A stretch of DNA of 58,334 nt, from the NCBI GenBank assembly GCA_037446635.1, contig JBBIIG010000025.1, positions 1 through 58,334 on the forward strand, given 5' to 3'. Made by a program: the position numbers and the translations under genes. Within the stretch, counting starts at the first letter, position 1. Every line of letters starts with the position of its first letter. Source of the DNA: a bacterium. Lineage in GTDB: Bacteria; Zhuqueibacterota; Zhuqueibacteria; Oceanimicrobiales; Oceanimicrobiaceae. This document shows, piece after piece, positions 1 to 58,334 of the stretch. Under the pieces are notes generated by a model. That model saw only the letters and a program-made list of their open reading frames with translations. It had not been told where the DNA came from and made no database searches.

Positions 1-1
1 G

Positions 2-3000
2 TGTTGTTCGAGATGTTCTGATACTGTGCGGATGGAGGTGGCGCAGATGTTGAAGCCGGAACCGCCCTTCACCGGCGGCGCGTCGAATCGCGTTTGTTGG
101 TTTCCGTTTCACGATGCCAGCTCGGAGCTTTTTTCCTTTCCAGCGTCGGGATTAAAAATCGCGCAGCGGAACAGCCGATCGCAAAGCGATGAGGATTGTC
201 ACGTGATTGAAAACTTAGCAGAGGGGGTTCGCTACGGCTATTATTTGCAATCAACCTTTCTCCGCGATGGACAGCTCATGACCATACTCTCCGACACCGT
301 TTACTCCACCCAGGACAACTCCTCGCCGCCGCCTGTGAGCCTCAACGATTTTTCGGTCAGCGGCGCCGGCGACGTGACGCTGCGTTGGCGACCGCCCACC
401 GACGAGATTAGCTACATCGACAAATATATCTTAAATCGGAAGGGCGCTTCTCAAACAAATTTTTCTGCCATCGACACCTTGTCGGTTTTTCCGGTCACCA
501 ACATCGCTCCCCAAAATTATTATCCGGTCCGCATCTCCACCAGCGAAGCCATCTACTTGGATGAGACGGTGACCCTGCTGGGGGTGTCTAATTTACTGCA
601 AGGCGCGGCGATGATTAAAACCGCCGTGGCCGACCGCTGGTCTGAGCCGGAGGCATTTCTTTCTTTTAATCTTGAAGCGCCGGCCAAGATTTACATCGCT
701 TTTGACAAGCACACCATCAAGCCCACCTGGTTGGAAAGAAATTTTCGCACCACTCGCATCAACGTTCGCACCAGCAAACATCCCGATTCCCGGCTGCGGC
801 TTTGGGAAAGTCGAGAGACCTACCAGCCAGGCTTAGTTACTTTGGGCGGTAATTTTTCCGAAGTGCAGGGCCTGCCCTTCGATGCGCCGGAGATGTACGT
901 GGCGTTCATTCAGCCCGTGGGCGGGGCGTTCCCTTACGCCATCGATGGTTTGCTTAGTTATAGCGATACGCTGGGCGTGGCCAGCGACCAGCAAATATTT
1001 CAGTACCGCATCGATGCCATAGACGCCGCTGGCAACGTGAGCGAGGGCGCGGATTCGCCGCTGGTGATTTTGGATTTGCACGGCCGCTGCCGTCCGAACA
1101 TCGCCAACTGGTTTGCTTTCCGCAACCAGGCGGGGAAGGAGTTTGGCAAGGGAGTGTCAAACTCCATTTGTATTCAAGATCCGACGACCCAAGCGGAGTG
1201 CGTCGGGTTTCGCAATAGTGACTCCCTGCGTTTTCAGGCCGCGCGCCAAAACCCCGGACTTTTTGAGATTCACCGTGAGGAGGATGTCGGGGCCGTCTTT
1301 TTTGACAGCGGCTGGATCGCCGCCGCAGATTTGCCGGCGCCGCTCTGTTTCGAGTTCAATCTCCTGCCGTCCGGTCGCGACGCCAATTTTGTTAACGGTC
1401 AAACTTACTATTACCGGGTGCAGGCCAAAGACGTTCACGGCAACCTGAGCGCCTGGTCGGACACCGTTTCCGCGGTTCAAGATGCGTTCCCACCGGAGGA
1501 CATTCGCAGCCTGCGGGCGCAGAATGAAATTTTTCCGGATCAACAAAATGGCTGCGTCGCTCTGACCTGGCTGCCGGCCGCCGATCCCGTCAGCGGCGTG
1601 GGGCAGTACTATATTTACCGCAGCGACGACGGCGTTGTTTTTTCAGTCATCGACTCGCTTGCCGCCGAGCAGACCAGTTACTGCGATTCGCTGTCGAGCA
1701 TCGCGGCCAATCGCATCGTTCATTATAAAGTGGTGGCCGCCGACCGCGTGGGCAACCGCCGCCGTCTCGAAGATTCAGATCAAATCGTGACTCTGCGGGC
1801 GCTGGTGGGGCCGCACATCGAGTTGACGGACACGCCGACCATCGAGTGTCCTCCTGGTGTTGTGGCCGTGAAGAACGACACCGTCTTTGTGCGCTGGCCG
1901 GATTTCGATAATACCGGCGTCGCTCACTACGAGTTCGAGATCGCCGCGCCGGCGCAGCAGACCACCACGATCGATCTTTCACCCGGCAGCGTCAATCAAG
2001 CGGCCGTTCCGTTAACCGGCGTCGATGGTTTTTACACCTTGCGGCTGCGGGCCTTTTACATCGATGGCAGTTCGACGATTTACTCCAACCAATTGACCCT
2101 CCGCAAAAAAACTGCTTTGCCGCAGGTGCAGCTCCAGGTGCAACAGGACAGCCAGCCCACGGGCAACATTTTGCTTTCGTGGTTTCACCCCGACGGCGAC
2201 GAAATTGTCCAGTTTCAAATTTTTCACTGGGTGGAAGGCCAAAGTCCGCCGCCGCAGCCCACCATCGTGTTTCCGGGCGACAGCCTGCGCTGGGTTCACC
2301 GGTTTATCGAGGACGATCTTCTGGCGTACCAATGCAATAACTACGTGATCAAAGCCGTCGATTGTTTGGGGCTGGTTTCGGCGGGCGAACCGCCGGCGGC
2401 GCAGTACTCGAATCGCCCGCCGGTTTTCGATGCGACGCAAACGGCGATCGCTTCCGACGACATCACCGTGTGCTGGCAGCGCCCGGCGCCGCGGCGCAAC
2501 CAAGACGGCGCGTTCGAAGCGGAAGTCACCGTCTTCCGGGATTCCCTAAATTCGACGCCGCTGTTGCAGCAGCGCGTGCTCAACAAAACCTGCTTTACGC
2601 TGTTCGACGCCGCGCCCCGCCACAATTACATTTTTCAGGTGCGCGAAATCCTGCTGGAAAATTCCGGCCAAGCCTGCGCCGACAGTTTGATTAGCGGAGT
2701 CTCCACCCCGCTGATTGTTCCGCTCGACAATTTCCCGCCGCCGGTGGCGTTTGACATTCAGGCGCAGCCCGTTCCTCCCACTGCCAGCACCGGCGAAGTC
2801 TTTTTAAGTTGGCAGGGTTACCCCGGCCGCAACATCAGCCGCTTTCTGGTGACGTGGTCGGTGGTTGGTGAGACCAGCGAAGATTCGTTGACGATATTTG
2901 AAGGCGACACCGCCCGCGTCGGCGGACTGAGCATCGCCGAGAGCTATCGCTTTTCAGTTATTGCTCTCGACAATCTGGGGCAGCTTTCGCAAGACAACCC

Positions 3001-4297
3001 GTCCAAAACAGTCGATTTTAAACCGCGCTGGCTTTTCACTCCGAAGATTAAAAGCTTCAACCCCAGTTGCTTCCGCGACAGCGTGACGGTCCAGTGGCAC
3101 TGGGTGGACGAAAACGGCCAGGAGGCGAACAGCCAATTCGGCGCGGACAGCATCATCGTCGAGCTAAGCATCGACCCTAATTTCGAGTTCAGAAAATCCA
3201 CCACCCGCCTCGATTTGCGGACCGAGTTTCTGTTCCGGCGCAGCGAGCACTACCCGTTCGTCAACAATCAGAACAACCAACTTCACGCACGCATTCGCGC
3301 CAAAGATCGCTGGAATCACTCGTCGCCGTGGTCAACAGACTATCCGGAGCTGGGGTCGCTTTCTGAAACCTACGATGAAATTCCACCGTCGCCCACCGCA
3401 GTGGCGATCGATTCCACCAAAGCCCCGATTTTTGGCGGGCAGCAAGAGTTGAATGTGTTTTTGAGTTGGCCGGAGGCGAGCGACAATTGCAGCGGCGTGT
3501 GGTTTTATGAAATTGTGCGCAACAGCGAGGTGATCGGCCGCGACACCAGCCGCGTCGCCAAGCACCAGTTTGTTGACCGCCGCTTGCCGATCGACGAGGG
3601 GCTGCTGGACATTCGCTGGAGTGTGCACGCCGTCGATCGCGCCGGCAACCGACAGGCCGTCGCTACCTCTGTGGGCATTCCGTTTATGCTTTCGCCGCCA
3701 ATCGCTGCCCAGTGCACCAATGACACCACTTTGTGCTGGAGCCCGACCGAGCTTGGCGCCGAATCGATTTTTTATTTTGTCGAAGGCGCCCGCTTCGTGG
3801 AGTTGTTCGGCAACCCGGAAACCAACATTCTCGCCGGACCGCTCACCGAGACCTGCCTGAATTTTTCGGTGCCGTGGGAGACGATTTACTGGCGTATCAA
3901 AGCGCGGGTGCAAAATTTTGAAAGCGCGTGGTCGGATACGTTTTTCTGCGCCCTCAACCCGCAGCAGTTGGCGTCCGTTCTTGGCGGCGCGACAAATTCT
4001 TTGCCTAACGTTTTCGAGCTCCATCAAAATTATCCGAATCCATTTAATCCGGCAACCACCATCCGTTTTGCGATTCCATTTAGCGCGGATCGGGATGGTC
4101 GCGTCCTGCTGGAAATTTATAATATCGCCGGCCAGAAAATCCGCACGCTGGTGGATGAGCCGCGCGGCCCGGGCGAGTACTCGGTGGTTTGGGATGGCCG
4201 CGACGACCAGGGCCGACCGGTCGGCAGCGGCGTGTTCGTGTATCGCATGCGCGCCAACAATTTTGTGGCCACACGCAAAATGATTTTTTTGAAGTGA
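2..4297 (+). CDS. Large secreted Cys-rich FN3/Ig-repeat protein with C-terminal FlgD-Ig/T9SS type-A-like sorting domain (5'-truncated)
   Basis: Frame is open to the window edge. FN3-like segments (VTLRWRPP, YYYRVQAKDVHGNLSAWS, VALTWLPAAD). C-terminus HQNYPNPFNPATTIRF...LEIYNIAGQKIRTLVD...WDGRDDQGRPVGSGVFVYRM...RKMIFLK. Confidence 0.85.
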   Translation, partial: CCSRCSDTVRMEVAQMLKPEPPFTGGASNRVCWFPFHDASSELFSFPASGLKIAQRNSRSQSDEDCHVIENLAEGVRYGYYLQSTFLRDGQLMTILSDTVYSTQDNSSPPPVSLNDFSVSGAGDVTLRWRPPTDEISYIDKYILNRKGASQTNFSAIDTLSVFPVTNIAPQNYYPVRISTSEAIYLDETVTLLGVSNLLQGAAMIKTAVADRWSEPEAFLSFNLEAPAKIYIAFDKHTIKPTWLERNFRTTRINVRTSKHPDSRLRLWESRETYQPGLVTLGGNFSEVQGLPFDAPEMYVAFIQPVGGAFPYAIDGLLSYSDTLGVASDQQIFQYRIDAIDAAGNVSEGADSPLVILDLHGRCRPNIANWFAFRNQAGKEFGKGVSNSICIQDPTTQAECVGFRNSDSLRFQAARQNPGLFEIHREEDVGAVFFDSGWIAAADLPAPLCFEFNLLPSGRDANFVNGQTYYYRVQAKDVHGNLSAWSDTVSAVQDAFPPEDIRSLRAQNEIFPDQQNGCVALTWLPAADPVSGVGQYYIYRSDDGVVFSVIDSLAAEQTSYCDSLSSIAANRIVHYKVVAADRVGNRRRLEDSDQIVTLRALVGPHIELTDTPTIECPPGVVAVKNDTVFVRWPDFDNTGVAHYEFEIAAPAQQTTTIDLSPGSVNQAAVPLTGVDGFYTLRLRAFYIDGSSTIYSNQLTLRKKTALPQVQLQVQQDSQPTGNILLSWFHPDGDEIVQFQIFHWVEGQSPPPQPTIVFPGDSLRWVHRFIEDDLLAYQCNNYVIKAVDCLGLVSAGEPPAAQYSNRPPVFDATQTAIASDDITVCWQRPAPRRNQDGAFEAEVTVFRDSLNSTPLLQQRVLNKTCFTLFDAAPRHNYIFQVREILLENSGQACADSLISGVSTPLIVPLDNFPPPVAFDIQAQPVPPTASTGEVFLSWQGYPGRNISRFLVTWSVVGETSEDSLTIFEGDTARVGGLSIAESYRFSVIALDNLGQLSQDNPSKTVDFKPRWLFTPKIKSFNPSCFRDSVTVQWHWVDENGQEANSQFGADSIIVELSIDPNFEFRKSTTRLDLRTEFLFRRSEHYPFVNNQNNQLHARIRAKDRWNHSSPWSTDYPELGSLSETYDEIPPSPTAVAIDSTKAPIFGGQQELNVFLSWPEASDNCSGVWFYEIVRNSEVIGRDTSRVAKHQFVDRRLPIDEGLLDIRWSVHAVDRAGNRQAVATSVGIPFMLSPPIAAQCTNDTTLCWSPTELGAESIFYFVEGARFVELFGNPETNILAGPLTETCLNFSVPWETIYWRIKARVQNFESAWSDTFFCALNPQQLASVLGGATNSLPNVFELHQNYPNPFNPATTIRFAIPFSADRDGRVLLEIYNIAGQKIRTLVDEPRGPGEYSVVWDGRDDQGRPVGSGVFVYRMRANNFVATRKMIFLK

Positions 4298-4330
4298 CAG
4301 TGAGCCAGCTTGCAAAATGGAGGGGCGGAG

Positions 4331-7291
4331 TTGAGTAGAAACCGTTTGACAGTTTCTATTTTCGTCGGGTTGATCTGTCTTTTTCAAACCGTTTCACGAC
4401 CGACTCTTGCGCAGACTCAGAGCGAGGTTTGGCCGCCGCTGCCAGATTTTATTCAGGCGCTCAACTTCGACGCCTGCATTGCGGACGCGCCGGCGCCGGC
4501 GCTGCGCCTCGAGCCGCGCTTCACCCGCGGCGCCCGCAACGTCATCGCCATTGAACTGCCGCCGCTTTCCGCCCTGCCGTTTCCGCCGGATACCGTCCGC
4601 AACCCCATCGTCATCACTTTGGTGGGCGATGGCCAACCGCCGCTGAAATTTCCGCGCCCGGTTCAGCTTGGGGCTGACGCGCCGATTTTGGAAACGATCA
4701 CGGCTTTGAAAAACGCGGTTCGTTATTACTACACCACCGCGCTGTTTTTACCGGTGTGCAAAGTTCCCTGTTCGGCGGTCGCCGACACCAGTCAATTGGA
4801 GCTGCACTGCAGCGCCTACGAGGACACCGTGTGGTCCACTCAGGACGCCGCGCCGCCGTCGGTCGCCAACGTCGTCATTCCACAATTGAATTCCTCGCCG
4901 GTTACGGGCTGGTGGAATCAATCGGCCTTTGAAATTCGCGCCGACGTCAGCGATCCCGCCGGCGTCTGGCAGGCGTTTTTGTATCGGCGCGAATGTTCTC
5001 AAAATGAGTGGAAGGCGGCAGTCCTCGACACCACCTTCCCCAGCCGGCTCGATTCGTTGGGATTTATTTTTGAAGAGACCACCCAAGCGCGCTTTAGGCA
5101 AACGTTAGCCGATGGCTGCTACGAGTTTCGCCTCGAAGCCAAAGACGCGACCCACACCCCGGAGAGCTTCGCCCCGAATTTTGTGCTGGCCGGCAACGGC
5201 GGCCTGCCCGCCCTGGATGCCGTGCCGCAGATTCGCATCAGCATCGATACCACGCCGCCGGACAGCGTGACCTTAAGCGCCCGGCAAATACTGAACGCCA
5301 TCGAATTAAGCTGGAACGTCCCAGGCGATCCGTCTCCCGGAATTGGGCTGGCGGGATATCGCATTTACCGCAACGGCGAGCTGCGCGACGAGATCTCAGG
5401 CGGAGAGAACTCCTACAGCGATTCGTTTGCAGTGGATTCGCCCACGGCGGTGTTCGAGTACCAAATCCAGCCCTTTGATTCTTTGGGGAACGTCCAAGCC
5501 GCCGGCGGTCGCGCCCAAATCGAATTCATCGGCGTTCCCAAAATTACGATGATTCCCGAACCCGAATTTACCCCCGGCGCCGAAAACCAGATTTGTTGGG
5601 TCGGCTCGTCGGCCGTGGATTCCTACTCCGTTTATGTTGCGGAGAACTGCGAACCGGCCCAAAAAATCAAATTTGATACTGCGGACACCTGTTTCACCTT
5701 CAGCGGCTTGCAGGACGGCACTGCCTATTGCTACTGGGTGGAAGCCGTCGATCGCCAAATGCGGCCGCTGCTTTCTGACACCGTGCGCTCCACCCAGGAT
5801 GCCAGCCCGCCGGCGATCGCGCGGCTCGAAATCGAAAATCCCATCGTCATCAACGGTCGCAATTGGCTGACGCGTCGTGAGGTAGAAATTCGACTGAGCG
5901 CTGACGATCCCCCGCCGGGGCGAATGCAGTCCATCAAAATTTTTGAAAACGCTCAACTGGTCGCGGCACTGGCGCCGCCGGCTGAAACTGGGTCAGTGGA
6001 GATGATCATCCCAATTACGCTCGCTTCGGCCGAGTGCGAGGAAATTGCCATCCGCGCGCTGGTGGAAGACCGCGCCGGCAACGTCAGCGTGCCGGAATTT
6101 TTTAGACTGAAATTAGATGCGACGCCGCCTCCGCCGCCCAGCAACTTGAGCGCGAGTCAGCTCGCCCGCGCCAACGCCGTTCGCTTAATTTGGGACGCGG
6201 CGCCGGAAGCCGCGGGCTGCAGCGGTTTAGCGGGCTACCGCATTTTGCGGGATGGCGCCGAGATTTTCCGCGCTCATGCCGACAGCACCGGCTACACAGA
6301 TGTGCTCGCCAGCACCACCCCCAGCGGGCGAATCGCTTACGCGGTGCAACCATTCGATTCGTTGCAAAACCTTCAGCTCGCGGGCTTGCCCGTTGAAATC
6401 GATTATCAGGCCGCGCCCACCATCGCCGTGCAGGCGCTGCCGGAGTTTACCCCCGGCCTGCGTGCTGAAATTTGCTGGCAGGTTCTCGGCGAGTTGGTTG
6501 CATTGAAATTGTTTGTCGATGGCGGCTGCGACAGCAGTGTCGATCAAGCGGTCGAAATTGCCAACCCGGCGGCGGCCAGTGGATGCCAGCTGCTCGGGGG
6601 CTTGGCCGATGGCCAGCGCTACTGTTATTGGCTGCAGGGCATGGACGCCCAGCAGCGCACGGTGTTTTCCGACACGGTGTTTTCCACTCAGGACGCCACG
6701 CCGCCGCGGATCGATGCGTTCGCCTTTCCCGCCGGCGAGTCGTTGAACGGACAAACCTGGGCGTTCTCTCGCACCATCGAACTGCAAATTGTGGCGCACG
6801 ACGCGCCGCCGGGAGAAATCTGGCGCGTTGAAATTGTCGAAAATAATTCTTTGCCGATCTCATTCAGCAACCCGGATTCCTCGGCGCAGATGAACCGGCG
6901 TTTTACTTACAACATTCTCAATCGGGAAACGCAGCCCGCCGCGGTCAATTTGCAAGTGCGGGTTTTTGACGGCGCCGGCAACGCCAGCGCCGAGGCGCCG
7001 CTCAGCCTGCTTTTTCAGGACCAGGCGCCGGGCATCTATGCTTACCCCAATCCTTTCAACCCAATGAAGGGGGAGACGATCATCCGCGTGAGCGACCCCA
7101 ACGAGTCGGAGGTGAAGATTTACGATTTCTTCGGAAATTTAGTGCAAACGTTGACGGACAAAGAAAACAGCCGCGATTTTAAATGGAACGGTCGCAACGG
7201 CGACGGCGAGCTGGTGGCCAACGGCGGCTACATTTGCATCGGCAGCCGAACCAAAGCGCGCTTTAAAATTGGCGTGGTGAAAAAGAATTAG
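4331..7291 (+). CDS. Secreted FN3-repeat protein with C-terminal FlgD-Ig/T9SS-like sorting domain (second CTD subtype)
   Basis: ORF 4310-7291; TTG at 4331 follows GGAGG/GGAG. Signal-peptide-like N-terminus. FN3 motifs (ELSWNVPGD..LAGYRIYRNG). C-terminus YAYPNPFNP...KIYDFFGNLVQTL...WNGRNGDGELVANGGY...KIGVVKKN. Confidence 0.82.
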   Translation: MSRNRLTVSIFVGLICLFQTVSRPTLAQTQSEVWPPLPDFIQALNFDACIADAPAPALRLEPRFTRGARNVIAIELPPLSALPFPPDTVRNPIVITLVGDGQPPLKFPRPVQLGADAPILETITALKNAVRYYYTTALFLPVCKVPCSAVADTSQLELHCSAYEDTVWSTQDAAPPSVANVVIPQLNSSPVTGWWNQSAFEIRADVSDPAGVWQAFLYRRECSQNEWKAAVLDTTFPSRLDSLGFIFEETTQARFRQTLADGCYEFRLEAKDATHTPESFAPNFVLAGNGGLPALDAVPQIRISIDTTPPDSVTLSARQILNAIELSWNVPGDPSPGIGLAGYRIYRNGELRDEISGGENSYSDSFAVDSPTAVFEYQIQPFDSLGNVQAAGGRAQIEFIGVPKITMIPEPEFTPGAENQICWVGSSAVDSYSVYVAENCEPAQKIKFDTADTCFTFSGLQDGTAYCYWVEAVDRQMRPLLSDTVRSTQDASPPAIARLEIENPIVINGRNWLTRREVEIRLSADDPPPGRMQSIKIFENAQLVAALAPPAETGSVEMIIPITLASAECEEIAIRALVEDRAGNVSVPEFFRLKLDATPPPPPSNLSASQLARANAVRLIWDAAPEAAGCSGLAGYRILRDGAEIFRAHADSTGYTDVLASTTPSGRIAYAVQPFDSLQNLQLAGLPVEIDYQAAPTIAVQALPEFTPGLRAEICWQVLGELVALKLFVDGGCDSSVDQAVEIANPAAASGCQLLGGLADGQRYCYWLQGMDAQQRTVFSDTVFSTQDATPPRIDAFAFPAGESLNGQTWAFSRTIELQIVAHDAPPGEIWRVEIVENNSLPISFSNPDSSAQMNRRFTYNILNRETQPAAVNLQVRVFDGAGNASAEAPLSLLFQDQAPGIYAYPNPFNPMKGETIIRVSDPNESEVKIYDFFGNLVQTLTDKENSRDFKWNGRNGDGELVANGGYICIGSRTKARFKIGVVKKN

Positions 7292-7300
7292 TTACGAGTC

Positions 7301-7424
7301 GCAAAGCGCAGAGCGCATAGAGCTCTTTGAGGAGCAGGTACCGCGAACATGAAGAGCGAACAGCGTAAAGCGTGGAGCGCAAATTCGCTCTACGCGCTTC
7401 GCTCTACGTTTTCGTTCTACGTTT
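7301..7424. repeat. Inverted arrays of degenerate 7-mers (AGAGCG/CGCTCT type), hairpin-forming intergenic element
   Basis: agagcgaacagcgtaaagcgtggagcgc followed by cgctctacgcgcttcgctctacgttttcgttctacg. Confidence 0.6.
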
Positions 7425-7483
7425 CCAGATAACGCAAACAAATGTTTTTGAAACAGAGCACTAAGTAAAGCGAATCAGGTGCG

Positions 7484-9559
7484 ATGCGAAACGGTTGGAT
7501 GATTTTTCTTTTGATTGGGCACGTGATGTTTGCCGGCAAACTGACGGCGCAGGGAAGCGCCGGTCAGGCCGGCGAATTTCTCCGTTTCGGAGTGGGCGCG
7601 AAAGCGCTGGGACTGGGCCGCGCCTTCACCTCCGTTGCTGACGACGCCAGCGCGCCCTATTGGAATCCGGCGGGGCTCTCGGCGCTCTCCCGCAGCGGCG
7701 GCGCGTTCATGTTCATGTACCTGCCGCTGAAGCAGGGGGCGTCGTTCAATTACCTGGCGGGCGGCATCCCGCTGCGTTTGTTTTTTGTGAAATCCAACAC
7801 CCACAACCCCTTTCTGAATTTCGTGCAGGATTTGAATATTGGCGTCGGTTTTCTTTGGCATTCGTTGGGCGATTTTCAATTTTATGATGACAGCGGTCGC
7901 CAGAGCGAGGCCTCGCAGACCGCCATTTCGCAATCGGCGTTGTACGTTTCCGTTTCGTATCCTCTGCATCAGCTTTTGAAGGGCAAGAAATTTTTGAGCT
8001 GGGGGAAATTTCTGCGCGGAAATTTCGATCTCGGCCTAACCTCGAAATTCGTGCGCTCGAATTTGTTTGGGGAAGGCGGCGGCGCCACCAGTTTCGATTT
8101 GGGATTTAAATACAGCCACCACTCCGGCGCCGTCAATTTGGGATTGACGATTCGCGATTTGAACCAGGCCAGCATTTCGTACGGCAGCGGCGTCGCCGCC
8201 GATAAAATTCCCGTCAATGGCGCGCTGGGGATTTCCGTGCGTCCGCCGTTCGGCCGGCTGCGCGGGCTGCTGCTGGCGTTCGATTACGGCGTCATCGCGC
8301 CGGGGCGGCGCAGCCACGATCGCATGTTTGGCCTCGAATACGATCTTTCGGTTTTGCGCGCGGACTTGCCCATCAAGCTGCGGCTGGGCGCCAATTCCAA
8401 TCACGAGGCCATCACCTTCGGCGTCAACTTCAGTCCGGAAACCCTGCTGGAGCGCGATTGGCTGCCCTCCGCGGATTGGACGTACGCCAACGACCGCAGC
8501 GCCTTCGACGCCACCGGCGCGCGTTTTTCCTTTTCGGTGGATCACAACCCCTTTACCGCCCGGTATTGGTATTTCAGAGCCATGGCCGGGGGCAGCAATT
8601 TTGAACAGCTCGCCAATCGCGAACAAACGCTTCGCTACTTGCAAAACGCCCAGCAGGCGAAAAATCCCGGCGGCCGCGCCTATCGCTACGAGGCGGCGCT
8701 GCGCCTGGCGGACGTGGAATTCGTTTCCGCGATTGCGGAGCTGCTCAACAGCAGCCAGCAGAGTTCCCTCGATAACAAAAATTCGGCGAAACACTTCGAG
8801 CGCATCGGCGAGTTGTTTACCAAACGCGCCCATCCTCTGCTGCAGGCCGATTTCGGCAAATCCGCCGTGGACAGCGCCGCCTACTGCCGATCGTTCGCTT
8901 ACTTCGTGCAAAGCCTGATTCTCGCCGCCAACTATGACGACGCCATTCAAGCCTGCGCAGACAGCGGCCAATCGTGGGGCAAGCGCATCAACGTTTTTTA
9001 TGAGCGCCCGGGCAACCACACCACGGAAACCGCGCCGCACGTTCACTACCTGCAGGCGTTTGCATTGTATATGAACCATTTCCAGCAGGATGCCATTAAC
9101 ATCGCCGCCGAAAAGTTAAGCGGATTTAGTCTGGCGCAGTACCTGCGGGGGCACATTTTATTTTTGCAGGGGGATTACCTGGGAGCGGCGGCGGAGCTGG
9201 AGGCGATTGATCTGAACGATTCGCACTTTCCGCCCGATCTCTTTTTGCCGCTGGCCAGTGACCGCCGCTTCGGTGACGAAATTCTTTTTCTGAAAGCCGC
9301 GGCGCTGTATAAAATTTCGCCGCACGCCGCCGGGCAATACATTGCCGAGTTCGCCAAAATTCCGCGATTTTTCCCGGATTCAGATATGGCAAAATTCTTA
9401 ACCAACGGGCCATCGCTTTTGGCAAGTCTGATGACGCATTTTGATAAGGGCGAGATCGAGCAGGCCGCGGCGTTGGTGGAAAAGATCATCGAGTCGTATC
9501 TAAAAGCTTTTTCCAGCGGCACGCTCAAAGAGGAGTCTTATACGTTTAACTTTAGATAG
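7484..9559 (+). CDS. PorV/PorQ (UPF0164, FadL-like) outer-membrane beta-barrel with ~330 aa helical/TPR-like C-terminal extension
   Basis: Signal peptide, then the family motif AGEFLRFGVGAKALGLGRAFTSVADDASAPYWNPAGL. Amphipathic strands (FDLGFKY, LRLGAN). Helical C-terminal half. Confidence 0.8.
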   Translation: MRNGWMIFLLIGHVMFAGKLTAQGSAGQAGEFLRFGVGAKALGLGRAFTSVADDASAPYWNPAGLSALSRSGGAFMFMYLPLKQGASFNYLAGGIPLRLFFVKSNTHNPFLNFVQDLNIGVGFLWHSLGDFQFYDDSGRQSEASQTAISQSALYVSVSYPLHQLLKGKKFLSWGKFLRGNFDLGLTSKFVRSNLFGEGGGATSFDLGFKYSHHSGAVNLGLTIRDLNQASISYGSGVAADKIPVNGALGISVRPPFGRLRGLLLAFDYGVIAPGRRSHDRMFGLEYDLSVLRADLPIKLRLGANSNHEAITFGVNFSPETLLERDWLPSADWTYANDRSAFDATGARFSFSVDHNPFTARYWYFRAMAGGSNFEQLANREQTLRYLQNAQQAKNPGGRAYRYEAALRLADVEFVSAIAELLNSSQQSSLDNKNSAKHFERIGELFTKRAHPLLQADFGKSAVDSAAYCRSFAYFVQSLILAANYDDAIQACADSGQSWGKRINVFYERPGNHTTETAPHVHYLQAFALYMNHFQQDAINIAAEKLSGFSLAQYLRGHILFLQGDYLGAAAELEAIDLNDSHFPPDLFLPLASDRRFGDEILFLKAAALYKISPHAAGQYIAEFAKIPRFFPDSDMAKFLTNGPSLLASLMTHFDKGEIEQAAALVEKIIESYLKAFSSGTLKEESYTFNFR

Positions 9560-9571
9560 CTAACTTTTCTA

Positions 9572-9687
9572 TTAGCGGCCTTTGCGCCAACTTTGCGTTC
9601 TCTGCGGTTAAAAAAATAGCTTTACGAATAGTTAAGTTTAGGATGTGAATTTCAGATTTGGTTCGGATTTTGAGATTCGAGTTTAGC
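9572..9687. repeat. Short degenerate repeat tracts (gcggcctttgcg..ctttgcgttctctgcggtt; ggattttgagattcgagttt)
   Basis: Periodic 7-10-mer motifs in the spacer between the PorV-like gene and exbB, similar to tracts at 56.0-56.6 kb and 57.4-57.6 kb. Confidence 0.45.
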
Positions 9688-9725
9688 TAATTAGAGGTAG
9701 TTGTAAATAATTGAGGTGTGCAGCT

Positions 9726-11345
9726 ATGAAACCATCACGAAAGTTTTTCGCGCGCTGGAAATGGATTGGCTGGGTGCTCGTCGCTGGCGCGGCGCAGGCG
9801 CAACCCACTTACGAGGTGGCGATCTCCGATATCGCCTATCGCGAGGTTTACAAAAACTGGCTGCTGGTTCCACAGAGCGTGGACTTGCGGGTGACTTGGA
9901 CGGTGATGGTGAAGGAGGTGGTGGCCGGCCGCGAAATCGTCGTCCCCAAAAATCCGGCGGAGCTGCCGTTCAAGTATCAGGTGTATATGTACGAAGGCGC
10001 CTCCGAGACGCCGGTTCTCCGCGAAATTGCGGGCGCCAGCGCCGCCGATTTTCCCAAACGAAAAATCGGCGAGCGGTTGGTGTTCAAAGTGCGCGCGTAT
10101 GACGAAGACGGCGAGCTGGCGGCGGAATCGGCCGCGGCCTCGATCTTGATTGGGCAAGGGCAGGAGGGGCAATTCGCCGATTTGTTCGGGCGCAATTTGT
10201 TTTATTATCTCAACCCTGGCCGCTGGCAATTGCTCTCCGTCGGCAAACCGGAGGTGTACGACAACGCCACTCGCCTGGGCAAACTGGCGTTTATTTTCTT
10301 GTCGCTCACATCGTTCTTCAGCTTCTTTGTGCTGTTTTATTACTCGGCGCGCACCCTCTATCTCGGCAACATTTTTCCGTTCAAGCGTTCCAAACAAAAT
10401 TTGCTGTGGTCATTTTCGCTGAGCTGCGACAAAGCTTATGAAAACCGCCTGACCGAAAAATTCAAATTCGTTTTGAAAGCATGGGAGACTATTGCCACCA
10501 AAAGCCGGCGCGTGACCGACCGCGCCACGAAAAGCATTCCGCACGGACTCAGCGCCACCGAAAAGATGGCCACAGTAGATGTGGCGTGCATGGAATATTG
10601 GACCGCCGACGGCGACCGCGCCATCGGCGCCATTGAAGATATCATCCGCTTTCCCAACCAGCTCGAAAGCAACGGCAAAAAATCCGTGGACGATCTGTTG
10701 ACCGAATTGGTGATCAAGATCGAGGATAATTTTCACGAGCTGATCTCCCCCAACGGCAGCGTCAACGGCGGCGAAGAGCATTCGGAGATGATGGAAACTC
10801 TGATCGCGGAAATTTATGAACCGGTGGTGGTGGACGAAAAGCCGCTCGCCAAGCTGCGCAAAAGGATTTTGCGCGGCGGCATTCTCGACCAGCAAAAAGG
10901 ATTGACGCCGTTTCCCACCAGCAAGATCATCCGCGCCGGTTTGGAAATTCATCGCATGAACGGCTACCGCTGGCTCAAGCCCTCCGAGGAGGTAAAGAGC
11001 GCGTTCGAGAACCGCGCCGCCATGGAAATCGAAAATCTGCGCCGCAAATCCAAAATAGATTGGTTTTGGAATTACGGGGCACTGGCGCCGCTGGTGGGAT
11101 TGTTCGGCACCGTCACCGGCATCACCCATTCGTTCCAAAAACTTTCCAGCGCTAACGCCACGCCGGATTTCGTTTACACCATTCAGCAGCTCAGCAGCGG
11201 CATTTTCGAGGCGCTGTGGACGACAATTTTTGGACTCGCAAACGGCATCTTTTTTCTAGTGCTGTATTATTATTACAAACACAAATTAGACTGGGTTTAC
11301 GCCAAGTGGGAAGAGATTTACGTCTCGATCACCGAGAAACTTTAA
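9726..11345 (+). CDS. MotA/TolQ/ExbB proton-channel family protein with signal peptide, FN3-like periplasmic domain and long cytoplasmic loop
   Basis: APLVGLFGTVTGITHSF...SSGIFEALWTTIFGL is the ExbB TM2/TM3 signature. ATG at 9726 follows GAGG. Confidence 0.85.
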   Translation: MKPSRKFFARWKWIGWVLVAGAAQAQPTYEVAISDIAYREVYKNWLLVPQSVDLRVTWTVMVKEVVAGREIVVPKNPAELPFKYQVYMYEGASETPVLREIAGASAADFPKRKIGERLVFKVRAYDEDGELAAESAAASILIGQGQEGQFADLFGRNLFYYLNPGRWQLLSVGKPEVYDNATRLGKLAFIFLSLTSFFSFFVLFYYSARTLYLGNIFPFKRSKQNLLWSFSLSCDKAYENRLTEKFKFVLKAWETIATKSRRVTDRATKSIPHGLSATEKMATVDVACMEYWTADGDRAIGAIEDIIRFPNQLESNGKKSVDDLLTELVIKIEDNFHELISPNGSVNGGEEHSEMMETLIAEIYEPVVVDEKPLAKLRKRILRGGILDQQKGLTPFPTSKIIRAGLEIHRMNGYRWLKPSEEVKSAFENRAAMEIENLRRKSKIDWFWNYGALAPLVGLFGTVTGITHSFQKLSSANATPDFVYTIQQLSSGIFEALWTTIFGLANGIFFLVLYYYYKHKLDWVYAKWEEIYVSITEKL

Positions 11346-11365
11346 CCTGAATAATCCACTAATCT

Positions 11366-11530
11366 TGAAATGCAACAAGTTCTATGAAAATGAAATCTAT
11401 TTATTACAATGTGGAGTCATGGAGCTTTGGAGTAATGGATTAATGAAAGGCCAAAGCATTAATCCAGTGATCCATCAATCCATCAATCCATCAATCCATG
11501 AAAGCCTTAGTTGCAATTCGTTGTATTTCA
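11366..11530. mobile_element. MITE-like element: imperfect 16-bp terminal inverted repeats enclosing inverted 8-mer arrays
   Basis: tgaaatgcaacaagtt (11366-11381) matches the reverse complement of aattcgttgtatttca (11515-11530) at 13/16. Interior has a TGGAGT/TGGATT series and (ATCCATCA)n. Confidence 0.5.
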
Positions 11531-11552
11531 GTGTCTTTGGTGTTAAAAATTT

Positions 11553-12143
11553 ATGCCATTCAAACGTCAAGAAAATGAACGCAGTCTCGAGTTGGTCAGC
11601 CTGATCGATATTGTATTTTTGCTGCTGCTGTTTTTTCTGGTATCGTTCGCGTTCACGCTGGCCGGCGATGATTCCGAGATGAAAATTTATTCGGAGATCG
11701 ATCTGCCGAAAACCGAGACCGCCCTGCCGGCGATCAAAGACGATATTCTTGAAAATTTGATGATTCAGATCGTGCCGGACACCAGCGAGTTTGGGATTTC
11801 CCGCCGCGTCTATGTGCTCTGGCCGTCGTTCGAGGATACGGCGAAGGTCGCGCGGCTTAAGGCTTTTCACCGCGCGGCGCAGGATTCGACCTTTGCGGTT
11901 TTTCCACCGGACTTTATACTTTTGCCAGACGAAGAGTTTGTTCGCACCGCGCCGTGCACGCTCATCACGAATTCCATCGCGCGCTACATCGAAAAAGAAA
12001 AATTTTATCGCGGCAATTCCTCTCCCATCGTTGAGGTGCGCGCCGAGCAGAATACCGAATTCAAAATCATCAACTTCATTATGGACGTGTGCAGCTCGCA
12101 GCAGCAGGCGATTCCGCAAATCATCATTCGCGCGGTGCTGTGA
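11553..12143 (+). CDS. ExbD/TolR family biopolymer transporter
   Basis: TM helix with conserved Asp: LELVSLIDIVFLLLLFFLV. C-terminal VEVRAEQNTEFKIINFIMDVC. Confidence 0.85.
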   Translation: MPFKRQENERSLELVSLIDIVFLLLLFFLVSFAFTLAGDDSEMKIYSEIDLPKTETALPAIKDDILENLMIQIVPDTSEFGISRRVYVLWPSFEDTAKVARLKAFHRAAQDSTFAVFPPDFILLPDEEFVRTAPCTLITNSIARYIEKEKFYRGNSSPIVEVRAEQNTEFKIINFIMDVCSSQQQAIPQIIIRAVL

Positions 12144-12174
12144 CCGGCGGGGGTAATTCGTGAATTGCTTTCGA

Positions 12175-12202
12175 GTAGGGGCAATTCATGAATTGCCCCT
12201 AC
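12175..12202. repeat. Perfect 28-bp GTAG-type REP-like palindrome, with a degenerate copy at ~12147-12172
   Basis: GTAGGGGCAATTCATGAATTGCCCCTAC is its own reverse complement. Confidence 0.8.
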
Positions 12203-12218
12203 CAAAATAATTTGATCT

Positions 12219-12791
12219 ATGGCATTCAGAAGATTAACTCGTGACAACCGGCGCCTGCCGCTGGTGTCGCTGATCGACCTGATTTTTATTTTGCTGGTTT
12301 TTTTTATCGTCTCCAGCGTGATGATCCGCCTCACCCGCGGCGAATCCAAGCTTTATATTCCCACGCCGAAAAACGAGCCGGGTGAGGCGCAGATTCTCAT
12401 TCAAATCATCGATGATGAAAATTATCTCTGGCTCGATCACACCGCTATCGACACCCTGTACCGCTACAGCTTTTTACTTCGCAATCCCAACGACGCGGCC
12501 GCTAAAATCGATTTGCTGGCGCAGCGGATGACGCTGAATCCAGAGGCGTTGTGGGAGCGGCTGGCGCGGCTCAAGGGATCGTTGAGCGGCGGTGTTAAAA
12601 AGGAGTATTTTGTCTTAATTCGCTGTCCCGAGTACGTGCCCTATTTTTACGTCACCCGCATCATCGAGAAGTTGGTGGACAACCCCTATCTCGAATTCGG
12701 CTGCGTTGCGGGCGACATCGAGGATATTCGTTCCAGCAAAAAGCTGCTGGTGGAAGGCAACGTTCTACAAATCGATTTTTCAAACCCATGA
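12219..12791 (+). CDS. ExbD/TolR family biopolymer transporter (second)
   Basis: LPLVSLIDLIFILLVFFIV with conserved Asp. VLIRCPEYVPYFYVTRIIEKL. Confidence 0.85.
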   Translation: MAFRRLTRDNRRLPLVSLIDLIFILLVFFIVSSVMIRLTRGESKLYIPTPKNEPGEAQILIQIIDDENYLWLDHTAIDTLYRYSFLLRNPNDAAAKIDLLAQRMTLNPEALWERLARLKGSLSGGVKKEYFVLIRCPEYVPYFYVTRIIEKLVDNPYLEFGCVAGDIEDIRSSKKLLVEGNVLQIDFSNP

Positions 12792-13381
12792 CGAAGCGCG
12801 TTATTCACCCCAATGTTCTGTATTTTTTTGCGGCCGCGGCGCTGACGCTGCTGGGGTATCGGCAGGTGCAAATTTACAAAATACCGCAGGTGCAAAAAAG
12901 TTTGCCGGAGTATGTGGCGGATGAAAAACCGCCGCCGCCGAAACGGCCGGGCACGCGCAGCATTCGCATTGTCGGCCCGCCGCTGAAAACGCTGAAGTTT
13001 GAGCTGGATTTGAAACGGCATCCACTGCCGCTGGATTGGAATTATCTGGAGCAGGCCGACAAAAAAGCCGACGTCACCGTGAACGGCTTCATCGACGTTG
13101 ACGGCAATCTCGTCATCGAGCGCGTTTTCGATAAAGGGCACCCGCGCGCCGGGCGTTATATCCACAAAATTTTGAGCACCTGGAAATTCATGCAATATAA
13201 AACCGGTCCCATCAAATATTATTTCAACGTCCCCACCAAAATCGAGCACATGAAAGTGCAAATCGATATTCGGGGCCTGCAGCGCAATCTGAATTTTGCG
13301 GATGAGCACGATCAAGTCAAAGACGGCCTGCTCTACTATTGCGAAGGCCTCAAGAAAAATAACGTGATGATCATCAAATAA
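12788..13381 (+). CDS. TonB-like energy transducer: N-terminal anchor, short Pro-rich linker, TonB-C-like domain
   Basis: Hydrophobic N-terminus, KPPPPKRP, then VTVNGFIDVDGNLVIERV...ILSTWKF. ATGA overlap with exbD. Confidence 0.65.
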   Translation: MTKRVIHPNVLYFFAAAALTLLGYRQVQIYKIPQVQKSLPEYVADEKPPPPKRPGTRSIRIVGPPLKTLKFELDLKRHPLPLDWNYLEQADKKADVTVNGFIDVDGNLVIERVFDKGHPRAGRYIHKILSTWKFMQYKTGPIKYYFNVPTKIEHMKVQIDIRGLQRNLNFADEHDQVKDGLLYYCEGLKKNNVMIIK

Positions 13382-13385
13382 CACT

Positions 13386-16300
13386 ATGGCCAACCGAATC
13401 GCTGCGGTGATGTTCGCTTTCGCTTTGAGTGCGGAAATTTATTCTCAGGATTATCTCGCTCTAATCAATTTGTACAATCGCGCCCAGTACGACTCGATCA
13501 TCCAAGTGGTCGCGCCGCAATTCATTCGGTCGCATCCCGAGGAGGCCGGGCTGGCGCACTATTTTTTGGGGGAGAGTTATTACAACAAAGCGCTGGCCGA
13601 AAGCGATCGCGATCGCAGCCAGGCTTTTTTCGCAGCGGCCTGGAATGAGTTTTCACACGCCCGAACCAGCGCCTATTTGGAATCCAACTTCAACGAATAT
13701 TTTCACTGGGCGCGCTACAAATTAGCGTGGAGCTCTTATCGGCTGGCGGAGCTGAATGAACACCCCGTTGATCTTTTAAAGCGCGCCGGCCAGGAATTTT
13801 CGGCTGTGTTGCCGGAGGCCGCGGATTCCCTCAAGCTGTTTTCGTTTTTTATGGCCGCCGAATGCCGAGTTCGCGAAAGTATTTTGCGATTATATTTGAT
13901 CGCGGATCGGGGCGCGGCTGGCGGCGACGCGAACGGCGCGCTCGAGTTGCTGTGGGCCGGCCGGCAGGGGTTGATACGCATCGTCGATTTCTCGTCCTCG
14001 TCTTCTGCTCCTCACAATTTGCCCGAGCTGAAGGCGGCCGCTTCCATTCGGCGCGAGATGCTGGACTATTACGCCGGCAAGTTGTATCAAATGGCGCCCG
14101 CGGAATACTTCGCGGCGATCAGCGATCCCCAAAAGAAATCGGATGCTCAACAAACCGCGCTGGCTTATTTTAATAATCTGCATTACGACGGCTTTTTCTC
14201 TTCGACCACGCCGCCGCTGTTGCAGGCGATCGCGCCCTACTTGAACATGATGAAGCAATTCAACCTGCATTTTTTCATGCGGACCGAGGCCAGCAAAAAT
14301 GAATTTGTGGCGGCGCTGGAAAAGCTGCGCGGCGCCGATCTCCTCGCCGAGGGCCGTTTCCGTTTGGCCGGCGTTTATCAGTGTTTGCCGGCAAACGATG
14401 AAACCAATTCCAACGAGCGCGCGCTCAGCTGGTACGATTCGTCCGCCGCGATTGCGGAAGCCGATTACTGGATGGCAAATATTTTTATGATTGAGGGCGA
14501 ACTCGAGCCGAGCCGGCGCCATTTTGCCAATTTCATTGATGCCATGTCGCAGCGGGGCGCTCCCAGCCTCCGCAGCCGGGTGCTGTTCGAAGACGCGCAG
14601 ATCAAAAACTTTTTATTGGATTTTGAGAAGTTCTTCAAATCCGGCAACGAGGTCGAATTTCAAAAGCTGGCTCATCAGGTCAACAGTTTTTCACCGCGCA
14701 GTTTGTCGCTGCGCCCCAGCGCCGATCGCTTAAAATTGTTGATTCACCTGGCGCTCACCGATGACGCGTCGGAATTGTGGGCGCGGGTGTTAACGGGGAC
14801 GGAAGATGAAAAGCTGGCGCAAGCGTTAGATGCGATCCGCTTCGTGCTCTCGCGGGTGGCGTTGAACATCGGTCCCGAGCGTGAAAAATATATCCCGTTG
14901 TTGAGCCCGATGTTTGAAATGACACAAACGCGGCGCCGCGACGCCACGCTTTTTTTCAAAGGCATTCTCAAAACTTTGGAGGCGGAAATCCAAGCGCAGC
15001 CGCATCAGAAAATTGAAAAATACAAAGCGGCGGCGGCGCTGCTCAACGGCGTCAGCGATAATTTTGAATTCAAGGACGAGGCCGATTACGTGCGGGGCGT
15101 CTGCTTGTTTTACGCCGAGGAATTCGACGAAGCGCGCGCGCTGTTTAAGCCGCTCATCAATCAGAAGCGAAATTTGCGGGCGCTGTTTTATGTGGCGGAA
15201 ATGTTCCGCGCCACGGGCGAAGGCCGCGCTGCGCGCGAATGCTACCAAGCCATCGTCGCGAAACTTAAGGACTCCCGCGACAACTTCAGCGAGTATTGGT
15301 ATGCCAACGCCCTCGCCGGCATCGCCTCTTCAGATGACAGCGGCGATCTTGCGGCACTCGCTGGCATCGACTTTGGGCAAATTGAATTATTGCCGCTCAA
15401 AGAGAACGAGCTTATTTTCGAGCGACTGGCGGACGAGGATTTTCTCAAACAGCAGCTCACCCGCGAAAGCAACGACATGCTCGCGAAATTTGGCCTGCCG
15501 CACAAAGAAATTTATCCTTCGAAATATGTTCTCAAGCATTCACTTTTTGCAGCGGAAAATATTTTCGCCAATCTATTTTTAATCGATGAAGTGCGGGCGC
15601 CGTTGACCGCGCAGCTAAAATTAGTTGTCCTTCTTCCTGAAAATATCGCTGGCCCGGCTGAGGCGTGGCTCGCTGGCGAGCTTTTGCCAAGCCGCGGCGG
15701 CGTTTTTTGGCGCGACGGCCTCCCCCTGAATTCCGAACACGAGCTGGTGGTGCGCCACCCGGGGTGCTACGAGTATCGCCGGCGGTTACCGTTTTCCAAA
15801 CCCGGCGAGAATAAGCACTCGGTGGTTTTAACCAAAAAGATCGATGCGACAACCGCCAGAATGTTAAGGCAGGTGGAAAATTCTGAGCACGCCATGTCGC
15901 AGCGCTGGGACCGCAATTATATTTTGAGCAACTTCAGGGTGGCGGCCGAATCGGAGTTGCTGCGGGATTTCAGCCGTTACTACGAGCTGCGGGACGTGGC
16001 GCTGGACCGGCACGGGGCGCGTTTTCTCGCCGTCAATGCCGAAGAGAACAACATCTGGGTTTATTCACAAAATGAACGGGCGAGCCGCGCCGGTACGTTT
16101 TTGATGGCTCAAAACGATTCGCTGAAAAGTCCGGAAGGCATCGCCATCGATTCCAAAGGAAATGTGTTCATCGCCGACTGGGGGAATCATCGCATTGTGA
16201 TTTTTGATAGCAGTGGGCGCCAGCAGGAGGTGATTGGCGGTTTTGGCAGCAACGCCGCCGGCGACGTCGGCCAACCTATCAAACTGATGTTTCCGACCCG

Positions 16301-16571
16301 GGTCGCGATTCTCGAAGATCACGAAGGAGTTATGATTGGAGGCGAACGGTTTTTCCGGGAAACCTACTTGTTCATGGCCGATCAAAATGGCATTCATCTC
16401 TGCAATTTGCGCGGCGATTATTTGGGCACCGCGCTGTCGCCCAACGAGCAATTTCCCCAGGGGTCGTTTTATGCGTTTGCGGTCGTCCGCGATGGTGATC
16501 GGTTCAAAATTCGAGTGGTCAATCGCTCGCAAAAATTTCGCGGCCAGGTTTTTGAATACATCGGAAAATAA
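13386..16571 (+). CDS. Exported TPR-repeat protein with C-terminal NHL beta-propeller
   Basis: Signal peptide. TPR-like AHYFLGESYY, ADYVRGVCLFYAEEFDEA. NHL repeat LKSPEGIAIDSKGNVFIADWGNHRIVIFD. Confidence 0.8.
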   Translation: MANRIAAVMFAFALSAEIYSQDYLALINLYNRAQYDSIIQVVAPQFIRSHPEEAGLAHYFLGESYYNKALAESDRDRSQAFFAAAWNEFSHARTSAYLESNFNEYFHWARYKLAWSSYRLAELNEHPVDLLKRAGQEFSAVLPEAADSLKLFSFFMAAECRVRESILRLYLIADRGAAGGDANGALELLWAGRQGLIRIVDFSSSSSAPHNLPELKAAASIRREMLDYYAGKLYQMAPAEYFAAISDPQKKSDAQQTALAYFNNLHYDGFFSSTTPPLLQAIAPYLNMMKQFNLHFFMRTEASKNEFVAALEKLRGADLLAEGRFRLAGVYQCLPANDETNSNERALSWYDSSAAIAEADYWMANIFMIEGELEPSRRHFANFIDAMSQRGAPSLRSRVLFEDAQIKNFLLDFEKFFKSGNEVEFQKLAHQVNSFSPRSLSLRPSADRLKLLIHLALTDDASELWARVLTGTEDEKLAQALDAIRFVLSRVALNIGPEREKYIPLLSPMFEMTQTRRRDATLFFKGILKTLEAEIQAQPHQKIEKYKAAAALLNGVSDNFEFKDEADYVRGVCLFYAEEFDEARALFKPLINQKRNLRALFYVAEMFRATGEGRAARECYQAIVAKLKDSRDNFSEYWYANALAGIASSDDSGDLAALAGIDFGQIELLPLKENELIFERLADEDFLKQQLTRESNDMLAKFGLPHKEIYPSKYVLKHSLFAAENIFANLFLIDEVRAPLTAQLKLVVLLPENIAGPAEAWLAGELLPSRGGVFWRDGLPLNSEHELVVRHPGCYEYRRRLPFSKPGENKHSVVLTKKIDATTARMLRQVENSEHAMSQRWDRNYILSNFRVAAESELLRDFSRYYELRDVALDRHGARFLAVNAEENNIWVYSQNERASRAGTFLMAQNDSLKSPEGIAIDSKGNVFIADWGNHRIVIFDSSGRQQEVIGGFGSNAAGDVGQPIKLMFPTRVAILEDHEGVMIGGERFFRETYLFMADQNGIHLCNLRGDYLGTALSPNEQFPQGSFYAFAVVRDGDRFKIRVVNRSQKFRGQVFEYIGK

Positions 16572-16612
16572 AATATCATTAAGAATTATTTAAGTAAGTT
16601 CACAATTTTTGC

Positions 16613-16641
16613 TTGACAAGATAGTTTTAATTCATTATTAT
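16613..16641 (+). promoter_or_regulatory. Sigma70-type promoter upstream of operon copy 2
   Basis: TTGACA (16613-16618), 17-bp spacer, TATTAT (16636-16641), in AT-rich context. Confidence 0.7.
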
Positions 16642-16890
16642 ACTTTTGTGTTTGTTGACTCGGGGAAACTCACCTTCACACGCGCGTTAAAATTTCCAGT
16701 CTCCTAATTTCAATTCTTCATTTGCGCTGCTTCCTTGGTTTTATTTAACGGCTGTCCGGGGAATAGAATCAAGGGGAACGTTCGCATCTTTGCGCTACTC
16801 AAGCTGATTTTCTGCGATTGACTTTTCTTCACTGAACCAGGCGTGTGGTTTTAGCTATTTTACCGCGCGGGGGAAAGAGAGGGTAGTCCA

Positions 16891-19800
16891 TTGGCAAAAA
16901 AAATCGTGCGAGACGTTCTGCGGCTCGGCATAATTAGCTTCGCCCTTCAAATTGGTGCGCCATCATTCGGGCAGAGCGTCAAACCCGTCCAAATCATTCT
17001 CAATCGCAACGTCAAGCCCAGCGTAATCATCCCGGTTGAAGAGTCGGTCAGCATTCAGGTGCGTGTGGTGGGGAGGGCCAGCGGTGTATTGAGCCTGCGC
17101 CTGAAGGGAGATAGGTTTTTAGCGCCGGGATGGCAGGATCAGAGCATTCATTGCAGCGGCAATTGCACGTTTGAGCAGAAACTAATTTTGCGGCCAGACA
17201 ACGCCCAGTGCGGGCGCTTTCATCTTGAGCTCGATGCCAAGCTGGTTTCAAGCAACGGCGAATTATTAGGAGAAGAGAATCGAAAGATAGACGTCGAGGT
17301 TATCCCCAAAATCGTTCCGAAGCCGTCCTTTAGTCGCGACAGCTTCAACGAAATCTGTTGGCTTGGCTGCGGGAACGGCGCGCACGAGCTTTTTCGGATG
17401 GATTCGACCAACGGCGCCACCTTATCGTTTCTGGTAACTGATCCCGAAAACTGCAAACTCGTGGAAGGCCTGCAACACGCCCGCACCTACAAATATTGGG
17501 TGCAGGCGACGGGCAGCGGTTTCACCGTCGAGTCCAATCCGGTTTTAGTAACGCAAGACAATGAGGCGCCGCCGATCGTGCGCATTCACGATTTTTCGGT
17601 TGATGCCCGCGGCCACGTCACCCTGCGCTGGCCATTTAGCGATGCGCTGCAAGATCGGCTGAGCTATATTGAGCGCTACGTCATCGAGCGCGTGGTTAGA
17701 AAAAACACAGCGGCGGTAAAGGATACGAGTTTCACTTTGACGTTTTTCCCCATGTCGGCGGTTTCGCCGGCGAGTTATGTGCCAGTTAAACCTGCAAAAG
17801 ACACCTTACTCTACCGCGACGACGCGTCCACAAAAATCAGTACTCTTCCCCCCGAACTCGCCCAGGCCGCGATGCTGCAAACGTGGAATCAGGATCGCTG
17901 GAACGAATCCGACGACTTTCTTACTCTGCGGCTGGATGACACCGCCTACGTCTATGTGGCGATGGACAACAACATCGTCCCACGTCCCACCTGGTTACAA
18001 ACCAATTTCGACGCCAATTGGAGCAGTCAAACGGTGGACTTGCGGGTGAGCGATAGCCGGTTTCGGGTTTTCCGCAGCAAAACTTTGCTCAGCGGCGAAG
18101 TGACGTTGGGCGGAAATTTTGCCAGCGGCGCCGCCAGCAACGAAAACCTCGATCCCAAGATGTATGTGGTTTTTGTCGAGCCGGTCAACCTCGAAAAATA
18201 TCCGTACGCCGCGAATGGGCTGATTCGGTTCACCGATCCCATCGGCGTGGACAGCACGACCATTTACTACAAAGTCAACGCCGTGGACGCCACCGGCAAC
18301 TTAGCGGATGGGGAAAGATCTCCTGATATCATCATCGACTTAAAGGGCCGCTGCCGCCCGCAGATCGTCGATTGGTTCGTTTACGAAGATTCTACCACCG
18401 GCCAAAAATACGGGCGCGATCTTTCGAACACGGTTTGCGTACAGGACCCGCGCGATGATCAGAGTTGTATGGATTTTCGCCGCAGCGATTCACTGATGTT
18501 TGAAGCGGCGCGCAAAGTGAAAAACTTTGACAGCGCGCAAAATACAGTACTCCGAAGCCCGTGGATATCAGCCACGACCCTTTGTTTTAAATTTGAGCTG
18601 GGCCCGACTAACTTTTCAGTTAATGGCGCCGAGTTTTTCTACCGAGTACGCGCGAAAGACGTGCATGGAAATCTCAGCGCCTGGTCGGATACGGTCTCGG
18701 CGATTCAAGACGCCGCATTGCCCGGCGATATTGGCGGCCTGCAGGCGACCGCTAAGGTTCAAGTAAATGATTGTGAAAAAGGCGCGATTGAGTTATCGTG
18801 GCTCGCGGCTGTGGATTCAGCGAGCGGCGTGAAGGATTACGACATACATCGAAAAAAGGAGGGCGAGACCGAGTTTCACCCAATCAATTCAACGCCCGGC
18901 GACTCGCCCTTTTATGGCGATCCGTTGAGCAATTTTGACGACAACATGCTGGTGAGCTACAAAATTGCCACCCGCGACAACGTCGGCCATCTTCGGGAAA
19001 TCGCGCAATCGGATCAGGAACGAACCGTGCGGGCGCTGGTTGGCCCGAAGCTGGAAATTGCGGACTCCACCCAGTTTAAAAATTGTGCCGGCATCGTCGG
19101 TACAAACCGAGATACCATCGATGTTAAAATTATTCATAATCGCGACAGCGTGCTTCTGTATCGATTTGAAACCACTGACCCGGATGGCAAAAAAGGACAA
19201 TTTACCGTTCCGCCGGATGCTGAACGAGTTCCCGTTCCCATCCCCGGCCGCGATGGCGCCTACAAAATCAGCGCCGTGGCTGAATTTAATGAAGGGACTT
19301 CTACTTGTTCGATTTTCATGATTAATAAAAGAAAACAACCCACTGACCCAGTTGAAAATTTGAGGGCCGTGCAAGATTCGTCCGGCAGCGGAAATATATT
19401 GGTTGACTGGACGCATCCCGATTCCAACAATATTTCGGAATATCAAATTCGGGTGTGGCCGGAAGATCAGCCGGCGGAGGTTAAAACGTTTGAGAGTCCC
19501 GTCAGTCACTTCAATTATGATTTTGAAGACAATATGGCTTTTACTTATCAGTGTTATGGTTTTGAAGTGCGCGCGGTAGATTGCTTTGGGAATATTTCGT
19601 CCCCCAAAGACACCTCGCAATATCCGAAGACGAAGCCGACGATTGTCAAGTGTGATACGACAAGCGATTCCATTATAGTATTTTGGAATCGCCCGCCGCG
19701 AGTGAGGCCCGGCGCCGATGTTTTTGACAGTTTCATCGAAATATGCCGTGAGGTCGATGGCGTGCCCACCGAGTGCCAAACCTTTGAAGTGCCTAGGGGA

Positions 19801-21501
19801 AAGACGAGGTACGCATATTCTCCCTCCCAGGGTGGAGTTTATTTTATTCGTGTTCGGGAAACGTTGCCAGGCACGCTTGGCCAGGCCTGTGCAGATACAC
19901 TCGAATCGTTCTTTTCGGAGCCCTGTCGCGTGCCGTTCAAAGTGGGCCTGCCACCCGTTGACAATCTGCGGGTGCAGCCCCTGCCTGTTCCGTTGGATTC
20001 AGTAACCGGATGTGTCTTTTTATCATGGGAGTACGATTCCCAAGGCCTTAGTATCGTTTCGTTTGAAGTTACGATTCTGAATAATGGAACACCGATTTTG
20101 CTGCCTCCCCAGGATAGCACAATCGAAATTTGCGGACTGGATACCCTTGAGGAATATATTGCCACCGTGAGCGCCATGGACGAATTCGGCCGGCGCTCAA
20201 CGGGTAACGATAGCATTCCATTTAATTTCAAACCTAAGTGGGTATTTACTCCGGATATTTTCAGTTTCAACCCCGCTTGTTTTCGAAACACTGTAACCGT
20301 TGAGTGGGGCTGGCTGAATGCCGACGAAACTCCAAGCGCCAACCGCCGCGGCGCCGATAGCGTGCAAATTTCTCTCGGCGGCGGGGAGTTCGGGCCCTGG
20401 TTGCCGGCATCTGCTACCGAACACACTTTCACGCTTGGTCAGGATTATTCTGCGCCGGAGAACAAGTTGCTCTGCGCCAGCATTCGCGCGAAGGATCAGT
20501 TTGGGCACATTTCACCTACCTCAACCGTGTATTTCGGTCTCAGGTGCGGCCGTTTTGATGATGTGCCGCCGCCGGCGGTTCATTGTGATGTTGTGCAGGT
20601 GGAACCCCCTGATGTAGGCAGCAACGTCGTAAACGTAACTATCCAATGGCGGGCTGCCATCGATGCCTGTGCTCTTACGGCATTTTATGAGGTTTTTCGA
20701 GATGGGAATCCAATCAAAAAAATAGACGACGACAATCGGCCGATTTATCAATTTACAGATAAAGGACTGGATTTTAATAAAATATTAGATTATCGGTGGC
20801 AGGTGTTTGCAACGGACCGGCTTGGAAACGCTCAACAAAACGCCGAAGCATGCAGCGTTGACGTTTTGCTGAGTCCACCGGATAGTGTGTGGTGCCAGGA
20901 TGATTCTACTTTTTGCTGGTCAGAGAGTAAAATTAATTTGACCAATAAAAAGATTCAATATCGAATCGAAGTTTCCAGCCACCCCGAGAGATTCGGTTTT
21001 TGTGATGCAGCCAGAGAAGATAGCATAACAATATGTTCGGATTGGATTGACGCTACCTGCCACGTTATCCGAAACATAAAACTAAGGACTGTTTATTTCC
21101 AAGTTCAAGCGCGTGTTGACTCGATAGAAAGTTTGCCTTCTAATGTATTTAGTTGCAATATTGATGGCTCTGGGGTCGTTTCTGATTTGCAGCCGCTGCC
21201 CCTTTTGCCCACAGAATATAGTTTAAAACAAAATTATCCGAATCCATTTAACCCATTCACTACGATCGAGTTTTCAGTTCCTGACTTTGAGTTGGGGGGA
21301 GTGAATGTGGTTTTAGAAGTTTTCAATATCAAAGGGCAACTTGTAAAGACCTTATTAAATACACACGTTTTGCCTGGAAATTACAAAATAATTTGGGACG
21401 CTAGTAGTGAAGAGGGTTTGCCCGTTAATAGCGGCCTTTACATTTATCGCATAACAGCCGGTAGCTATATCGCAATAAACAGAATGATCCTGCTTAAGTG
21501 A
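16891..21501 (+). CDS. Large secreted Cys-rich FN3/Ig-repeat protein with FlgD-Ig/T9SS type-A-like CTD; paralog of 2-4297
   Basis: Collinear blocks shared with gene 1 (DLKGRCRP, YRVRAKDVHGNLSAWSDTVSA, RALVGP, GQACAD, FKPKWVFTP, FNPACFR). C-terminus QNYPNPFNP...RMILLK. Confidence 0.88.
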   Translation: MAKKIVRDVLRLGIISFALQIGAPSFGQSVKPVQIILNRNVKPSVIIPVEESVSIQVRVVGRASGVLSLRLKGDRFLAPGWQDQSIHCSGNCTFEQKLILRPDNAQCGRFHLELDAKLVSSNGELLGEENRKIDVEVIPKIVPKPSFSRDSFNEICWLGCGNGAHELFRMDSTNGATLSFLVTDPENCKLVEGLQHARTYKYWVQATGSGFTVESNPVLVTQDNEAPPIVRIHDFSVDARGHVTLRWPFSDALQDRLSYIERYVIERVVRKNTAAVKDTSFTLTFFPMSAVSPASYVPVKPAKDTLLYRDDASTKISTLPPELAQAAMLQTWNQDRWNESDDFLTLRLDDTAYVYVAMDNNIVPRPTWLQTNFDANWSSQTVDLRVSDSRFRVFRSKTLLSGEVTLGGNFASGAASNENLDPKMYVVFVEPVNLEKYPYAANGLIRFTDPIGVDSTTIYYKVNAVDATGNLADGERSPDIIIDLKGRCRPQIVDWFVYEDSTTGQKYGRDLSNTVCVQDPRDDQSCMDFRRSDSLMFEAARKVKNFDSAQNTVLRSPWISATTLCFKFELGPTNFSVNGAEFFYRVRAKDVHGNLSAWSDTVSAIQDAALPGDIGGLQATAKVQVNDCEKGAIELSWLAAVDSASGVKDYDIHRKKEGETEFHPINSTPGDSPFYGDPLSNFDDNMLVSYKIATRDNVGHLREIAQSDQERTVRALVGPKLEIADSTQFKNCAGIVGTNRDTIDVKIIHNRDSVLLYRFETTDPDGKKGQFTVPPDAERVPVPIPGRDGAYKISAVAEFNEGTSTCSIFMINKRKQPTDPVENLRAVQDSSGSGNILVDWTHPDSNNISEYQIRVWPEDQPAEVKTFESPVSHFNYDFEDNMAFTYQCYGFEVRAVDCFGNISSPKDTSQYPKTKPTIVKCDTTSDSIIVFWNRPPRVRPGADVFDSFIEICREVDGVPTECQTFEVPRGKTRYAYSPSQGGVYFIRVRETLPGTLGQACADTLESFFSEPCRVPFKVGLPPVDNLRVQPLPVPLDSVTGCVFLSWEYDSQGLSIVSFEVTILNNGTPILLPPQDSTIEICGLDTLEEYIATVSAMDEFGRRSTGNDSIPFNFKPKWVFTPDIFSFNPACFRNTVTVEWGWLNADETPSANRRGADSVQISLGGGEFGPWLPASATEHTFTLGQDYSAPENKLLCASIRAKDQFGHISPTSTVYFGLRCGRFDDVPPPAVHCDVVQVEPPDVGSNVVNVTIQWRAAIDACALTAFYEVFRDGNPIKKIDDDNRPIYQFTDKGLDFNKILDYRWQVFATDRLGNAQQNAEACSVDVLLSPPDSVWCQDDSTFCWSESKINLTNKKIQYRIEVSSHPERFGFCDAAREDSITICSDWIDATCHVIRNIKLRTVYFQVQARVDSIESLPSNVFSCNIDGSGVVSDLQPLPLLPTEYSLKQNYPNPFNPFTTIEFSVPDFELGGVNVVLEVFNIKGQLVKTLLNTHVLPGNYKIIWDASSEEGLPVNSGLYIYRITAGSYIAINRMILLK

Positions 21502-21521
21502 TCTGTTCGGAGGTTTAGAGA

Positions 21522-23699
21522 GTGATCAAAATTGCAGCTTGTGGTATGTTATTATACTTCACATCTGCGTTATTCTCGCAGACGTGTATCGGGGAAATAT
21601 CTGCTTTAGATAGTATATGGTGGGAGCCATCATATACGAGTGGATTGGCTCAAAATATAGTTTTAGTAGAGTTGCCGCCCCGGGAGACCATTCCATTCAA
21701 CGATAGTGAGATTAAAAGCATTACCCTTTTGGTTCAAGTTATTACAGAAGGCGATACCTTAAAGCCGCCGATCTTAGTGCCAATTACAAATTGGCCACGT
21801 GAACCAATCCCCGTAAGAGTTGAGATAATTTTTAATGAAGGTGCTGAGTATTGCTACCGCGCCAGATTGATTATCGATGTTTGTGAACAGGACCCATGTG
21901 TTCCAGGTGATTCTACTATAAGTTATTGCAGCCCCTTCACAGAAGTAGTCTGTAGTAAACAAGACGCCACGCCGCCATCCGTCAGGCAGCACGGAGAGCT
22001 TCCCGACTGTATAAATCGAAATTCATTTTTTATACCATTCGAAGCGCAGGATCCGATCTCCGGTGCCGTGGACTCTGTTACCCTCTACTATCGCAACACA
22101 CCCGGCACCGAGTGGATTCGCTTCGCCACCAAGAAAATTGACGAAACGCAACCCGTCGTAGTGGACAGCATCCTCTTCGATGCGCAAAACGACGGCTACT
22201 ACGAATTCTACGTCGGCGCCAAAGACACCGCCTGGGCGCCGGACCAACGCCTCGGTCGTGATGGCAACGAAGATATCCCCAACGCCACCTCACCGCCCCT
22301 TTATACCCTGCACGTCGATACGCAGGCGCCGACGTCCTCCGTGCAAGTGATAGACGAAGAACAAACGTCGCTCTGTTTTAAGATTCCTTTCACCGCCGAA
22401 GATCTTGAAAAAGATGGATATAAAAGCGGCCTGAATAGCGTGATTCTTTATTGCCAGTACGAGGATGAGCCAGCGACGCCACGCGATACGTTGACGTTTT
22501 CCTGCGCAAAAAATTCGGTCAGCGGGGAATTCGATTTTCAAGCTGAAAGAGATGGCCGCTACCGGTTCTTCACCCGCGCCAGCGATTGCTGCGGCAACCA
22601 GCAGAACGATTCGCCGCCAATTGGAACGGTGGTGCAGGCCACCCCGCAAATTGAATTTGTGTCTCCTCCACGCGACACCTTCATGTTGGCCGATGACGTG
22701 GCATCCATTATTATTGAATTTGATCGATTGGTTCGGCCAGTAAATAATTGGGGCAGCGCCGTGAGTCTCATCAACCGATACGCCAATGATGCGCCGGTCC
22801 CGTTTGCAACCAATCCGTCTGGGGCTGATTCCACGGTTCGGTTGATAATCATTCCCGAGCGGGTAGACTCCACCGCTTTCTATGAAATTCGAATCGACTC
22901 CGTTCGCAGTTTTGACCCAACCTGCCAGGCTGTGCCCGCGAGTCCCCACACATTTAGCTTTTATACTTTCATGGAAGCGGGCAAAGGCGGCGCCATTTTA
23001 AAGCCGGATCTGACGCTGCGGGTGGATGAACCCGGCCAACCCAAGCAGAACGTGGTGTTCATTTTCGAGCCGGCGCCCCGCGAATGCGAATCGCGCGATG
23101 GCTACCGTCCCCTTTCCGATTCGGGCGTAGCGATTACTGCGCGCGCACAACGCCTTGATGGAAATACAGTTAGCGATATCCCCGGCGCACTTTGTTTGCA
23201 CTACGACTCCGCCAGTAACCTCAGCCCTGGCAGTCTGCGCATTTACCGGGAAATTGAGGGGCATTGCATGCCCGCAGGCAACTCCCGCAACTGGAGTTTG
23301 ATGGGGCAATCAGTGTGCGCCGACAGCATTTCTGATGTGACGGGATTTTTCTCTCTCTACGGGCAAGACCGAGACTCATTGAATCGCTCAGAAATTGCGT
23401 TGCGGAACTATCCCAATCCCTTTGGGGAGGGGGAGTCGCTCACCACCATTACTTACACCTTGAACAGCACGACGGCAAACGCCCTAGCCAGCAATGGTGG
23501 GCGAGTTGCACTGCGGATTTTTGACGTGTTTGGCAATTTAGTGAAAACGTTCACCAATCCCCCTGCCAACGAAGGTGAGAACGCCTGTCCCTGGGATGGC
23601 AGAAACGACCGCGGCCAAAAAGTAGCCAACGGCGGCTACATTGCGGTTCTGGAGTTGGGCGGTCGGAAGGAGATGCGGAAGATCGCGGTGAGGTGGTGA
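21522..23699 (+). CDS. Secreted Ig-like multidomain protein with second-subtype CTD; positional paralog of 4331-7291
   Basis: Signal peptide. N-terminal module EPSYTSG...KQDATPP as in gene 2. SbsA/Big_5-like segment. C-terminus NYPNPF...IFDVFGNLVKTF...WDGRNDRGQKVANGGY...KIAVRW. Confidence 0.8.
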   Translation: MIKIAACGMLLYFTSALFSQTCIGEISALDSIWWEPSYTSGLAQNIVLVELPPRETIPFNDSEIKSITLLVQVITEGDTLKPPILVPITNWPREPIPVRVEIIFNEGAEYCYRARLIIDVCEQDPCVPGDSTISYCSPFTEVVCSKQDATPPSVRQHGELPDCINRNSFFIPFEAQDPISGAVDSVTLYYRNTPGTEWIRFATKKIDETQPVVVDSILFDAQNDGYYEFYVGAKDTAWAPDQRLGRDGNEDIPNATSPPLYTLHVDTQAPTSSVQVIDEEQTSLCFKIPFTAEDLEKDGYKSGLNSVILYCQYEDEPATPRDTLTFSCAKNSVSGEFDFQAERDGRYRFFTRASDCCGNQQNDSPPIGTVVQATPQIEFVSPPRDTFMLADDVASIIIEFDRLVRPVNNWGSAVSLINRYANDAPVPFATNPSGADSTVRLIIIPERVDSTAFYEIRIDSVRSFDPTCQAVPASPHTFSFYTFMEAGKGGAILKPDLTLRVDEPGQPKQNVVFIFEPAPRECESRDGYRPLSDSGVAITARAQRLDGNTVSDIPGALCLHYDSASNLSPGSLRIYREIEGHCMPAGNSRNWSLMGQSVCADSISDVTGFFSLYGQDRDSLNRSEIALRNYPNPFGEGESLTTITYTLNSTTANALASNGGRVALRIFDVFGNLVKTFTNPPANEGENACPWDGRNDRGQKVANGGYIAVLELGGRKEMRKIAVRW

Positions 23700-23730
23700 G
23701 AGAGGTTAGAAATGATAAACGTTAGGTTCT

Positions 23731-25266
23731 ATGACATCTAAGAAGAACAATAACCAGGTAATCATAGAAAGGCTTGAAGAAATTCATCAGATTCTCAAAA
23801 ATAAACAGTATAACACCACGCCCCAAATAGAATTTGAGAACATCCCAACAAGCTTTTCTAGTTATAAATTTATAACAGTTTATAGATTTATTCAAGTAGT
23901 AGGAATTTTCGTTGTAATCATAGTTGCCATTTTAGTTTACTATTTTTTAAAAGGAATAGAATTTCATTCGCGATTCGCACAAATTGATTTACCATCTGTT
24001 CAGCTTTTAGTTTTGGGCAGTATAATTAGCCTCTGTTGTTTTTTTTATTTCTTAGTAGGATATAGGTTCAAACGAAAAAACAAGTATAAAATAAAGATAG
24101 CAATTATCATTTCCGGTGCAATATCCTTATTGTTTATAGAGGTTGTTGCCACATATGATGAAATTCCAGAATCGCTAAGAACAGCAGATATTGTAATCGC
24201 ACAATTTCAGAGTTTAGTTGAATTGCCAATTACCCTTAGTAGCGAGGGGATTGCGTTCCCGGAAGTAATTAATGTAAATGATTTTATTAATGCAAACTTA
24301 CAGAGATTGCTTGTGGAGTTTGGTTTTGCAGAAAGTAAAATACAGAAAGGAATAAAGATTTCTCGTACAAAAAAAATTATCAGAAATCAATCTGAAGCAA
24401 ATCAGTTTTTGGATCAAACGGATGTAACCGCTTTAATTTGGGGATTTAGTTTCATTGCTACGGGACAAGAAAAAATAATCTATCCGCTCATGACCTTTCG
24501 CCCATATCATCGATTAAGGATTTTAGATCCAAAGGCTCAGATACAACATGGCATCTCACAATACGAGCCAATAGTCACCCATGAAAAGGATTTTAAAGAA
24601 TTAGAAATTTGGATTTTGTACATGTTGATGGAGGTTTATTTCAAGAAAAATCAAAATCTTGGAAATGACTTTTTTGTCGAGATCAAGCGGGAATTTCTTT
24701 ATGATTTTTTGGAGTCCGTGATTTTGGATATGGCCACAGAACTTGATTCAGCATCAAAGGAAATAGAAAAATTACGTTTGAAAAAAATGAAGGAAAAGCT
24801 TGAAGTTTACATACACGCTATCATGCCTGATTCTCTAATTAAAGAAAAAGGAATCACTATCTCTGAGAATCCGGACAATTATGATCTTTCCTGGAATCAG
24901 GCAATCAAATTGTTTAATAATATACTAAAGATACCAAACAAACAGAACATTAAGGATGATGATTGGATTCCGGTATTTTCAAAATTAGAAAGGTGTTTAG
25001 TTCTCGAACCCAATGATTTTAATGCTACTTATTACAAAGGCCTTAGTTTGATCGCAAGTGGTAATGTTGATGAGGGAATAAGCTTTTGTTTTAAAGCACT
25101 AAGGATGTCCACAGATCGACAAATTTCTGAGGAAGTGCTCGACGGTGTTAAAAAAAATATATGTGATAATTGGGATAGGGTTAAGGATAAGGGGAAAATT
25201 CGCTCAGAATACAAAGATGAAGTCGAAAAATTAGGACTTAAATTGCCCGAAACGAATCAAGGATGA
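23731..25266 (+). CDS. AT-rich hypothetical membrane protein (3 N-terminal TMs, alpha/beta domain, C-terminal TPR)
   Basis: 511 aa ORF with three hydrophobic stretches and TPR-like LVLEPNDFNATYYKGLSLIASGNVDEG. Confidence 0.65.
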   Translation: MTSKKNNNQVIIERLEEIHQILKNKQYNTTPQIEFENIPTSFSSYKFITVYRFIQVVGIFVVIIVAILVYYFLKGIEFHSRFAQIDLPSVQLLVLGSIISLCCFFYFLVGYRFKRKNKYKIKIAIIISGAISLLFIEVVATYDEIPESLRTADIVIAQFQSLVELPITLSSEGIAFPEVINVNDFINANLQRLLVEFGFAESKIQKGIKISRTKKIIRNQSEANQFLDQTDVTALIWGFSFIATGQEKIIYPLMTFRPYHRLRILDPKAQIQHGISQYEPIVTHEKDFKELEIWILYMLMEVYFKKNQNLGNDFFVEIKREFLYDFLESVILDMATELDSASKEIEKLRLKKMKEKLEVYIHAIMPDSLIKEKGITISENPDNYDLSWNQAIKLFNNILKIPNKQNIKDDDWIPVFSKLERCLVLEPNDFNATYYKGLSLIASGNVDEGISFCFKALRMSTDRQISEEVLDGVKKNICDNWDRVKDKGKIRSEYKDEVEKLGLKLPETNQG

Positions 25267-26870
25267 CGACCCATTTTTTGTTTTTTCTATCTTTTGTAAT
25301 ATTAATGCATTCTCAGTTAAACGCGCAAGATTTTAGAGGCACGGTTTCTGATCGTGATAATAATGCTCTTTCAGACGTTCTTATTTTAACTGAAAGTGGC
25401 TGCAAAAGTACAAGCAACAACGATGGGACATTCTCGACTTTAAATGGTTCACAAAAGTATCTTCTCTACAAACTTGGATATGAAATTAGGGAAGTTCGAG
25501 TTAGTCAAACGACTAATGTCCAGTTAGAAAAATTAGTCCGTAAAACAACCGTTGTGAATGATCAAATATTTACTCCTACGAAGATGTCGATAAGATTGGA
25601 GCTAGCTAGAAAGTTTGCTGAATCACGATTTAATCCTGAATTATACATAGTAGAATTTGACACTTCTAAGCTGATACTCTTTTCTGAATTTAGGATAGAA
25701 GGTGACTATTTAGTATCAAATTTTGATATTAACCCGAATTTCGAAAAAAGGGATAAGCTGCGTGCTTGGGTTATATTAGGCGAACATTATAAACCAATTA
25801 TAAAACCTATTCAAAATAGAACTATCAGAATTACAGAGAATGAGGTTATCAATAGTAGAAAAACTTTGAAGTTTAATCTAACCCTTCTTGACGTAAATGG
25901 AAAACCCGTATCTGGATTTTTAAAATCACGGCATTTTGGGTTTAATGAAAACGATCTTGGGAATCAGTCTATAATAAATGGCAAGGCCTCTTTTAATATA
26001 GATTTTCCTATTGAGAATCATCTTGATGTGACCTATTTCAACGAGGATTTGCATATAGAAAAAAAGATCATTGAGCATGAGTTACTACAGCCATGTTCAA
26101 CGATTTTTTCTAAAGAGATAAAGCTAAACTTTGATTACAACAAAAAATTAATGGATAAAAAGTATAAAGTAGGTAAGATTAAAATTCGTCCGACTATTTT
26201 CGGAGGAAAGGTTCTTAAGTTTGCCCAAAGAATTATTCCTGCTGAACCTATTACAATGCCAAAGAAGGAATCAACAACTTTCAATACGGATTTGCTTACT
26301 GAAATTAATCTGAAACAGCCCAAAAAGGAGTTTGTTTTTAATGTAAGTAAACCTAAAAATAACTTTAAAGACTTTTATCTCATTAGTTCGATCCTGAATT
26401 TTGAAAAGATTGGGGGTTCGAGATTTAATTTGCGGACGAAAATTTCTTGGGTTGCTGGGACATTCGGTTTTGGTCTTACTTTTAATCCAATTTATAGCCT
26501 TTCAAACCGGTTTAATTTTTATTTCAGCGGTTTTTTCATTAATCATGGCGCTAATTTACAAAATAAAGTTAATGGTTCTCTTGAAATATTAATAGGAGGA
26601 CGGAGAGGATTAGGCAAATCAGAATCAAAAATTGATAATGGAAAGTTGATGTTGGATTTCCAGGTCGGTTATAAATGGATTTCTTTTGTTGATATCGAAA
26701 ATCGCTATCATTTTAAGCCAATTCGGATGGGACGCCTCGGGGTTGAATACGCTTTGAAAAAGAAAATTCAATTTTTTACTCTTCGTTCACTAATACTACA
26801 TTATAGTCGTGATTTCGATAATGTTTTTAAACATAATATACTCTTCGCATTGAAATTTCCTTTAAAGTAG
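25263..26870 (+). CDS. AT-rich exported protein with N-terminal carboxypeptidase-regulatory-like domain and possible C-terminal beta-barrel
   Basis: Signal peptide. FRGTVSDRDNNALSDVLI...STSNNDGTF...KLGYE. Amphipathic strands at the C-terminus. ATGA overlap with the previous gene. Confidence 0.6.
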   Translation: MTTHFLFFLSFVILMHSQLNAQDFRGTVSDRDNNALSDVLILTESGCKSTSNNDGTFSTLNGSQKYLLYKLGYEIREVRVSQTTNVQLEKLVRKTTVVNDQIFTPTKMSIRLELARKFAESRFNPELYIVEFDTSKLILFSEFRIEGDYLVSNFDINPNFEKRDKLRAWVILGEHYKPIIKPIQNRTIRITENEVINSRKTLKFNLTLLDVNGKPVSGFLKSRHFGFNENDLGNQSIINGKASFNIDFPIENHLDVTYFNEDLHIEKKIIEHELLQPCSTIFSKEIKLNFDYNKKLMDKKYKVGKIKIRPTIFGGKVLKFAQRIIPAEPITMPKKESTTFNTDLLTEINLKQPKKEFVFNVSKPKNNFKDFYLISSILNFEKIGGSRFNLRTKISWVAGTFGFGLTFNPIYSLSNRFNFYFSGFFINHGANLQNKVNGSLEILIGGRRGLGKSESKIDNGKLMLDFQVGYKWISFVDIENRYHFKPIRMGRLGVEYALKKKIQFFTLRSLILHYSRDFDNVFKHNILFALKFPLK

Positions 26871-26881
26871 GAATAAGTTGA

Positions 26882-28909
26882 ATGTATCAAAGAGTGCTTA
26901 ATCTCACCGCGGTAGTTTTTTATCTAACAATCATTGCTGCCTTTTCACATGCCCAAACCGGCGGCACCGCCGGCGAATTCCTCCGCTACGGCGTGGGCGC
27001 GAAGGCGCTGGCCAAAGGCCGTATTTTCACCGGCATTGCGGATGACGTGAGCGCCATCTATTGGAACCCTGCCGGATTGGCTCAGCTTAATCAACTTTAT
27101 GTCGGGGCCATGCAGTCGCAACTGTATTTTGATACGCAATATTTTTTCACGGGTCTGGCTACTCCGTTGTTTTTTTCAGAGCAATCAAAAATTCGTCATA
27201 CCTTTGGGTTGGGCTTCGTTCTGTTAAAAAACGAGGGTTTCGAGCTGGTAGATCGTTTCGATCAATCGGAGGGCTCGTTCAACATCAATGAGTTCGCGTT
27301 GAGCGGTTCGTATGCCGTCAATCTGGTGGGCAAGCGCGGCAACCTCAATTTTGGGTTCGCGCCGATCTATTTCCGACAAGATATTCAGGGAGAAAGTGGC
27401 GGCGGCTGGGGCTTTAATGCGGGACTCCTGTATCAGCCCATTTTTCCGGGCCGGGCGACCTTAATAGGGCTGTTGCCTTTGAAATACATCATGCCCTGGC
27501 GCTTCGGCGTCAATTATCGCTGGTTGGGGTCGTTGAAGATGGGCAACGAGTCTCGAGATTACGGCAACTCGTTCAACTTCGGCATCAGCAACACGGCGTT
27601 TGAGGACATCCTCGACTGGCTGATTATCGGCGCCGACCCCCTGGCGAAGCTGCCCATCAAAATCCAATTCCCTGCTTACGAATTGGAAAAAGTCGAGGGC
27701 CGCAAAGCCGAGCACCGGCTGGGCGGCGAAGTGAGATGGCGCTTGGGGAACCTGGCGATTCTTAGCGGTCGCGCCGGCTACCGTTTTGGCCGCGAAGATT
27801 TTGAAAATAAATTTAACTGGGGCCTTGGTGTGCAAACCGACGCCGAATCTGGCTTTCCCATGGGAATCGATGTCGATTTCAGCTTGATTGATCATCCGGT
27901 GCTGGGCAGCGCCAACCAGTTTTATGTCACGCTGCGGCTTACGGACTGGTTGCGCAACGTGCGCCGAGTGCAGAAGCGCGACCCAACTGGCATCCCTGAA
28001 TCCCAACTCTGGTCGCTGCTTTCCTATTATCCGTTTGATGATCGCGTCGTGAAAGAGGGAGACGGTTTTGACGTGGCTTACAAGGAAATAATTGCCGACA
28101 AGCTGCACCAAATCGCCAAAGAAAAAGACGATAGGTTTGTGCGCGATCGCCTCTGCGATTTTATGGGCGGGTTATGCGACATTGAGGCCCCGGCGATCGC
28201 TTGCGACATAAAAGTAAACCAAGAATTGGTCCAAGATTTTCTTGATAAGTTTCGCGATCGCGAGGCGGATCTCAACAAGCCCGGTTACTTCGATAAATTG
28301 CAACTTTACCTAAAAGGATTGCTGTGGGCCGGAGAAAATCGGAGGGTTGTTAATATTGTCACCGGCAAAGATTCACTGATTTCGAATGCCAGGTTTGCTG
28401 AGAACGAGCAGAGGCGAAACTTTTTTATAGCCTACGCCAGCAAAGAGCCGAGGGATATACAGAGATACAATACTGAAAACGCGTATGAAAAAAATTTCCT
28501 GAAACTAACTGAAGCGGTTTATACGGGCAACGCCGAGCCGGTGGTTGATTTACTCACTAGTAATCGCCGGGAAGTTTTTCTTAACCAAAATCAGTATGAG
28601 CCATTTCCGTTCCTATGTGATGGTATTTTGGCGGATGATATCATGTTCGTGAAGGCAGTACAAGCCTCCCGCGCCTTACTTGATGCCAAAGCCGATTCTA
28701 TCCGAAATTTATTTTTACCCATTGTATTTGAGCTCCCACACTCGGATCTAGGGCGGGTTATTGCAAGCAAGCTGAGGGAACTGAACGATGCGAAGGATGA
28801 CGTTGCCGCCACCAGACAAATATTTGAAAAATTATGGGAACGCTATCGCGCTCTATTTTTATCGAATCAAGCGATTTCGGAGTCGAGCTTAAGGGTTGCG
28901 TCAAATTAA
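26882..28909 (+). CDS. PorV/PorQ-family beta-barrel with helical C-terminal extension; paralog of 7484-9559
   Basis: AGEFLRYGVGAKALAKGRIFTGIADDVSAIYWNPAGL. Shared C-terminal motif D..LADDIMFVKA...LPHSDLG. Confidence 0.82.
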   Translation: MYQRVLNLTAVVFYLTIIAAFSHAQTGGTAGEFLRYGVGAKALAKGRIFTGIADDVSAIYWNPAGLAQLNQLYVGAMQSQLYFDTQYFFTGLATPLFFSEQSKIRHTFGLGFVLLKNEGFELVDRFDQSEGSFNINEFALSGSYAVNLVGKRGNLNFGFAPIYFRQDIQGESGGGWGFNAGLLYQPIFPGRATLIGLLPLKYIMPWRFGVNYRWLGSLKMGNESRDYGNSFNFGISNTAFEDILDWLIIGADPLAKLPIKIQFPAYELEKVEGRKAEHRLGGEVRWRLGNLAILSGRAGYRFGREDFENKFNWGLGVQTDAESGFPMGIDVDFSLIDHPVLGSANQFYVTLRLTDWLRNVRRVQKRDPTGIPESQLWSLLSYYPFDDRVVKEGDGFDVAYKEIIADKLHQIAKEKDDRFVRDRLCDFMGGLCDIEAPAIACDIKVNQELVQDFLDKFRDREADLNKPGYFDKLQLYLKGLLWAGENRRVVNIVTGKDSLISNARFAENEQRRNFFIAYASKEPRDIQRYNTENAYEKNFLKLTEAVYTGNAEPVVDLLTSNRREVFLNQNQYEPFPFLCDGILADDIMFVKAVQASRALLDAKADSIRNLFLPIVFELPHSDLGRVIASKLRELNDAKDDVAATRQIFEKLWERYRALFLSNQAISESSLRVASN

Positions 28910-29028
28910 CCAATTCAAAAATAAACATTGAAGCACACTGAAAAATACCGAATCCTGACGACATGTGTTCAGTGTGTTTCGATGTAGAATTCATAACTTC
29001 ACAATTAGGGAAATCGAGGAGAGGGTAT

Positions 29029-30321
29029 ATGAAATTAGCAAGCGCTGTTGTGGTCCTTACTCTTCTTGTTACCATCGGCGCCAGCTTCCATGCGCTGGCT
29101 CAATCAGAAGAGGGGCAGGTCTTTCAATTAATCAGGGGGATCGATACGAAAGTCATCAATTTGTACGTGTTGACCGAGCAGTTTCACTTCGGCACGGCCA
29201 CCATCAAGCTCACCCTGGATGGCTCGGGCAATGTCGCAGGGTTGCCTCAGGTCGAAGAGGATGCGGCCCGCCGCGGCAAGGAGGCCTTTGCTGAGGCGCT
29301 GGTGAATATCATGAGCTCGTGGAAATTTACTCCCGGGGCGAGCGGCCCGATGTATGTCACCGTGGCGGTCCCCAGCGAAGGAGAAGCGGAAACTGAGGGT
29401 AAAATCGCCAGCATTTCCGTTGATTTGAAAAGCCTGGCTTTGGCGGAAGGCCTCACCATTGGATTGGAAAAACCCCAGGTGCTGGGACTGGTGGCGCAGG
29501 AGGGATTTTATGACAATGTTTATTTGGCCGGCGCGCCACCCAAGGTCATCGAAGCTTATGAAAAAAAGGGATACGTATTTCTTGGTGGTGTTTGGGGGAA
29601 GCTCGGTCCGTTTTTCCAGGTTGTTTTTACGATTTTGTTTTTAGGCCTGGTGGGAACGTTAGTTTGGTCTTGGAAAAAAGTTTTCCGGCCCTGGGAACCA
29701 ACGATCAAGGGGCAATCCGGTGGGTTGCTTTTTTGGAGCCGAAAAAAAGCGAAGCGTAATGGATTTGAGAGCGAACCGGCCAAGCAAATCGAAGAACTGT
29801 GGATTAAAGCCATTCACAACAGCCAGAATGGGGACGATTGGGATAACGGTGGAAAGCCGCATATCATTGGGGCCCTTGAGATCTGCAAACAGCAGAAAGA
29901 GAACTACCCGTTGTTTGAGATTTTCGAGTCCGGACTTCAAAATCATCTGGTTAATGGCAACAAGTGGTGGACGTCTCAGGAGGTCGATCGCGCGGTGGAT
30001 CGCACCGCCGCCATCCGAGTTGAAGAGCGTCGCGGACCTTTGGACTGGCTTTGGGCGATTGGCAGCTTGAGCCCACTCTTTGGATTGTTCGGAACCGTCT
30101 GGGGCATCTCGCAGGCGTTTGGCAAAATCAAAGGTGTAACCGATACCCGTCTTTTGATGCAAAAGCTGGCGGGTGACATCAACATTGCCCTCTCCACCAC
30201 TATTGTGGGTTTGTTGTTGGCGGTGCCGGCTTTCATTTTTTACTACTATTTCAAATACCGGGTCGATAACGATGCCACCAGAATTGAGCGCTATTTTGGA
30301 GAGATTACTAATCGTGCTTAA
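29029..30321 (+). CDS. ExbB/TolQ family protein with N-terminal TonB-C-like periplasmic domain
   Basis: ATG 29029 follows GAGGAGAGG. IKLTLDGSGNV...IMSSWKFTPG. ExbB motif SPLFGLFGTVWGISQAF...AGDINIALSTTIVGL. Confidence 0.82.
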   Translation: MKLASAVVVLTLLVTIGASFHALAQSEEGQVFQLIRGIDTKVINLYVLTEQFHFGTATIKLTLDGSGNVAGLPQVEEDAARRGKEAFAEALVNIMSSWKFTPGASGPMYVTVAVPSEGEAETEGKIASISVDLKSLALAEGLTIGLEKPQVLGLVAQEGFYDNVYLAGAPPKVIEAYEKKGYVFLGGVWGKLGPFFQVVFTILFLGLVGTLVWSWKKVFRPWEPTIKGQSGGLLFWSRKKAKRNGFESEPAKQIEELWIKAIHNSQNGDDWDNGGKPHIIGALEICKQQKENYPLFEIFESGLQNHLVNGNKWWTSQEVDRAVDRTAAIRVEERRGPLDWLWAIGSLSPLFGLFGTVWGISQAFGKIKGVTDTRLLMQKLAGDINIALSTTIVGLLLAVPAFIFYYYFKYRVDNDATRIERYFGEITNRA

Positions 30322-30331
30322 GGGTCAAAAT

Positions 30332-31561
30332 ATGTTCAAAAAAGTTTTGCCGATTTTGGCGATCAGCTTGGGGGCTATCTTCGGGGGAGGGCTACACGGT
30401 CAGATACCAGCGCAGGATTCGTGTCTGGTCAGCTTTTCACAAGTGGATTTTATCCAGCGCCCGAGTCCGGCGGTGAAGTTAGCTTGGAATCTTTACGGGA
30501 AAGCGCCGGGGCAGGACTATTTCGAGGAAATCGTCGATTCAACCCTGCAATATATCTTGACCATAAATGACGAGCCCATCGTGGTACGCGGTAACAGTTT
30601 TGTTTATGAAAAAAATCTCAGCCCCGGTTTAGTGTATCGTTGTCACATTGCGCTCTTTCCGAATCAAGCCAATTATCAGGATGTTACTGAGTATGTGAAT
30701 GACAAGGAAAGCAAAAAATATAAGGAGAGCAAAAAATATAATGAAGCACAATTTAGGTTGGTCATCACAAAGAGCGGGCTTGAATGGGTATGGTTACGGG
30801 AGTGGTGGAAACATGTGAAGGATTTTTTTGACTACGGCCGCGTGCTTGGCATCGCGCACATCCTGACTTTTGTTTTCATAATTGGATTAATCTGTTTCTT
30901 GTTCTATTTTGTTAAGCTCTTTTGCCTGCCCAAGAACTGGAGCCGCTATATTCTAAAGTCAGCGAAAGAGTTTGATAATGGACGCAATCATACTTCCCAT
31001 AAGGGGCCAATTGCCAAAGTTGAGGAAGCTCTCACCCAAAAATTAGAAATGTACGACATGAAAAACACGGAGACGATAGCTGATGATGAAGACTCTCACA
31101 AATTGAAACGCATTGAGAATTCTCTTAAGGATAGCATAGCGGCGGAGCTCAGAGGAATTATAACTATTGACTTGAGTCGTTTGCCAGGGCGCAGATGGAA
31201 GAAGGCGGTGGATTTCTTCTTCTCTATAGAACATTTTTGGCATTTTGGAGTGATTGCGCCGTTTTTGGGTTTGTTGGGAACGGTGACCGGCATTAGCAAA
31301 GCCTTCGGCACGGTTAGTATTTTAACCAATCTGACCGAGCTCAAAAATGTACTGAACAAGCTGTCCAGCGGGATCAACGAGGCGCTTTACACTACCATTG
31401 GCGGGCTGATCGTGGGCATCTTTTTCGTTGGCGTCTACTATCTTTTCGTTTGGCGTCTTGAGGAAATTCGCAAGGCCCTGGACAAGGCGTGCGACCTCAT
31501 CATGAAAAAAGTTGAGAGGAGAGAATACTTTTATGCCAGCAAGATTTTACGAACGCCGTGA
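30332..31561 (+). CDS. ExbB/TolQ family protein with N-terminal FN3-like periplasmic domain
   Basis: Signal peptide from ATG 30332. VKLAWN...NLSPGLVYRC. APFLGLLGTVTGISKAF...SSGINEALYTTIGGL. Confidence 0.85.
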   Translation: MFKKVLPILAISLGAIFGGGLHGQIPAQDSCLVSFSQVDFIQRPSPAVKLAWNLYGKAPGQDYFEEIVDSTLQYILTINDEPIVVRGNSFVYEKNLSPGLVYRCHIALFPNQANYQDVTEYVNDKESKKYKESKKYNEAQFRLVITKSGLEWVWLREWWKHVKDFFDYGRVLGIAHILTFVFIIGLICFLFYFVKLFCLPKNWSRYILKSAKEFDNGRNHTSHKGPIAKVEEALTQKLEMYDMKNTETIADDEDSHKLKRIENSLKDSIAAELRGIITIDLSRLPGRRWKKAVDFFFSIEHFWHFGVIAPFLGLLGTVTGISKAFGTVSILTNLTELKNVLNKLSSGINEALYTTIGGLIVGIFFVGVYYLFVWRLEEIRKALDKACDLIMKKVERREYFYASKILRTP

Positions 31562-32282
31562 GCGCCGGGAGCCGGAGAAGACGCCGCTCATCGACGTAAT
31601 TTTTCTGCTCCTGATTTTCTTTTTTGTTACGGTGGTGGGGTTGGATGTGAGCCACAAACCCACTCGTGGGGCAAGAAGCAGCGGCACCCAGAAAAAGCTC
31701 GATCTGCTGCCGATGATCAATCCGCCGGAAACCGCTCCCGCGGAGCTGAGTGAGGTGGTTTTGATTCAAGTGCAGCCGGGCAACGCCCTCAATGCCAGCC
31801 AAATCGGCGAGCTAAATGTTCTGATCGATCAGGCGAATAACTTGCCGGGCAGGCCCTTCGGCATTTACCCGCAGATTTCGCCCGATAATTTTTTGATTTT
31901 AGTATTTGATGAAAAGTATGCCGACATCGACTTCATACCCAAATTCATCGGTGATCTGCGCGAGGCATTGAAAGTTTACCGGCCGGAGGCTCCAGACACA
32001 CTTGCGGGGAAGATTCGGCAGCTTATGGATCAATATCTTCCCATCAACCTGCCGAAACGAGGGGTTGATAATTTTACTACACTCTATAAGCCGTCTATAG
32101 ACACGTTGCGCGAACGGGTGAGACGCTATTTTCAAAATAGACGCGAGCGCGAAATTCACATTCGAATGGATAAGGAAGTGTATGTTAAGTTTATCGGTGA
32201 ACTCTATGAAATTTGTAACGAGCAAAACATTGACGTCGAGCACCTTAAGTTCCGCGTTCTCGAACAACGAATTACTTCATAA
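31533..32282 (+). CDS. ExbD/TolR family protein
   Basis: TPLIDVIFLLLIFFFV with conserved Asp. IHIRMDKEVYVKFIGELYEIC. Confidence 0.85.
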   Translation: MPARFYERRERREPEKTPLIDVIFLLLIFFFVTVVGLDVSHKPTRGARSSGTQKKLDLLPMINPPETAPAELSEVVLIQVQPGNALNASQIGELNVLIDQANNLPGRPFGIYPQISPDNFLILVFDEKYADIDFIPKFIGDLREALKVYRPEAPDTLAGKIRQLMDQYLPINLPKRGVDNFTTLYKPSIDTLRERVRRYFQNRREREIHIRMDKEVYVKFIGELYEICNEQNIDVEHLKFRVLEQRITS

Positions 32283-32298
32283 CCGATGAGTCAAACCC

Positions 32299-32886
32299 AT
32301 GTCGAAAGCAAATCGAATCGAAGCAACCAAAAAAATTGAGTTGGTGCCGCTGATCGATGTGATATTTCTGCTGTTGATCTTTTTTTTGGTGACGCTGAAC
32401 ATCATCCCCATTCTCACCCGCAAGGAGATGCGCGAGTCGCAATTCCCGGTGGAGGTGATTACCGCCGAAGATGCGGCGCGGGTGGATATGTTGATTCAGC
32501 TCCACCAGTTTCCGGATGACAGGTTCAACCGCGTCTTTTATTTTACCATCGATGGCGACCTGCCCTGGCTGGGGAGGCCGGAAATGACGGGGGTGTTAGA
32601 GAGAATCCCGGAATTTGCCCGGTCGATCTCCACCTTAGGCGCATTGCGGACGCGCTTTCCGGGGCATTTTTTTGAACGTCCCGAACAAATTCCCTATCCC
32701 AAAAACGGGGAAGTGATCATCAGCGCCAGTGAGTGGGTGCCTTATGAACGATTGTTCGAGGTAATTCAGGGATGCGATCGCCGGGGGGTTAGTAAGAAAC
32801 ACTGTGTCGTGGGCTCATTTGAAGAACTGCAGGATAAAATTAGACCCACGCCGCCGGAACAAATTGTCGAAAAGTATGAGCATTGA
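32299..32886 (+). CDS. ExbD/TolR family protein (second)
   Basis: IELVPLIDVIFLLLIFFLV. VIISASEWVPYERLFEVIQGC. Shares CV.G..E with 12219-12791. Confidence 0.85.
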   Translation: MSKANRIEATKKIELVPLIDVIFLLLIFFLVTLNIIPILTRKEMRESQFPVEVITAEDAARVDMLIQLHQFPDDRFNRVFYFTIDGDLPWLGRPEMTGVLERIPEFARSISTLGALRTRFPGHFFERPEQIPYPKNGEVIISASEWVPYERLFEVIQGCDRRGVSKKHCVVGSFEELQDKIRPTPPEQIVEKYEH

Positions 32887-32901
32887 AAATGTAGAGGTTC
32901 T

Positions 32902-33585
32902 ATGAGAAAGAAAATCGTGACGCCACGCCGCTGGCGATGGCCTGTGCTGGGTTTGGCGCTGGTGGCGCTGCAGTGTGGAAAATCCACATTGACGGTGGAG
33001 CCCATTCAGCTTGATACCTATTTCGCCCACAAACGAGTTGGGGTGCAAAGCATCAGCATCGAGCAGAGCCGCGTCATTCGCTATTTCGGCTTTCTGGGGG
33101 TTGCTTCGCACCCGGCGCGATTTGATTTGAACAAAGTAAAAGAGTTGGGAGGGAAGCCGGGCTACACCAATCAAATATCTTTAGAAATTCAAAACGGGCG
33201 AATAGTGGGCCGGCCAATTATCCGGGGCACGCTTGAACCGAAAGTCGATACCTACATCAGCGATATTGTCAGCCGTTGGCAAAACAGCGACGGCCCGCGC
33301 TTTACGGATTTTGTTGAACGGCTGAGCATGAAAATTATCCTTGATCAAAAGGGTACGATTCAAGTCGAATATAACGACCTGCAGGTAACGCAACCGGAGC
33401 AGCCATCGGAAGCCTACCGTTTTTTCAACCACGTGAGCCGGGATCCGGCTAAGATGCGTTTTGTGCTGCCCGTTAACGGGTTCAACATTACCGCGGTCAA
33501 AACGACGCAAGCGGTGGATAGACAAATTCAGACCCTGAATTCGCAATTGGCAAGATGGCGTCGGCAGCCCATGCCGGCTGGTTAA
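32902..33585 (+). CDS. Divergent TonB-C-like protein, possibly a lipoprotein; positional paralog of 12788-13381
   Basis: LALVALQC N-terminus. SHPARFDLN...YISDIVSRW aligns with RHPLPLDWN...YIHKILSTW. Confidence 0.55.
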   Translation: MRKKIVTPRRWRWPVLGLALVALQCGKSTLTVEPIQLDTYFAHKRVGVQSISIEQSRVIRYFGFLGVASHPARFDLNKVKELGGKPGYTNQISLEIQNGRIVGRPIIRGTLEPKVDTYISDIVSRWQNSDGPRFTDFVERLSMKIILDQKGTIQVEYNDLQVTQPEQPSEAYRFFNHVSRDPAKMRFVLPVNGFNITAVKTTQAVDRQIQTLNSQLARWRRQPMPAG

Positions 33586-33612
33586 AGAAACATTCAACAT
33601 TGGAACGAAGTT

Positions 33613-36600
33613 ATGAAAATTACTTCCAAGAGACTGCGAAACTTCCTTTTAATTGTCGGCGCGAGCCTGTTGATTCCAGCGCCGAGGGCACATGCCCAAA
33701 CGATTTATGAGCGCTTAGAAAACCGCGTTATGGACTCGGTCAACCAGTTTCGCAGTGACCCCAAGAGCTTGAACCCCAACAGCGCACAAGCGTTGATTGA
33801 TTCTTTAGAAAGTTACACACCGCGGGAAGCGATTGAGCGCTTTACAATACCTTATTACTCCGGATATTTGCATTACATTCTGGCCTTGCGTCAGAATAGT
33901 GCTGCGATATTGGAGCGCGCGCGTCAAAAGTTTGAAGACGCTTATCAAGCCTACGCCGATACGATTCAATTGCCGGAGCGTAAAGTTTTTGCCAGATACA
34001 TGAAAGCTTGGTGCACCTTAAGAAAATTTTTGCTTTCACCCAATTTGGATTCCGTTGGTTTTCTGGATGAGGCTAATCGCGAGTTTGATGAAATAGTTCG
34101 CAGAGAAAATCACGCCACAAAATTGCGCAATGATATTTATTTTCTTAAAGGCTTCTGCAATTTTCTCTTTTGTTATGAAAAATTTAAGAATCGAGAAATC
34201 GCTGAAGCGAAGCTGGAATCGGCGATCGCTGATTTTGAACGGGTTCCGGAAGGGCAGGGCGATCTCAGCCACTTGGGTCAGTTTTATGCCGCCGCCGCTC
34301 ACTACCTGCGCGCCCAATACCGGATTTTGACTTATCTGTTACAGGGACAGCCCATTCCAACCAACACCAAACCTGATTTTGACTCCACTCAAAAAAATTT
34401 CAATAAACTCACTACGGAAAACAACTGGCAAACGCCAGCTATCTTGGCTGACGATCTGTCTCGATTACAAACCGCCACGCTCTCCGATTCTCCCCCTCGT
34501 CCAGAGAACTTGATACTCAGCAGCATGACGGGCGAATTGATTAACCTGCTGACAGAATATGCGTTTGCGCTCATTTTTTTTAGGACAGATGAAAACTTAG
34601 GGGATGCGAGTGGGGCTGGCGAAAGAATGTTTTGGAATGATTTAAAATCCTATTTGCTGTATCTTAACAACCAGTCCCCTCCGCCACCATTTCAGAACCT
34701 CCAAATTTCGGATTGGCGCGCTCCCTCTTTGGCCGCAACCGCGGCTTTCTATCGTCGAGAAATCGCCGTCCTGAATAATCGATCGCTGGATTCTTCGCCG
34801 GACAGCTTATTGCTCATGCCATTCCATCGGCAAAGAAATTGGTTTTTGGAGATTTATTCTCGTCTGAAGAATGAGTTAAGAAAAAGCGAAACCGGTTATG
34901 AGTTATCGAGATTTTCGGGCAGTGATGGTGTGAGAGGATTGGTTGGCGACGAGTTTATTATGAATCAAGTGAATCAATTCTATCGAAATAACTTTCAAAA
35001 CAACCATGATCGCGTGTTCGATTTTGCCAACTACCTTTTGACGCTTGCCGAAAAGAATAATCGACTTTACCCCGTGGCCTATCTATCCTACGAATACTTG
35101 CGGCGAAGAAATTATCAGCCCCAAAAAATGACTCTGCTGAAAGCCTACTGCGAATACAAGTTTGGCGATTATAATCAAGTCACAACTTTGTTGAGCGACG
35201 CGGTCATCGGCGAGTTTGATGCTCCTGTTAAGAATGAGGCGATTTACCACCGTGCCATGGCTTATGCTAAAATAGGCGATTGGAGCAGTCAAATGATAGC
35301 TGATCTTGAAAAAATAAAAAATAGCCATCCATACGCTGGTTATAAGTTAGGGTGGGAACGGGATGTAAATAATCCCGACTGCAATTTACTGAATCAAGTT
35401 TACACACAATCTAGGGGAGACGCCCGGTTTGCCAAAATAACCAAAGCCTGTGAAGATATCCCTAAAGAGAGATGTACCATTGCACTGGTTTCCACTCCTC
35501 CGGCGGTTATCGTTGGCGATGATGATGTCCGATTTGAGTATTTAAATGAAAGCTTAGACCGCTTCCGAGCAGCGGAACGTCAGTTTCTCTCCCACTTTTG
35601 GCAGGTGTTTTCGCTGCCAATTCTTCGGCCTATGCCGGTTTTAGACGTGGCTGAGAATTGCCCTATTTTGGGACCCAAAGAATTTGATTTGGAACAGGAA
35701 ATCAACGTCCATCTGGTATTGGGGCACGACGGTTACGCGAAGCAAGTCGTTATGTTCAGTGAAAACATCGGGCCTCTGATTGATACAACCATAACGGAGG
35801 CCAGACTGCGGGTACCAGCGTTGGCCTTGCGTCCGTACACCATCATGGTTGGGATAAAGGGGTATTTCCCGGCTGTTCTTGAAACGTCGTTTAAGCGCAA
35901 CGAAGATACCATCACCCTACAATACGACGAAGCCAAGATTGTGTCGCCCAAGAGCGCCCCGGATGTTCTTGGACTAACGGTAGATATGGAGGGGGGATTT
36001 TATCTTGCCTCCAGGAATGGGGAGTCCGGCGTGCGAATCTACGATGGCGGAGGCAGGCCGCTAAGCGACTCGGAAGGAAATTATCATGCCATGACCGCTA
36101 TCGGTGAAAATTACTACGTCGTGGATCGCTCGTTAAATAAAATTAGAGTATTTAACAAGGACAGAAAGAAACTTGAGAATCTCCCGAATTTTGACGAGAG
36201 CCTATTGCACAGCCCGAGCGATATCGCCGCTATTGGCAACGAGTTATTCATCGCCAACAGCGGCAACTACAGCGTGGTTAAGTACAATGTCGAAACTGCT
36301 ACGACACAGACTTATAAATTGAGTGGGTTAGGTAGAATCGAGGGGCTGGCAGTGTTACCGGGCAAGGTGTTTTTAGCGGACTGGCTGAACAACTCCATTT
36401 ATTCCTCGAATCATGATTTCTCGGAAATCAAGGAGTTCCTTTGTCTAGAAAGGGCGCGAGAAGAAGGCATGATCGCCCCCGGTAGAATATCTGTGGTTGA
36501 TGACGATCATATCATCGTTTCCGATGTGCTCGCCAATAAGTTGTTTTTATTCCACCGCAGCGGAGTTCTCATCGAGTCGTTCGCACTCGCAAGCGATGTT

Positions 36601-36786
36601 TATCTTCCGAGCATGGTAACGATGACCAAAACCAAGCTCTCGGTTTGCCACGGCACGGGAATGAGCGAATATTCTTTGCAGCCGAACATCTCATTTAGCA
36701 AAGAGTTGCCCCGCTGCAAAAATGTGGATCCCGACGCCCCTCGCCGGACGTCTTCTGTTAGCGGCGCTAGCCGATTTTGTTTTTAG
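33613..36786 (+). CDS. Exported TPR + NHL beta-propeller protein; paralog of 13386-16571
   Basis: Signal peptide. ARYMKAWC corresponds to ARYKLAWS. LHSPSDIAAIGNELFIANSGNYSV. Nearly the same length (1057 vs 1061 aa). Confidence 0.78.
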   Translation: MKITSKRLRNFLLIVGASLLIPAPRAHAQTIYERLENRVMDSVNQFRSDPKSLNPNSAQALIDSLESYTPREAIERFTIPYYSGYLHYILALRQNSAAILERARQKFEDAYQAYADTIQLPERKVFARYMKAWCTLRKFLLSPNLDSVGFLDEANREFDEIVRRENHATKLRNDIYFLKGFCNFLFCYEKFKNREIAEAKLESAIADFERVPEGQGDLSHLGQFYAAAAHYLRAQYRILTYLLQGQPIPTNTKPDFDSTQKNFNKLTTENNWQTPAILADDLSRLQTATLSDSPPRPENLILSSMTGELINLLTEYAFALIFFRTDENLGDASGAGERMFWNDLKSYLLYLNNQSPPPPFQNLQISDWRAPSLAATAAFYRREIAVLNNRSLDSSPDSLLLMPFHRQRNWFLEIYSRLKNELRKSETGYELSRFSGSDGVRGLVGDEFIMNQVNQFYRNNFQNNHDRVFDFANYLLTLAEKNNRLYPVAYLSYEYLRRRNYQPQKMTLLKAYCEYKFGDYNQVTTLLSDAVIGEFDAPVKNEAIYHRAMAYAKIGDWSSQMIADLEKIKNSHPYAGYKLGWERDVNNPDCNLLNQVYTQSRGDARFAKITKACEDIPKERCTIALVSTPPAVIVGDDDVRFEYLNESLDRFRAAERQFLSHFWQVFSLPILRPMPVLDVAENCPILGPKEFDLEQEINVHLVLGHDGYAKQVVMFSENIGPLIDTTITEARLRVPALALRPYTIMVGIKGYFPAVLETSFKRNEDTITLQYDEAKIVSPKSAPDVLGLTVDMEGGFYLASRNGESGVRIYDGGGRPLSDSEGNYHAMTAIGENYYVVDRSLNKIRVFNKDRKKLENLPNFDESLLHSPSDIAAIGNELFIANSGNYSVVKYNVETATTQTYKLSGLGRIEGLAVLPGKVFLADWLNNSIYSSNHDFSEIKEFLCLERAREEGMIAPGRISVVDDDHIIVSDVLANKLFLFHRSGVLIESFALASDVYLPSMVTMTKTKLSVCHGTGMSEYSLQPNISFSKELPRCKNVDPDAPRRTSSVSGASRFCF

Positions 36787-36788
36787 TA

Positions 36789-36983
36789 TTATATTGGAAA
36801 ACTGATTAACAAAAATAACGCCACGGTGATTCCGATACCAATAACCAAAAACTTGCGGACTCCAATAATAGCGAGCGCGGGTATTTTTCGCTGGAGTTCA
36901 ACCCACATGGGCAGTACCAGTGAAAGGAGTGATAAGATGATAAGTCCTCCAATGACAACATTACCTACGATTGTTTGCAGCAT
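36789..36983 (-). CDS. Small two-TM membrane protein
   Basis: AAGGAAGG precedes ATG at 36983. Two hydrophobic helices. Confidence 0.45.
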   Translation of the reverse strand: MLQTIVGNVVIGGLIILSLLSLVLPMWVELQRKIPALAIIGVRKFLVIGIGITVALFLLISFPI

Positions 36984-37258
36984 AGCCCTTCCTTCATTTG
37001 TGTTGAGTGGCCCTGGACGCCAGCGCAATTACCATGATGAAATTTTTACTTACTAAATGGTAATTGGCGTTCTCTTAGCGCCTGTTAATTAGCTTTGAAC
37101 TAAAAAAACGATTAACTATCGGCAGGAATTGTGCCATTGTTTACTGATGAAACACCTGAACTTTATTTCTCGGAAATTTGTCGTAAAAACTGTATCAAAT
37201 TGAGAAACCATCTCATTTTTGTAACAGAGGGAGATTTGGTGAGAGGAGGTCGAGCGCT

Positions 37259-39031
37259 ATGAAACACTTCCTGGGTTTGGCAATTTGGCTCTGTGCGATC
37301 CCGCTGGCAGCGGCGGCGCAGCAAAAATTCACCCTGTTGGTTAATTCGGAAAAATACCAGAATCCCGTCGTCTCCCATGAAACGATTGATGAAGACAAGA
37401 TCAGAGCCATTGTCACCGATGAAACCGGCCGCATGATTGGCGGCCTCGAAATGGGTGATTTTGAAATTCGCACCGAGCTAAACCGCGGCGTGATTTACAA
37501 AGTAGAGCCGCTGCTCCACACGGAGAAGGCGAACGTGGCGATGGTGCTGTGCATCGACAACAGCAGCTCCATGACCCGCTACGTCGGCCTGCTTAAATCC
37601 ACTCTCGACGCTTTGCTGAAGCATCTGGGGCCATCGGTTAGCATAGGCGGGGTATTTTTCAGTGAAGGCTTCCCGGGCCAGCAAAACGTAACCTTCGAGG
37701 TTCCGAAAAATATTCGGGTCTATACTTTTACTCAAAACAAAAAAAGCCTGCGCGACGCCTTTGAGAAACATCTCGCCAGCCATGCCCTGAGTTCCAAAAC
37801 CTATCTTTTTGATCAGATGTTTTGCGGAATCAAAATGTTCGAGCACATCACCGATCCGCAAACCAAAAAGTTCCTGATTATTCTCTCCGACGGCCAGGAC
37901 AACGCCAGCCAATTCAAAGAGGACGACATTCGCGGTCTGGCGGATGCTTACCCTGAGATCGTTTTTTACACCATCGACTACCTGCAGAAAACCAACCCGT
38001 TTTTACAGAATCTGGCCGTCAAATCCAGCGGGCGATATTTTCAAGCGAACAAAGCTGAAGAGTTGGCGCTTATTTTCGAAAACATCACGCAGGATATCGT
38101 CAACCTCAATGGTTACTTGATCACCTACCGCATCCCACAGGCCGAGTTAACGGGCCGGGTGTTGGCGAGATATTCCTGCGGACCGCCGCCGTCGGCCACG
38201 GTGGAGTGCCGCCCGCTGGGGCGTCCCGATTACAAAACCGAATTCAATGTGGATACGCGCGGAGTGTTCGCTGCCAACCTCGCTGTGCCCCACCGCTGGA
38301 GTGTTCGCGCTGCTGCCCCCAATCATTTGCCCGACAGCGTCATCGTGGACGCCAATGTGGAGGACCTCTACCTGGTAAACTTTAATCTGAATCCGCAAAA
38401 CGTTCTGCTCGCGGGCCGCATTCTCGATTCCGGCACCACGCCCCTGGCCGACGCCCGCGTCACCATCACCGAGCTGGCCAGCGGCCAGTCCATCTACGAC
38501 GGCGTTTCGGACTTTTACAGCTTCGAGTGCCCCTTCGGCGGCGATTTTTTGATCACCGCCACCAAAGATGGCTACTCCTTCGGCTCAGTGGAATTGACCG
38601 ACGTGACGATGGAAACCACTGTGCCGGACATCTCCCTCGGCCTGACCGCTGAGGGGTTCGTTTCCGAATTCCGATTTTTGTTTGAATTCAATTCCGACCG
38701 CCTTGACCTCAGCGACGTCGCCACCCAAACCCAACTTCGCGGCTGCGTCGATTTCGTGCAGCGCGAGCTGGAGAAAAGCGCCACTCGCATGGTGCGGCTG
38801 GTGGGCTGGACCGACAGCGTGGGCACCGTCGAATATAATTTGGAATTGTCGCGGCGGCGGGCGCAGTACATTAAAAATTATCTGACGAAATATGCCATCC
38901 CCAAAAACCGCGTGGAGACAGAGGGGAAGGGCATCAGTTTTAAATATGATAATGAAAGCGAGGAGGGCCGCGCTTTGAATCGCCGCACCGATGTGATCTT
39001 TTTTGATCAAAAGGTCCTCAGCGAAAAATAG
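37259..39031 (+). CDS. Exported VWA-domain protein with carboxypeptidase-regulatory-like domains and C-terminal OmpA peptidoglycan-binding domain
   Basis: MIDAS motif IDNSSSM...KTYLFD...LSDGQDN. OmpA motif GWTDSVGTVEYNLELSRRRA...NRRTDV. Confidence 0.88.
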   Translation: MKHFLGLAIWLCAIPLAAAAQQKFTLLVNSEKYQNPVVSHETIDEDKIRAIVTDETGRMIGGLEMGDFEIRTELNRGVIYKVEPLLHTEKANVAMVLCIDNSSSMTRYVGLLKSTLDALLKHLGPSVSIGGVFFSEGFPGQQNVTFEVPKNIRVYTFTQNKKSLRDAFEKHLASHALSSKTYLFDQMFCGIKMFEHITDPQTKKFLIILSDGQDNASQFKEDDIRGLADAYPEIVFYTIDYLQKTNPFLQNLAVKSSGRYFQANKAEELALIFENITQDIVNLNGYLITYRIPQAELTGRVLARYSCGPPPSATVECRPLGRPDYKTEFNVDTRGVFAANLAVPHRWSVRAAAPNHLPDSVIVDANVEDLYLVNFNLNPQNVLLAGRILDSGTTPLADARVTITELASGQSIYDGVSDFYSFECPFGGDFLITATKDGYSFGSVELTDVTMETTVPDISLGLTAEGFVSEFRFLFEFNSDRLDLSDVATQTQLRGCVDFVQRELEKSATRMVRLVGWTDSVGTVEYNLELSRRRAQYIKNYLTKYAIPKNRVETEGKGISFKYDNESEEGRALNRRTDVIFFDQKVLSEK

Positions 39032-39068
39032 CAACGCGTTCAAAAAGCATGAAAAATGGGAGGGGTTT

Positions 39069-40508
39069 ATGGTAGGCGCAGCGTGGTTGTTCGTGCTGGT
39101 TTTTTTTCCGGCTGGTGTTTTTTCTCAACACGATATCAAAGTTCATGTGCTTTCCAAAAATGAGCGGCATCCGACGGTTTCGTATGAGCAGGTTGAGGTC
39201 AACAAACTCAAAGTGGTGGTCACCGATTCCGGCGTTCCCATCGGTGGCTTGACACCGGCGGACTTTGAAATTCGTCACAAGCAAACCAAACTGGCGGTGG
39301 TGGCGGTGGAGCCGCTGCTGCACTACGAACAGGCAAAAGTGGCCGTTTCCCTGTGCATTGATAACAGCGGCTCGATGGTGGAGCAAGTCCCAATTCTCAT
39401 TTCCACACTGGATAATTTATTAAACCATCTCGGCCCCTCCGCACAAATCAACGCTATCTTTTTTAGCGAGGAGGAAGTTCAGAACCAACTGCTGCCGGAC
39501 GCGCCCAAACGAATCCGCTTGGTGGATTTCACCACCGATCGCGCAGCCATCCGTAGCTTTATTAGCGCGCAGCTTTCCACCAAGCTCACGCCGCAAACGT
39601 TGCTGTACGATGAAATTTATACTGCGATCCGATTAATCGAAAACCGGGCGCAGCGCGACGAGAGCCGTTTTGTGATCGTGCTCTCCGACGGTGTGGATAA
39701 CGGCAGCGAAACCAAGCGGCCGATCATTGAGGAAAAATTAAAGGAAAATCCTCAGTTGGTTTTTTATACCATCGATTACTTGCAAGAGCCCAACCCGTTT
39801 TTACAAGACCTGGCGGCCCGTTCGCACGGCCTGCACTTTCGCGCCCAGCGGTCCGAAGAGTTAGCCAGCATTTTTCAGGACATCACGCGGGATATCGTGA
39901 AGCTCTCCGGTTATTTGATTACTTATCAGCCGCCGCAGGCCATCGTTAGCGGCATCGTAACCGCTGACTCTTCGTGCCGCATTCCGGCTGGCGCGGCGAT
40001 CGATTACTTTCCAAAAGATACCGGCGAGGACAAAAAAATGGCCGCGGTCAGTGAAAACGGCCTGTATGAAATTCGCCTCGATTATCCCCGCCAGTGGATT
40101 CTGCGCGCTCACGCCCCCGGCTACCAGGATGAGCAGCGGGAGATCGATCTGACGGCGCGGGAAGTTTACTTTGTCGATTTCAATTTGCAGCCGGCGCCGG
40201 AATTTACGGAGTCGGCGGTAGATTCGAGCGGGCCGAATATTTTTCAAGCGCAATTTGATGCTTCCCTAATTGAGCCGGAAATCGTGGTGAAGAATACCAG
40301 CGATATCCTTATCGCGCTCGATTTGACCGGCCCAGTTACTCGGACATTTCAAATCGCGCCCTATTCCACCACCACCTTTTCTCTGGTCGATGGCGCCTAT
40401 CGCTACCAGGCCTCGGCTGCGGGTTTGCAATCCCTCACTGGCGAAAGTGAGTTTCGTAAGAATTATCGCTACACCTGGGTTTTCCAGGTGGTGACGGTCA
40501 AGTATTGA
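39069..40508 (+). CDS. Exported VWA-domain protein; tandem paralog of the previous gene with a different C-terminal domain
   Basis: IDNSGSM...QTLLYD...LSDGVDN. Shares VFYTIDYLQ..NPFLQ.LA with the upstream gene. ATG 39069 follows GGAGG. Confidence 0.85.
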   Translation: MVGAAWLFVLVFFPAGVFSQHDIKVHVLSKNERHPTVSYEQVEVNKLKVVVTDSGVPIGGLTPADFEIRHKQTKLAVVAVEPLLHYEQAKVAVSLCIDNSGSMVEQVPILISTLDNLLNHLGPSAQINAIFFSEEEVQNQLLPDAPKRIRLVDFTTDRAAIRSFISAQLSTKLTPQTLLYDEIYTAIRLIENRAQRDESRFVIVLSDGVDNGSETKRPIIEEKLKENPQLVFYTIDYLQEPNPFLQDLAARSHGLHFRAQRSEELASIFQDITRDIVKLSGYLITYQPPQAIVSGIVTADSSCRIPAGAAIDYFPKDTGEDKKMAAVSENGLYEIRLDYPRQWILRAHAPGYQDEQREIDLTAREVYFVDFNLQPAPEFTESAVDSSGPNIFQAQFDASLIEPEIVVKNTSDILIALDLTGPVTRTFQIAPYSTTTFSLVDGAYRYQASAAGLQSLTGESEFRKNYRYTWVFQVVTVKY

Positions 40509-40548
40509 CGCCGCTAATCAATAACTCCAAAACTAAAAGTGACCGGTC

Positions 40549-41142
40549 ATGGAAAATTACGCCGTCGTCGATACCCTCCTGCGCGCGGCGCAAAGCAACG
40601 ATCTCCGCGCTGAACGCGAGCTTTTTACCAATCTGCGCGCAAGACTTTTCAATCTCGCAAAATGTATTTTGTTGAGGAATTATCACGTGCTGGACAGCGA
40701 AACGCGCGAAGCCGACGCCGAGGATATCGCGCAAAATGCCTTGATCACCATTCAGCAAAAATATAAAACGCAAACATTTGACAACGGCTTCTTTTCCTGG
40801 GTCAACCGGATTTTACGCAACACCATCGGCAACTACATGCGCGCCAAACTTCGCCGCGATCAAACCTTTGCTGCCCTCAACCCTTTCGAATCTCCACCGG
40901 AAAACGACAGCCAGTGGATCGAAGAAATCGACAGCCGCGATTTGCTGAAAAAGATCTTGATCTACATTCAACGATTTAGCGAAGTGTGCAAAAAAATCCT
41001 GCTGATATTTGCGAAAGAAGGGACGCGCGAGGACGTGATATTAGAATTTTCGGGCACCCCGGTCGTCACCATTGACAGCCGAATTTCTCGCTGCCGCCAA
41101 AAATTAAAGGAGTACTTGCAGCGCCAAGGCATTCTATTATGA
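40549..41142 (+). CDS. ECF-type RNA polymerase sigma-70 factor
   Basis: Region 2: DAEDIAQNALI...FFSWVNRILRNTIGNYMR. Region 4: TPVVTIDSRISRCRQKLK. Confidence 0.85.
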   Translation: MENYAVVDTLLRAAQSNDLRAERELFTNLRARLFNLAKCILLRNYHVLDSETREADAEDIAQNALITIQQKYKTQTFDNGFFSWVNRILRNTIGNYMRAKLRRDQTFAALNPFESPPENDSQWIEEIDSRDLLKKILIYIQRFSEVCKKILLIFAKEGTREDVILEFSGTPVVTIDSRISRCRQKLKEYLQRQGILL

Positions 41143-41984
41143 CGTGCGTGAATCCCAAAATCGGAAATTTGCTGGCGCGCTACGAGCTAAAGTTGTTGTC
41201 GCCTGCAGAAAAGTCCGCGTTCGAGTTGCACCTGCTGCAATGTGATTTTTGTTATCAGGAGTACGATTCCTTCAGCAGCGTCATCGCCGTGATGAGTGAG
41301 GAACGAGCGGCATTGAAAGAGGCCTTAACCCAGGAGAGCGGCGCCAGGCCGTTGACAATTTGGGATAGTTTGCGAGCTCTGGCGCAACGGCCCAATGGGC
41401 TGCCGAGCGTTCGGCCAGCCTGGGGGCTCGCAGCCGCGGCGGTTTTACTACTTTTGTTTTTTATCTGGCTGCCTCTTCCGCCAAGTTATCGCGACCTGGC
41501 GGTGGTGGCGCCCGCGGAATATCAGCCGTTTGAGATTCTGTTGCGCGGCGGCCCCGCGGCTCAAAATTGGAAAATGCTTTTCGATGAGGGCATGGCGTTC
41601 TATTCCGAAGGGAAATATTCCGAAGCCGTCGCGAAACTTTCGCAGTCGCGTGTTTTGAATCCTAACGACGCCGGCGTACAATTTTACCTGGGCGTGAGTT
41701 TTCTGTTGACGGAGTTGCCGGATTCGGCCGTCGTTTATTTGCAAAACGTTTTGGTTTCTGGGGATTCTAATTTCGTCGAAGCTGCGCACTGGTTCTTGGG
41801 CAACACTTATTTGTTAAAAGAGGATCCGCGCCGCGCCGCCGAGCATTTTGAACAAGTTTTGACGTTTGACGGCCAATACAAAGATCAGGCATCCGAGCTA
41901 TTGCAGCGAATATCGCAAAGCGAAGATCGTCCCCAATTGCTGAAAGCTCTGCAGCATCTCAAAAAGAATTTGCTCAATAAATAA
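41139..41984 (+). CDS. Zinc-finger (zf-HC2) transmembrane anti-sigma factor with periplasmic TPRs
   Basis: HLLQCDFC (HxxxCxxC), one TM helix, TPRs (VQFYLGVSFL, AHWFLGNTYL). ATGA overlap with the sigma gene. Confidence 0.85.
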   Translation: MTCVNPKIGNLLARYELKLLSPAEKSAFELHLLQCDFCYQEYDSFSSVIAVMSEERAALKEALTQESGARPLTIWDSLRALAQRPNGLPSVRPAWGLAAAAVLLLLFFIWLPLPPSYRDLAVVAPAEYQPFEILLRGGPAAQNWKMLFDEGMAFYSEGKYSEAVAKLSQSRVLNPNDAGVQFYLGVSFLLTELPDSAVVYLQNVLVSGDSNFVEAAHWFLGNTYLLKEDPRRAAEHFEQVLTFDGQYKDQASELLQRISQSEDRPQLLKALQHLKKNLLNK

Positions 41985-41986
41985 AA

Positions 41987-44900
41987 ATGTTAAACACCGA
42001 AACCTACCGAAGGCGCAGCATGATGTTTGAACGAATCACCGTACCTCCGCTGATTTTTTGTTTGTGCCTGGGTGCGGCATTTCTGTCGGCCCCGTCTAAC
42101 TTTGCAGCCGCGGCATTTTTTCAACAAGAAAGCTCCAACATGGCGCTGCAAAATCAGGCTGCGGCGACTTACAATCGCGGCGTCAATTTTTATAATCAGG
42201 ATCAGTACCAGCCGGCGCTGCTGGAATTCAAGAGGGCGTTGGAGTTGTACCGCCGGCTCGCCCACAACGAGCAGATGGCGACCTGTTTCAAGATGATCGG
42301 CGAGGTTAATCGCTTGCTGCAAAATTATGACGACGCCATCGCCGCCTTTAACCAGGCGCTGCCGTTCTTTGTGAACCGCCTCGTGCACAACCCGTTAGAG
42401 GCCGCCGAAACCCACCGCCTGCTGGCTCAAACCTATTTAGATGCGGAGAATTATTCGCAGGCGTTGTCAACCTTTGAACAAGCCGGCAGATTGTACAAAA
42501 AAATTACGAATCTCGAAGGCGAAGCCCGGTGCACTTATGGCAAAGGTTTGTGTTATTATTACTCCGAAGACTATGACTCCGCGCTCAATAGTTTTCAAGC
42601 TGCGGAGGCGCTCTTCAAAACGCTTAGCCAGGCGCAGCAGCAAGTGCGGTGTCGCATTCAAATTGCCCTCTGCTACCAGGCCCTCGAAAACCACGATCAG
42701 GCAATTCAGACTATTTTGTCTTATATTAATCTCACCCAAGAGCCGCTGCAATTGGCGAACGGTTATTACCGCCTGGGGCACAGTTACTATGACTTGGAGA
42801 ATTTTCCGGAAGCGATTTCCGCTTATCTGCGAGCGCTGAATTTTTACCAGGCGTTGAACAACCCCGAGTATGTCGGTTACTGCCAGCACTATGCTGGCGA
42901 CGCCTTTTTTGAGCAGAAGAATTGGGAGCAGGCCGGCCATTATTATGAGTTGGCGGCGGCCAGCCTGGCCGCGGCCGGGAAAATCAAACCGCAAATCATC
43001 TCACTCATTTCGTTGGGAAACGCGCATTTCAATTCTGGGCGATACGAGATGGCCAAAGACGCTTATCAAATTTCAGCGGAATTGGCGCAGCAAAATAATT
43101 TGCCCGAGGAAGCCCAAGCGCGCGAGCGTTTGGGTGAGACCTATGATTTACTGAAGCTGCCGGATTTGGCGGCGGTGAATTTTGAACACGCGGCCAGATT
43201 GTTTAGCGCCGCCAATCAATATTCGCAGGCGGTGGCCGCGCTCATTCGTTTGGGAGATATTCAATTGCAGCGCTCACAAAGCAGCCAGGCCATCGAGAGC
43301 TTCCGCCGCGCCGCCGCGCTGGCGGCCGCGAATCCGGAGTTGTCGCAAGAGCGCGCCGATTGCCAATTGAAGATCGCTGAAGCGCTGCGTTTAAGCCAGC
43401 AACCGCAGCCGGCGCTCGAAGAGTACCGGCGCGCCATCGCACTTTTACAAAATTTGGAGGGGGGCGACCGCGACTTAGCCAAAGCGCTGGACGGTTTGGG
43501 TCACGCCTATTTTGATTTGCAGCAGTATCCTGAAGCTTCAGTCAATTTCATCGAGGCGGCGCGGCTCTATTTGTTGGACGATCAGCGACTGGATGCGGCC
43601 CGCTGCCATTACAATTCCGGGCTGTGTTATTACAACGTCAACGATTTGCCGAGAGCGCACAATCAGTTTTCGCGCGCTCTGGAATTTTACACCCAACTGG
43701 ATGACCGCCAGGGCGCGGCGAATTGTCGGTTACGGCTGGCTTATGTTTTCCTCGAACAAAATTTGTTTCGAGAAGCGCGCCAGCAGTTCGAGACGGCGAT
43801 TCAATTGTGCACCGCCATCCATGACTCTGATGGTTTGGCCGATGGCTACAGTGGTCTGGCCAGAATTTTTCTTGATGCCGATCCTCCGAATTTAAGTGAA
43901 GCGGAAAACCTTTTTACCCGCGCCCGAAATCTATACACCAACTTAAACGATCTCGAAGGCATGACCAGGACGCTGCGCGGCCTGGCGGAAATCGAGTTCA
44001 ACCGCCAGCACTACCCGTCCGCACTGCTCAAATACGAAGAGGCTGGAAATTCATTCGTTGCGCTTGGCAACCTGGCCGAGGCGGCGCGCTGTTTTGAAAA
44101 CGTCGGCAATTGTCATTTCAATCTCAAAAACTACGGCGCGGCTTTGCCGGCTTACCAAAAAGCGCTGGCTTATTACCAGCAAGTGAACGACCCGCAGAAT
44201 ATCGCCGACGGCCAGGTGCAAATCGCCGACAGCTACCTCGCGCTTTTCGAGATCGAGGATCAACAAAATCATCTCCTGCTGGCCCGGCAGAATTATGAGT
44301 CGGCGTTCCGCTTTTATGAAAGAGTCAACGATCACAAAGGTATGTTGCAGTGCCTGACCGGTTTGGGAGATGTTTACTTCAACGAGCGGCAATTCAGCGA
44401 AGCCCGCAGCAAATATGAGGAAGCCTTGACGCGCGCCCGGCCCTACATCGATGCCAAGTCGGAAGTGCGGGTGTTGTACAAATTGGCGCAGTGCTATATT
44501 GAAGAGCGCAATTTTGAACGGGTGTTCGCGCTCCTCAATCAGATTTATAATGTTTATTTACAAGAACGGGATCTCGATGGGCAACTGCAGACACTGCTGG
44601 AGCAGGCCGAGTTGTTCCGCAAATTCAACCAATTTGAAAAAGCGCTGGCAGGTTACGATCGAGTTTTGCAGCTCACGCAGGACAGCAAATTTGTCCGCGT
44701 TGCAAAAATCGAAAAGGCGAATTTGTTGTATCTGGAGATTGGCGAAAAAGAAGAAGCTCAAAAGTTATATCGGGAAGCGCTGGAGCTGGCCCAGGCCGAT
44801 CGCGATTCCGATCACGTCGCCGCCAGCCAAATGGGGTTGGCCAATTTACTTTTTGATGAAGGCGAGTACGGCCCGGCGTTGGCCTACTACGAGAATATTC

Positions 44901-46843
44901 TGGCCATCGCGCAGGCGCAGCAGGACGAGGTGGGAATCGGCAAGGCCTTTATCAACATCGGCAATGTGCACAAACACCTCGGCTTCCTGGAGAAGGCGGA
45001 AAATTATTATCGCGAGGCCCAAGCCATCAGCCAGCGCATCGATGTTTTGGAAACCCTGAGCATCAGTTTGAACAATTTAGGCACCGTGGATTTAAGCCGC
45101 GGCTTATATACTGCCGCGCTGGAAAAATTTCAACAGGCGGAAAAAGCCGCGCAGCGCGCGTTCTTCAATCGGCTGTTGATTTCGGTTTATGCAAATCAGG
45201 GCGTGATTTACGAGACATTGGCGAACTATGAGCAGGCGCGGGATTACTACGACAAAGCTATTAGTATCGTTGAACAGATTCGCGCGGATCTCAAACAGGA
45301 AAAGCTGATTCAAACATTCGTGGCGAGCACCGCCGAGTTATACGATCGCATGATCGCGCTGTTGTTTGAAAAGCTCAACGACCCGCATGCGGCGCTAAGT
45401 TATATTGAGCGTTCCCGTTCAAAAGGGTTGCTCGAAGATTACCGCCGGAAAGCGCAGAGCCGCGGCGATCAGGAGTTGCTCGCAAACCTGGATAAAGTTG
45501 CAGTGATGATTGAAAAGATCAAGGCGGATCAGAAAAAGCTCTTAAGCGAGCTATCGAAGCCGGCGGCGCAGCGCAACGAAAACCTGGTGAAAGATTTGAG
45601 TCAGCTTATCGCCCGCAATACGCGGGAAGTGAACGCGCTGGAACGCATGCTGCTCGAGACGCGACCGGATTATCCGGGAATGATGAGTGTTCGCGCCGCG
45701 CAAGTATCCACCATTCAAGATCTCATCCCTCGAGACGCGACCGTGGTCATGTATTATCCGGATAAAGATAAGCTTTTTATATTTGTTGCCAGCCACGAAC
45801 AATTCATCGCCCGCTCGATGGACATCCCGCGCGACGTCCTGTACACTAAAATCCGCGAATATCGAGCGCTGATCAAACAGCACATGCAAAGACTGCACGG
45901 CGCCAGAACCGCCGAAGAGTTTCTGAATATTTTACGCATCCGTTCCTGGAACGATGACTGGATTCAGCCGCTGACCCAATTAACCACCGAACTGCACCAG
46001 TATTTGATCCGTCCGTTCCAAAATGAGCTCACCCCGGGACAAACCGTCATTTTCATTCCCGCTGGCGAGTTGTCCTATCTGCCGCTGCATGCGCTGGCCG
46101 AGGAACAGGGCGGCGATTTAAAATTTGTTTTAGAAAACTGGCGGGTCGCCTATCTTACCTCAACTACATTTACCAACAGCGTGACCCGCAATCAGTTGCG
46201 GGTGGTGCCGCGCGAACTGTGCGCCAATAACGTCGTTGCGTTTGGCAACTCCACGGGCAAGCTTGCCGGGGTGGATCGTGAGATGCTCAGTTTGAAACAA
46301 TTTGCGCCGCAAGCTCAAATTCATTTGGGAGCCGACGCCACCGAAGAGCAGGCCAAGCAGTTGTTTCGAGATGCGTGTTTTTTTGTCATCTCCGACCACT
46401 GCCACGTTAACGAGCAGCAAACGGATAAAACCTTCCTGCTGCTGGCGGCCTCCTCCCAAGAAGATGGTTTTCTTTATTCTGGAGAAATTGAAGATCTTCG
46501 AAATCCCATGCTCGATTTGGTGATGCTCCCCAACTGCGAGTCCGCCATCGGCCAGAAGAATCCTAATTTTGGTGTGCACAATTTAGTAGAATCGTTTAGC
46601 GTGGCCGGCGCCATTTCCATCATCGCCACGTTGTGGCCCATCAGCGATTATATCACTCCCCAGCTTCTGCACGAATTTTACAAAAATTATTTTGCCAGCC
46701 GGCAGGACAAAGCCGAAGCGCTGCAGAGGGCGCAAATCGAGCTCATCCGCGCGCCCGAAACCCGGCACCCCTTTTTCTGGGCCGGGTTTATGCTGTTTGG
46801 CTACTGGAATCGCGATCTGGTGGCGGAGACGACGCGCAAATGA
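41987..46843 (+). CDS. Large TPR-repeat protein with C-terminal CHAT (caspase/separase-like) domain
   Basis: Many TPRs. CHAT hallmarks ERSRSKGLL, IFIPAGELSYLPLHAL, DGFLYSGEI, IATLWPISD, KAEALQRAQ, HPFFWAGFMLFG. Probable signal peptide (alternative start 42020). Confidence 0.9.
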   Translation: MLNTETYRRRSMMFERITVPPLIFCLCLGAAFLSAPSNFAAAAFFQQESSNMALQNQAAATYNRGVNFYNQDQYQPALLEFKRALELYRRLAHNEQMATCFKMIGEVNRLLQNYDDAIAAFNQALPFFVNRLVHNPLEAAETHRLLAQTYLDAENYSQALSTFEQAGRLYKKITNLEGEARCTYGKGLCYYYSEDYDSALNSFQAAEALFKTLSQAQQQVRCRIQIALCYQALENHDQAIQTILSYINLTQEPLQLANGYYRLGHSYYDLENFPEAISAYLRALNFYQALNNPEYVGYCQHYAGDAFFEQKNWEQAGHYYELAAASLAAAGKIKPQIISLISLGNAHFNSGRYEMAKDAYQISAELAQQNNLPEEAQARERLGETYDLLKLPDLAAVNFEHAARLFSAANQYSQAVAALIRLGDIQLQRSQSSQAIESFRRAAALAAANPELSQERADCQLKIAEALRLSQQPQPALEEYRRAIALLQNLEGGDRDLAKALDGLGHAYFDLQQYPEASVNFIEAARLYLLDDQRLDAARCHYNSGLCYYNVNDLPRAHNQFSRALEFYTQLDDRQGAANCRLRLAYVFLEQNLFREARQQFETAIQLCTAIHDSDGLADGYSGLARIFLDADPPNLSEAENLFTRARNLYTNLNDLEGMTRTLRGLAEIEFNRQHYPSALLKYEEAGNSFVALGNLAEAARCFENVGNCHFNLKNYGAALPAYQKALAYYQQVNDPQNIADGQVQIADSYLALFEIEDQQNHLLLARQNYESAFRFYERVNDHKGMLQCLTGLGDVYFNERQFSEARSKYEEALTRARPYIDAKSEVRVLYKLAQCYIEERNFERVFALLNQIYNVYLQERDLDGQLQTLLEQAELFRKFNQFEKALAGYDRVLQLTQDSKFVRVAKIEKANLLYLEIGEKEEAQKLYREALELAQADRDSDHVAASQMGLANLLFDEGEYGPALAYYENILAIAQAQQDEVGIGKAFINIGNVHKHLGFLEKAENYYREAQAISQRIDVLETLSISLNNLGTVDLSRGLYTAALEKFQQAEKAAQRAFFNRLLISVYANQGVIYETLANYEQARDYYDKAISIVEQIRADLKQEKLIQTFVASTAELYDRMIALLFEKLNDPHAALSYIERSRSKGLLEDYRRKAQSRGDQELLANLDKVAVMIEKIKADQKKLLSELSKPAAQRNENLVKDLSQLIARNTREVNALERMLLETRPDYPGMMSVRAAQVSTIQDLIPRDATVVMYYPDKDKLFIFVASHEQFIARSMDIPRDVLYTKIREYRALIKQHMQRLHGARTAEEFLNILRIRSWNDDWIQPLTQLTTELHQYLIRPFQNELTPGQTVIFIPAGELSYLPLHALAEEQGGDLKFVLENWRVAYLTSTTFTNSVTRNQLRVVPRELCANNVVAFGNSTGKLAGVDREMLSLKQFAPQAQIHLGADATEEQAKQLFRDACFFVISDHCHVNEQQTDKTFLLLAASSQEDGFLYSGEIEDLRNPMLDLVMLPNCESAIGQKNPNFGVHNLVESFSVAGAISIIATLWPISDYITPQLLHEFYKNYFASRQDKAEALQRAQIELIRAPETRHPFFWAGFMLFGYWNRDLVAETTRK

Positions 46844-46951
46844 GAGTGGGGCGGAAGGCGTCCCGGTTTCTTAAAAATATTTTCGGCGACAGCAAGATTT
46901 TCGCGTTCGCCAAAATATATTTGCTGAAGTCAAAATCAGGGAGGTGATAGT

Positions 46952-47242
46952 ATGATGCCCGGTAACTACATCACCGAATCCAGCGCGTCTGGCCGCCTAT
47001 CACGAATTTATGACGGCCTAAAAATCGCCGCCGCCGATCGCTTCATCAATTACCAGGAGGTGCTGGCGCTGATTGAGCTGTGCCAGGACGCACACATTTC
47101 CGGCGATCTGCTGCTGGATTTGATTTCCCGAAAAGTCGCCCGCGGCGCCTGCCAGGTGGATCCCGCCGTTCGCCGTTGGATGCGAAACGTCAAGCCTGAG
47201 AGCTCGGCGGCAAAACATCAACTTTTAGAATTAACTCTTTGA
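46952..47242 (+). CDS. Small hypothetical protein
   Basis: GGAGGTG ribosome-binding site; overlaps the next gene. Confidence 0.6.
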   Translation: MMPGNYITESSASGRLSRIYDGLKIAAADRFINYQEVLALIELCQDAHISGDLLLDLISRKVARGACQVDPAVRRWMRNVKPESSAAKHQLLELTL

Positions 47243-48171
47243 TGATGAAAATGAGATTGCATACGGTGGTTTTTTTATTTGCGCTTTTTTCGAGTTTGCC
47301 GATGGCCTGCGACGCTGGGCAAGGCGAGGCGCCGGATTTGTCGAGCGTGATTCAACACGTCGATCCCCATCTCATCACCGCGGCGCTGATGGATTCCGCC
47401 CTGCCGCGCTTAAGCGAAGAGGATTTTATCGTCCAGCTTCGCGGCGGCGAAACGGAGATGTTGAGGGGCGGAACGGAGAACGACAGTTTAAAAAACAGTC
47501 TGATCATCGGCGCCCATTTGACTGCGGCGCGTTGGGAATGGGCGCTTTTTCTGCAGCGCCAGCGCACGCCCAATCCATCATCAAAAAATTCCGCGGCGGA
47601 ATTCAGCCTGCCTGCGCAGGCAGGCAAACTTTTGAACCGCCTGCGATTCGCGATGGAGGACAATCTCATCAAAGTCAACCATCGGCTCAAACGGCTTTCT
47701 GCGCCGCAGAAGTTATTGCAGCAGATCGATCAATTGAAAGCGCATTTTGCCGCCAGCGCAGAAAAATTTCCGACCGTGGACTTTGCCGCTATCGACCAAT
47801 CGTTAGATCAGATTGCCAAAGAAATTCGCCTGCTCATGATGCAAAACAAATCATTGGAAACCAGCTTCGCGTTCGGCGAATGGCTGGTGTGGGAAGCGGA
47901 GCTTTCCAATCTTTGTTTGCGTGCGGATAAAACGAAGGCTCAGTATTTCACGCAAGTGATGAATCAGTTCTACAAACGCATCGATCTCAATTCGCTTTCC
48001 AAGTTAAGCCCGCACCTTTTGGGAGTTGAGGGAGCGCGTCCCTTTTTGAGTTCGTTAACGAATTTGAAGTCCACCTTTCTGGTTAAAACCAACCGCGATG
48101 TGCAGCGAGTCCGCGCCGAAGTCACGGCCATTTTAGATTTGCTGGAGCTGACTTTCCCCAGCCTTTCTTGA
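47242..48171 (+). CDS. Hypothetical helical protein, probable lipoprotein
   Basis: Hydrophobic N-terminus ending LPMAC. Translationally coupled on both sides. Confidence 0.6.
   Translation: MMKMRLHTVVFLFALFSSLPMACDAGQGEAPDLSSVIQHVDPHLITAALMDSALPRLSEEDFIVQLRGGETEMLRGGTENDSLKNSLIIGAHLTAARWEWALFLQRQRTPNPSSKNSAAEFSLPAQAGKLLNRLRFAMEDNLIKVNHRLKRLSAPQKLLQQIDQLKAHFAASAEKFPTVDFAAIDQSLDQIAKEIRLLMMQNKSLETSFAFGEWLVWEAELSNLCLRADKTKAQYFTQVMNQFYKRIDLNSLSKLSPHLLGVEGARPFLSSLTNLKSTFLVKTNRDVQRVRAEVTAILDLLELTFPSLS
47606..47625. repeat. 20-bp perfect palindrome GCCTGCCTGCGCAGGCAGGC inside a CDS
   Basis: Identical copy at 57217-57236. Confidence 0.8.
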
Positions 48172-48185
48172 ACCGTGGAGGAAGG

Positions 48186-49880
48186 ATGCGTTTCATTTCC
48201 CACATTCAAAAGGTTTCTGCCAGGTTTTGGGGGTTCATAAAAAAACTTTTTTGGGCGCTGTACCGGCGGAGGTTTCACGTCTGGTCGGCGTTTTATTACA
48301 TCGGGGTGTGGAATTTACTCGAGCCGATGAATGAGCTTTTCGGTTTCTCCCCCCCAACCATCGAAATCATCAAACATATCGGCGTCGCTGCCATCCCGCT
48401 GTTTATCATTCTCGTCTGGTTTCACGGCGAAGCTGGTCCGCAAAAGTTCGTAAAATCTGAAGCCGCCGCGTTAAGCGTCGGCGCCGTGATCGCAGTTTTT
48501 ATTTTTTACACCTTGACGAAAACGCCGCCGCCAGCGTACGCCATCGTTGCCCCGATTTCGGGGGAATCGCGCGTCTGGTTTGAGGAGACTCTGCTGAAAG
48601 AGTTTGAGCGGGAAAATCATGTCCGAATTTTCGTGCACACTTTTGAAAGCGAATACGAAAGCAATCTGCGGCAACTTCTTTCAGCGCCCGACACTCTGCA
48701 CACCCTGCTGGTGAAAATTCCCTTACATTATACCGGCGTCTTTTGGCAAAGCGACAACCAGCTTCTGGCGCCGTTGGCGGAGCGGCCGACCAGCGACGGC
48801 TGGAGCGAGCTTGACGAGCATGCCCTGCAGTTTGGAATTCACCACGCCGGCGACGGCAAGCTCTACTACCTGCCAGCGGAATACGAATGCAACGTTCTGG
48901 TTTATTTGAAGCCGCGCGTCGAAGAAGCGGTCGCGGGCTGGCGGCGTTATCAACCGGCCATCGATTCGACGTTGTTTGATTTTTGCGGGCGGCGCCTCCC
49001 AAAGGACTATGTTTTAGAATCCGATCCCAATCAGTGGGACATGCTCGACTTGCTGGCGGCGAGCTGGTTTTGGGCTAACCATTCGCAAGCGGAGCCGGCG
49101 CTTCCGCGCTTCGCATTCGCCGGCGCCAGGGGTTACGAGATGTTTTCGGTTTTATTGGATCGCGCCCTTTGCCAGGGCGCCTCCTTGGAGCAGGCGCTGG
49201 CGGCTCCACTCAATTTGGACGTGCACCCGCTCGATCCCATTGCGGAGCTATTTTACTGGGACGCCCTGTTTGCGCGCGCCGGCCTTTTTTACAAAGGAAT
49301 ATGGTTGGGAGAGGGAATGCGGGTTGCGGAAATCGTCGCTGCCATGCAAGCCGGCGCCGTGTATTTGGCGATTCTGCCCAGCCGCTGCTTGGGCGAGCTG
49401 TTAGCGGCGGTTGCGGATTTAGGCGCGGCAACGCTGCCGGCCGGCGTCTCCTTCACGGGCGCGCCGGTTAGTAAAGGCGGGTTTTCCAACATCTGGTTTT
49501 GGGCCATCCCTAAAACTTCCCCTTCCTATGATTTGTCCCGGCGGTTGGCAAAATGGCTCATCAGCAAACAAAGCCAATTACGAATGCGCGAAAAACTGTT
49601 CAGCATTCCAACCCATCGGCAATTGCTGAACGAGATGGCCGTTTCCGATGACAAAATTTGGGCTGCGGTTTTGGAGCAGATTCAGTTGAACCAAAAGAAC
49701 GCCATCGTGCCGGTGAACCCTTACAAGGATTCACGAGAGATCGACTATCAGATTTTGATAAAGTTTTTCCATCAAAAATGGGGGGACGTCGTGAAGTCGA
49801 GAGGTTTTCTGGCCAGCCAACGTCGCCTCGACCTCGATCGCATCAAAGGTATGTTGATGCTGCCCATCGTGTCGCCATGA
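48186..49880 (+). CDS. Membrane-anchored extracellular solute-binding-like protein with N-terminal 3-TM module
   Basis: RRRFHV...ILVWFHGEAGPQK TM module. SBP family 1-like motifs LLKEFERENHVRI, DGKLYYLP...VLVY, WAIPKTS...LAKWLIS. Confidence 0.65.
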   Translation: MRFISHIQKVSARFWGFIKKLFWALYRRRFHVWSAFYYIGVWNLLEPMNELFGFSPPTIEIIKHIGVAAIPLFIILVWFHGEAGPQKFVKSEAAALSVGAVIAVFIFYTLTKTPPPAYAIVAPISGESRVWFEETLLKEFERENHVRIFVHTFESEYESNLRQLLSAPDTLHTLLVKIPLHYTGVFWQSDNQLLAPLAERPTSDGWSELDEHALQFGIHHAGDGKLYYLPAEYECNVLVYLKPRVEEAVAGWRRYQPAIDSTLFDFCGRRLPKDYVLESDPNQWDMLDLLAASWFWANHSQAEPALPRFAFAGARGYEMFSVLLDRALCQGASLEQALAAPLNLDVHPLDPIAELFYWDALFARAGLFYKGIWLGEGMRVAEIVAAMQAGAVYLAILPSRCLGELLAAVADLGAATLPAGVSFTGAPVSKGGFSNIWFWAIPKTSPSYDLSRRLAKWLISKQSQLRMREKLFSIPTHRQLLNEMAVSDDKIWAAVLEQIQLNQKNAIVPVNPYKDSREIDYQILIKFFHQKWGDVVKSRGFLASQRRLDLDRIKGMLMLPIVSP

Positions 49881-50818
49881 GGATAACGAATATGAGACGA
49901 AAGACGCTGATGATTTTTATCGCCATCGCGCTGCTTTTCCCGGCAGCGATCGGATGGAGTTCAAGCCGCAACGATCGCGAAGCGCTCGTTGCCAGGGTCA
50001 AGTCGGCGTTGATTGAGCAGATTAATCGCGAGCGGCGGCGGCACGGGCTGCAGCCGGTGCAGTACGATGCGTTGGCCTCCGCAGTCGGCGACGCCCACTG
50101 CCGCGAGGCGCTGCAAAATGGTTTTAGCGGACATTTTGGGCTGGACGGCTCCAAACCCTACCAGCGCTATGCGCGGACGAGCGGCTACGATGGCATAGCG
50201 CAGAACTTTTCGCTCTCGGAGTGGTCGGGTTACGTTGTTGACGACGAGTTTATTTTGAAAAAGGCGCTCGAACTTCATCGTCAGATGTATGAGGAAAGGC
50301 CGCCATTTGACGGCCACCGTCAAAACATCCTGCGGCCGGAGCACAATTACTGCGGCATCGGCCTGGCGTTCGACGAACACGGCTTGCGCATGACCGAGGA
50401 GTTTATTGACCGCTACGTCGTTTTGGAGACGCTGCCCAACCAAACGTTAACTTTGAGAGATGCCCTAGCCGACACCATGTGGATCGCCGGCAAAACCCGC
50501 GGCGGCGAGCGCGTGGTTTCGGCAACTATTTTTTATGAGCCGCACCCTCAGCCCATGAGCAGCGAAGAGATCAATCAAACCGTTTCCTACGGCCTGCCTG
50601 ACGAGCGCCTCGATTTATTTGAAAAACTTCCCGGCGGATATCATTACAACACCGGTGGCGTCGGCGACATCCTTTTGGATCGCAGCAAGAGTCGATTCAA
50701 GTTTCCGCTGCGGTTCTGGAAACGCCGGGCGGGGATTTATACCGTGGTGGTCTGGGTGCACAGCGCGGCGCTTGATGAAACGTTTCCAGCAACCAATATT
50801 TGTTTTTTTGTGGACTGA
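49877..50818 (+). CDS. Exported CAP (SCP-like) domain protein
   Basis: INRERRRHGLQPV...AHC...FSGHFGLDGSKPYQR...GHRQNIL...GIG. Start at 49877 or 49892. Confidence 0.85.
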   Translation: MRITNMRRKTLMIFIAIALLFPAAIGWSSSRNDREALVARVKSALIEQINRERRRHGLQPVQYDALASAVGDAHCREALQNGFSGHFGLDGSKPYQRYARTSGYDGIAQNFSLSEWSGYVVDDEFILKKALELHRQMYEERPPFDGHRQNILRPEHNYCGIGLAFDEHGLRMTEEFIDRYVVLETLPNQTLTLRDALADTMWIAGKTRGGERVVSATIFYEPHPQPMSSEEINQTVSYGLPDERLDLFEKLPGGYHYNTGGVGDILLDRSKSRFKFPLRFWKRRAGIYTVVVWVHSAALDETFPATNICFFVD

Positions 50819-50934
50819 ATATGGATGACGATGGATCAGAGCCCACACAGGTGATGAATTTTTAAAAAGCCATTCTAAAAATGTTTCAGAAGTATTTGAA
50901 AAAATTAGCCTTCATTCAAGGCGAGGAGGTTACC

Positions 50935-52707
50935 ATGTTTTCTAATATTTTGTTGTGGAAAAATCCTTTAAGGAAAGGGGCTGTGGTTCTGTTTTTGTTT
51001 TTCGCGTCATTTATTGACAAAACCTACATGTATGGTCAAGTGAATAAGTTTGGCATGTCGAACGTGTCGAATACGGTTAGCAGCTTAGGCGCTCAGATCA
51101 ATTCGTCTTTAGGAGATTACCGTCCCCGAATTTCAACCGACGCCAAAACTTTGTATTTCTGCCGCAAGGTTCGAGATCAAAAGGCCGAAGCCGAGTTTTT
51201 GAAGTTGATTGGTATTTCCTACCAATCGTTTCTGCTGCTGTCCGATGATTCTCGAACCGCACAAGTAAAGAGAGCGGCTGCTAAGATGAGTTTGTCAGAA
51301 CGATTGCAGCTCATCTCTCTCGCAGACCGCATCGATGGACATGAAGAAATTTATGTTGCATCATGGCTGAGCGAAAGCGATAGTTGGGGAGAAGCAGTCA
51401 GCATCGCCAGCCTAAATAGCGAAGGCAACCATGAAGCGCCGGAATCCATTTCTGCTGACAATAATCAATTCTTTGTATTCAAGAATGGCGACTTCTATTT
51501 GACGCGACGAATTGGGTTAGTGTGGGGGCCTTTGGAAAAATTGGAAGAGCCCATCAACTCATCTTATTGGGACGCCGATCTCTGCTTTTCTACCGACGGC
51601 CGAACCATGTTCTTTGCATCCATGCGCCCGGGATTTACCAAAGATTGGGCAAACACTGAAGCAAACAAAGACATTTGGGTGACGGTCAAGCAGGATGCTG
51701 GATGGACGGCGCCGGTTAATTTAGGTCGAACGATCAATACTCCCAAAACCGACCGTACGCCCTTCCTCCATGCTGACGGCAAGACCCTTTATTTTGCTTC
51801 AGATGGACATCAGGGAATAGGGGGCCTCGATATTTTCAAAACCGAACGGATGAGCGACACCTCCTGGACGGAGTGGTCGCAACCTGTGAACCTGGCCAAA
51901 CTCAATACCGCCGCGGATGAATGGGATTTGAGTATGCCCGCCAACAGTCAATGGGCCTATTTCACTTCGGATAGAGCAGGAGGCTACGGCGGCTATGATA
52001 TCTATAAAACCTCCGTCGATTCATCTATCGCACCTCGTCTCTCCGTGACCTTAATTTCTGGAGTGGTGACCGACCCCAGTGGTAAGCCCTTGGATGTAGA
52101 GATTCGCTGGGAAAATCTGGACACCGGCGAGCTAATGGGTATGGCCATCAGCAATCCGGTGAGCGGTGAATATACGATTGCCCTTCCCGCCGGACATCAC
52201 TACGGCTATTATGCCACCAAAAAAGATTATTGGGACAAATCAGACAACATCGATCTCACCAATTTACAACATTATCAGGAATTCAGAGTCGATATCCAGT
52301 TGGTTCCGATTATTAAGTTCGCTGCGGAGCATACCACTCAGGAAATGACCGACGCGGCTAAGCCGGTCGAATTTACAAATATCTTTTTCAACTTCAATAG
52401 TGACACCCTGGACAAAAAATCCTATCTGGAATTGGATCGCCGGGCCCAGGAATTTAAAGAGAACCAAGATGTGAAAATTGAAATTCATGGACACACCGAT
52501 AGCGTTGGCACAAAGATCTATAATTTAGTTCTATCTCAAAAACGAGCCAATCGAGTGCGGGAGTATTTGATCTCAAAAGGAATCCATCCCAACCGACTTG
52601 ATGCCAAGGGCCTCGGCGAAGAGTATCCGGCTGGTCCGGACGCAACCGATGAAAAGAATCGGCGAGTGGAGTTTATTCAGATTCAGAGTTTTACGGGAAA
52701 GAGATGA
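50935..52707 (+). CDS. PD40 beta-propeller + carboxypeptidase-regulatory-like + OmpA domain protein (PorE-like architecture)
   Basis: PRISTDAKTLYF, TPFLHADGKTLYFASDGHQGIGGLDIF, GHTDSVGTKIYNLVLSQKRA. ATG 50935 follows AGGAGG. Confidence 0.85.
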   Translation: MFSNILLWKNPLRKGAVVLFLFFASFIDKTYMYGQVNKFGMSNVSNTVSSLGAQINSSLGDYRPRISTDAKTLYFCRKVRDQKAEAEFLKLIGISYQSFLLLSDDSRTAQVKRAAAKMSLSERLQLISLADRIDGHEEIYVASWLSESDSWGEAVSIASLNSEGNHEAPESISADNNQFFVFKNGDFYLTRRIGLVWGPLEKLEEPINSSYWDADLCFSTDGRTMFFASMRPGFTKDWANTEANKDIWVTVKQDAGWTAPVNLGRTINTPKTDRTPFLHADGKTLYFASDGHQGIGGLDIFKTERMSDTSWTEWSQPVNLAKLNTAADEWDLSMPANSQWAYFTSDRAGGYGGYDIYKTSVDSSIAPRLSVTLISGVVTDPSGKPLDVEIRWENLDTGELMGMAISNPVSGEYTIALPAGHHYGYYATKKDYWDKSDNIDLTNLQHYQEFRVDIQLVPIIKFAAEHTTQEMTDAAKPVEFTNIFFNFNSDTLDKKSYLELDRRAQEFKENQDVKIEIHGHTDSVGTKIYNLVLSQKRANRVREYLISKGIHPNRLDAKGLGEEYPAGPDATDEKNRRVEFIQIQSFTGKR

Positions 52708-52788
52708 ACTGCTTCGTTCGTCGCGCCCGGTTTTTAATTTAAATTATTCTACAAATATTAGGAGACATCATTTTGTGGGAGGAATGTT

Positions 52789-53145
52789 ATGAATCTTCGC
52801 AACGTTTCGGTGCAATTAGCGGCGTTGGCGCTTATCATAATTTTAATTGGCTGCGCCGCCACTCAAAAGTCGGGGCCGTTTCAAGCCCAGTATGATCCCA
52901 AGCTGATTGAGCCAGAAGTCGTGGTTAAAAATAACACCACTATGGAAATTGAGTTGCAGTTGACTGGCCCAGAGGCTCGCACAATGCACATTCCGGCTAA
53001 CGCCACGGAAAAGATGACGGTCAAGCCAGGCGATTATTTTTTCACCGCCTCGGCTTTTGGGGTGCAGCCCATCAGCGGCAATAGTACCTTTGCCAAGAAC
53101 TACCGCTACACCTGGGCCTTTCACATCGTAGCCGTTCGCTATTAA
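52789..53145 (+). CDS. Small lipoprotein homologous to the C-terminal domain of 39069-40508
   Basis: Lipobox LIGC. FQAQYD..LIEPEVVVKN...LTGP...KNYRYTW. Confidence 0.8.
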   Translation: MNLRNVSVQLAALALIIILIGCAATQKSGPFQAQYDPKLIEPEVVVKNNTTMEIELQLTGPEARTMHIPANATEKMTVKPGDYFFTASAFGVQPISGNSTFAKNYRYTWAFHIVAVRY

Positions 53146-53157
53146 ATTTGGGAGAGA

Positions 53158-56004
53158 TCACTTCTCAAGATAAAACGCCTCCTCCGCTGGCCGCAGCGGT
53201 CGATTGAGCCACGTCGGCCGGCGCAGGCCATTCGGCCCCGGCGCTGGCCGCGTCATCGCCAGCCATTCTTTGTAAATTTCGAACGACTTGCTGGTGTCCA
53301 CGAACACGTCGCCGTAGCGATCATCGGCATGCGCTTTTTCGATGCGCACTTTCTGATGCCAGCAGTGCATGCCGCTGAGCGGATCGGGGTGGACCGGAAA
53401 CGTGATGTTCTGATGCACGCCGCCGTCGCTCCAGAAAATGCGCGCCGAGTCCGCGTCCGGACTTTTGTACGGACGGATACCATCGATCTGCCGCATCTTC
53501 CATTTTCCCCTTTCTGAATTTTCGATGGATACCAGATTCGTCGCCCAACGATTGCCGGCCGGATCTTGCGGTCGTCGCCAGCGACCGAGATGATGCGAGC
53601 ACGCCACCACACCGGGTTTCATTCCCTCGGTCACCCACACGCGATCCACAAAATAGCCAATGTCCGTATTCACGCGCACGAGATCACCGGTTTTGAAACC
53701 GAAACGCGCCGCATCGCGGGTGTGCATCCACAGCGGATTGCGGTTGGAAATCTCCGCGAGCCACTTGGCGTTGCCGGAGCGCGAGTGGATGAGCGTTGGT
53801 AACCGGAAGGTTGGAATTAGCGGAAATTCTCCTTTTTCACAATCTATTTTCTCTTGATGAACGTGACTTTTGATGTACGTTGGGATTTTATATTCCGGCC
53901 ACTTCCATTCCACCAGCGTTGGCGAATAAAACTCCTGTTTGCGCGAGGGCGTCGGAAAGCCGACGCGCGGAACGCCGTCGATCATCACGCCAATCGTCTT
54001 GCCATTTTTCAAAATGGAGTTGGTCTTCGCATCGATGCTCGCGCCCTGCATTTCCTGTTTTGAAATTTCTTGCAAATGTTTGTGGTACGAAGTCTTCTCA
54101 ACTTCAAATGCCCCATACTTGCGCATGTAGTCCAACGGGGTCAGTCCTTCTTTGGCGGCGGCTTCGGGCAGGCCGGGTGTGTGCTCGAAAATGTAGCGGT
54201 AATACTCATCGATGGTGATTTTCTCGCCGGGCCGATACGGCGAAATGAAATGCTGTTTGATGCCGAGACTGCCGTCGGGATCAATCCGCCACGACAACTC
54301 GATCCAGAATTCATCCTCTTCCCATACCTCGCCGGGATTGGCTTCGTAGGTGAAGGTCACGGCCTTGCCCATTCGTCGCGCCGCTTCCCGCAGTACCGGT
54401 TGCCGAAACGCGATCCAGATTCCGGAATGGGTTTCGTAGCTGATGATATCGTGGCGCTCGCTGGCGTGCCCCATGGGCAAAACATAATCGGCGAAGTAGG
54501 CTGTTTCGTTCCAGGTAGGAGTGAGCGCGGCGTGTAAGCCAATTTTGCTTTCATCGGTGAGCGCTTCGATCCACGTGAAGCCATCGGGGTACGTCCACAC
54601 GGGATTGAAGACACGGGTGAAATAGACCGCCAACTTGCCGCGGCCCTCTTTCAGGAAATGGGGTAGAAGAAAACTCATCTCGTAGTGCGCCAGCGGATAC
54701 TCGTTGGGGAAATGCAGCTCGTTCCAGAATTTTTGCGCCGGTGGTTTGTCGAACACATTGGGCTTGAATTTGTTCCAACCGCTAGGAGAGGTGCCGCCCA
54801 CCGTGCCAACGCTGCCGGTGAGCACGTTCAGAAAATGCAGGCAGCGCGCGACCGCCCAGCCGCCTAAATTGCCGCTGCCGGCGCTGCGCCAGTTGTGAGT
54901 CGCGAATTGGGTGCCGGCTCGTCCAATCAATTTCGCGACTTCGATGATCTGGCGCGCCGGCACGCCGCTTTCCTGTTCGGCAAATTCCGGTGTGTAGTTT
55001 TTGTATTCTTCTCTCAGCGCGCCAATGAAATTTTCAAACGTTGTTTCGAGCTGCGGCTTTTCTTTTTCGAGATACTCTTGCCAGTTCACCCAGTTTTTCA
55101 AAAACTCTTCGTTGTATAATTTTTCATCGATGATGATCTTCGCTATTGCGAGCAACACGGCGGCTTCGCTGCCGGGGTAGGTGGGCAGCCAGTAGTCAGC
55201 CATGCTGGCGGTGTTAGAGAGGCGCGGATCCATCACCGCGAGCTTCGCGCCGTTCATCATCCCTTCGATGATGCGCTGCGCGTGGGGATTGAAATAGTGC
55301 CCGGACTCGAGATGCGCGCTAATCAGCAAAATAAATTTGGCGTTGACGTGATCTGGCGACGGCCGGTCGAAGCCGTGCCAGATGGCATAGCCGAAGCGCG
55401 CGCCGGCCGAGCAAATGTTGGTGTGACTGTTGTGGCCGTCTACGCCCCACGATTGTAAAACACGATCGATGTAGCCCTCGTGTCCGGGCCGGCCGACGTG
55501 ATACACCACTTCATTGCGGCGATCTGCTTTCAGCGTTTCACGAATTCTTTCGGCGATGTCGTCCAAAACTTCGTTCCATGAAACGCGCTGCCAATTACCA
55601 TCGCCGCGTTTGCCGCTGCGTTTCATTGGATAGAGAATGCGATCGGTGTCATTGATTTGATTGATGGTAGCGGGCCCCTTGGCGCAATTGCGCCCGCGGC
55701 TGCCCGGGTGATAAGGATTGCCTTCGAACTTGCGCACCTGCATCGTCTCTTTGTCGATGTAGCTCAAGAGTCCGCAGCCGGCTTCGCAGTTGAAGCATGT
55801 GGTCGGGACGATCATGTAATTCTTCGGGATGCGCCGCGGCCAACTTTTGGCGTCGTATTCGATCCAATTGTCCCATTTTTCTGGCGGAGGATAGTTGGTG
55901 AGATCGCCGGGTTCGGTGAGTCGCGACAACTCAGCAAATTTTACCGTTCGCAAATTTGGAATGAGATGAAATTTCTCAGCGATGGTTTCGATAAAGCGGG
56001 ACAT
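53158..56004 (-). CDS. Molybdopterin (bis-MGD) oxidoreductase catalytic subunit, DMSO-reductase superfamily, no Tat signal
   Basis: TTCFNCEAGCG...RNCAKG 4Fe-4S motif, DRILYPMKR, ADYVLP, C-terminal LWMHTRDAARFGFKTGDLVRV. Confidence 0.9.
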   Translation of the reverse strand: MSRFIETIAEKFHLIPNLRTVKFAELSRLTEPGDLTNYPPPEKWDNWIEYDAKSWPRRIPKNYMIVPTTCFNCEAGCGLLSYIDKETMQVRKFEGNPYHPGSRGRNCAKGPATINQINDTDRILYPMKRSGKRGDGNWQRVSWNEVLDDIAERIRETLKADRRNEVVYHVGRPGHEGYIDRVLQSWGVDGHNSHTNICSAGARFGYAIWHGFDRPSPDHVNAKFILLISAHLESGHYFNPHAQRIIEGMMNGAKLAVMDPRLSNTASMADYWLPTYPGSEAAVLLAIAKIIIDEKLYNEEFLKNWVNWQEYLEKEKPQLETTFENFIGALREEYKNYTPEFAEQESGVPARQIIEVAKLIGRAGTQFATHNWRSAGSGNLGGWAVARCLHFLNVLTGSVGTVGGTSPSGWNKFKPNVFDKPPAQKFWNELHFPNEYPLAHYEMSFLLPHFLKEGRGKLAVYFTRVFNPVWTYPDGFTWIEALTDESKIGLHAALTPTWNETAYFADYVLPMGHASERHDIISYETHSGIWIAFRQPVLREAARRMGKAVTFTYEANPGEVWEEDEFWIELSWRIDPDGSLGIKQHFISPYRPGEKITIDEYYRYIFEHTPGLPEAAAKEGLTPLDYMRKYGAFEVEKTSYHKHLQEISKQEMQGASIDAKTNSILKNGKTIGVMIDGVPRVGFPTPSRKQEFYSPTLVEWKWPEYKIPTYIKSHVHQEKIDCEKGEFPLIPTFRLPTLIHSRSGNAKWLAEISNRNPLWMHTRDAARFGFKTGDLVRVNTDIGYFVDRVWVTEGMKPGVVACSHHLGRWRRPQDPAGNRWATNLVSIENSERGKWKMRQIDGIRPYKSPDADSARIFWSDGGVHQNITFPVHPDPLSGMHCWHQKVRIEKAHADDRYGDVFVDTSKSFEIYKEWLAMTRPAPGPNGLRRPTWLNRPLRPAEEAFYLEK

Positions 56005-56024
56005 AATGGTCTCCCCAAAAGATA

Positions 56025-56098
56025 GGACGCAGATGGCGCTGATTCACGCAGATTATAAAATTGTTTTTTATCTGCGTTATCCGCGTGAATCAGCGTCC
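56025..56098. repeat. Inverted arrays of ACGCAGAT/ATCTGCGT-type repeats downstream of the GxxExxY gene
   Basis: ggacgcagatggcgctgattcacgcagat ... atctgcgttatccgcgtgaatcagcgtcc. Confidence 0.75.
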
Positions 56099-56100
56099 CT

Positions 56101-56511
56101 TTATTGTTTTATCCACGAAAGATTTCCTTTTCTTTCATTATCAAATGCCTTGCGTTTGATTTCGGGTTTCGGCCCAAAATTGAGCAATAAACCGACCTCA
56201 TAAGTGGTGGCCTTCAAATAGTTGAGCAGTTGTGCCTCATGTTCTTCCGCCAGTTGTTTCGTTGCTTTTAATTCAACGATCACCAACTTTTCCACGAACA
56301 GATCCGCGTTATGCTCCCCGACAACCTCATCGTCATAGTGAACTTTGATCGGAGCTTGCTGCTGATAGCGGATGCCCGACTTGCGAAACTCAATCGCCAT
56401 TGCATTTTCATAGACCTTTTCCTGAAAGCCGTAACCCAACGTATTGTACACTTTGTAAAACACCTCGATGATTTTTTCAGTAAGTTCCGTGTGTTTGAAA
56501 TCTCTCTCCAT
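56101..56511 (-). CDS. GxxExxY protein (PD-(D/E)XK nuclease-like family)
   Basis: LGYGFQEKVYENAM...ADLFVEKLVIVELKA...AQLLNYLKAT...GLLLNFG. Confidence 0.92.
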   Translation of the reverse strand: MERDFKHTELTEKIIEVFYKVYNTLGYGFQEKVYENAMAIEFRKSGIRYQQQAPIKVHYDDEVVGEHNADLFVEKLVIVELKATKQLAEEHEAQLLNYLKATTYEVGLLLNFGPKPEIKRKAFDNERKGNLSWIKQ

Positions 56512-56546
56512 GATACCCTCCCGTTATTTTTATTTGATAGAAAAAT

Positions 56547-56575
56547 ATCAGCGTTCATCAGCGAAATCTGCGTCC
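56547..56575. repeat. Repeat array upstream of the GxxExxY gene; imperfect direct repeat of 56070-56098
   Basis: atcagcgttcatcagcgaaatctgcgtcc. Confidence 0.7.
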
Positions 56576-57423
56576 TGATTTTTGGCGATTGCCAACCCAA
56601 TCCCGCCGAGTATCAGAACCGCCGAAATTAGCAAACGCAGCGAAATATCCTCAGAAAGAAAAATTACCCCGGCAAACGCCGCCAAAACCGGCACCGCTAA
56701 CTGCACCATCGCGGCGCGGGTGGCAGTCAGTCCTTTGAGTGCGGTGTACCAGATCACGTAGCCGATGCCGGAGGTGATGGCGCCGGATACCACTGCCAGG
56801 AGAATTCCGCTCGCTGTGAGTTTGTAAGTCTCAATCGTGAGCAAACTGACGGCAACGGCCAGCGGCACGGAGCGCACGAAATTGCTGGTGGTATCGAACA
56901 AAGCATGGTTCGCATTCCGGCCGTGCAGGGAATAGCCGCCCCACGCGATGCCCGCTGCCGCCATCAGCGCGGAGCCGACGGGCGACGGCGCCGTCAATCC
57001 CGGTGATACTAAGTACACAAGACCGACGAAAGCCACAAGTAATCCAAACCATGTTAACCGATGAGGGCGTTCTCCCAAGAAGAAGGCCCCAACAATCATC
57101 GTAGTCTGCACGCCGCCAAACAGAATCAGCGCGCCGGTGCCGATGCTCAGCGAGAGGTAGGCAAACGAAAATGCCACGGCGTAAAGAAAGAGCAGCGCCG
57201 CTGACGGCCAACTGCCGCCTGCCTGCGCAGGCAGGCGCGCCGGTGTTCCGGGATTTTTGCTGAACCACGCTGAAATTGCTGCCAATGCGACTGCTCCGGA
57301 CGTGAGGCGAATGGTGGAAAAGCTGGCCGCATCAATGGCGGCGTTGCCGAGCGCCAATCGGCACAACACGGAGTTGGCGGCAAAGGCAATGAGGGCAAGC
57401 AATGTGTAGGCAAATGTTTTCAA
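56548..57423 (-). CDS. EamA/DMT family transporter
   Basis: AFAANSVLCRLAL, FSTIRLTSGA, GTGALILFG, QLAVPVLAAFAGVIFLSE; about 10 TMs. Probable TTG start at 57423. Confidence 0.88.
   Translation of the reverse strand: MKTFAYTLLALIAFAANSVLCRLALGNAAIDAASFSTIRLTSGAVALAAISAWFSKNPGTPARLPAQAGGSWPSAALLFLYAVAFSFAYLSLSIGTGALILFGGVQTTMIVGAFFLGERPHRLTWFGLLVAFVGLVYLVSPGLTAPSPVGSALMAAAGIAWGGYSLHGRNANHALFDTTSNFVRSVPLAVAVSLLTIETYKLTASGILLAVVSGAITSGIGYVIWYTALKGLTATRAAMVQLAVPVLAAFAGVIFLSEDISLRLLISAVLILGGIGLAIAKNQDADFADER
57217..57236. repeat. 20-bp perfect palindrome GCCTGCCTGCGCAGGCAGGC inside the EamA CDS
   Basis: Identical to 47606-47625. Confidence 0.8.
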
Positions 57424-57444
57424 AAGGCCAATCTCTCTGGTGCA

Positions 57445-57613
57445 AATTTGAATGTCGAAAATCGAAACGCGTAACAAATCCCAAAATTCAAAAATCCGCC
57501 CTATGCGAGAAGAGAACATTCGAAATTGTTTCGGATTTCGATCTCCGAGTTTCAGGCTTCAATAGCCTAAAACAGCACCCCAATATGTGGGCTGCGCGAG
57601 CCTGCTCGCGCAG
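57445..57613. repeat. Inverted degenerate 7-mer arrays (tcgaaaa/tttcgga) plus GC-rich hairpin CTGCGCGAGC-CT-GCTCGCGCAG
   Basis: Periodic motifs at 57445-57560; hairpin at 57592-57613. Confidence 0.5.
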
Positions 57614-57659
57614 TGAGGTGCCATGAGCACAAATTCGAATTTTGCTAATTAGTGCCCTA

Positions 57660-58334
57660 TCAACTCAATGCGATCCTCTGGGGCGCCCGCACCCAAACAT
57701 ATTCCAAACAAAAAATTCCAATTAGAACTGACAAGCTGGGCAACAGAAGTCCATCGCCAAATATTAACCAAGCCAGCGGCAGCAGATTGCCGAGCATAAT
57801 CGCGCCTACCCAAAATGGCCGTGCGTATTCGCCTCTGACGATAATTTGTACCGCGCGCTTGGCATCCTGCGTGGGATGGGGTGTCACCAATTCAACCAGC
57901 ACGATTACCAAGTTGGCGGCAAGGGCAATCACCAAAGTTTGCGATACGAATTGTTGCCATGCGTTTGTTGAATCGACAAATGAAGTTGCCACTCCGAACA
58001 CCGCGGCGCCAGCCATCAGCGCGTGTACGAGCATGTGCAGCGCCAGCGTCGGACTTTGCCAAAAGTCACGGCCCTTAGCTTGCGCCAACAAAAACGCCGT
58101 GTACACGGCAACGATCACCGCCAGCGCCGCGCTGATCCAAAAAAGAATGAAAGTGAGTTGCTGCCAGTTGAGTGCGGCCGTGACTCCGAGAAAGGTCAAA
58201 CAGCAGCCGTAAAGCACTAGCGCGTAGCCGCCGCGCACTAGCCACGATCGCCATTGCGGCCGCAGCAGCACGTAGAGAACGCGGGTTGGCTTGTCGAGGT
58301 CTTTCACCAGCAGGGCAGTGGTGAAAATTAGAAA
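57660..58334 (-). CDS. NrfD/PsrC-family membrane anchor subunit (5'-truncated)
   Basis: LLVKDLDKPTR...RPQWRSWLVRG...YTAFLLAQAKGRDFW; multi-TM; upstream of the Mo enzyme; frame open to the window edge. Confidence 0.85.
   Translation of the reverse strand, partial: FLIFTTALLVKDLDKPTRVLYVLLRPQWRSWLVRGGYALVLYGCCLTFLGVTAALNWQQLTFILFWISAALAVIVAVYTAFLLAQAKGRDFWQSPTLALHMLVHALMAGAAVFGVATSFVDSTNAWQQFVSQTLVIALAANLVIVLVELVTPHPTQDAKRAVQIIVRGEYARPFWVGAIMLGNLLPLAWLIFGDGLLLPSLSVLIGIFCLEYVWVRAPQRIALS

Follow-up and report, generated by a model that had tools for sequence, protein, structure and literature searches.

Paired operons of a KSB1-phylum bacterium point to an undescribed machine joining a T9SS-type carrier barrel to an ExbB/ExbD motor

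The Bacteroidota's type IX secretion system (T9SS) uses the GldLM motor to pull carrier and cargo off SprA. In the T9SS cognate pairs (SprB-SprF, type B CTD-PorP-PorE and PorZ-PorQ), a CTD gene lies directly before its own PorV-family barrel gene, the CTD is private, and a TPR-plus-propeller periplasmic protein is found in the operon. The operon described here, hereafter called the module, has the same traits, but its barrel protein (V) is PorV-like rather than PorP-like and carries a 330-aa helical extension, its TPR-propeller protein (N) lacks an OmpA domain, and it brings its own ExbB/ExbD motor, whereas GldLM/KN were not found.

In Vibrio, TtpC is ExbB-like with an extension, and TtpD belongs to the TPR proteins. 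The TtpC-TonB2/TonB3 systems resemble the module in their extra motor-associated proteins and in the accessory gene that comes last in the operon; however, they serve TBDTs, whereas the TonB-C-like protein of the module (T) lacks the SHLS motif and its operon goes together with V and CTD cargo (TtpC was absent from our tree). The Agl-Glt core (AglR/Q/S, GltG and GltD/E/C, in Myxococcus and non-motile homologues) likewise clusters one ExbB-type, two ExbD-type, TonB-C and long TPR genes. Unlike it, the module has a T of ~200 aa that does not match GltG, an extended ExbB and, as outer-membrane part, a T9SS-type carrier plus CTD cargo; the GltG-like locus of the host, C3, is a separate lineage, and Myxococcus AglR was absent from the tree. 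With Ton (ExbBD-TonB) and Tol-Pal, the module shares 5:2-type motor motifs and the TonB/TolA C-terminal fold, but not the SHLS motif, the periplasm-spanning linker, TBDT, TolB or Pal. No description of such an operon was found in a literature search.

Two copies of one operon

The window (the whole stretch of DNA analysed, 58,334 nucleotides of a KSB1-phylum genome) contains two copies of the operon, at positions 2-16571 and 16891-36786, as identified from ORFs and domain searches. All genes are co-directional, in the order CTD protein A, CTD protein B, V, extended ExbB(s), two ExbD, T and N. Gene content, order and span agree with the first-pass annotation of this DNA, with corrections: A1, at the start of copy 1, is truncated by the contig start and about 130 residues shorter than A2, and in copy 2 two unrelated ORFs interrupt B2-V2. 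The features are as follows.

A1: 2..4297, + strand, surface protein of fn3/Ig repeats with a generic CTD of T9SS type; the contig start truncates its 5' end
B1: 4310..7291, + strand, fn3/Ig protein whose CTD is module-specific (private), putative cognate cargo of V1
V1: 7484..9559, + strand, predicted 14-strand PorV-fold barrel (residues 73-354) and all-helical TPR-like extension (residues 359-690)
ExbB1: 9711..11345, + strand, signal peptide, followed by a beta-rich N-terminal domain of ~130 aa and the MotA/TolQ/ExbB channel; likely start at 9726
D1a: 11553..12143, + strand, long ExbD with TM Asp
D1b: 12219..12791, + strand, long ExbD with TM Asp
T1: 12788..13381, + strand, N-terminal helix, short Pro-containing linker and TonB/TolA C-terminal fold, no SHLS motif
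N1: 13386..16571, + strand, signal peptide, long TPR-like region and C-terminal NHL beta-propeller, putative periplasmic scaffold
Sigma-70 promoter-like site: 16613..16641, + strand, upstream of copy 2, a consensus match only (11/12 consensus matches)
A2: 16891..21501, + strand, A1 paralogue with a generic CTD
B2: 21522..23699, + strand, private-CTD protein, putative cognate cargo of V2
x1 and x2: 23731..26870, + strand, two inserted ORFs of low GC, not module members; x1 has three predicted TM helices
V2: 26882..28909, + strand, extended PorV-like barrel
ExbB2a: 29029..30321, + strand, ExbB bearing a T-like (TonB-C-like) domain at its N-terminus
ExbB2b: 30332..31561, + strand, second extended ExbB, beta-rich N-terminal domain
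D2a: 31533..32282, + strand, long ExbD with TM Asp
D2b: 32299..32886, + strand, long ExbD with TM Asp
T2: 32902..33585, + strand, corresponds to T1 in position but has diverged strongly; may be a lipoprotein
N2: 33613..36786, + strand, diverged counterpart of N1, 24% identical over 1094 aa to its orthologue at locus L065

The ORFs x1 and x2 have a GC content of 0.33 (versus 0.45-0.59), no homologue among the fetched loci and no Pfam match. As contigs from three of the four runs join B2 straight to V2, x1/x2 are an insertion.

The two copies are highly diverged, as had been noticed at first reading. BLAST gave 35% identity between A1 and A2 over 1458 aa and 34% between V1 and V2 over just 191 aa, and no match between T1 and T2 or between N1 and N2. 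The ExbBs of copies 1 and 2 sit in different subclades of the tree and the copies are therefore not a local duplication; a recent tandem duplication was rejected on the same grounds and on the pairwise divergence. The copies are ancient paralogues of one operon. An assembly artefact was also rejected; contigs of X1 and X2, two runs that may represent a single data set, span the junction of the copies.

Carrier barrel, surface proteins and N

V1, modelled alone, gave a FadL-type barrel of 14 strands (pLDDT 85). The best Foldseek match of the model was PorV (8gl6_F, E 2e-9), and PorV 8gl6_F and 6h3i_F both rank ahead of FadL; the profile matches of V1 were to PorV and TPR. With PorV_fam (NF033709), V1 reaches 69 bits and V2 75, both under the curated cut-off of 90, and V had no match to the PorP/SprF family. 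The helical extension of ~330 aa is conserved among the V proteins of the module and, given the 14 predicted barrel strands, is probably periplasmic. A profile match between V and N is confined to ~95 TPR columns, and a special kinship of the two proteins was rejected for this reason.

Domain searches found fn3 and a FlgD_ig-type CTD on A1, B1 and A2, and the CTD only on B2; A and B are rich in Ig/fn3, and no catalytic Pfam domain was found in them. The generic CTD motif was present in 36/50 A tails versus 0/62 B tails of module loci. The host has 127 CTD proteins, and the motif is found in one of the 15 CTDs encoded directly upstream of a PorV-family gene versus 85 of the 112 others. By analogy, the private CTD of B looks like those of cognate cargo-shuttle pairs. 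CHU_C (type B CTD) did not match B1 or B2 and matched two B orthologues weakly.

The NHL match was above the cut-off in N1 and at E 0.006 only in N2. Neither PorE nor OmpA matched N, and YbgF matched weakly. A profile search with N retrieved six full-length relatives among 7999 candidates, and Atlas searches yielded only leads under 0.9.

Motor and T protein

MotA_ExbB and ExbD were found above their cut-offs in three and four proteins of the window, respectively, with one ExbB in copy 1 and two in copy 2. The motifs reported by the first-pass annotation are retained (the TM Asp in 4/4 ExbD, GL(F/L)GTV and TT in 3/3 ExbB), and the Asp was kept in all 143 ExbD rows, 117 by pattern and 26 by inspection. 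These channel motifs and the TM Asp indicate that ExbB/ExbD-ExbD is probably a proton-type motor. Two ExbD genes are not a distinguishing mark of the module, since two also occur at host loci C14, C62, C3 and C38. To the question whether the motor genes group with TBDT-linked Ton systems, the trees answer that the module ExbBs form a group separate from the ExbB and TolQ of E. coli, from two ExbBs of Bacteroidota and from the other ExbBs of the host, including those of C38 and C3 (one tree with SH-aLRT 98; a second with 89/48, its bootstrap being weak). A metagenome scan with the ExbB alignment gave, among the matches listed, mostly generic ExbBs, and two module loci among the six loci listed; no part of the T or N alignment was sufficiently conserved for contig scanning.

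The top seven structural matches of the T1 model were TonB/TolA C-terminal folds (Z 6.3-4.7, rmsd 3.5-3.8 over 73-85 residues), the closest being TonB CTDs and those just below TolA CTDs. These scores are modest, as all Z values are under 8 and Foldseek returned nothing at E 0.001; profile matches to TonB were at E 0.03-0.4, and T matched neither an NCBIfam family nor GltG. A T-like domain was detected at the N-terminus of ExbB2a (hhalign probability 92%, E 6e-7). The TonB-C-like label of the earlier annotation stands for T1 by its fold; the likeness of T2 to the T family is faint (hhalign probability 1.7%), so that its label rests on position and on the L065 orthologue.

The SHLS motif was found in the TM helix of 0/50 T proteins, five of which have a His in the TM window; SxxxH is present in three TonB/TolA-like controls from the host. 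The median length of T is 197 aa, with the folded domain beginning near residue 68 in the model, and in 43 of the 44 T proteins measured the RPG motif, which is conserved, lies 20-31 residues after the TM helix. The T1 linker carries the conserved stretch PxRPG-G-I-x-I-x-G-P. Its G-I-x-I-x-G part, conserved after the TM helix of T and unpaired in the model, is a putative motor box for ExbD. In some lineages T is lipoprotein-like. Judged by its sequence, with no SHLS and a short linker, T is not a normal TonB, which makes simple TonB-style pulling on the barrel, as first envisaged, unlikely.

Distribution and possible function

Of the 73 module loci that show at least one upstream gene, 71 have V within three genes upstream of ExbB, and V comes immediately after a CTD gene in 62/62 loci, copy 2 fitting once the x1/x2 insertion is removed. 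Module-type ExbB was found in 68/167 genomes of the host phylum (46/105 high-quality genomes), and the module in 6/121 genomes sampled from the phylum of G171 and in 3/3 from that of G170. The gene set, whose conservation in other genomes had been left to be checked, is thus kept in near-fixed order far beyond the window genome, across three phyla. Inter-protein covariation over 43-55 paired rows showed phylogenetic signal only and yielded no internal control of use.

SprA, PorU and PorV-family genes are present in the host, sprA and porU being genes that the first-pass annotation had proposed to look for, and SprA in 163/167 genomes of the phylum. A lack of gldLM/porKN, named there as a point to check, stands less firmly: searches of the host gave no GldL, GldM or GldN, and GldM and GldN were found in 0/167 genomes of its phylum, in searches without a positive control. 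The controls attempted were unusable, as L139 is not a Bacteroidota-like locus and two plasmid records lack GldN. The best GldK score in the host was 56 bits versus a cut-off of 350. In a look for a dedicated Ton motor beside sprA in eight genomes, generic ExbB/ExbD genes were observed about six genes from sprA in four of family f7 and none within 20 kb in the four others.

The fixed order of cargo, carrier barrel and unusual motor points, as far as sequence can tell, to a so far undescribed machine that would exert a pull on secreted surface proteins. We give slightly better than even chances to an accessory trans-envelope machine in which a private motor pulls on its own carrier barrel, a reading suggested by gene order and predicted folds. 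A and B would be exported via the SprA translocon of the host. By analogy with cognate cargo-shuttle pairs, the private CTD of B would bind the outer loops of its own V, so that B stays on the surface, and A would be a partner. The predicted helical extension of V would hang in the periplasm as a handle, on the side suggested by the 14 strands; the ExbB/ExbD-ExbD motor would act on T, which would sit near the inner membrane, and the long N would bridge T to the handle. The motor would so pull V from inside. Its simplest task would be to pull the loaded complex of V and B away from SprA, and it may also reposition V-B later. In Flavobacterium, release of carrier and substrate from SprA is described as the energised step (PMC10994853).

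Among the alternatives, a TtpC/TonB2-like Ton system serving TBDTs encoded elsewhere, with the CTD proteins and V as co-transcribed surface partners rather than targets of the motor, is unlikely. The Vibrio TonB2 operon (TtpB, TtpC, ExbB, ExbD, TonB and TtpD) is described as a six-protein Ton system for siderophore uptake (PMC6957404), an extended ExbB is reported in a normal Ton system (10.1101/2021.04.21.440815), TonB CTDs are the closest folds of T, and 24 TBDT-barrel matches were obtained in the host, in several cases directly upstream of a CTD-PorV pair. However, neither copy contains a TBDT, TolB or Pal by Pfam/NCBIfam-type domain searches of the window genes, in agreement with the first reading. 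A survey of 88 unlabelled same-strand neighbours at 80 loci, of which 56 representatives were scanned (ORFs of 250 aa and up), gave one TBDT, one OmpA protein and no TolB or Pal. The absence of SHLS and the short spacing in T, the canonical tonB_Cterm domains of the other TonB-like genes of the host and the nearly invariant linkage to V and B also speak against this explanation.

A gliding or surface-motility engine, in which an Agl-type motor would drag V-anchored adhesins along the cell, seems rather improbable. Its parts list equals the Agl-Glt core (ExbB, two ExbD, TonB-C and TPR), but this core alone is described as insufficient for motility (PMC3169522). The cargo-carrier pair is like SprB-SprF (PMC12618676), and the Ig/fn3-rich A and B, with no catalytic domain found, would suit adhesins; yet the operon has no cytoplasmic or track components, and the GltG-like locus on C3 is separate from it. 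FliF had no match in the host, but it occurs in 28/68 module genomes and 28/99 non-module genomes, so there is no exclusion with flagella, and motility and gliding have no occurrence in PMC11683472, on this phylum.

Quite improbable is a Tol-like or PorE-like tether, whose motor would position or stabilise a static outer-membrane anchor of surface proteins. The TPR and propeller of N recall PorE and TolB/CpoB (PMC12204202), although the YbgF match is weak; operons of cargo, PorP and PorE have been proposed as static anchors (PMC12618676), and TolA CTDs follow just below TonB CTDs for T. Against it, the module has no OmpA/Pal domain, OmpA occurs once among the neighbour representatives, the host has a separate Tol-Pal-like locus (C33), and whole families are without the module.

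A general T9SS engine of the phylum, replacing GldLM for all cargo, is very improbable and largely refuted by distribution: it would suit the frequency of SprA, the GldM and GldN searches and the many CTD proteins of the host, but 99 SprA-bearing genomes of the phylum gave no module-type ExbB, among them all those of families f4, f8, f9, f13, f14 and f15, so that the module cannot be a general GldLM replacement; in the host, there is also no linkage between the operon and sprA or porU. Given SprA in 163/167 genomes and the module in 68, the module is accessory. Most PorV-family genes of the host also have no such motor, and a private motor is therefore not generally needed for export.

The reading of a private motor on its own carrier barrel may extend further, as loci C62 and C38 of the host are two more carrier-plus-motor loci with other motor lineages. 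Tentatively, and with less than even confidence, we suggest that SprA phyla without GldLM outside the Bacteroidota power type IX export and surface positioning by carrier-wired Ton/Tol-type motors acting via a TPR scaffold; the operon would be one of these, with a new short, SHLS-less, ExbB-fusable transducer, and C62 and C38 independent versions. The frequency of SprA in a phylum in which no GldM or GldN was detected puts the energy source of its T9SS in question. The operon is a small defined protein set in which a Ton/Tol-type motor is connected with a T9SS carrier, which makes this question testable with purified domains, and its two paralogous copies in one genome are a built-in specificity control. 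If the proposal is true, the ExbBD/TolQR/AglRQS motor family would gain a new output, along with a transducer design that has neither SHLS nor a long linker.

Two gene sets on one contig

As the first-pass annotation had described, the same gene order occurs twice in the window (copy 1, 2-16571; copy 2, 16891-36786): two proteins with T9SS-type C-terminal domains (CTD; A and B), an extended PorV-like barrel (V), ExbB, two ExbD, a TonB-C-like protein (T) and a TPR-NHL protein (N). All genes are co-directional, and the transmembrane (TM) Asp of ExbD and the ExbB motifs are kept in both copies. Pfam and NCBIfam searches of the window detected fn3 and FlgD_ig/T9SS-type CTDs in A and B, MotA_ExbB in three proteins, ExbD in four and NHL in N; NCBIfam PorV_fam matched V1 and V2 (suffixes denote the copy) below cut-off. 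The host genome is 4.64 Mb and 97% complete; the window is its entire contig C25, the start of which truncates A1. Copy 2 is interrupted by the following feature:

Window 23731-26870, between B2 and V2: two low-GC ORFs, an insertion without homologues in the fetched loci

These ORFs were considered an insertion because contigs of three of four runs join B2 straight to V2; both ORFs are absent in related strains. Contigs from the runs X1 and X2, which may be a single data set, span the interval between the copies, and a promoter-like site near consensus lies upstream of copy 2. The ExbBs of the two copies fall into different subclades and GC3 is lower in copy 2 (0.52-0.62) than in copy 1 (0.66-0.71), and the copies are therefore old paralogues placed side by side. 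Beyond copy 2, window 37259-46843 encodes in succession two VWA proteins, of which one also has OmpA, a protein with sigma-70 region 2, a TPR protein and a TPR-CHAT protein of 1618 aa. A PD40-repeat and OmpA protein (window 50881-52707), 14 kb beyond copy 2, did not turn up among the module's conserved neighbours.

Conservation of the module and lineage of its motor

Close orthologues of D1b, one of the two ExbDs, were found throughout the host phylum. Loci were gathered from 40 neighbourhoods, a species-genome scan (74), metagenomes (80 among the matches listed) and 20 more stretches; those whose ExbB reached 100 bits or more against a profile of module sequences were kept and duplicates removed, leaving 80 loci. 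This selection is partly circular, the profile being built from module ExbB; the V and CTD genes had no part in it. The proposed linkage of a PorV-family barrel to ExbB was borne out: of the 73 loci with any upstream gene, 71 have V no more than three genes ahead of ExbB and the other two are short contigs, and a CTD gene lies directly upstream of V in 62/62 module loci.

Module-type ExbB was found in at least 68 of 167 host-phylum genomes, a lower bound since at most nine ExbB candidates were scored per genome; the 167-genome tallies take in two genomes flagged unpublished (G158 and G162). It was also found in 6 of 121 sampled genomes of a phylum whose record is labelled Zixiibacteriota (that of G171) and in 3/3 genomes of the G170 phylum. 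All genome and locus counts include kin and are not independent. Type I operons, like copy 1, have one extended ExbB; type II operons, like copy 2, have at least two, one with a T-like N-terminal domain. Two operons occur at separate places in five other genomes (G007, G009, G011, G052 and G058). In three type II loci (L122, L124 and L126) N is followed by one more extended ExbB gene, which brings the ExbB paralogues to 3-4, and L230 has a second CTD and V pair downstream of N. In one branch (L040:9095-10198 and at least 13 other loci) a gene of ~360 aa lies between V and ExbB; its product has a conserved N-terminal beta domain, a barrel-like C-terminal part and no Pfam match. The label of L139, titled Crocinitomicaceae, is doubtful because its genes match the Rubritalea loci L135-L138.

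A quick tree of 84 rows, in which one wrongly cut host row stands among the module rows, sets 48 module ExbBs apart from 35 others at a branch with SH-aLRT 98. All 37 module rows of a 65-row ExbB-core tree formed one group (support 89/48). A motor lineage of its own is supported with respect to E. coli ExbB and TolQ, two ExbBs of Bacteroidota and six further ExbBs of the host, the trees being built without AglR and TtpC. With medians of 458 aa for ExbB and 201 aa for ExbD, the motor proteins of the module exceed their generic counterparts in the host in length. No TonB-dependent transporter (TBDT), TolB or Pal had been noted in either copy. Across the module loci, 88 unlabelled neighbours on the same strand were 250 aa or longer; a scan of 56 representatives of these yielded a single TBDT and a single OmpA protein, and neither TolB nor Pal.

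The host genome (G000) contains further carrier-plus-motor loci. A third, C62:13092-22133 (L244), encodes a CTD protein, a PorV-family barrel with a FlgD-like tail, a 1040-aa TPR protein, ExbB, two ExbD, a canonical TonB and a 287-aa protein; close orthologues of its TPR protein (E <1e-120) occur in 10/167 genomes, and its ExbB falls outside the module group in the tree. A fourth, C38:21923-31936 (L247), encodes a CTD protein, a PorP/SprF-like barrel (below cut-off), an ExbB-like protein, two ExbD, one protein of 348 aa and a TPR-like one of 521 aa. C3:55645-65099 (L245) is an Agl/Glt-core-like cluster of TPR proteins, ExbB, two ExbD and a GltG-like protein with an AgmX/PglI tail.

Type IX secretion context and private CTDs

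The first-pass annotation had asked whether the host possesses sprA and porU and lacks gldLM and porKN. The first part holds: SprA, PorU and 25 PorV_fam matches were found. For the second, GldL, GldM and GldN were not detected by searches whose positive controls gave no signal, and GldK matches stayed well under the cut-off. Across the host phylum, SprA is present in 163/167 genomes, and GldM and GldN were found in 0/167 by a search whose positive control gave no signal; GldL, GldM and GldN are likely absent. Generic ExbB/ExbD genes lie about six genes from sprA in four loci of one family (f7; L231, L232, L233 and L235), an arrangement that four genomes from other families did not show.

The host encodes 127 CTD proteins, and a CTD gene lies directly upstream of 15 of 24 PorV-family ORFs. 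The generic CTD motif is present in 1 of these 15 CTDs versus 85 of the 112 others (Fisher p 3e-7); in module loci it occurs in 0/62 B tails and 36/50 A tails. The pairing of B and V, a private CTD beside its own carrier, resembles the cognate cargo-shuttle pairs demonstrated for type B substrates (PMC12618676, PMC10202324), but by Pfam the CTD of B is not of type B, nor is V a PorP. Recurrent triplets of a TBDT, a private-CTD protein and a PorV-family barrel were observed on contigs C1, C3, C6 and C26 of the host. Only fn3/Ig domains were found in A and B of the window and in 12 orthologous proteins scanned, and by their sequences both may be adhesins.

Predicted architecture and possible mechanism

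The V1 model (pLDDT 85) has 14 barrel strands followed by ~330 helical residues; its best fold match is PorV, with FadL behind, and the extension matches TPR proteins. As the strand number is even, the extension should be periplasmic. In the T1 model (pLDDT 91), a short linker joins an N-terminal helix to a C-terminal domain whose top seven structural matches are all TonB/TolA C-terminal domains, with modest scores (Z 6.3-4.7). Canonical TonB and TolA are defined by the SHLS motif and a periplasm-spanning domain (PMC12204202). SHLS was found in 0/50 T proteins and the spacing from TM helix to a conserved RPG motif is 20-31 residues in 43 of 44 measured; therefore, T cannot reach the outer membrane alone. 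A lipobox-like Cys is present in T of some lineages. N, a TPR protein of ~1060 aa with an NHL propeller at its C-terminal end, would be the obvious bridge from T to the outer membrane.

The module was classed as a machine of the Ton/Tol/Agl kind. The simplest reading, which we favour by a little, is a private carrier-extraction chain in which the module's own motor would pull on its own carrier: B would bind V, N would connect T to the extension of V, and the motor would pull on V. Its direct basis is the gene order, the motor motifs, the predicted folds, the private CTD and the host SprA and PorU; covariation among module proteins was uninformative. The step that takes energy in Flavobacterium is the removal of carrier and substrate from SprA, and adhesins bound to a carrier are moved by the same chain (PMC10994853). 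A TtpC-like system energising TBDTs in trans is unlikely. A gliding engine also has a low probability, and the distribution of FliF, present in 28/68 genomes with the module versus 28/99 without it, supports motility neither way. A static tether is rather improbable. That the module is the general T9SS engine is very improbable, as all 99 host-phylum genomes without module-type ExbB among the scored candidates have SprA.

Full-text literature searches, in a collection without most subscription papers, listed no description of an operon that combines a PorV-family carrier with an ExbBD motor of its own; PorV and KSB1 have no occurrence in the main text of the closest force-transducer survey, the supplements of which could list such loci (PMC12204202). 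It is possible, though less likely than not, that the module represents a novel means of energising type IX export.
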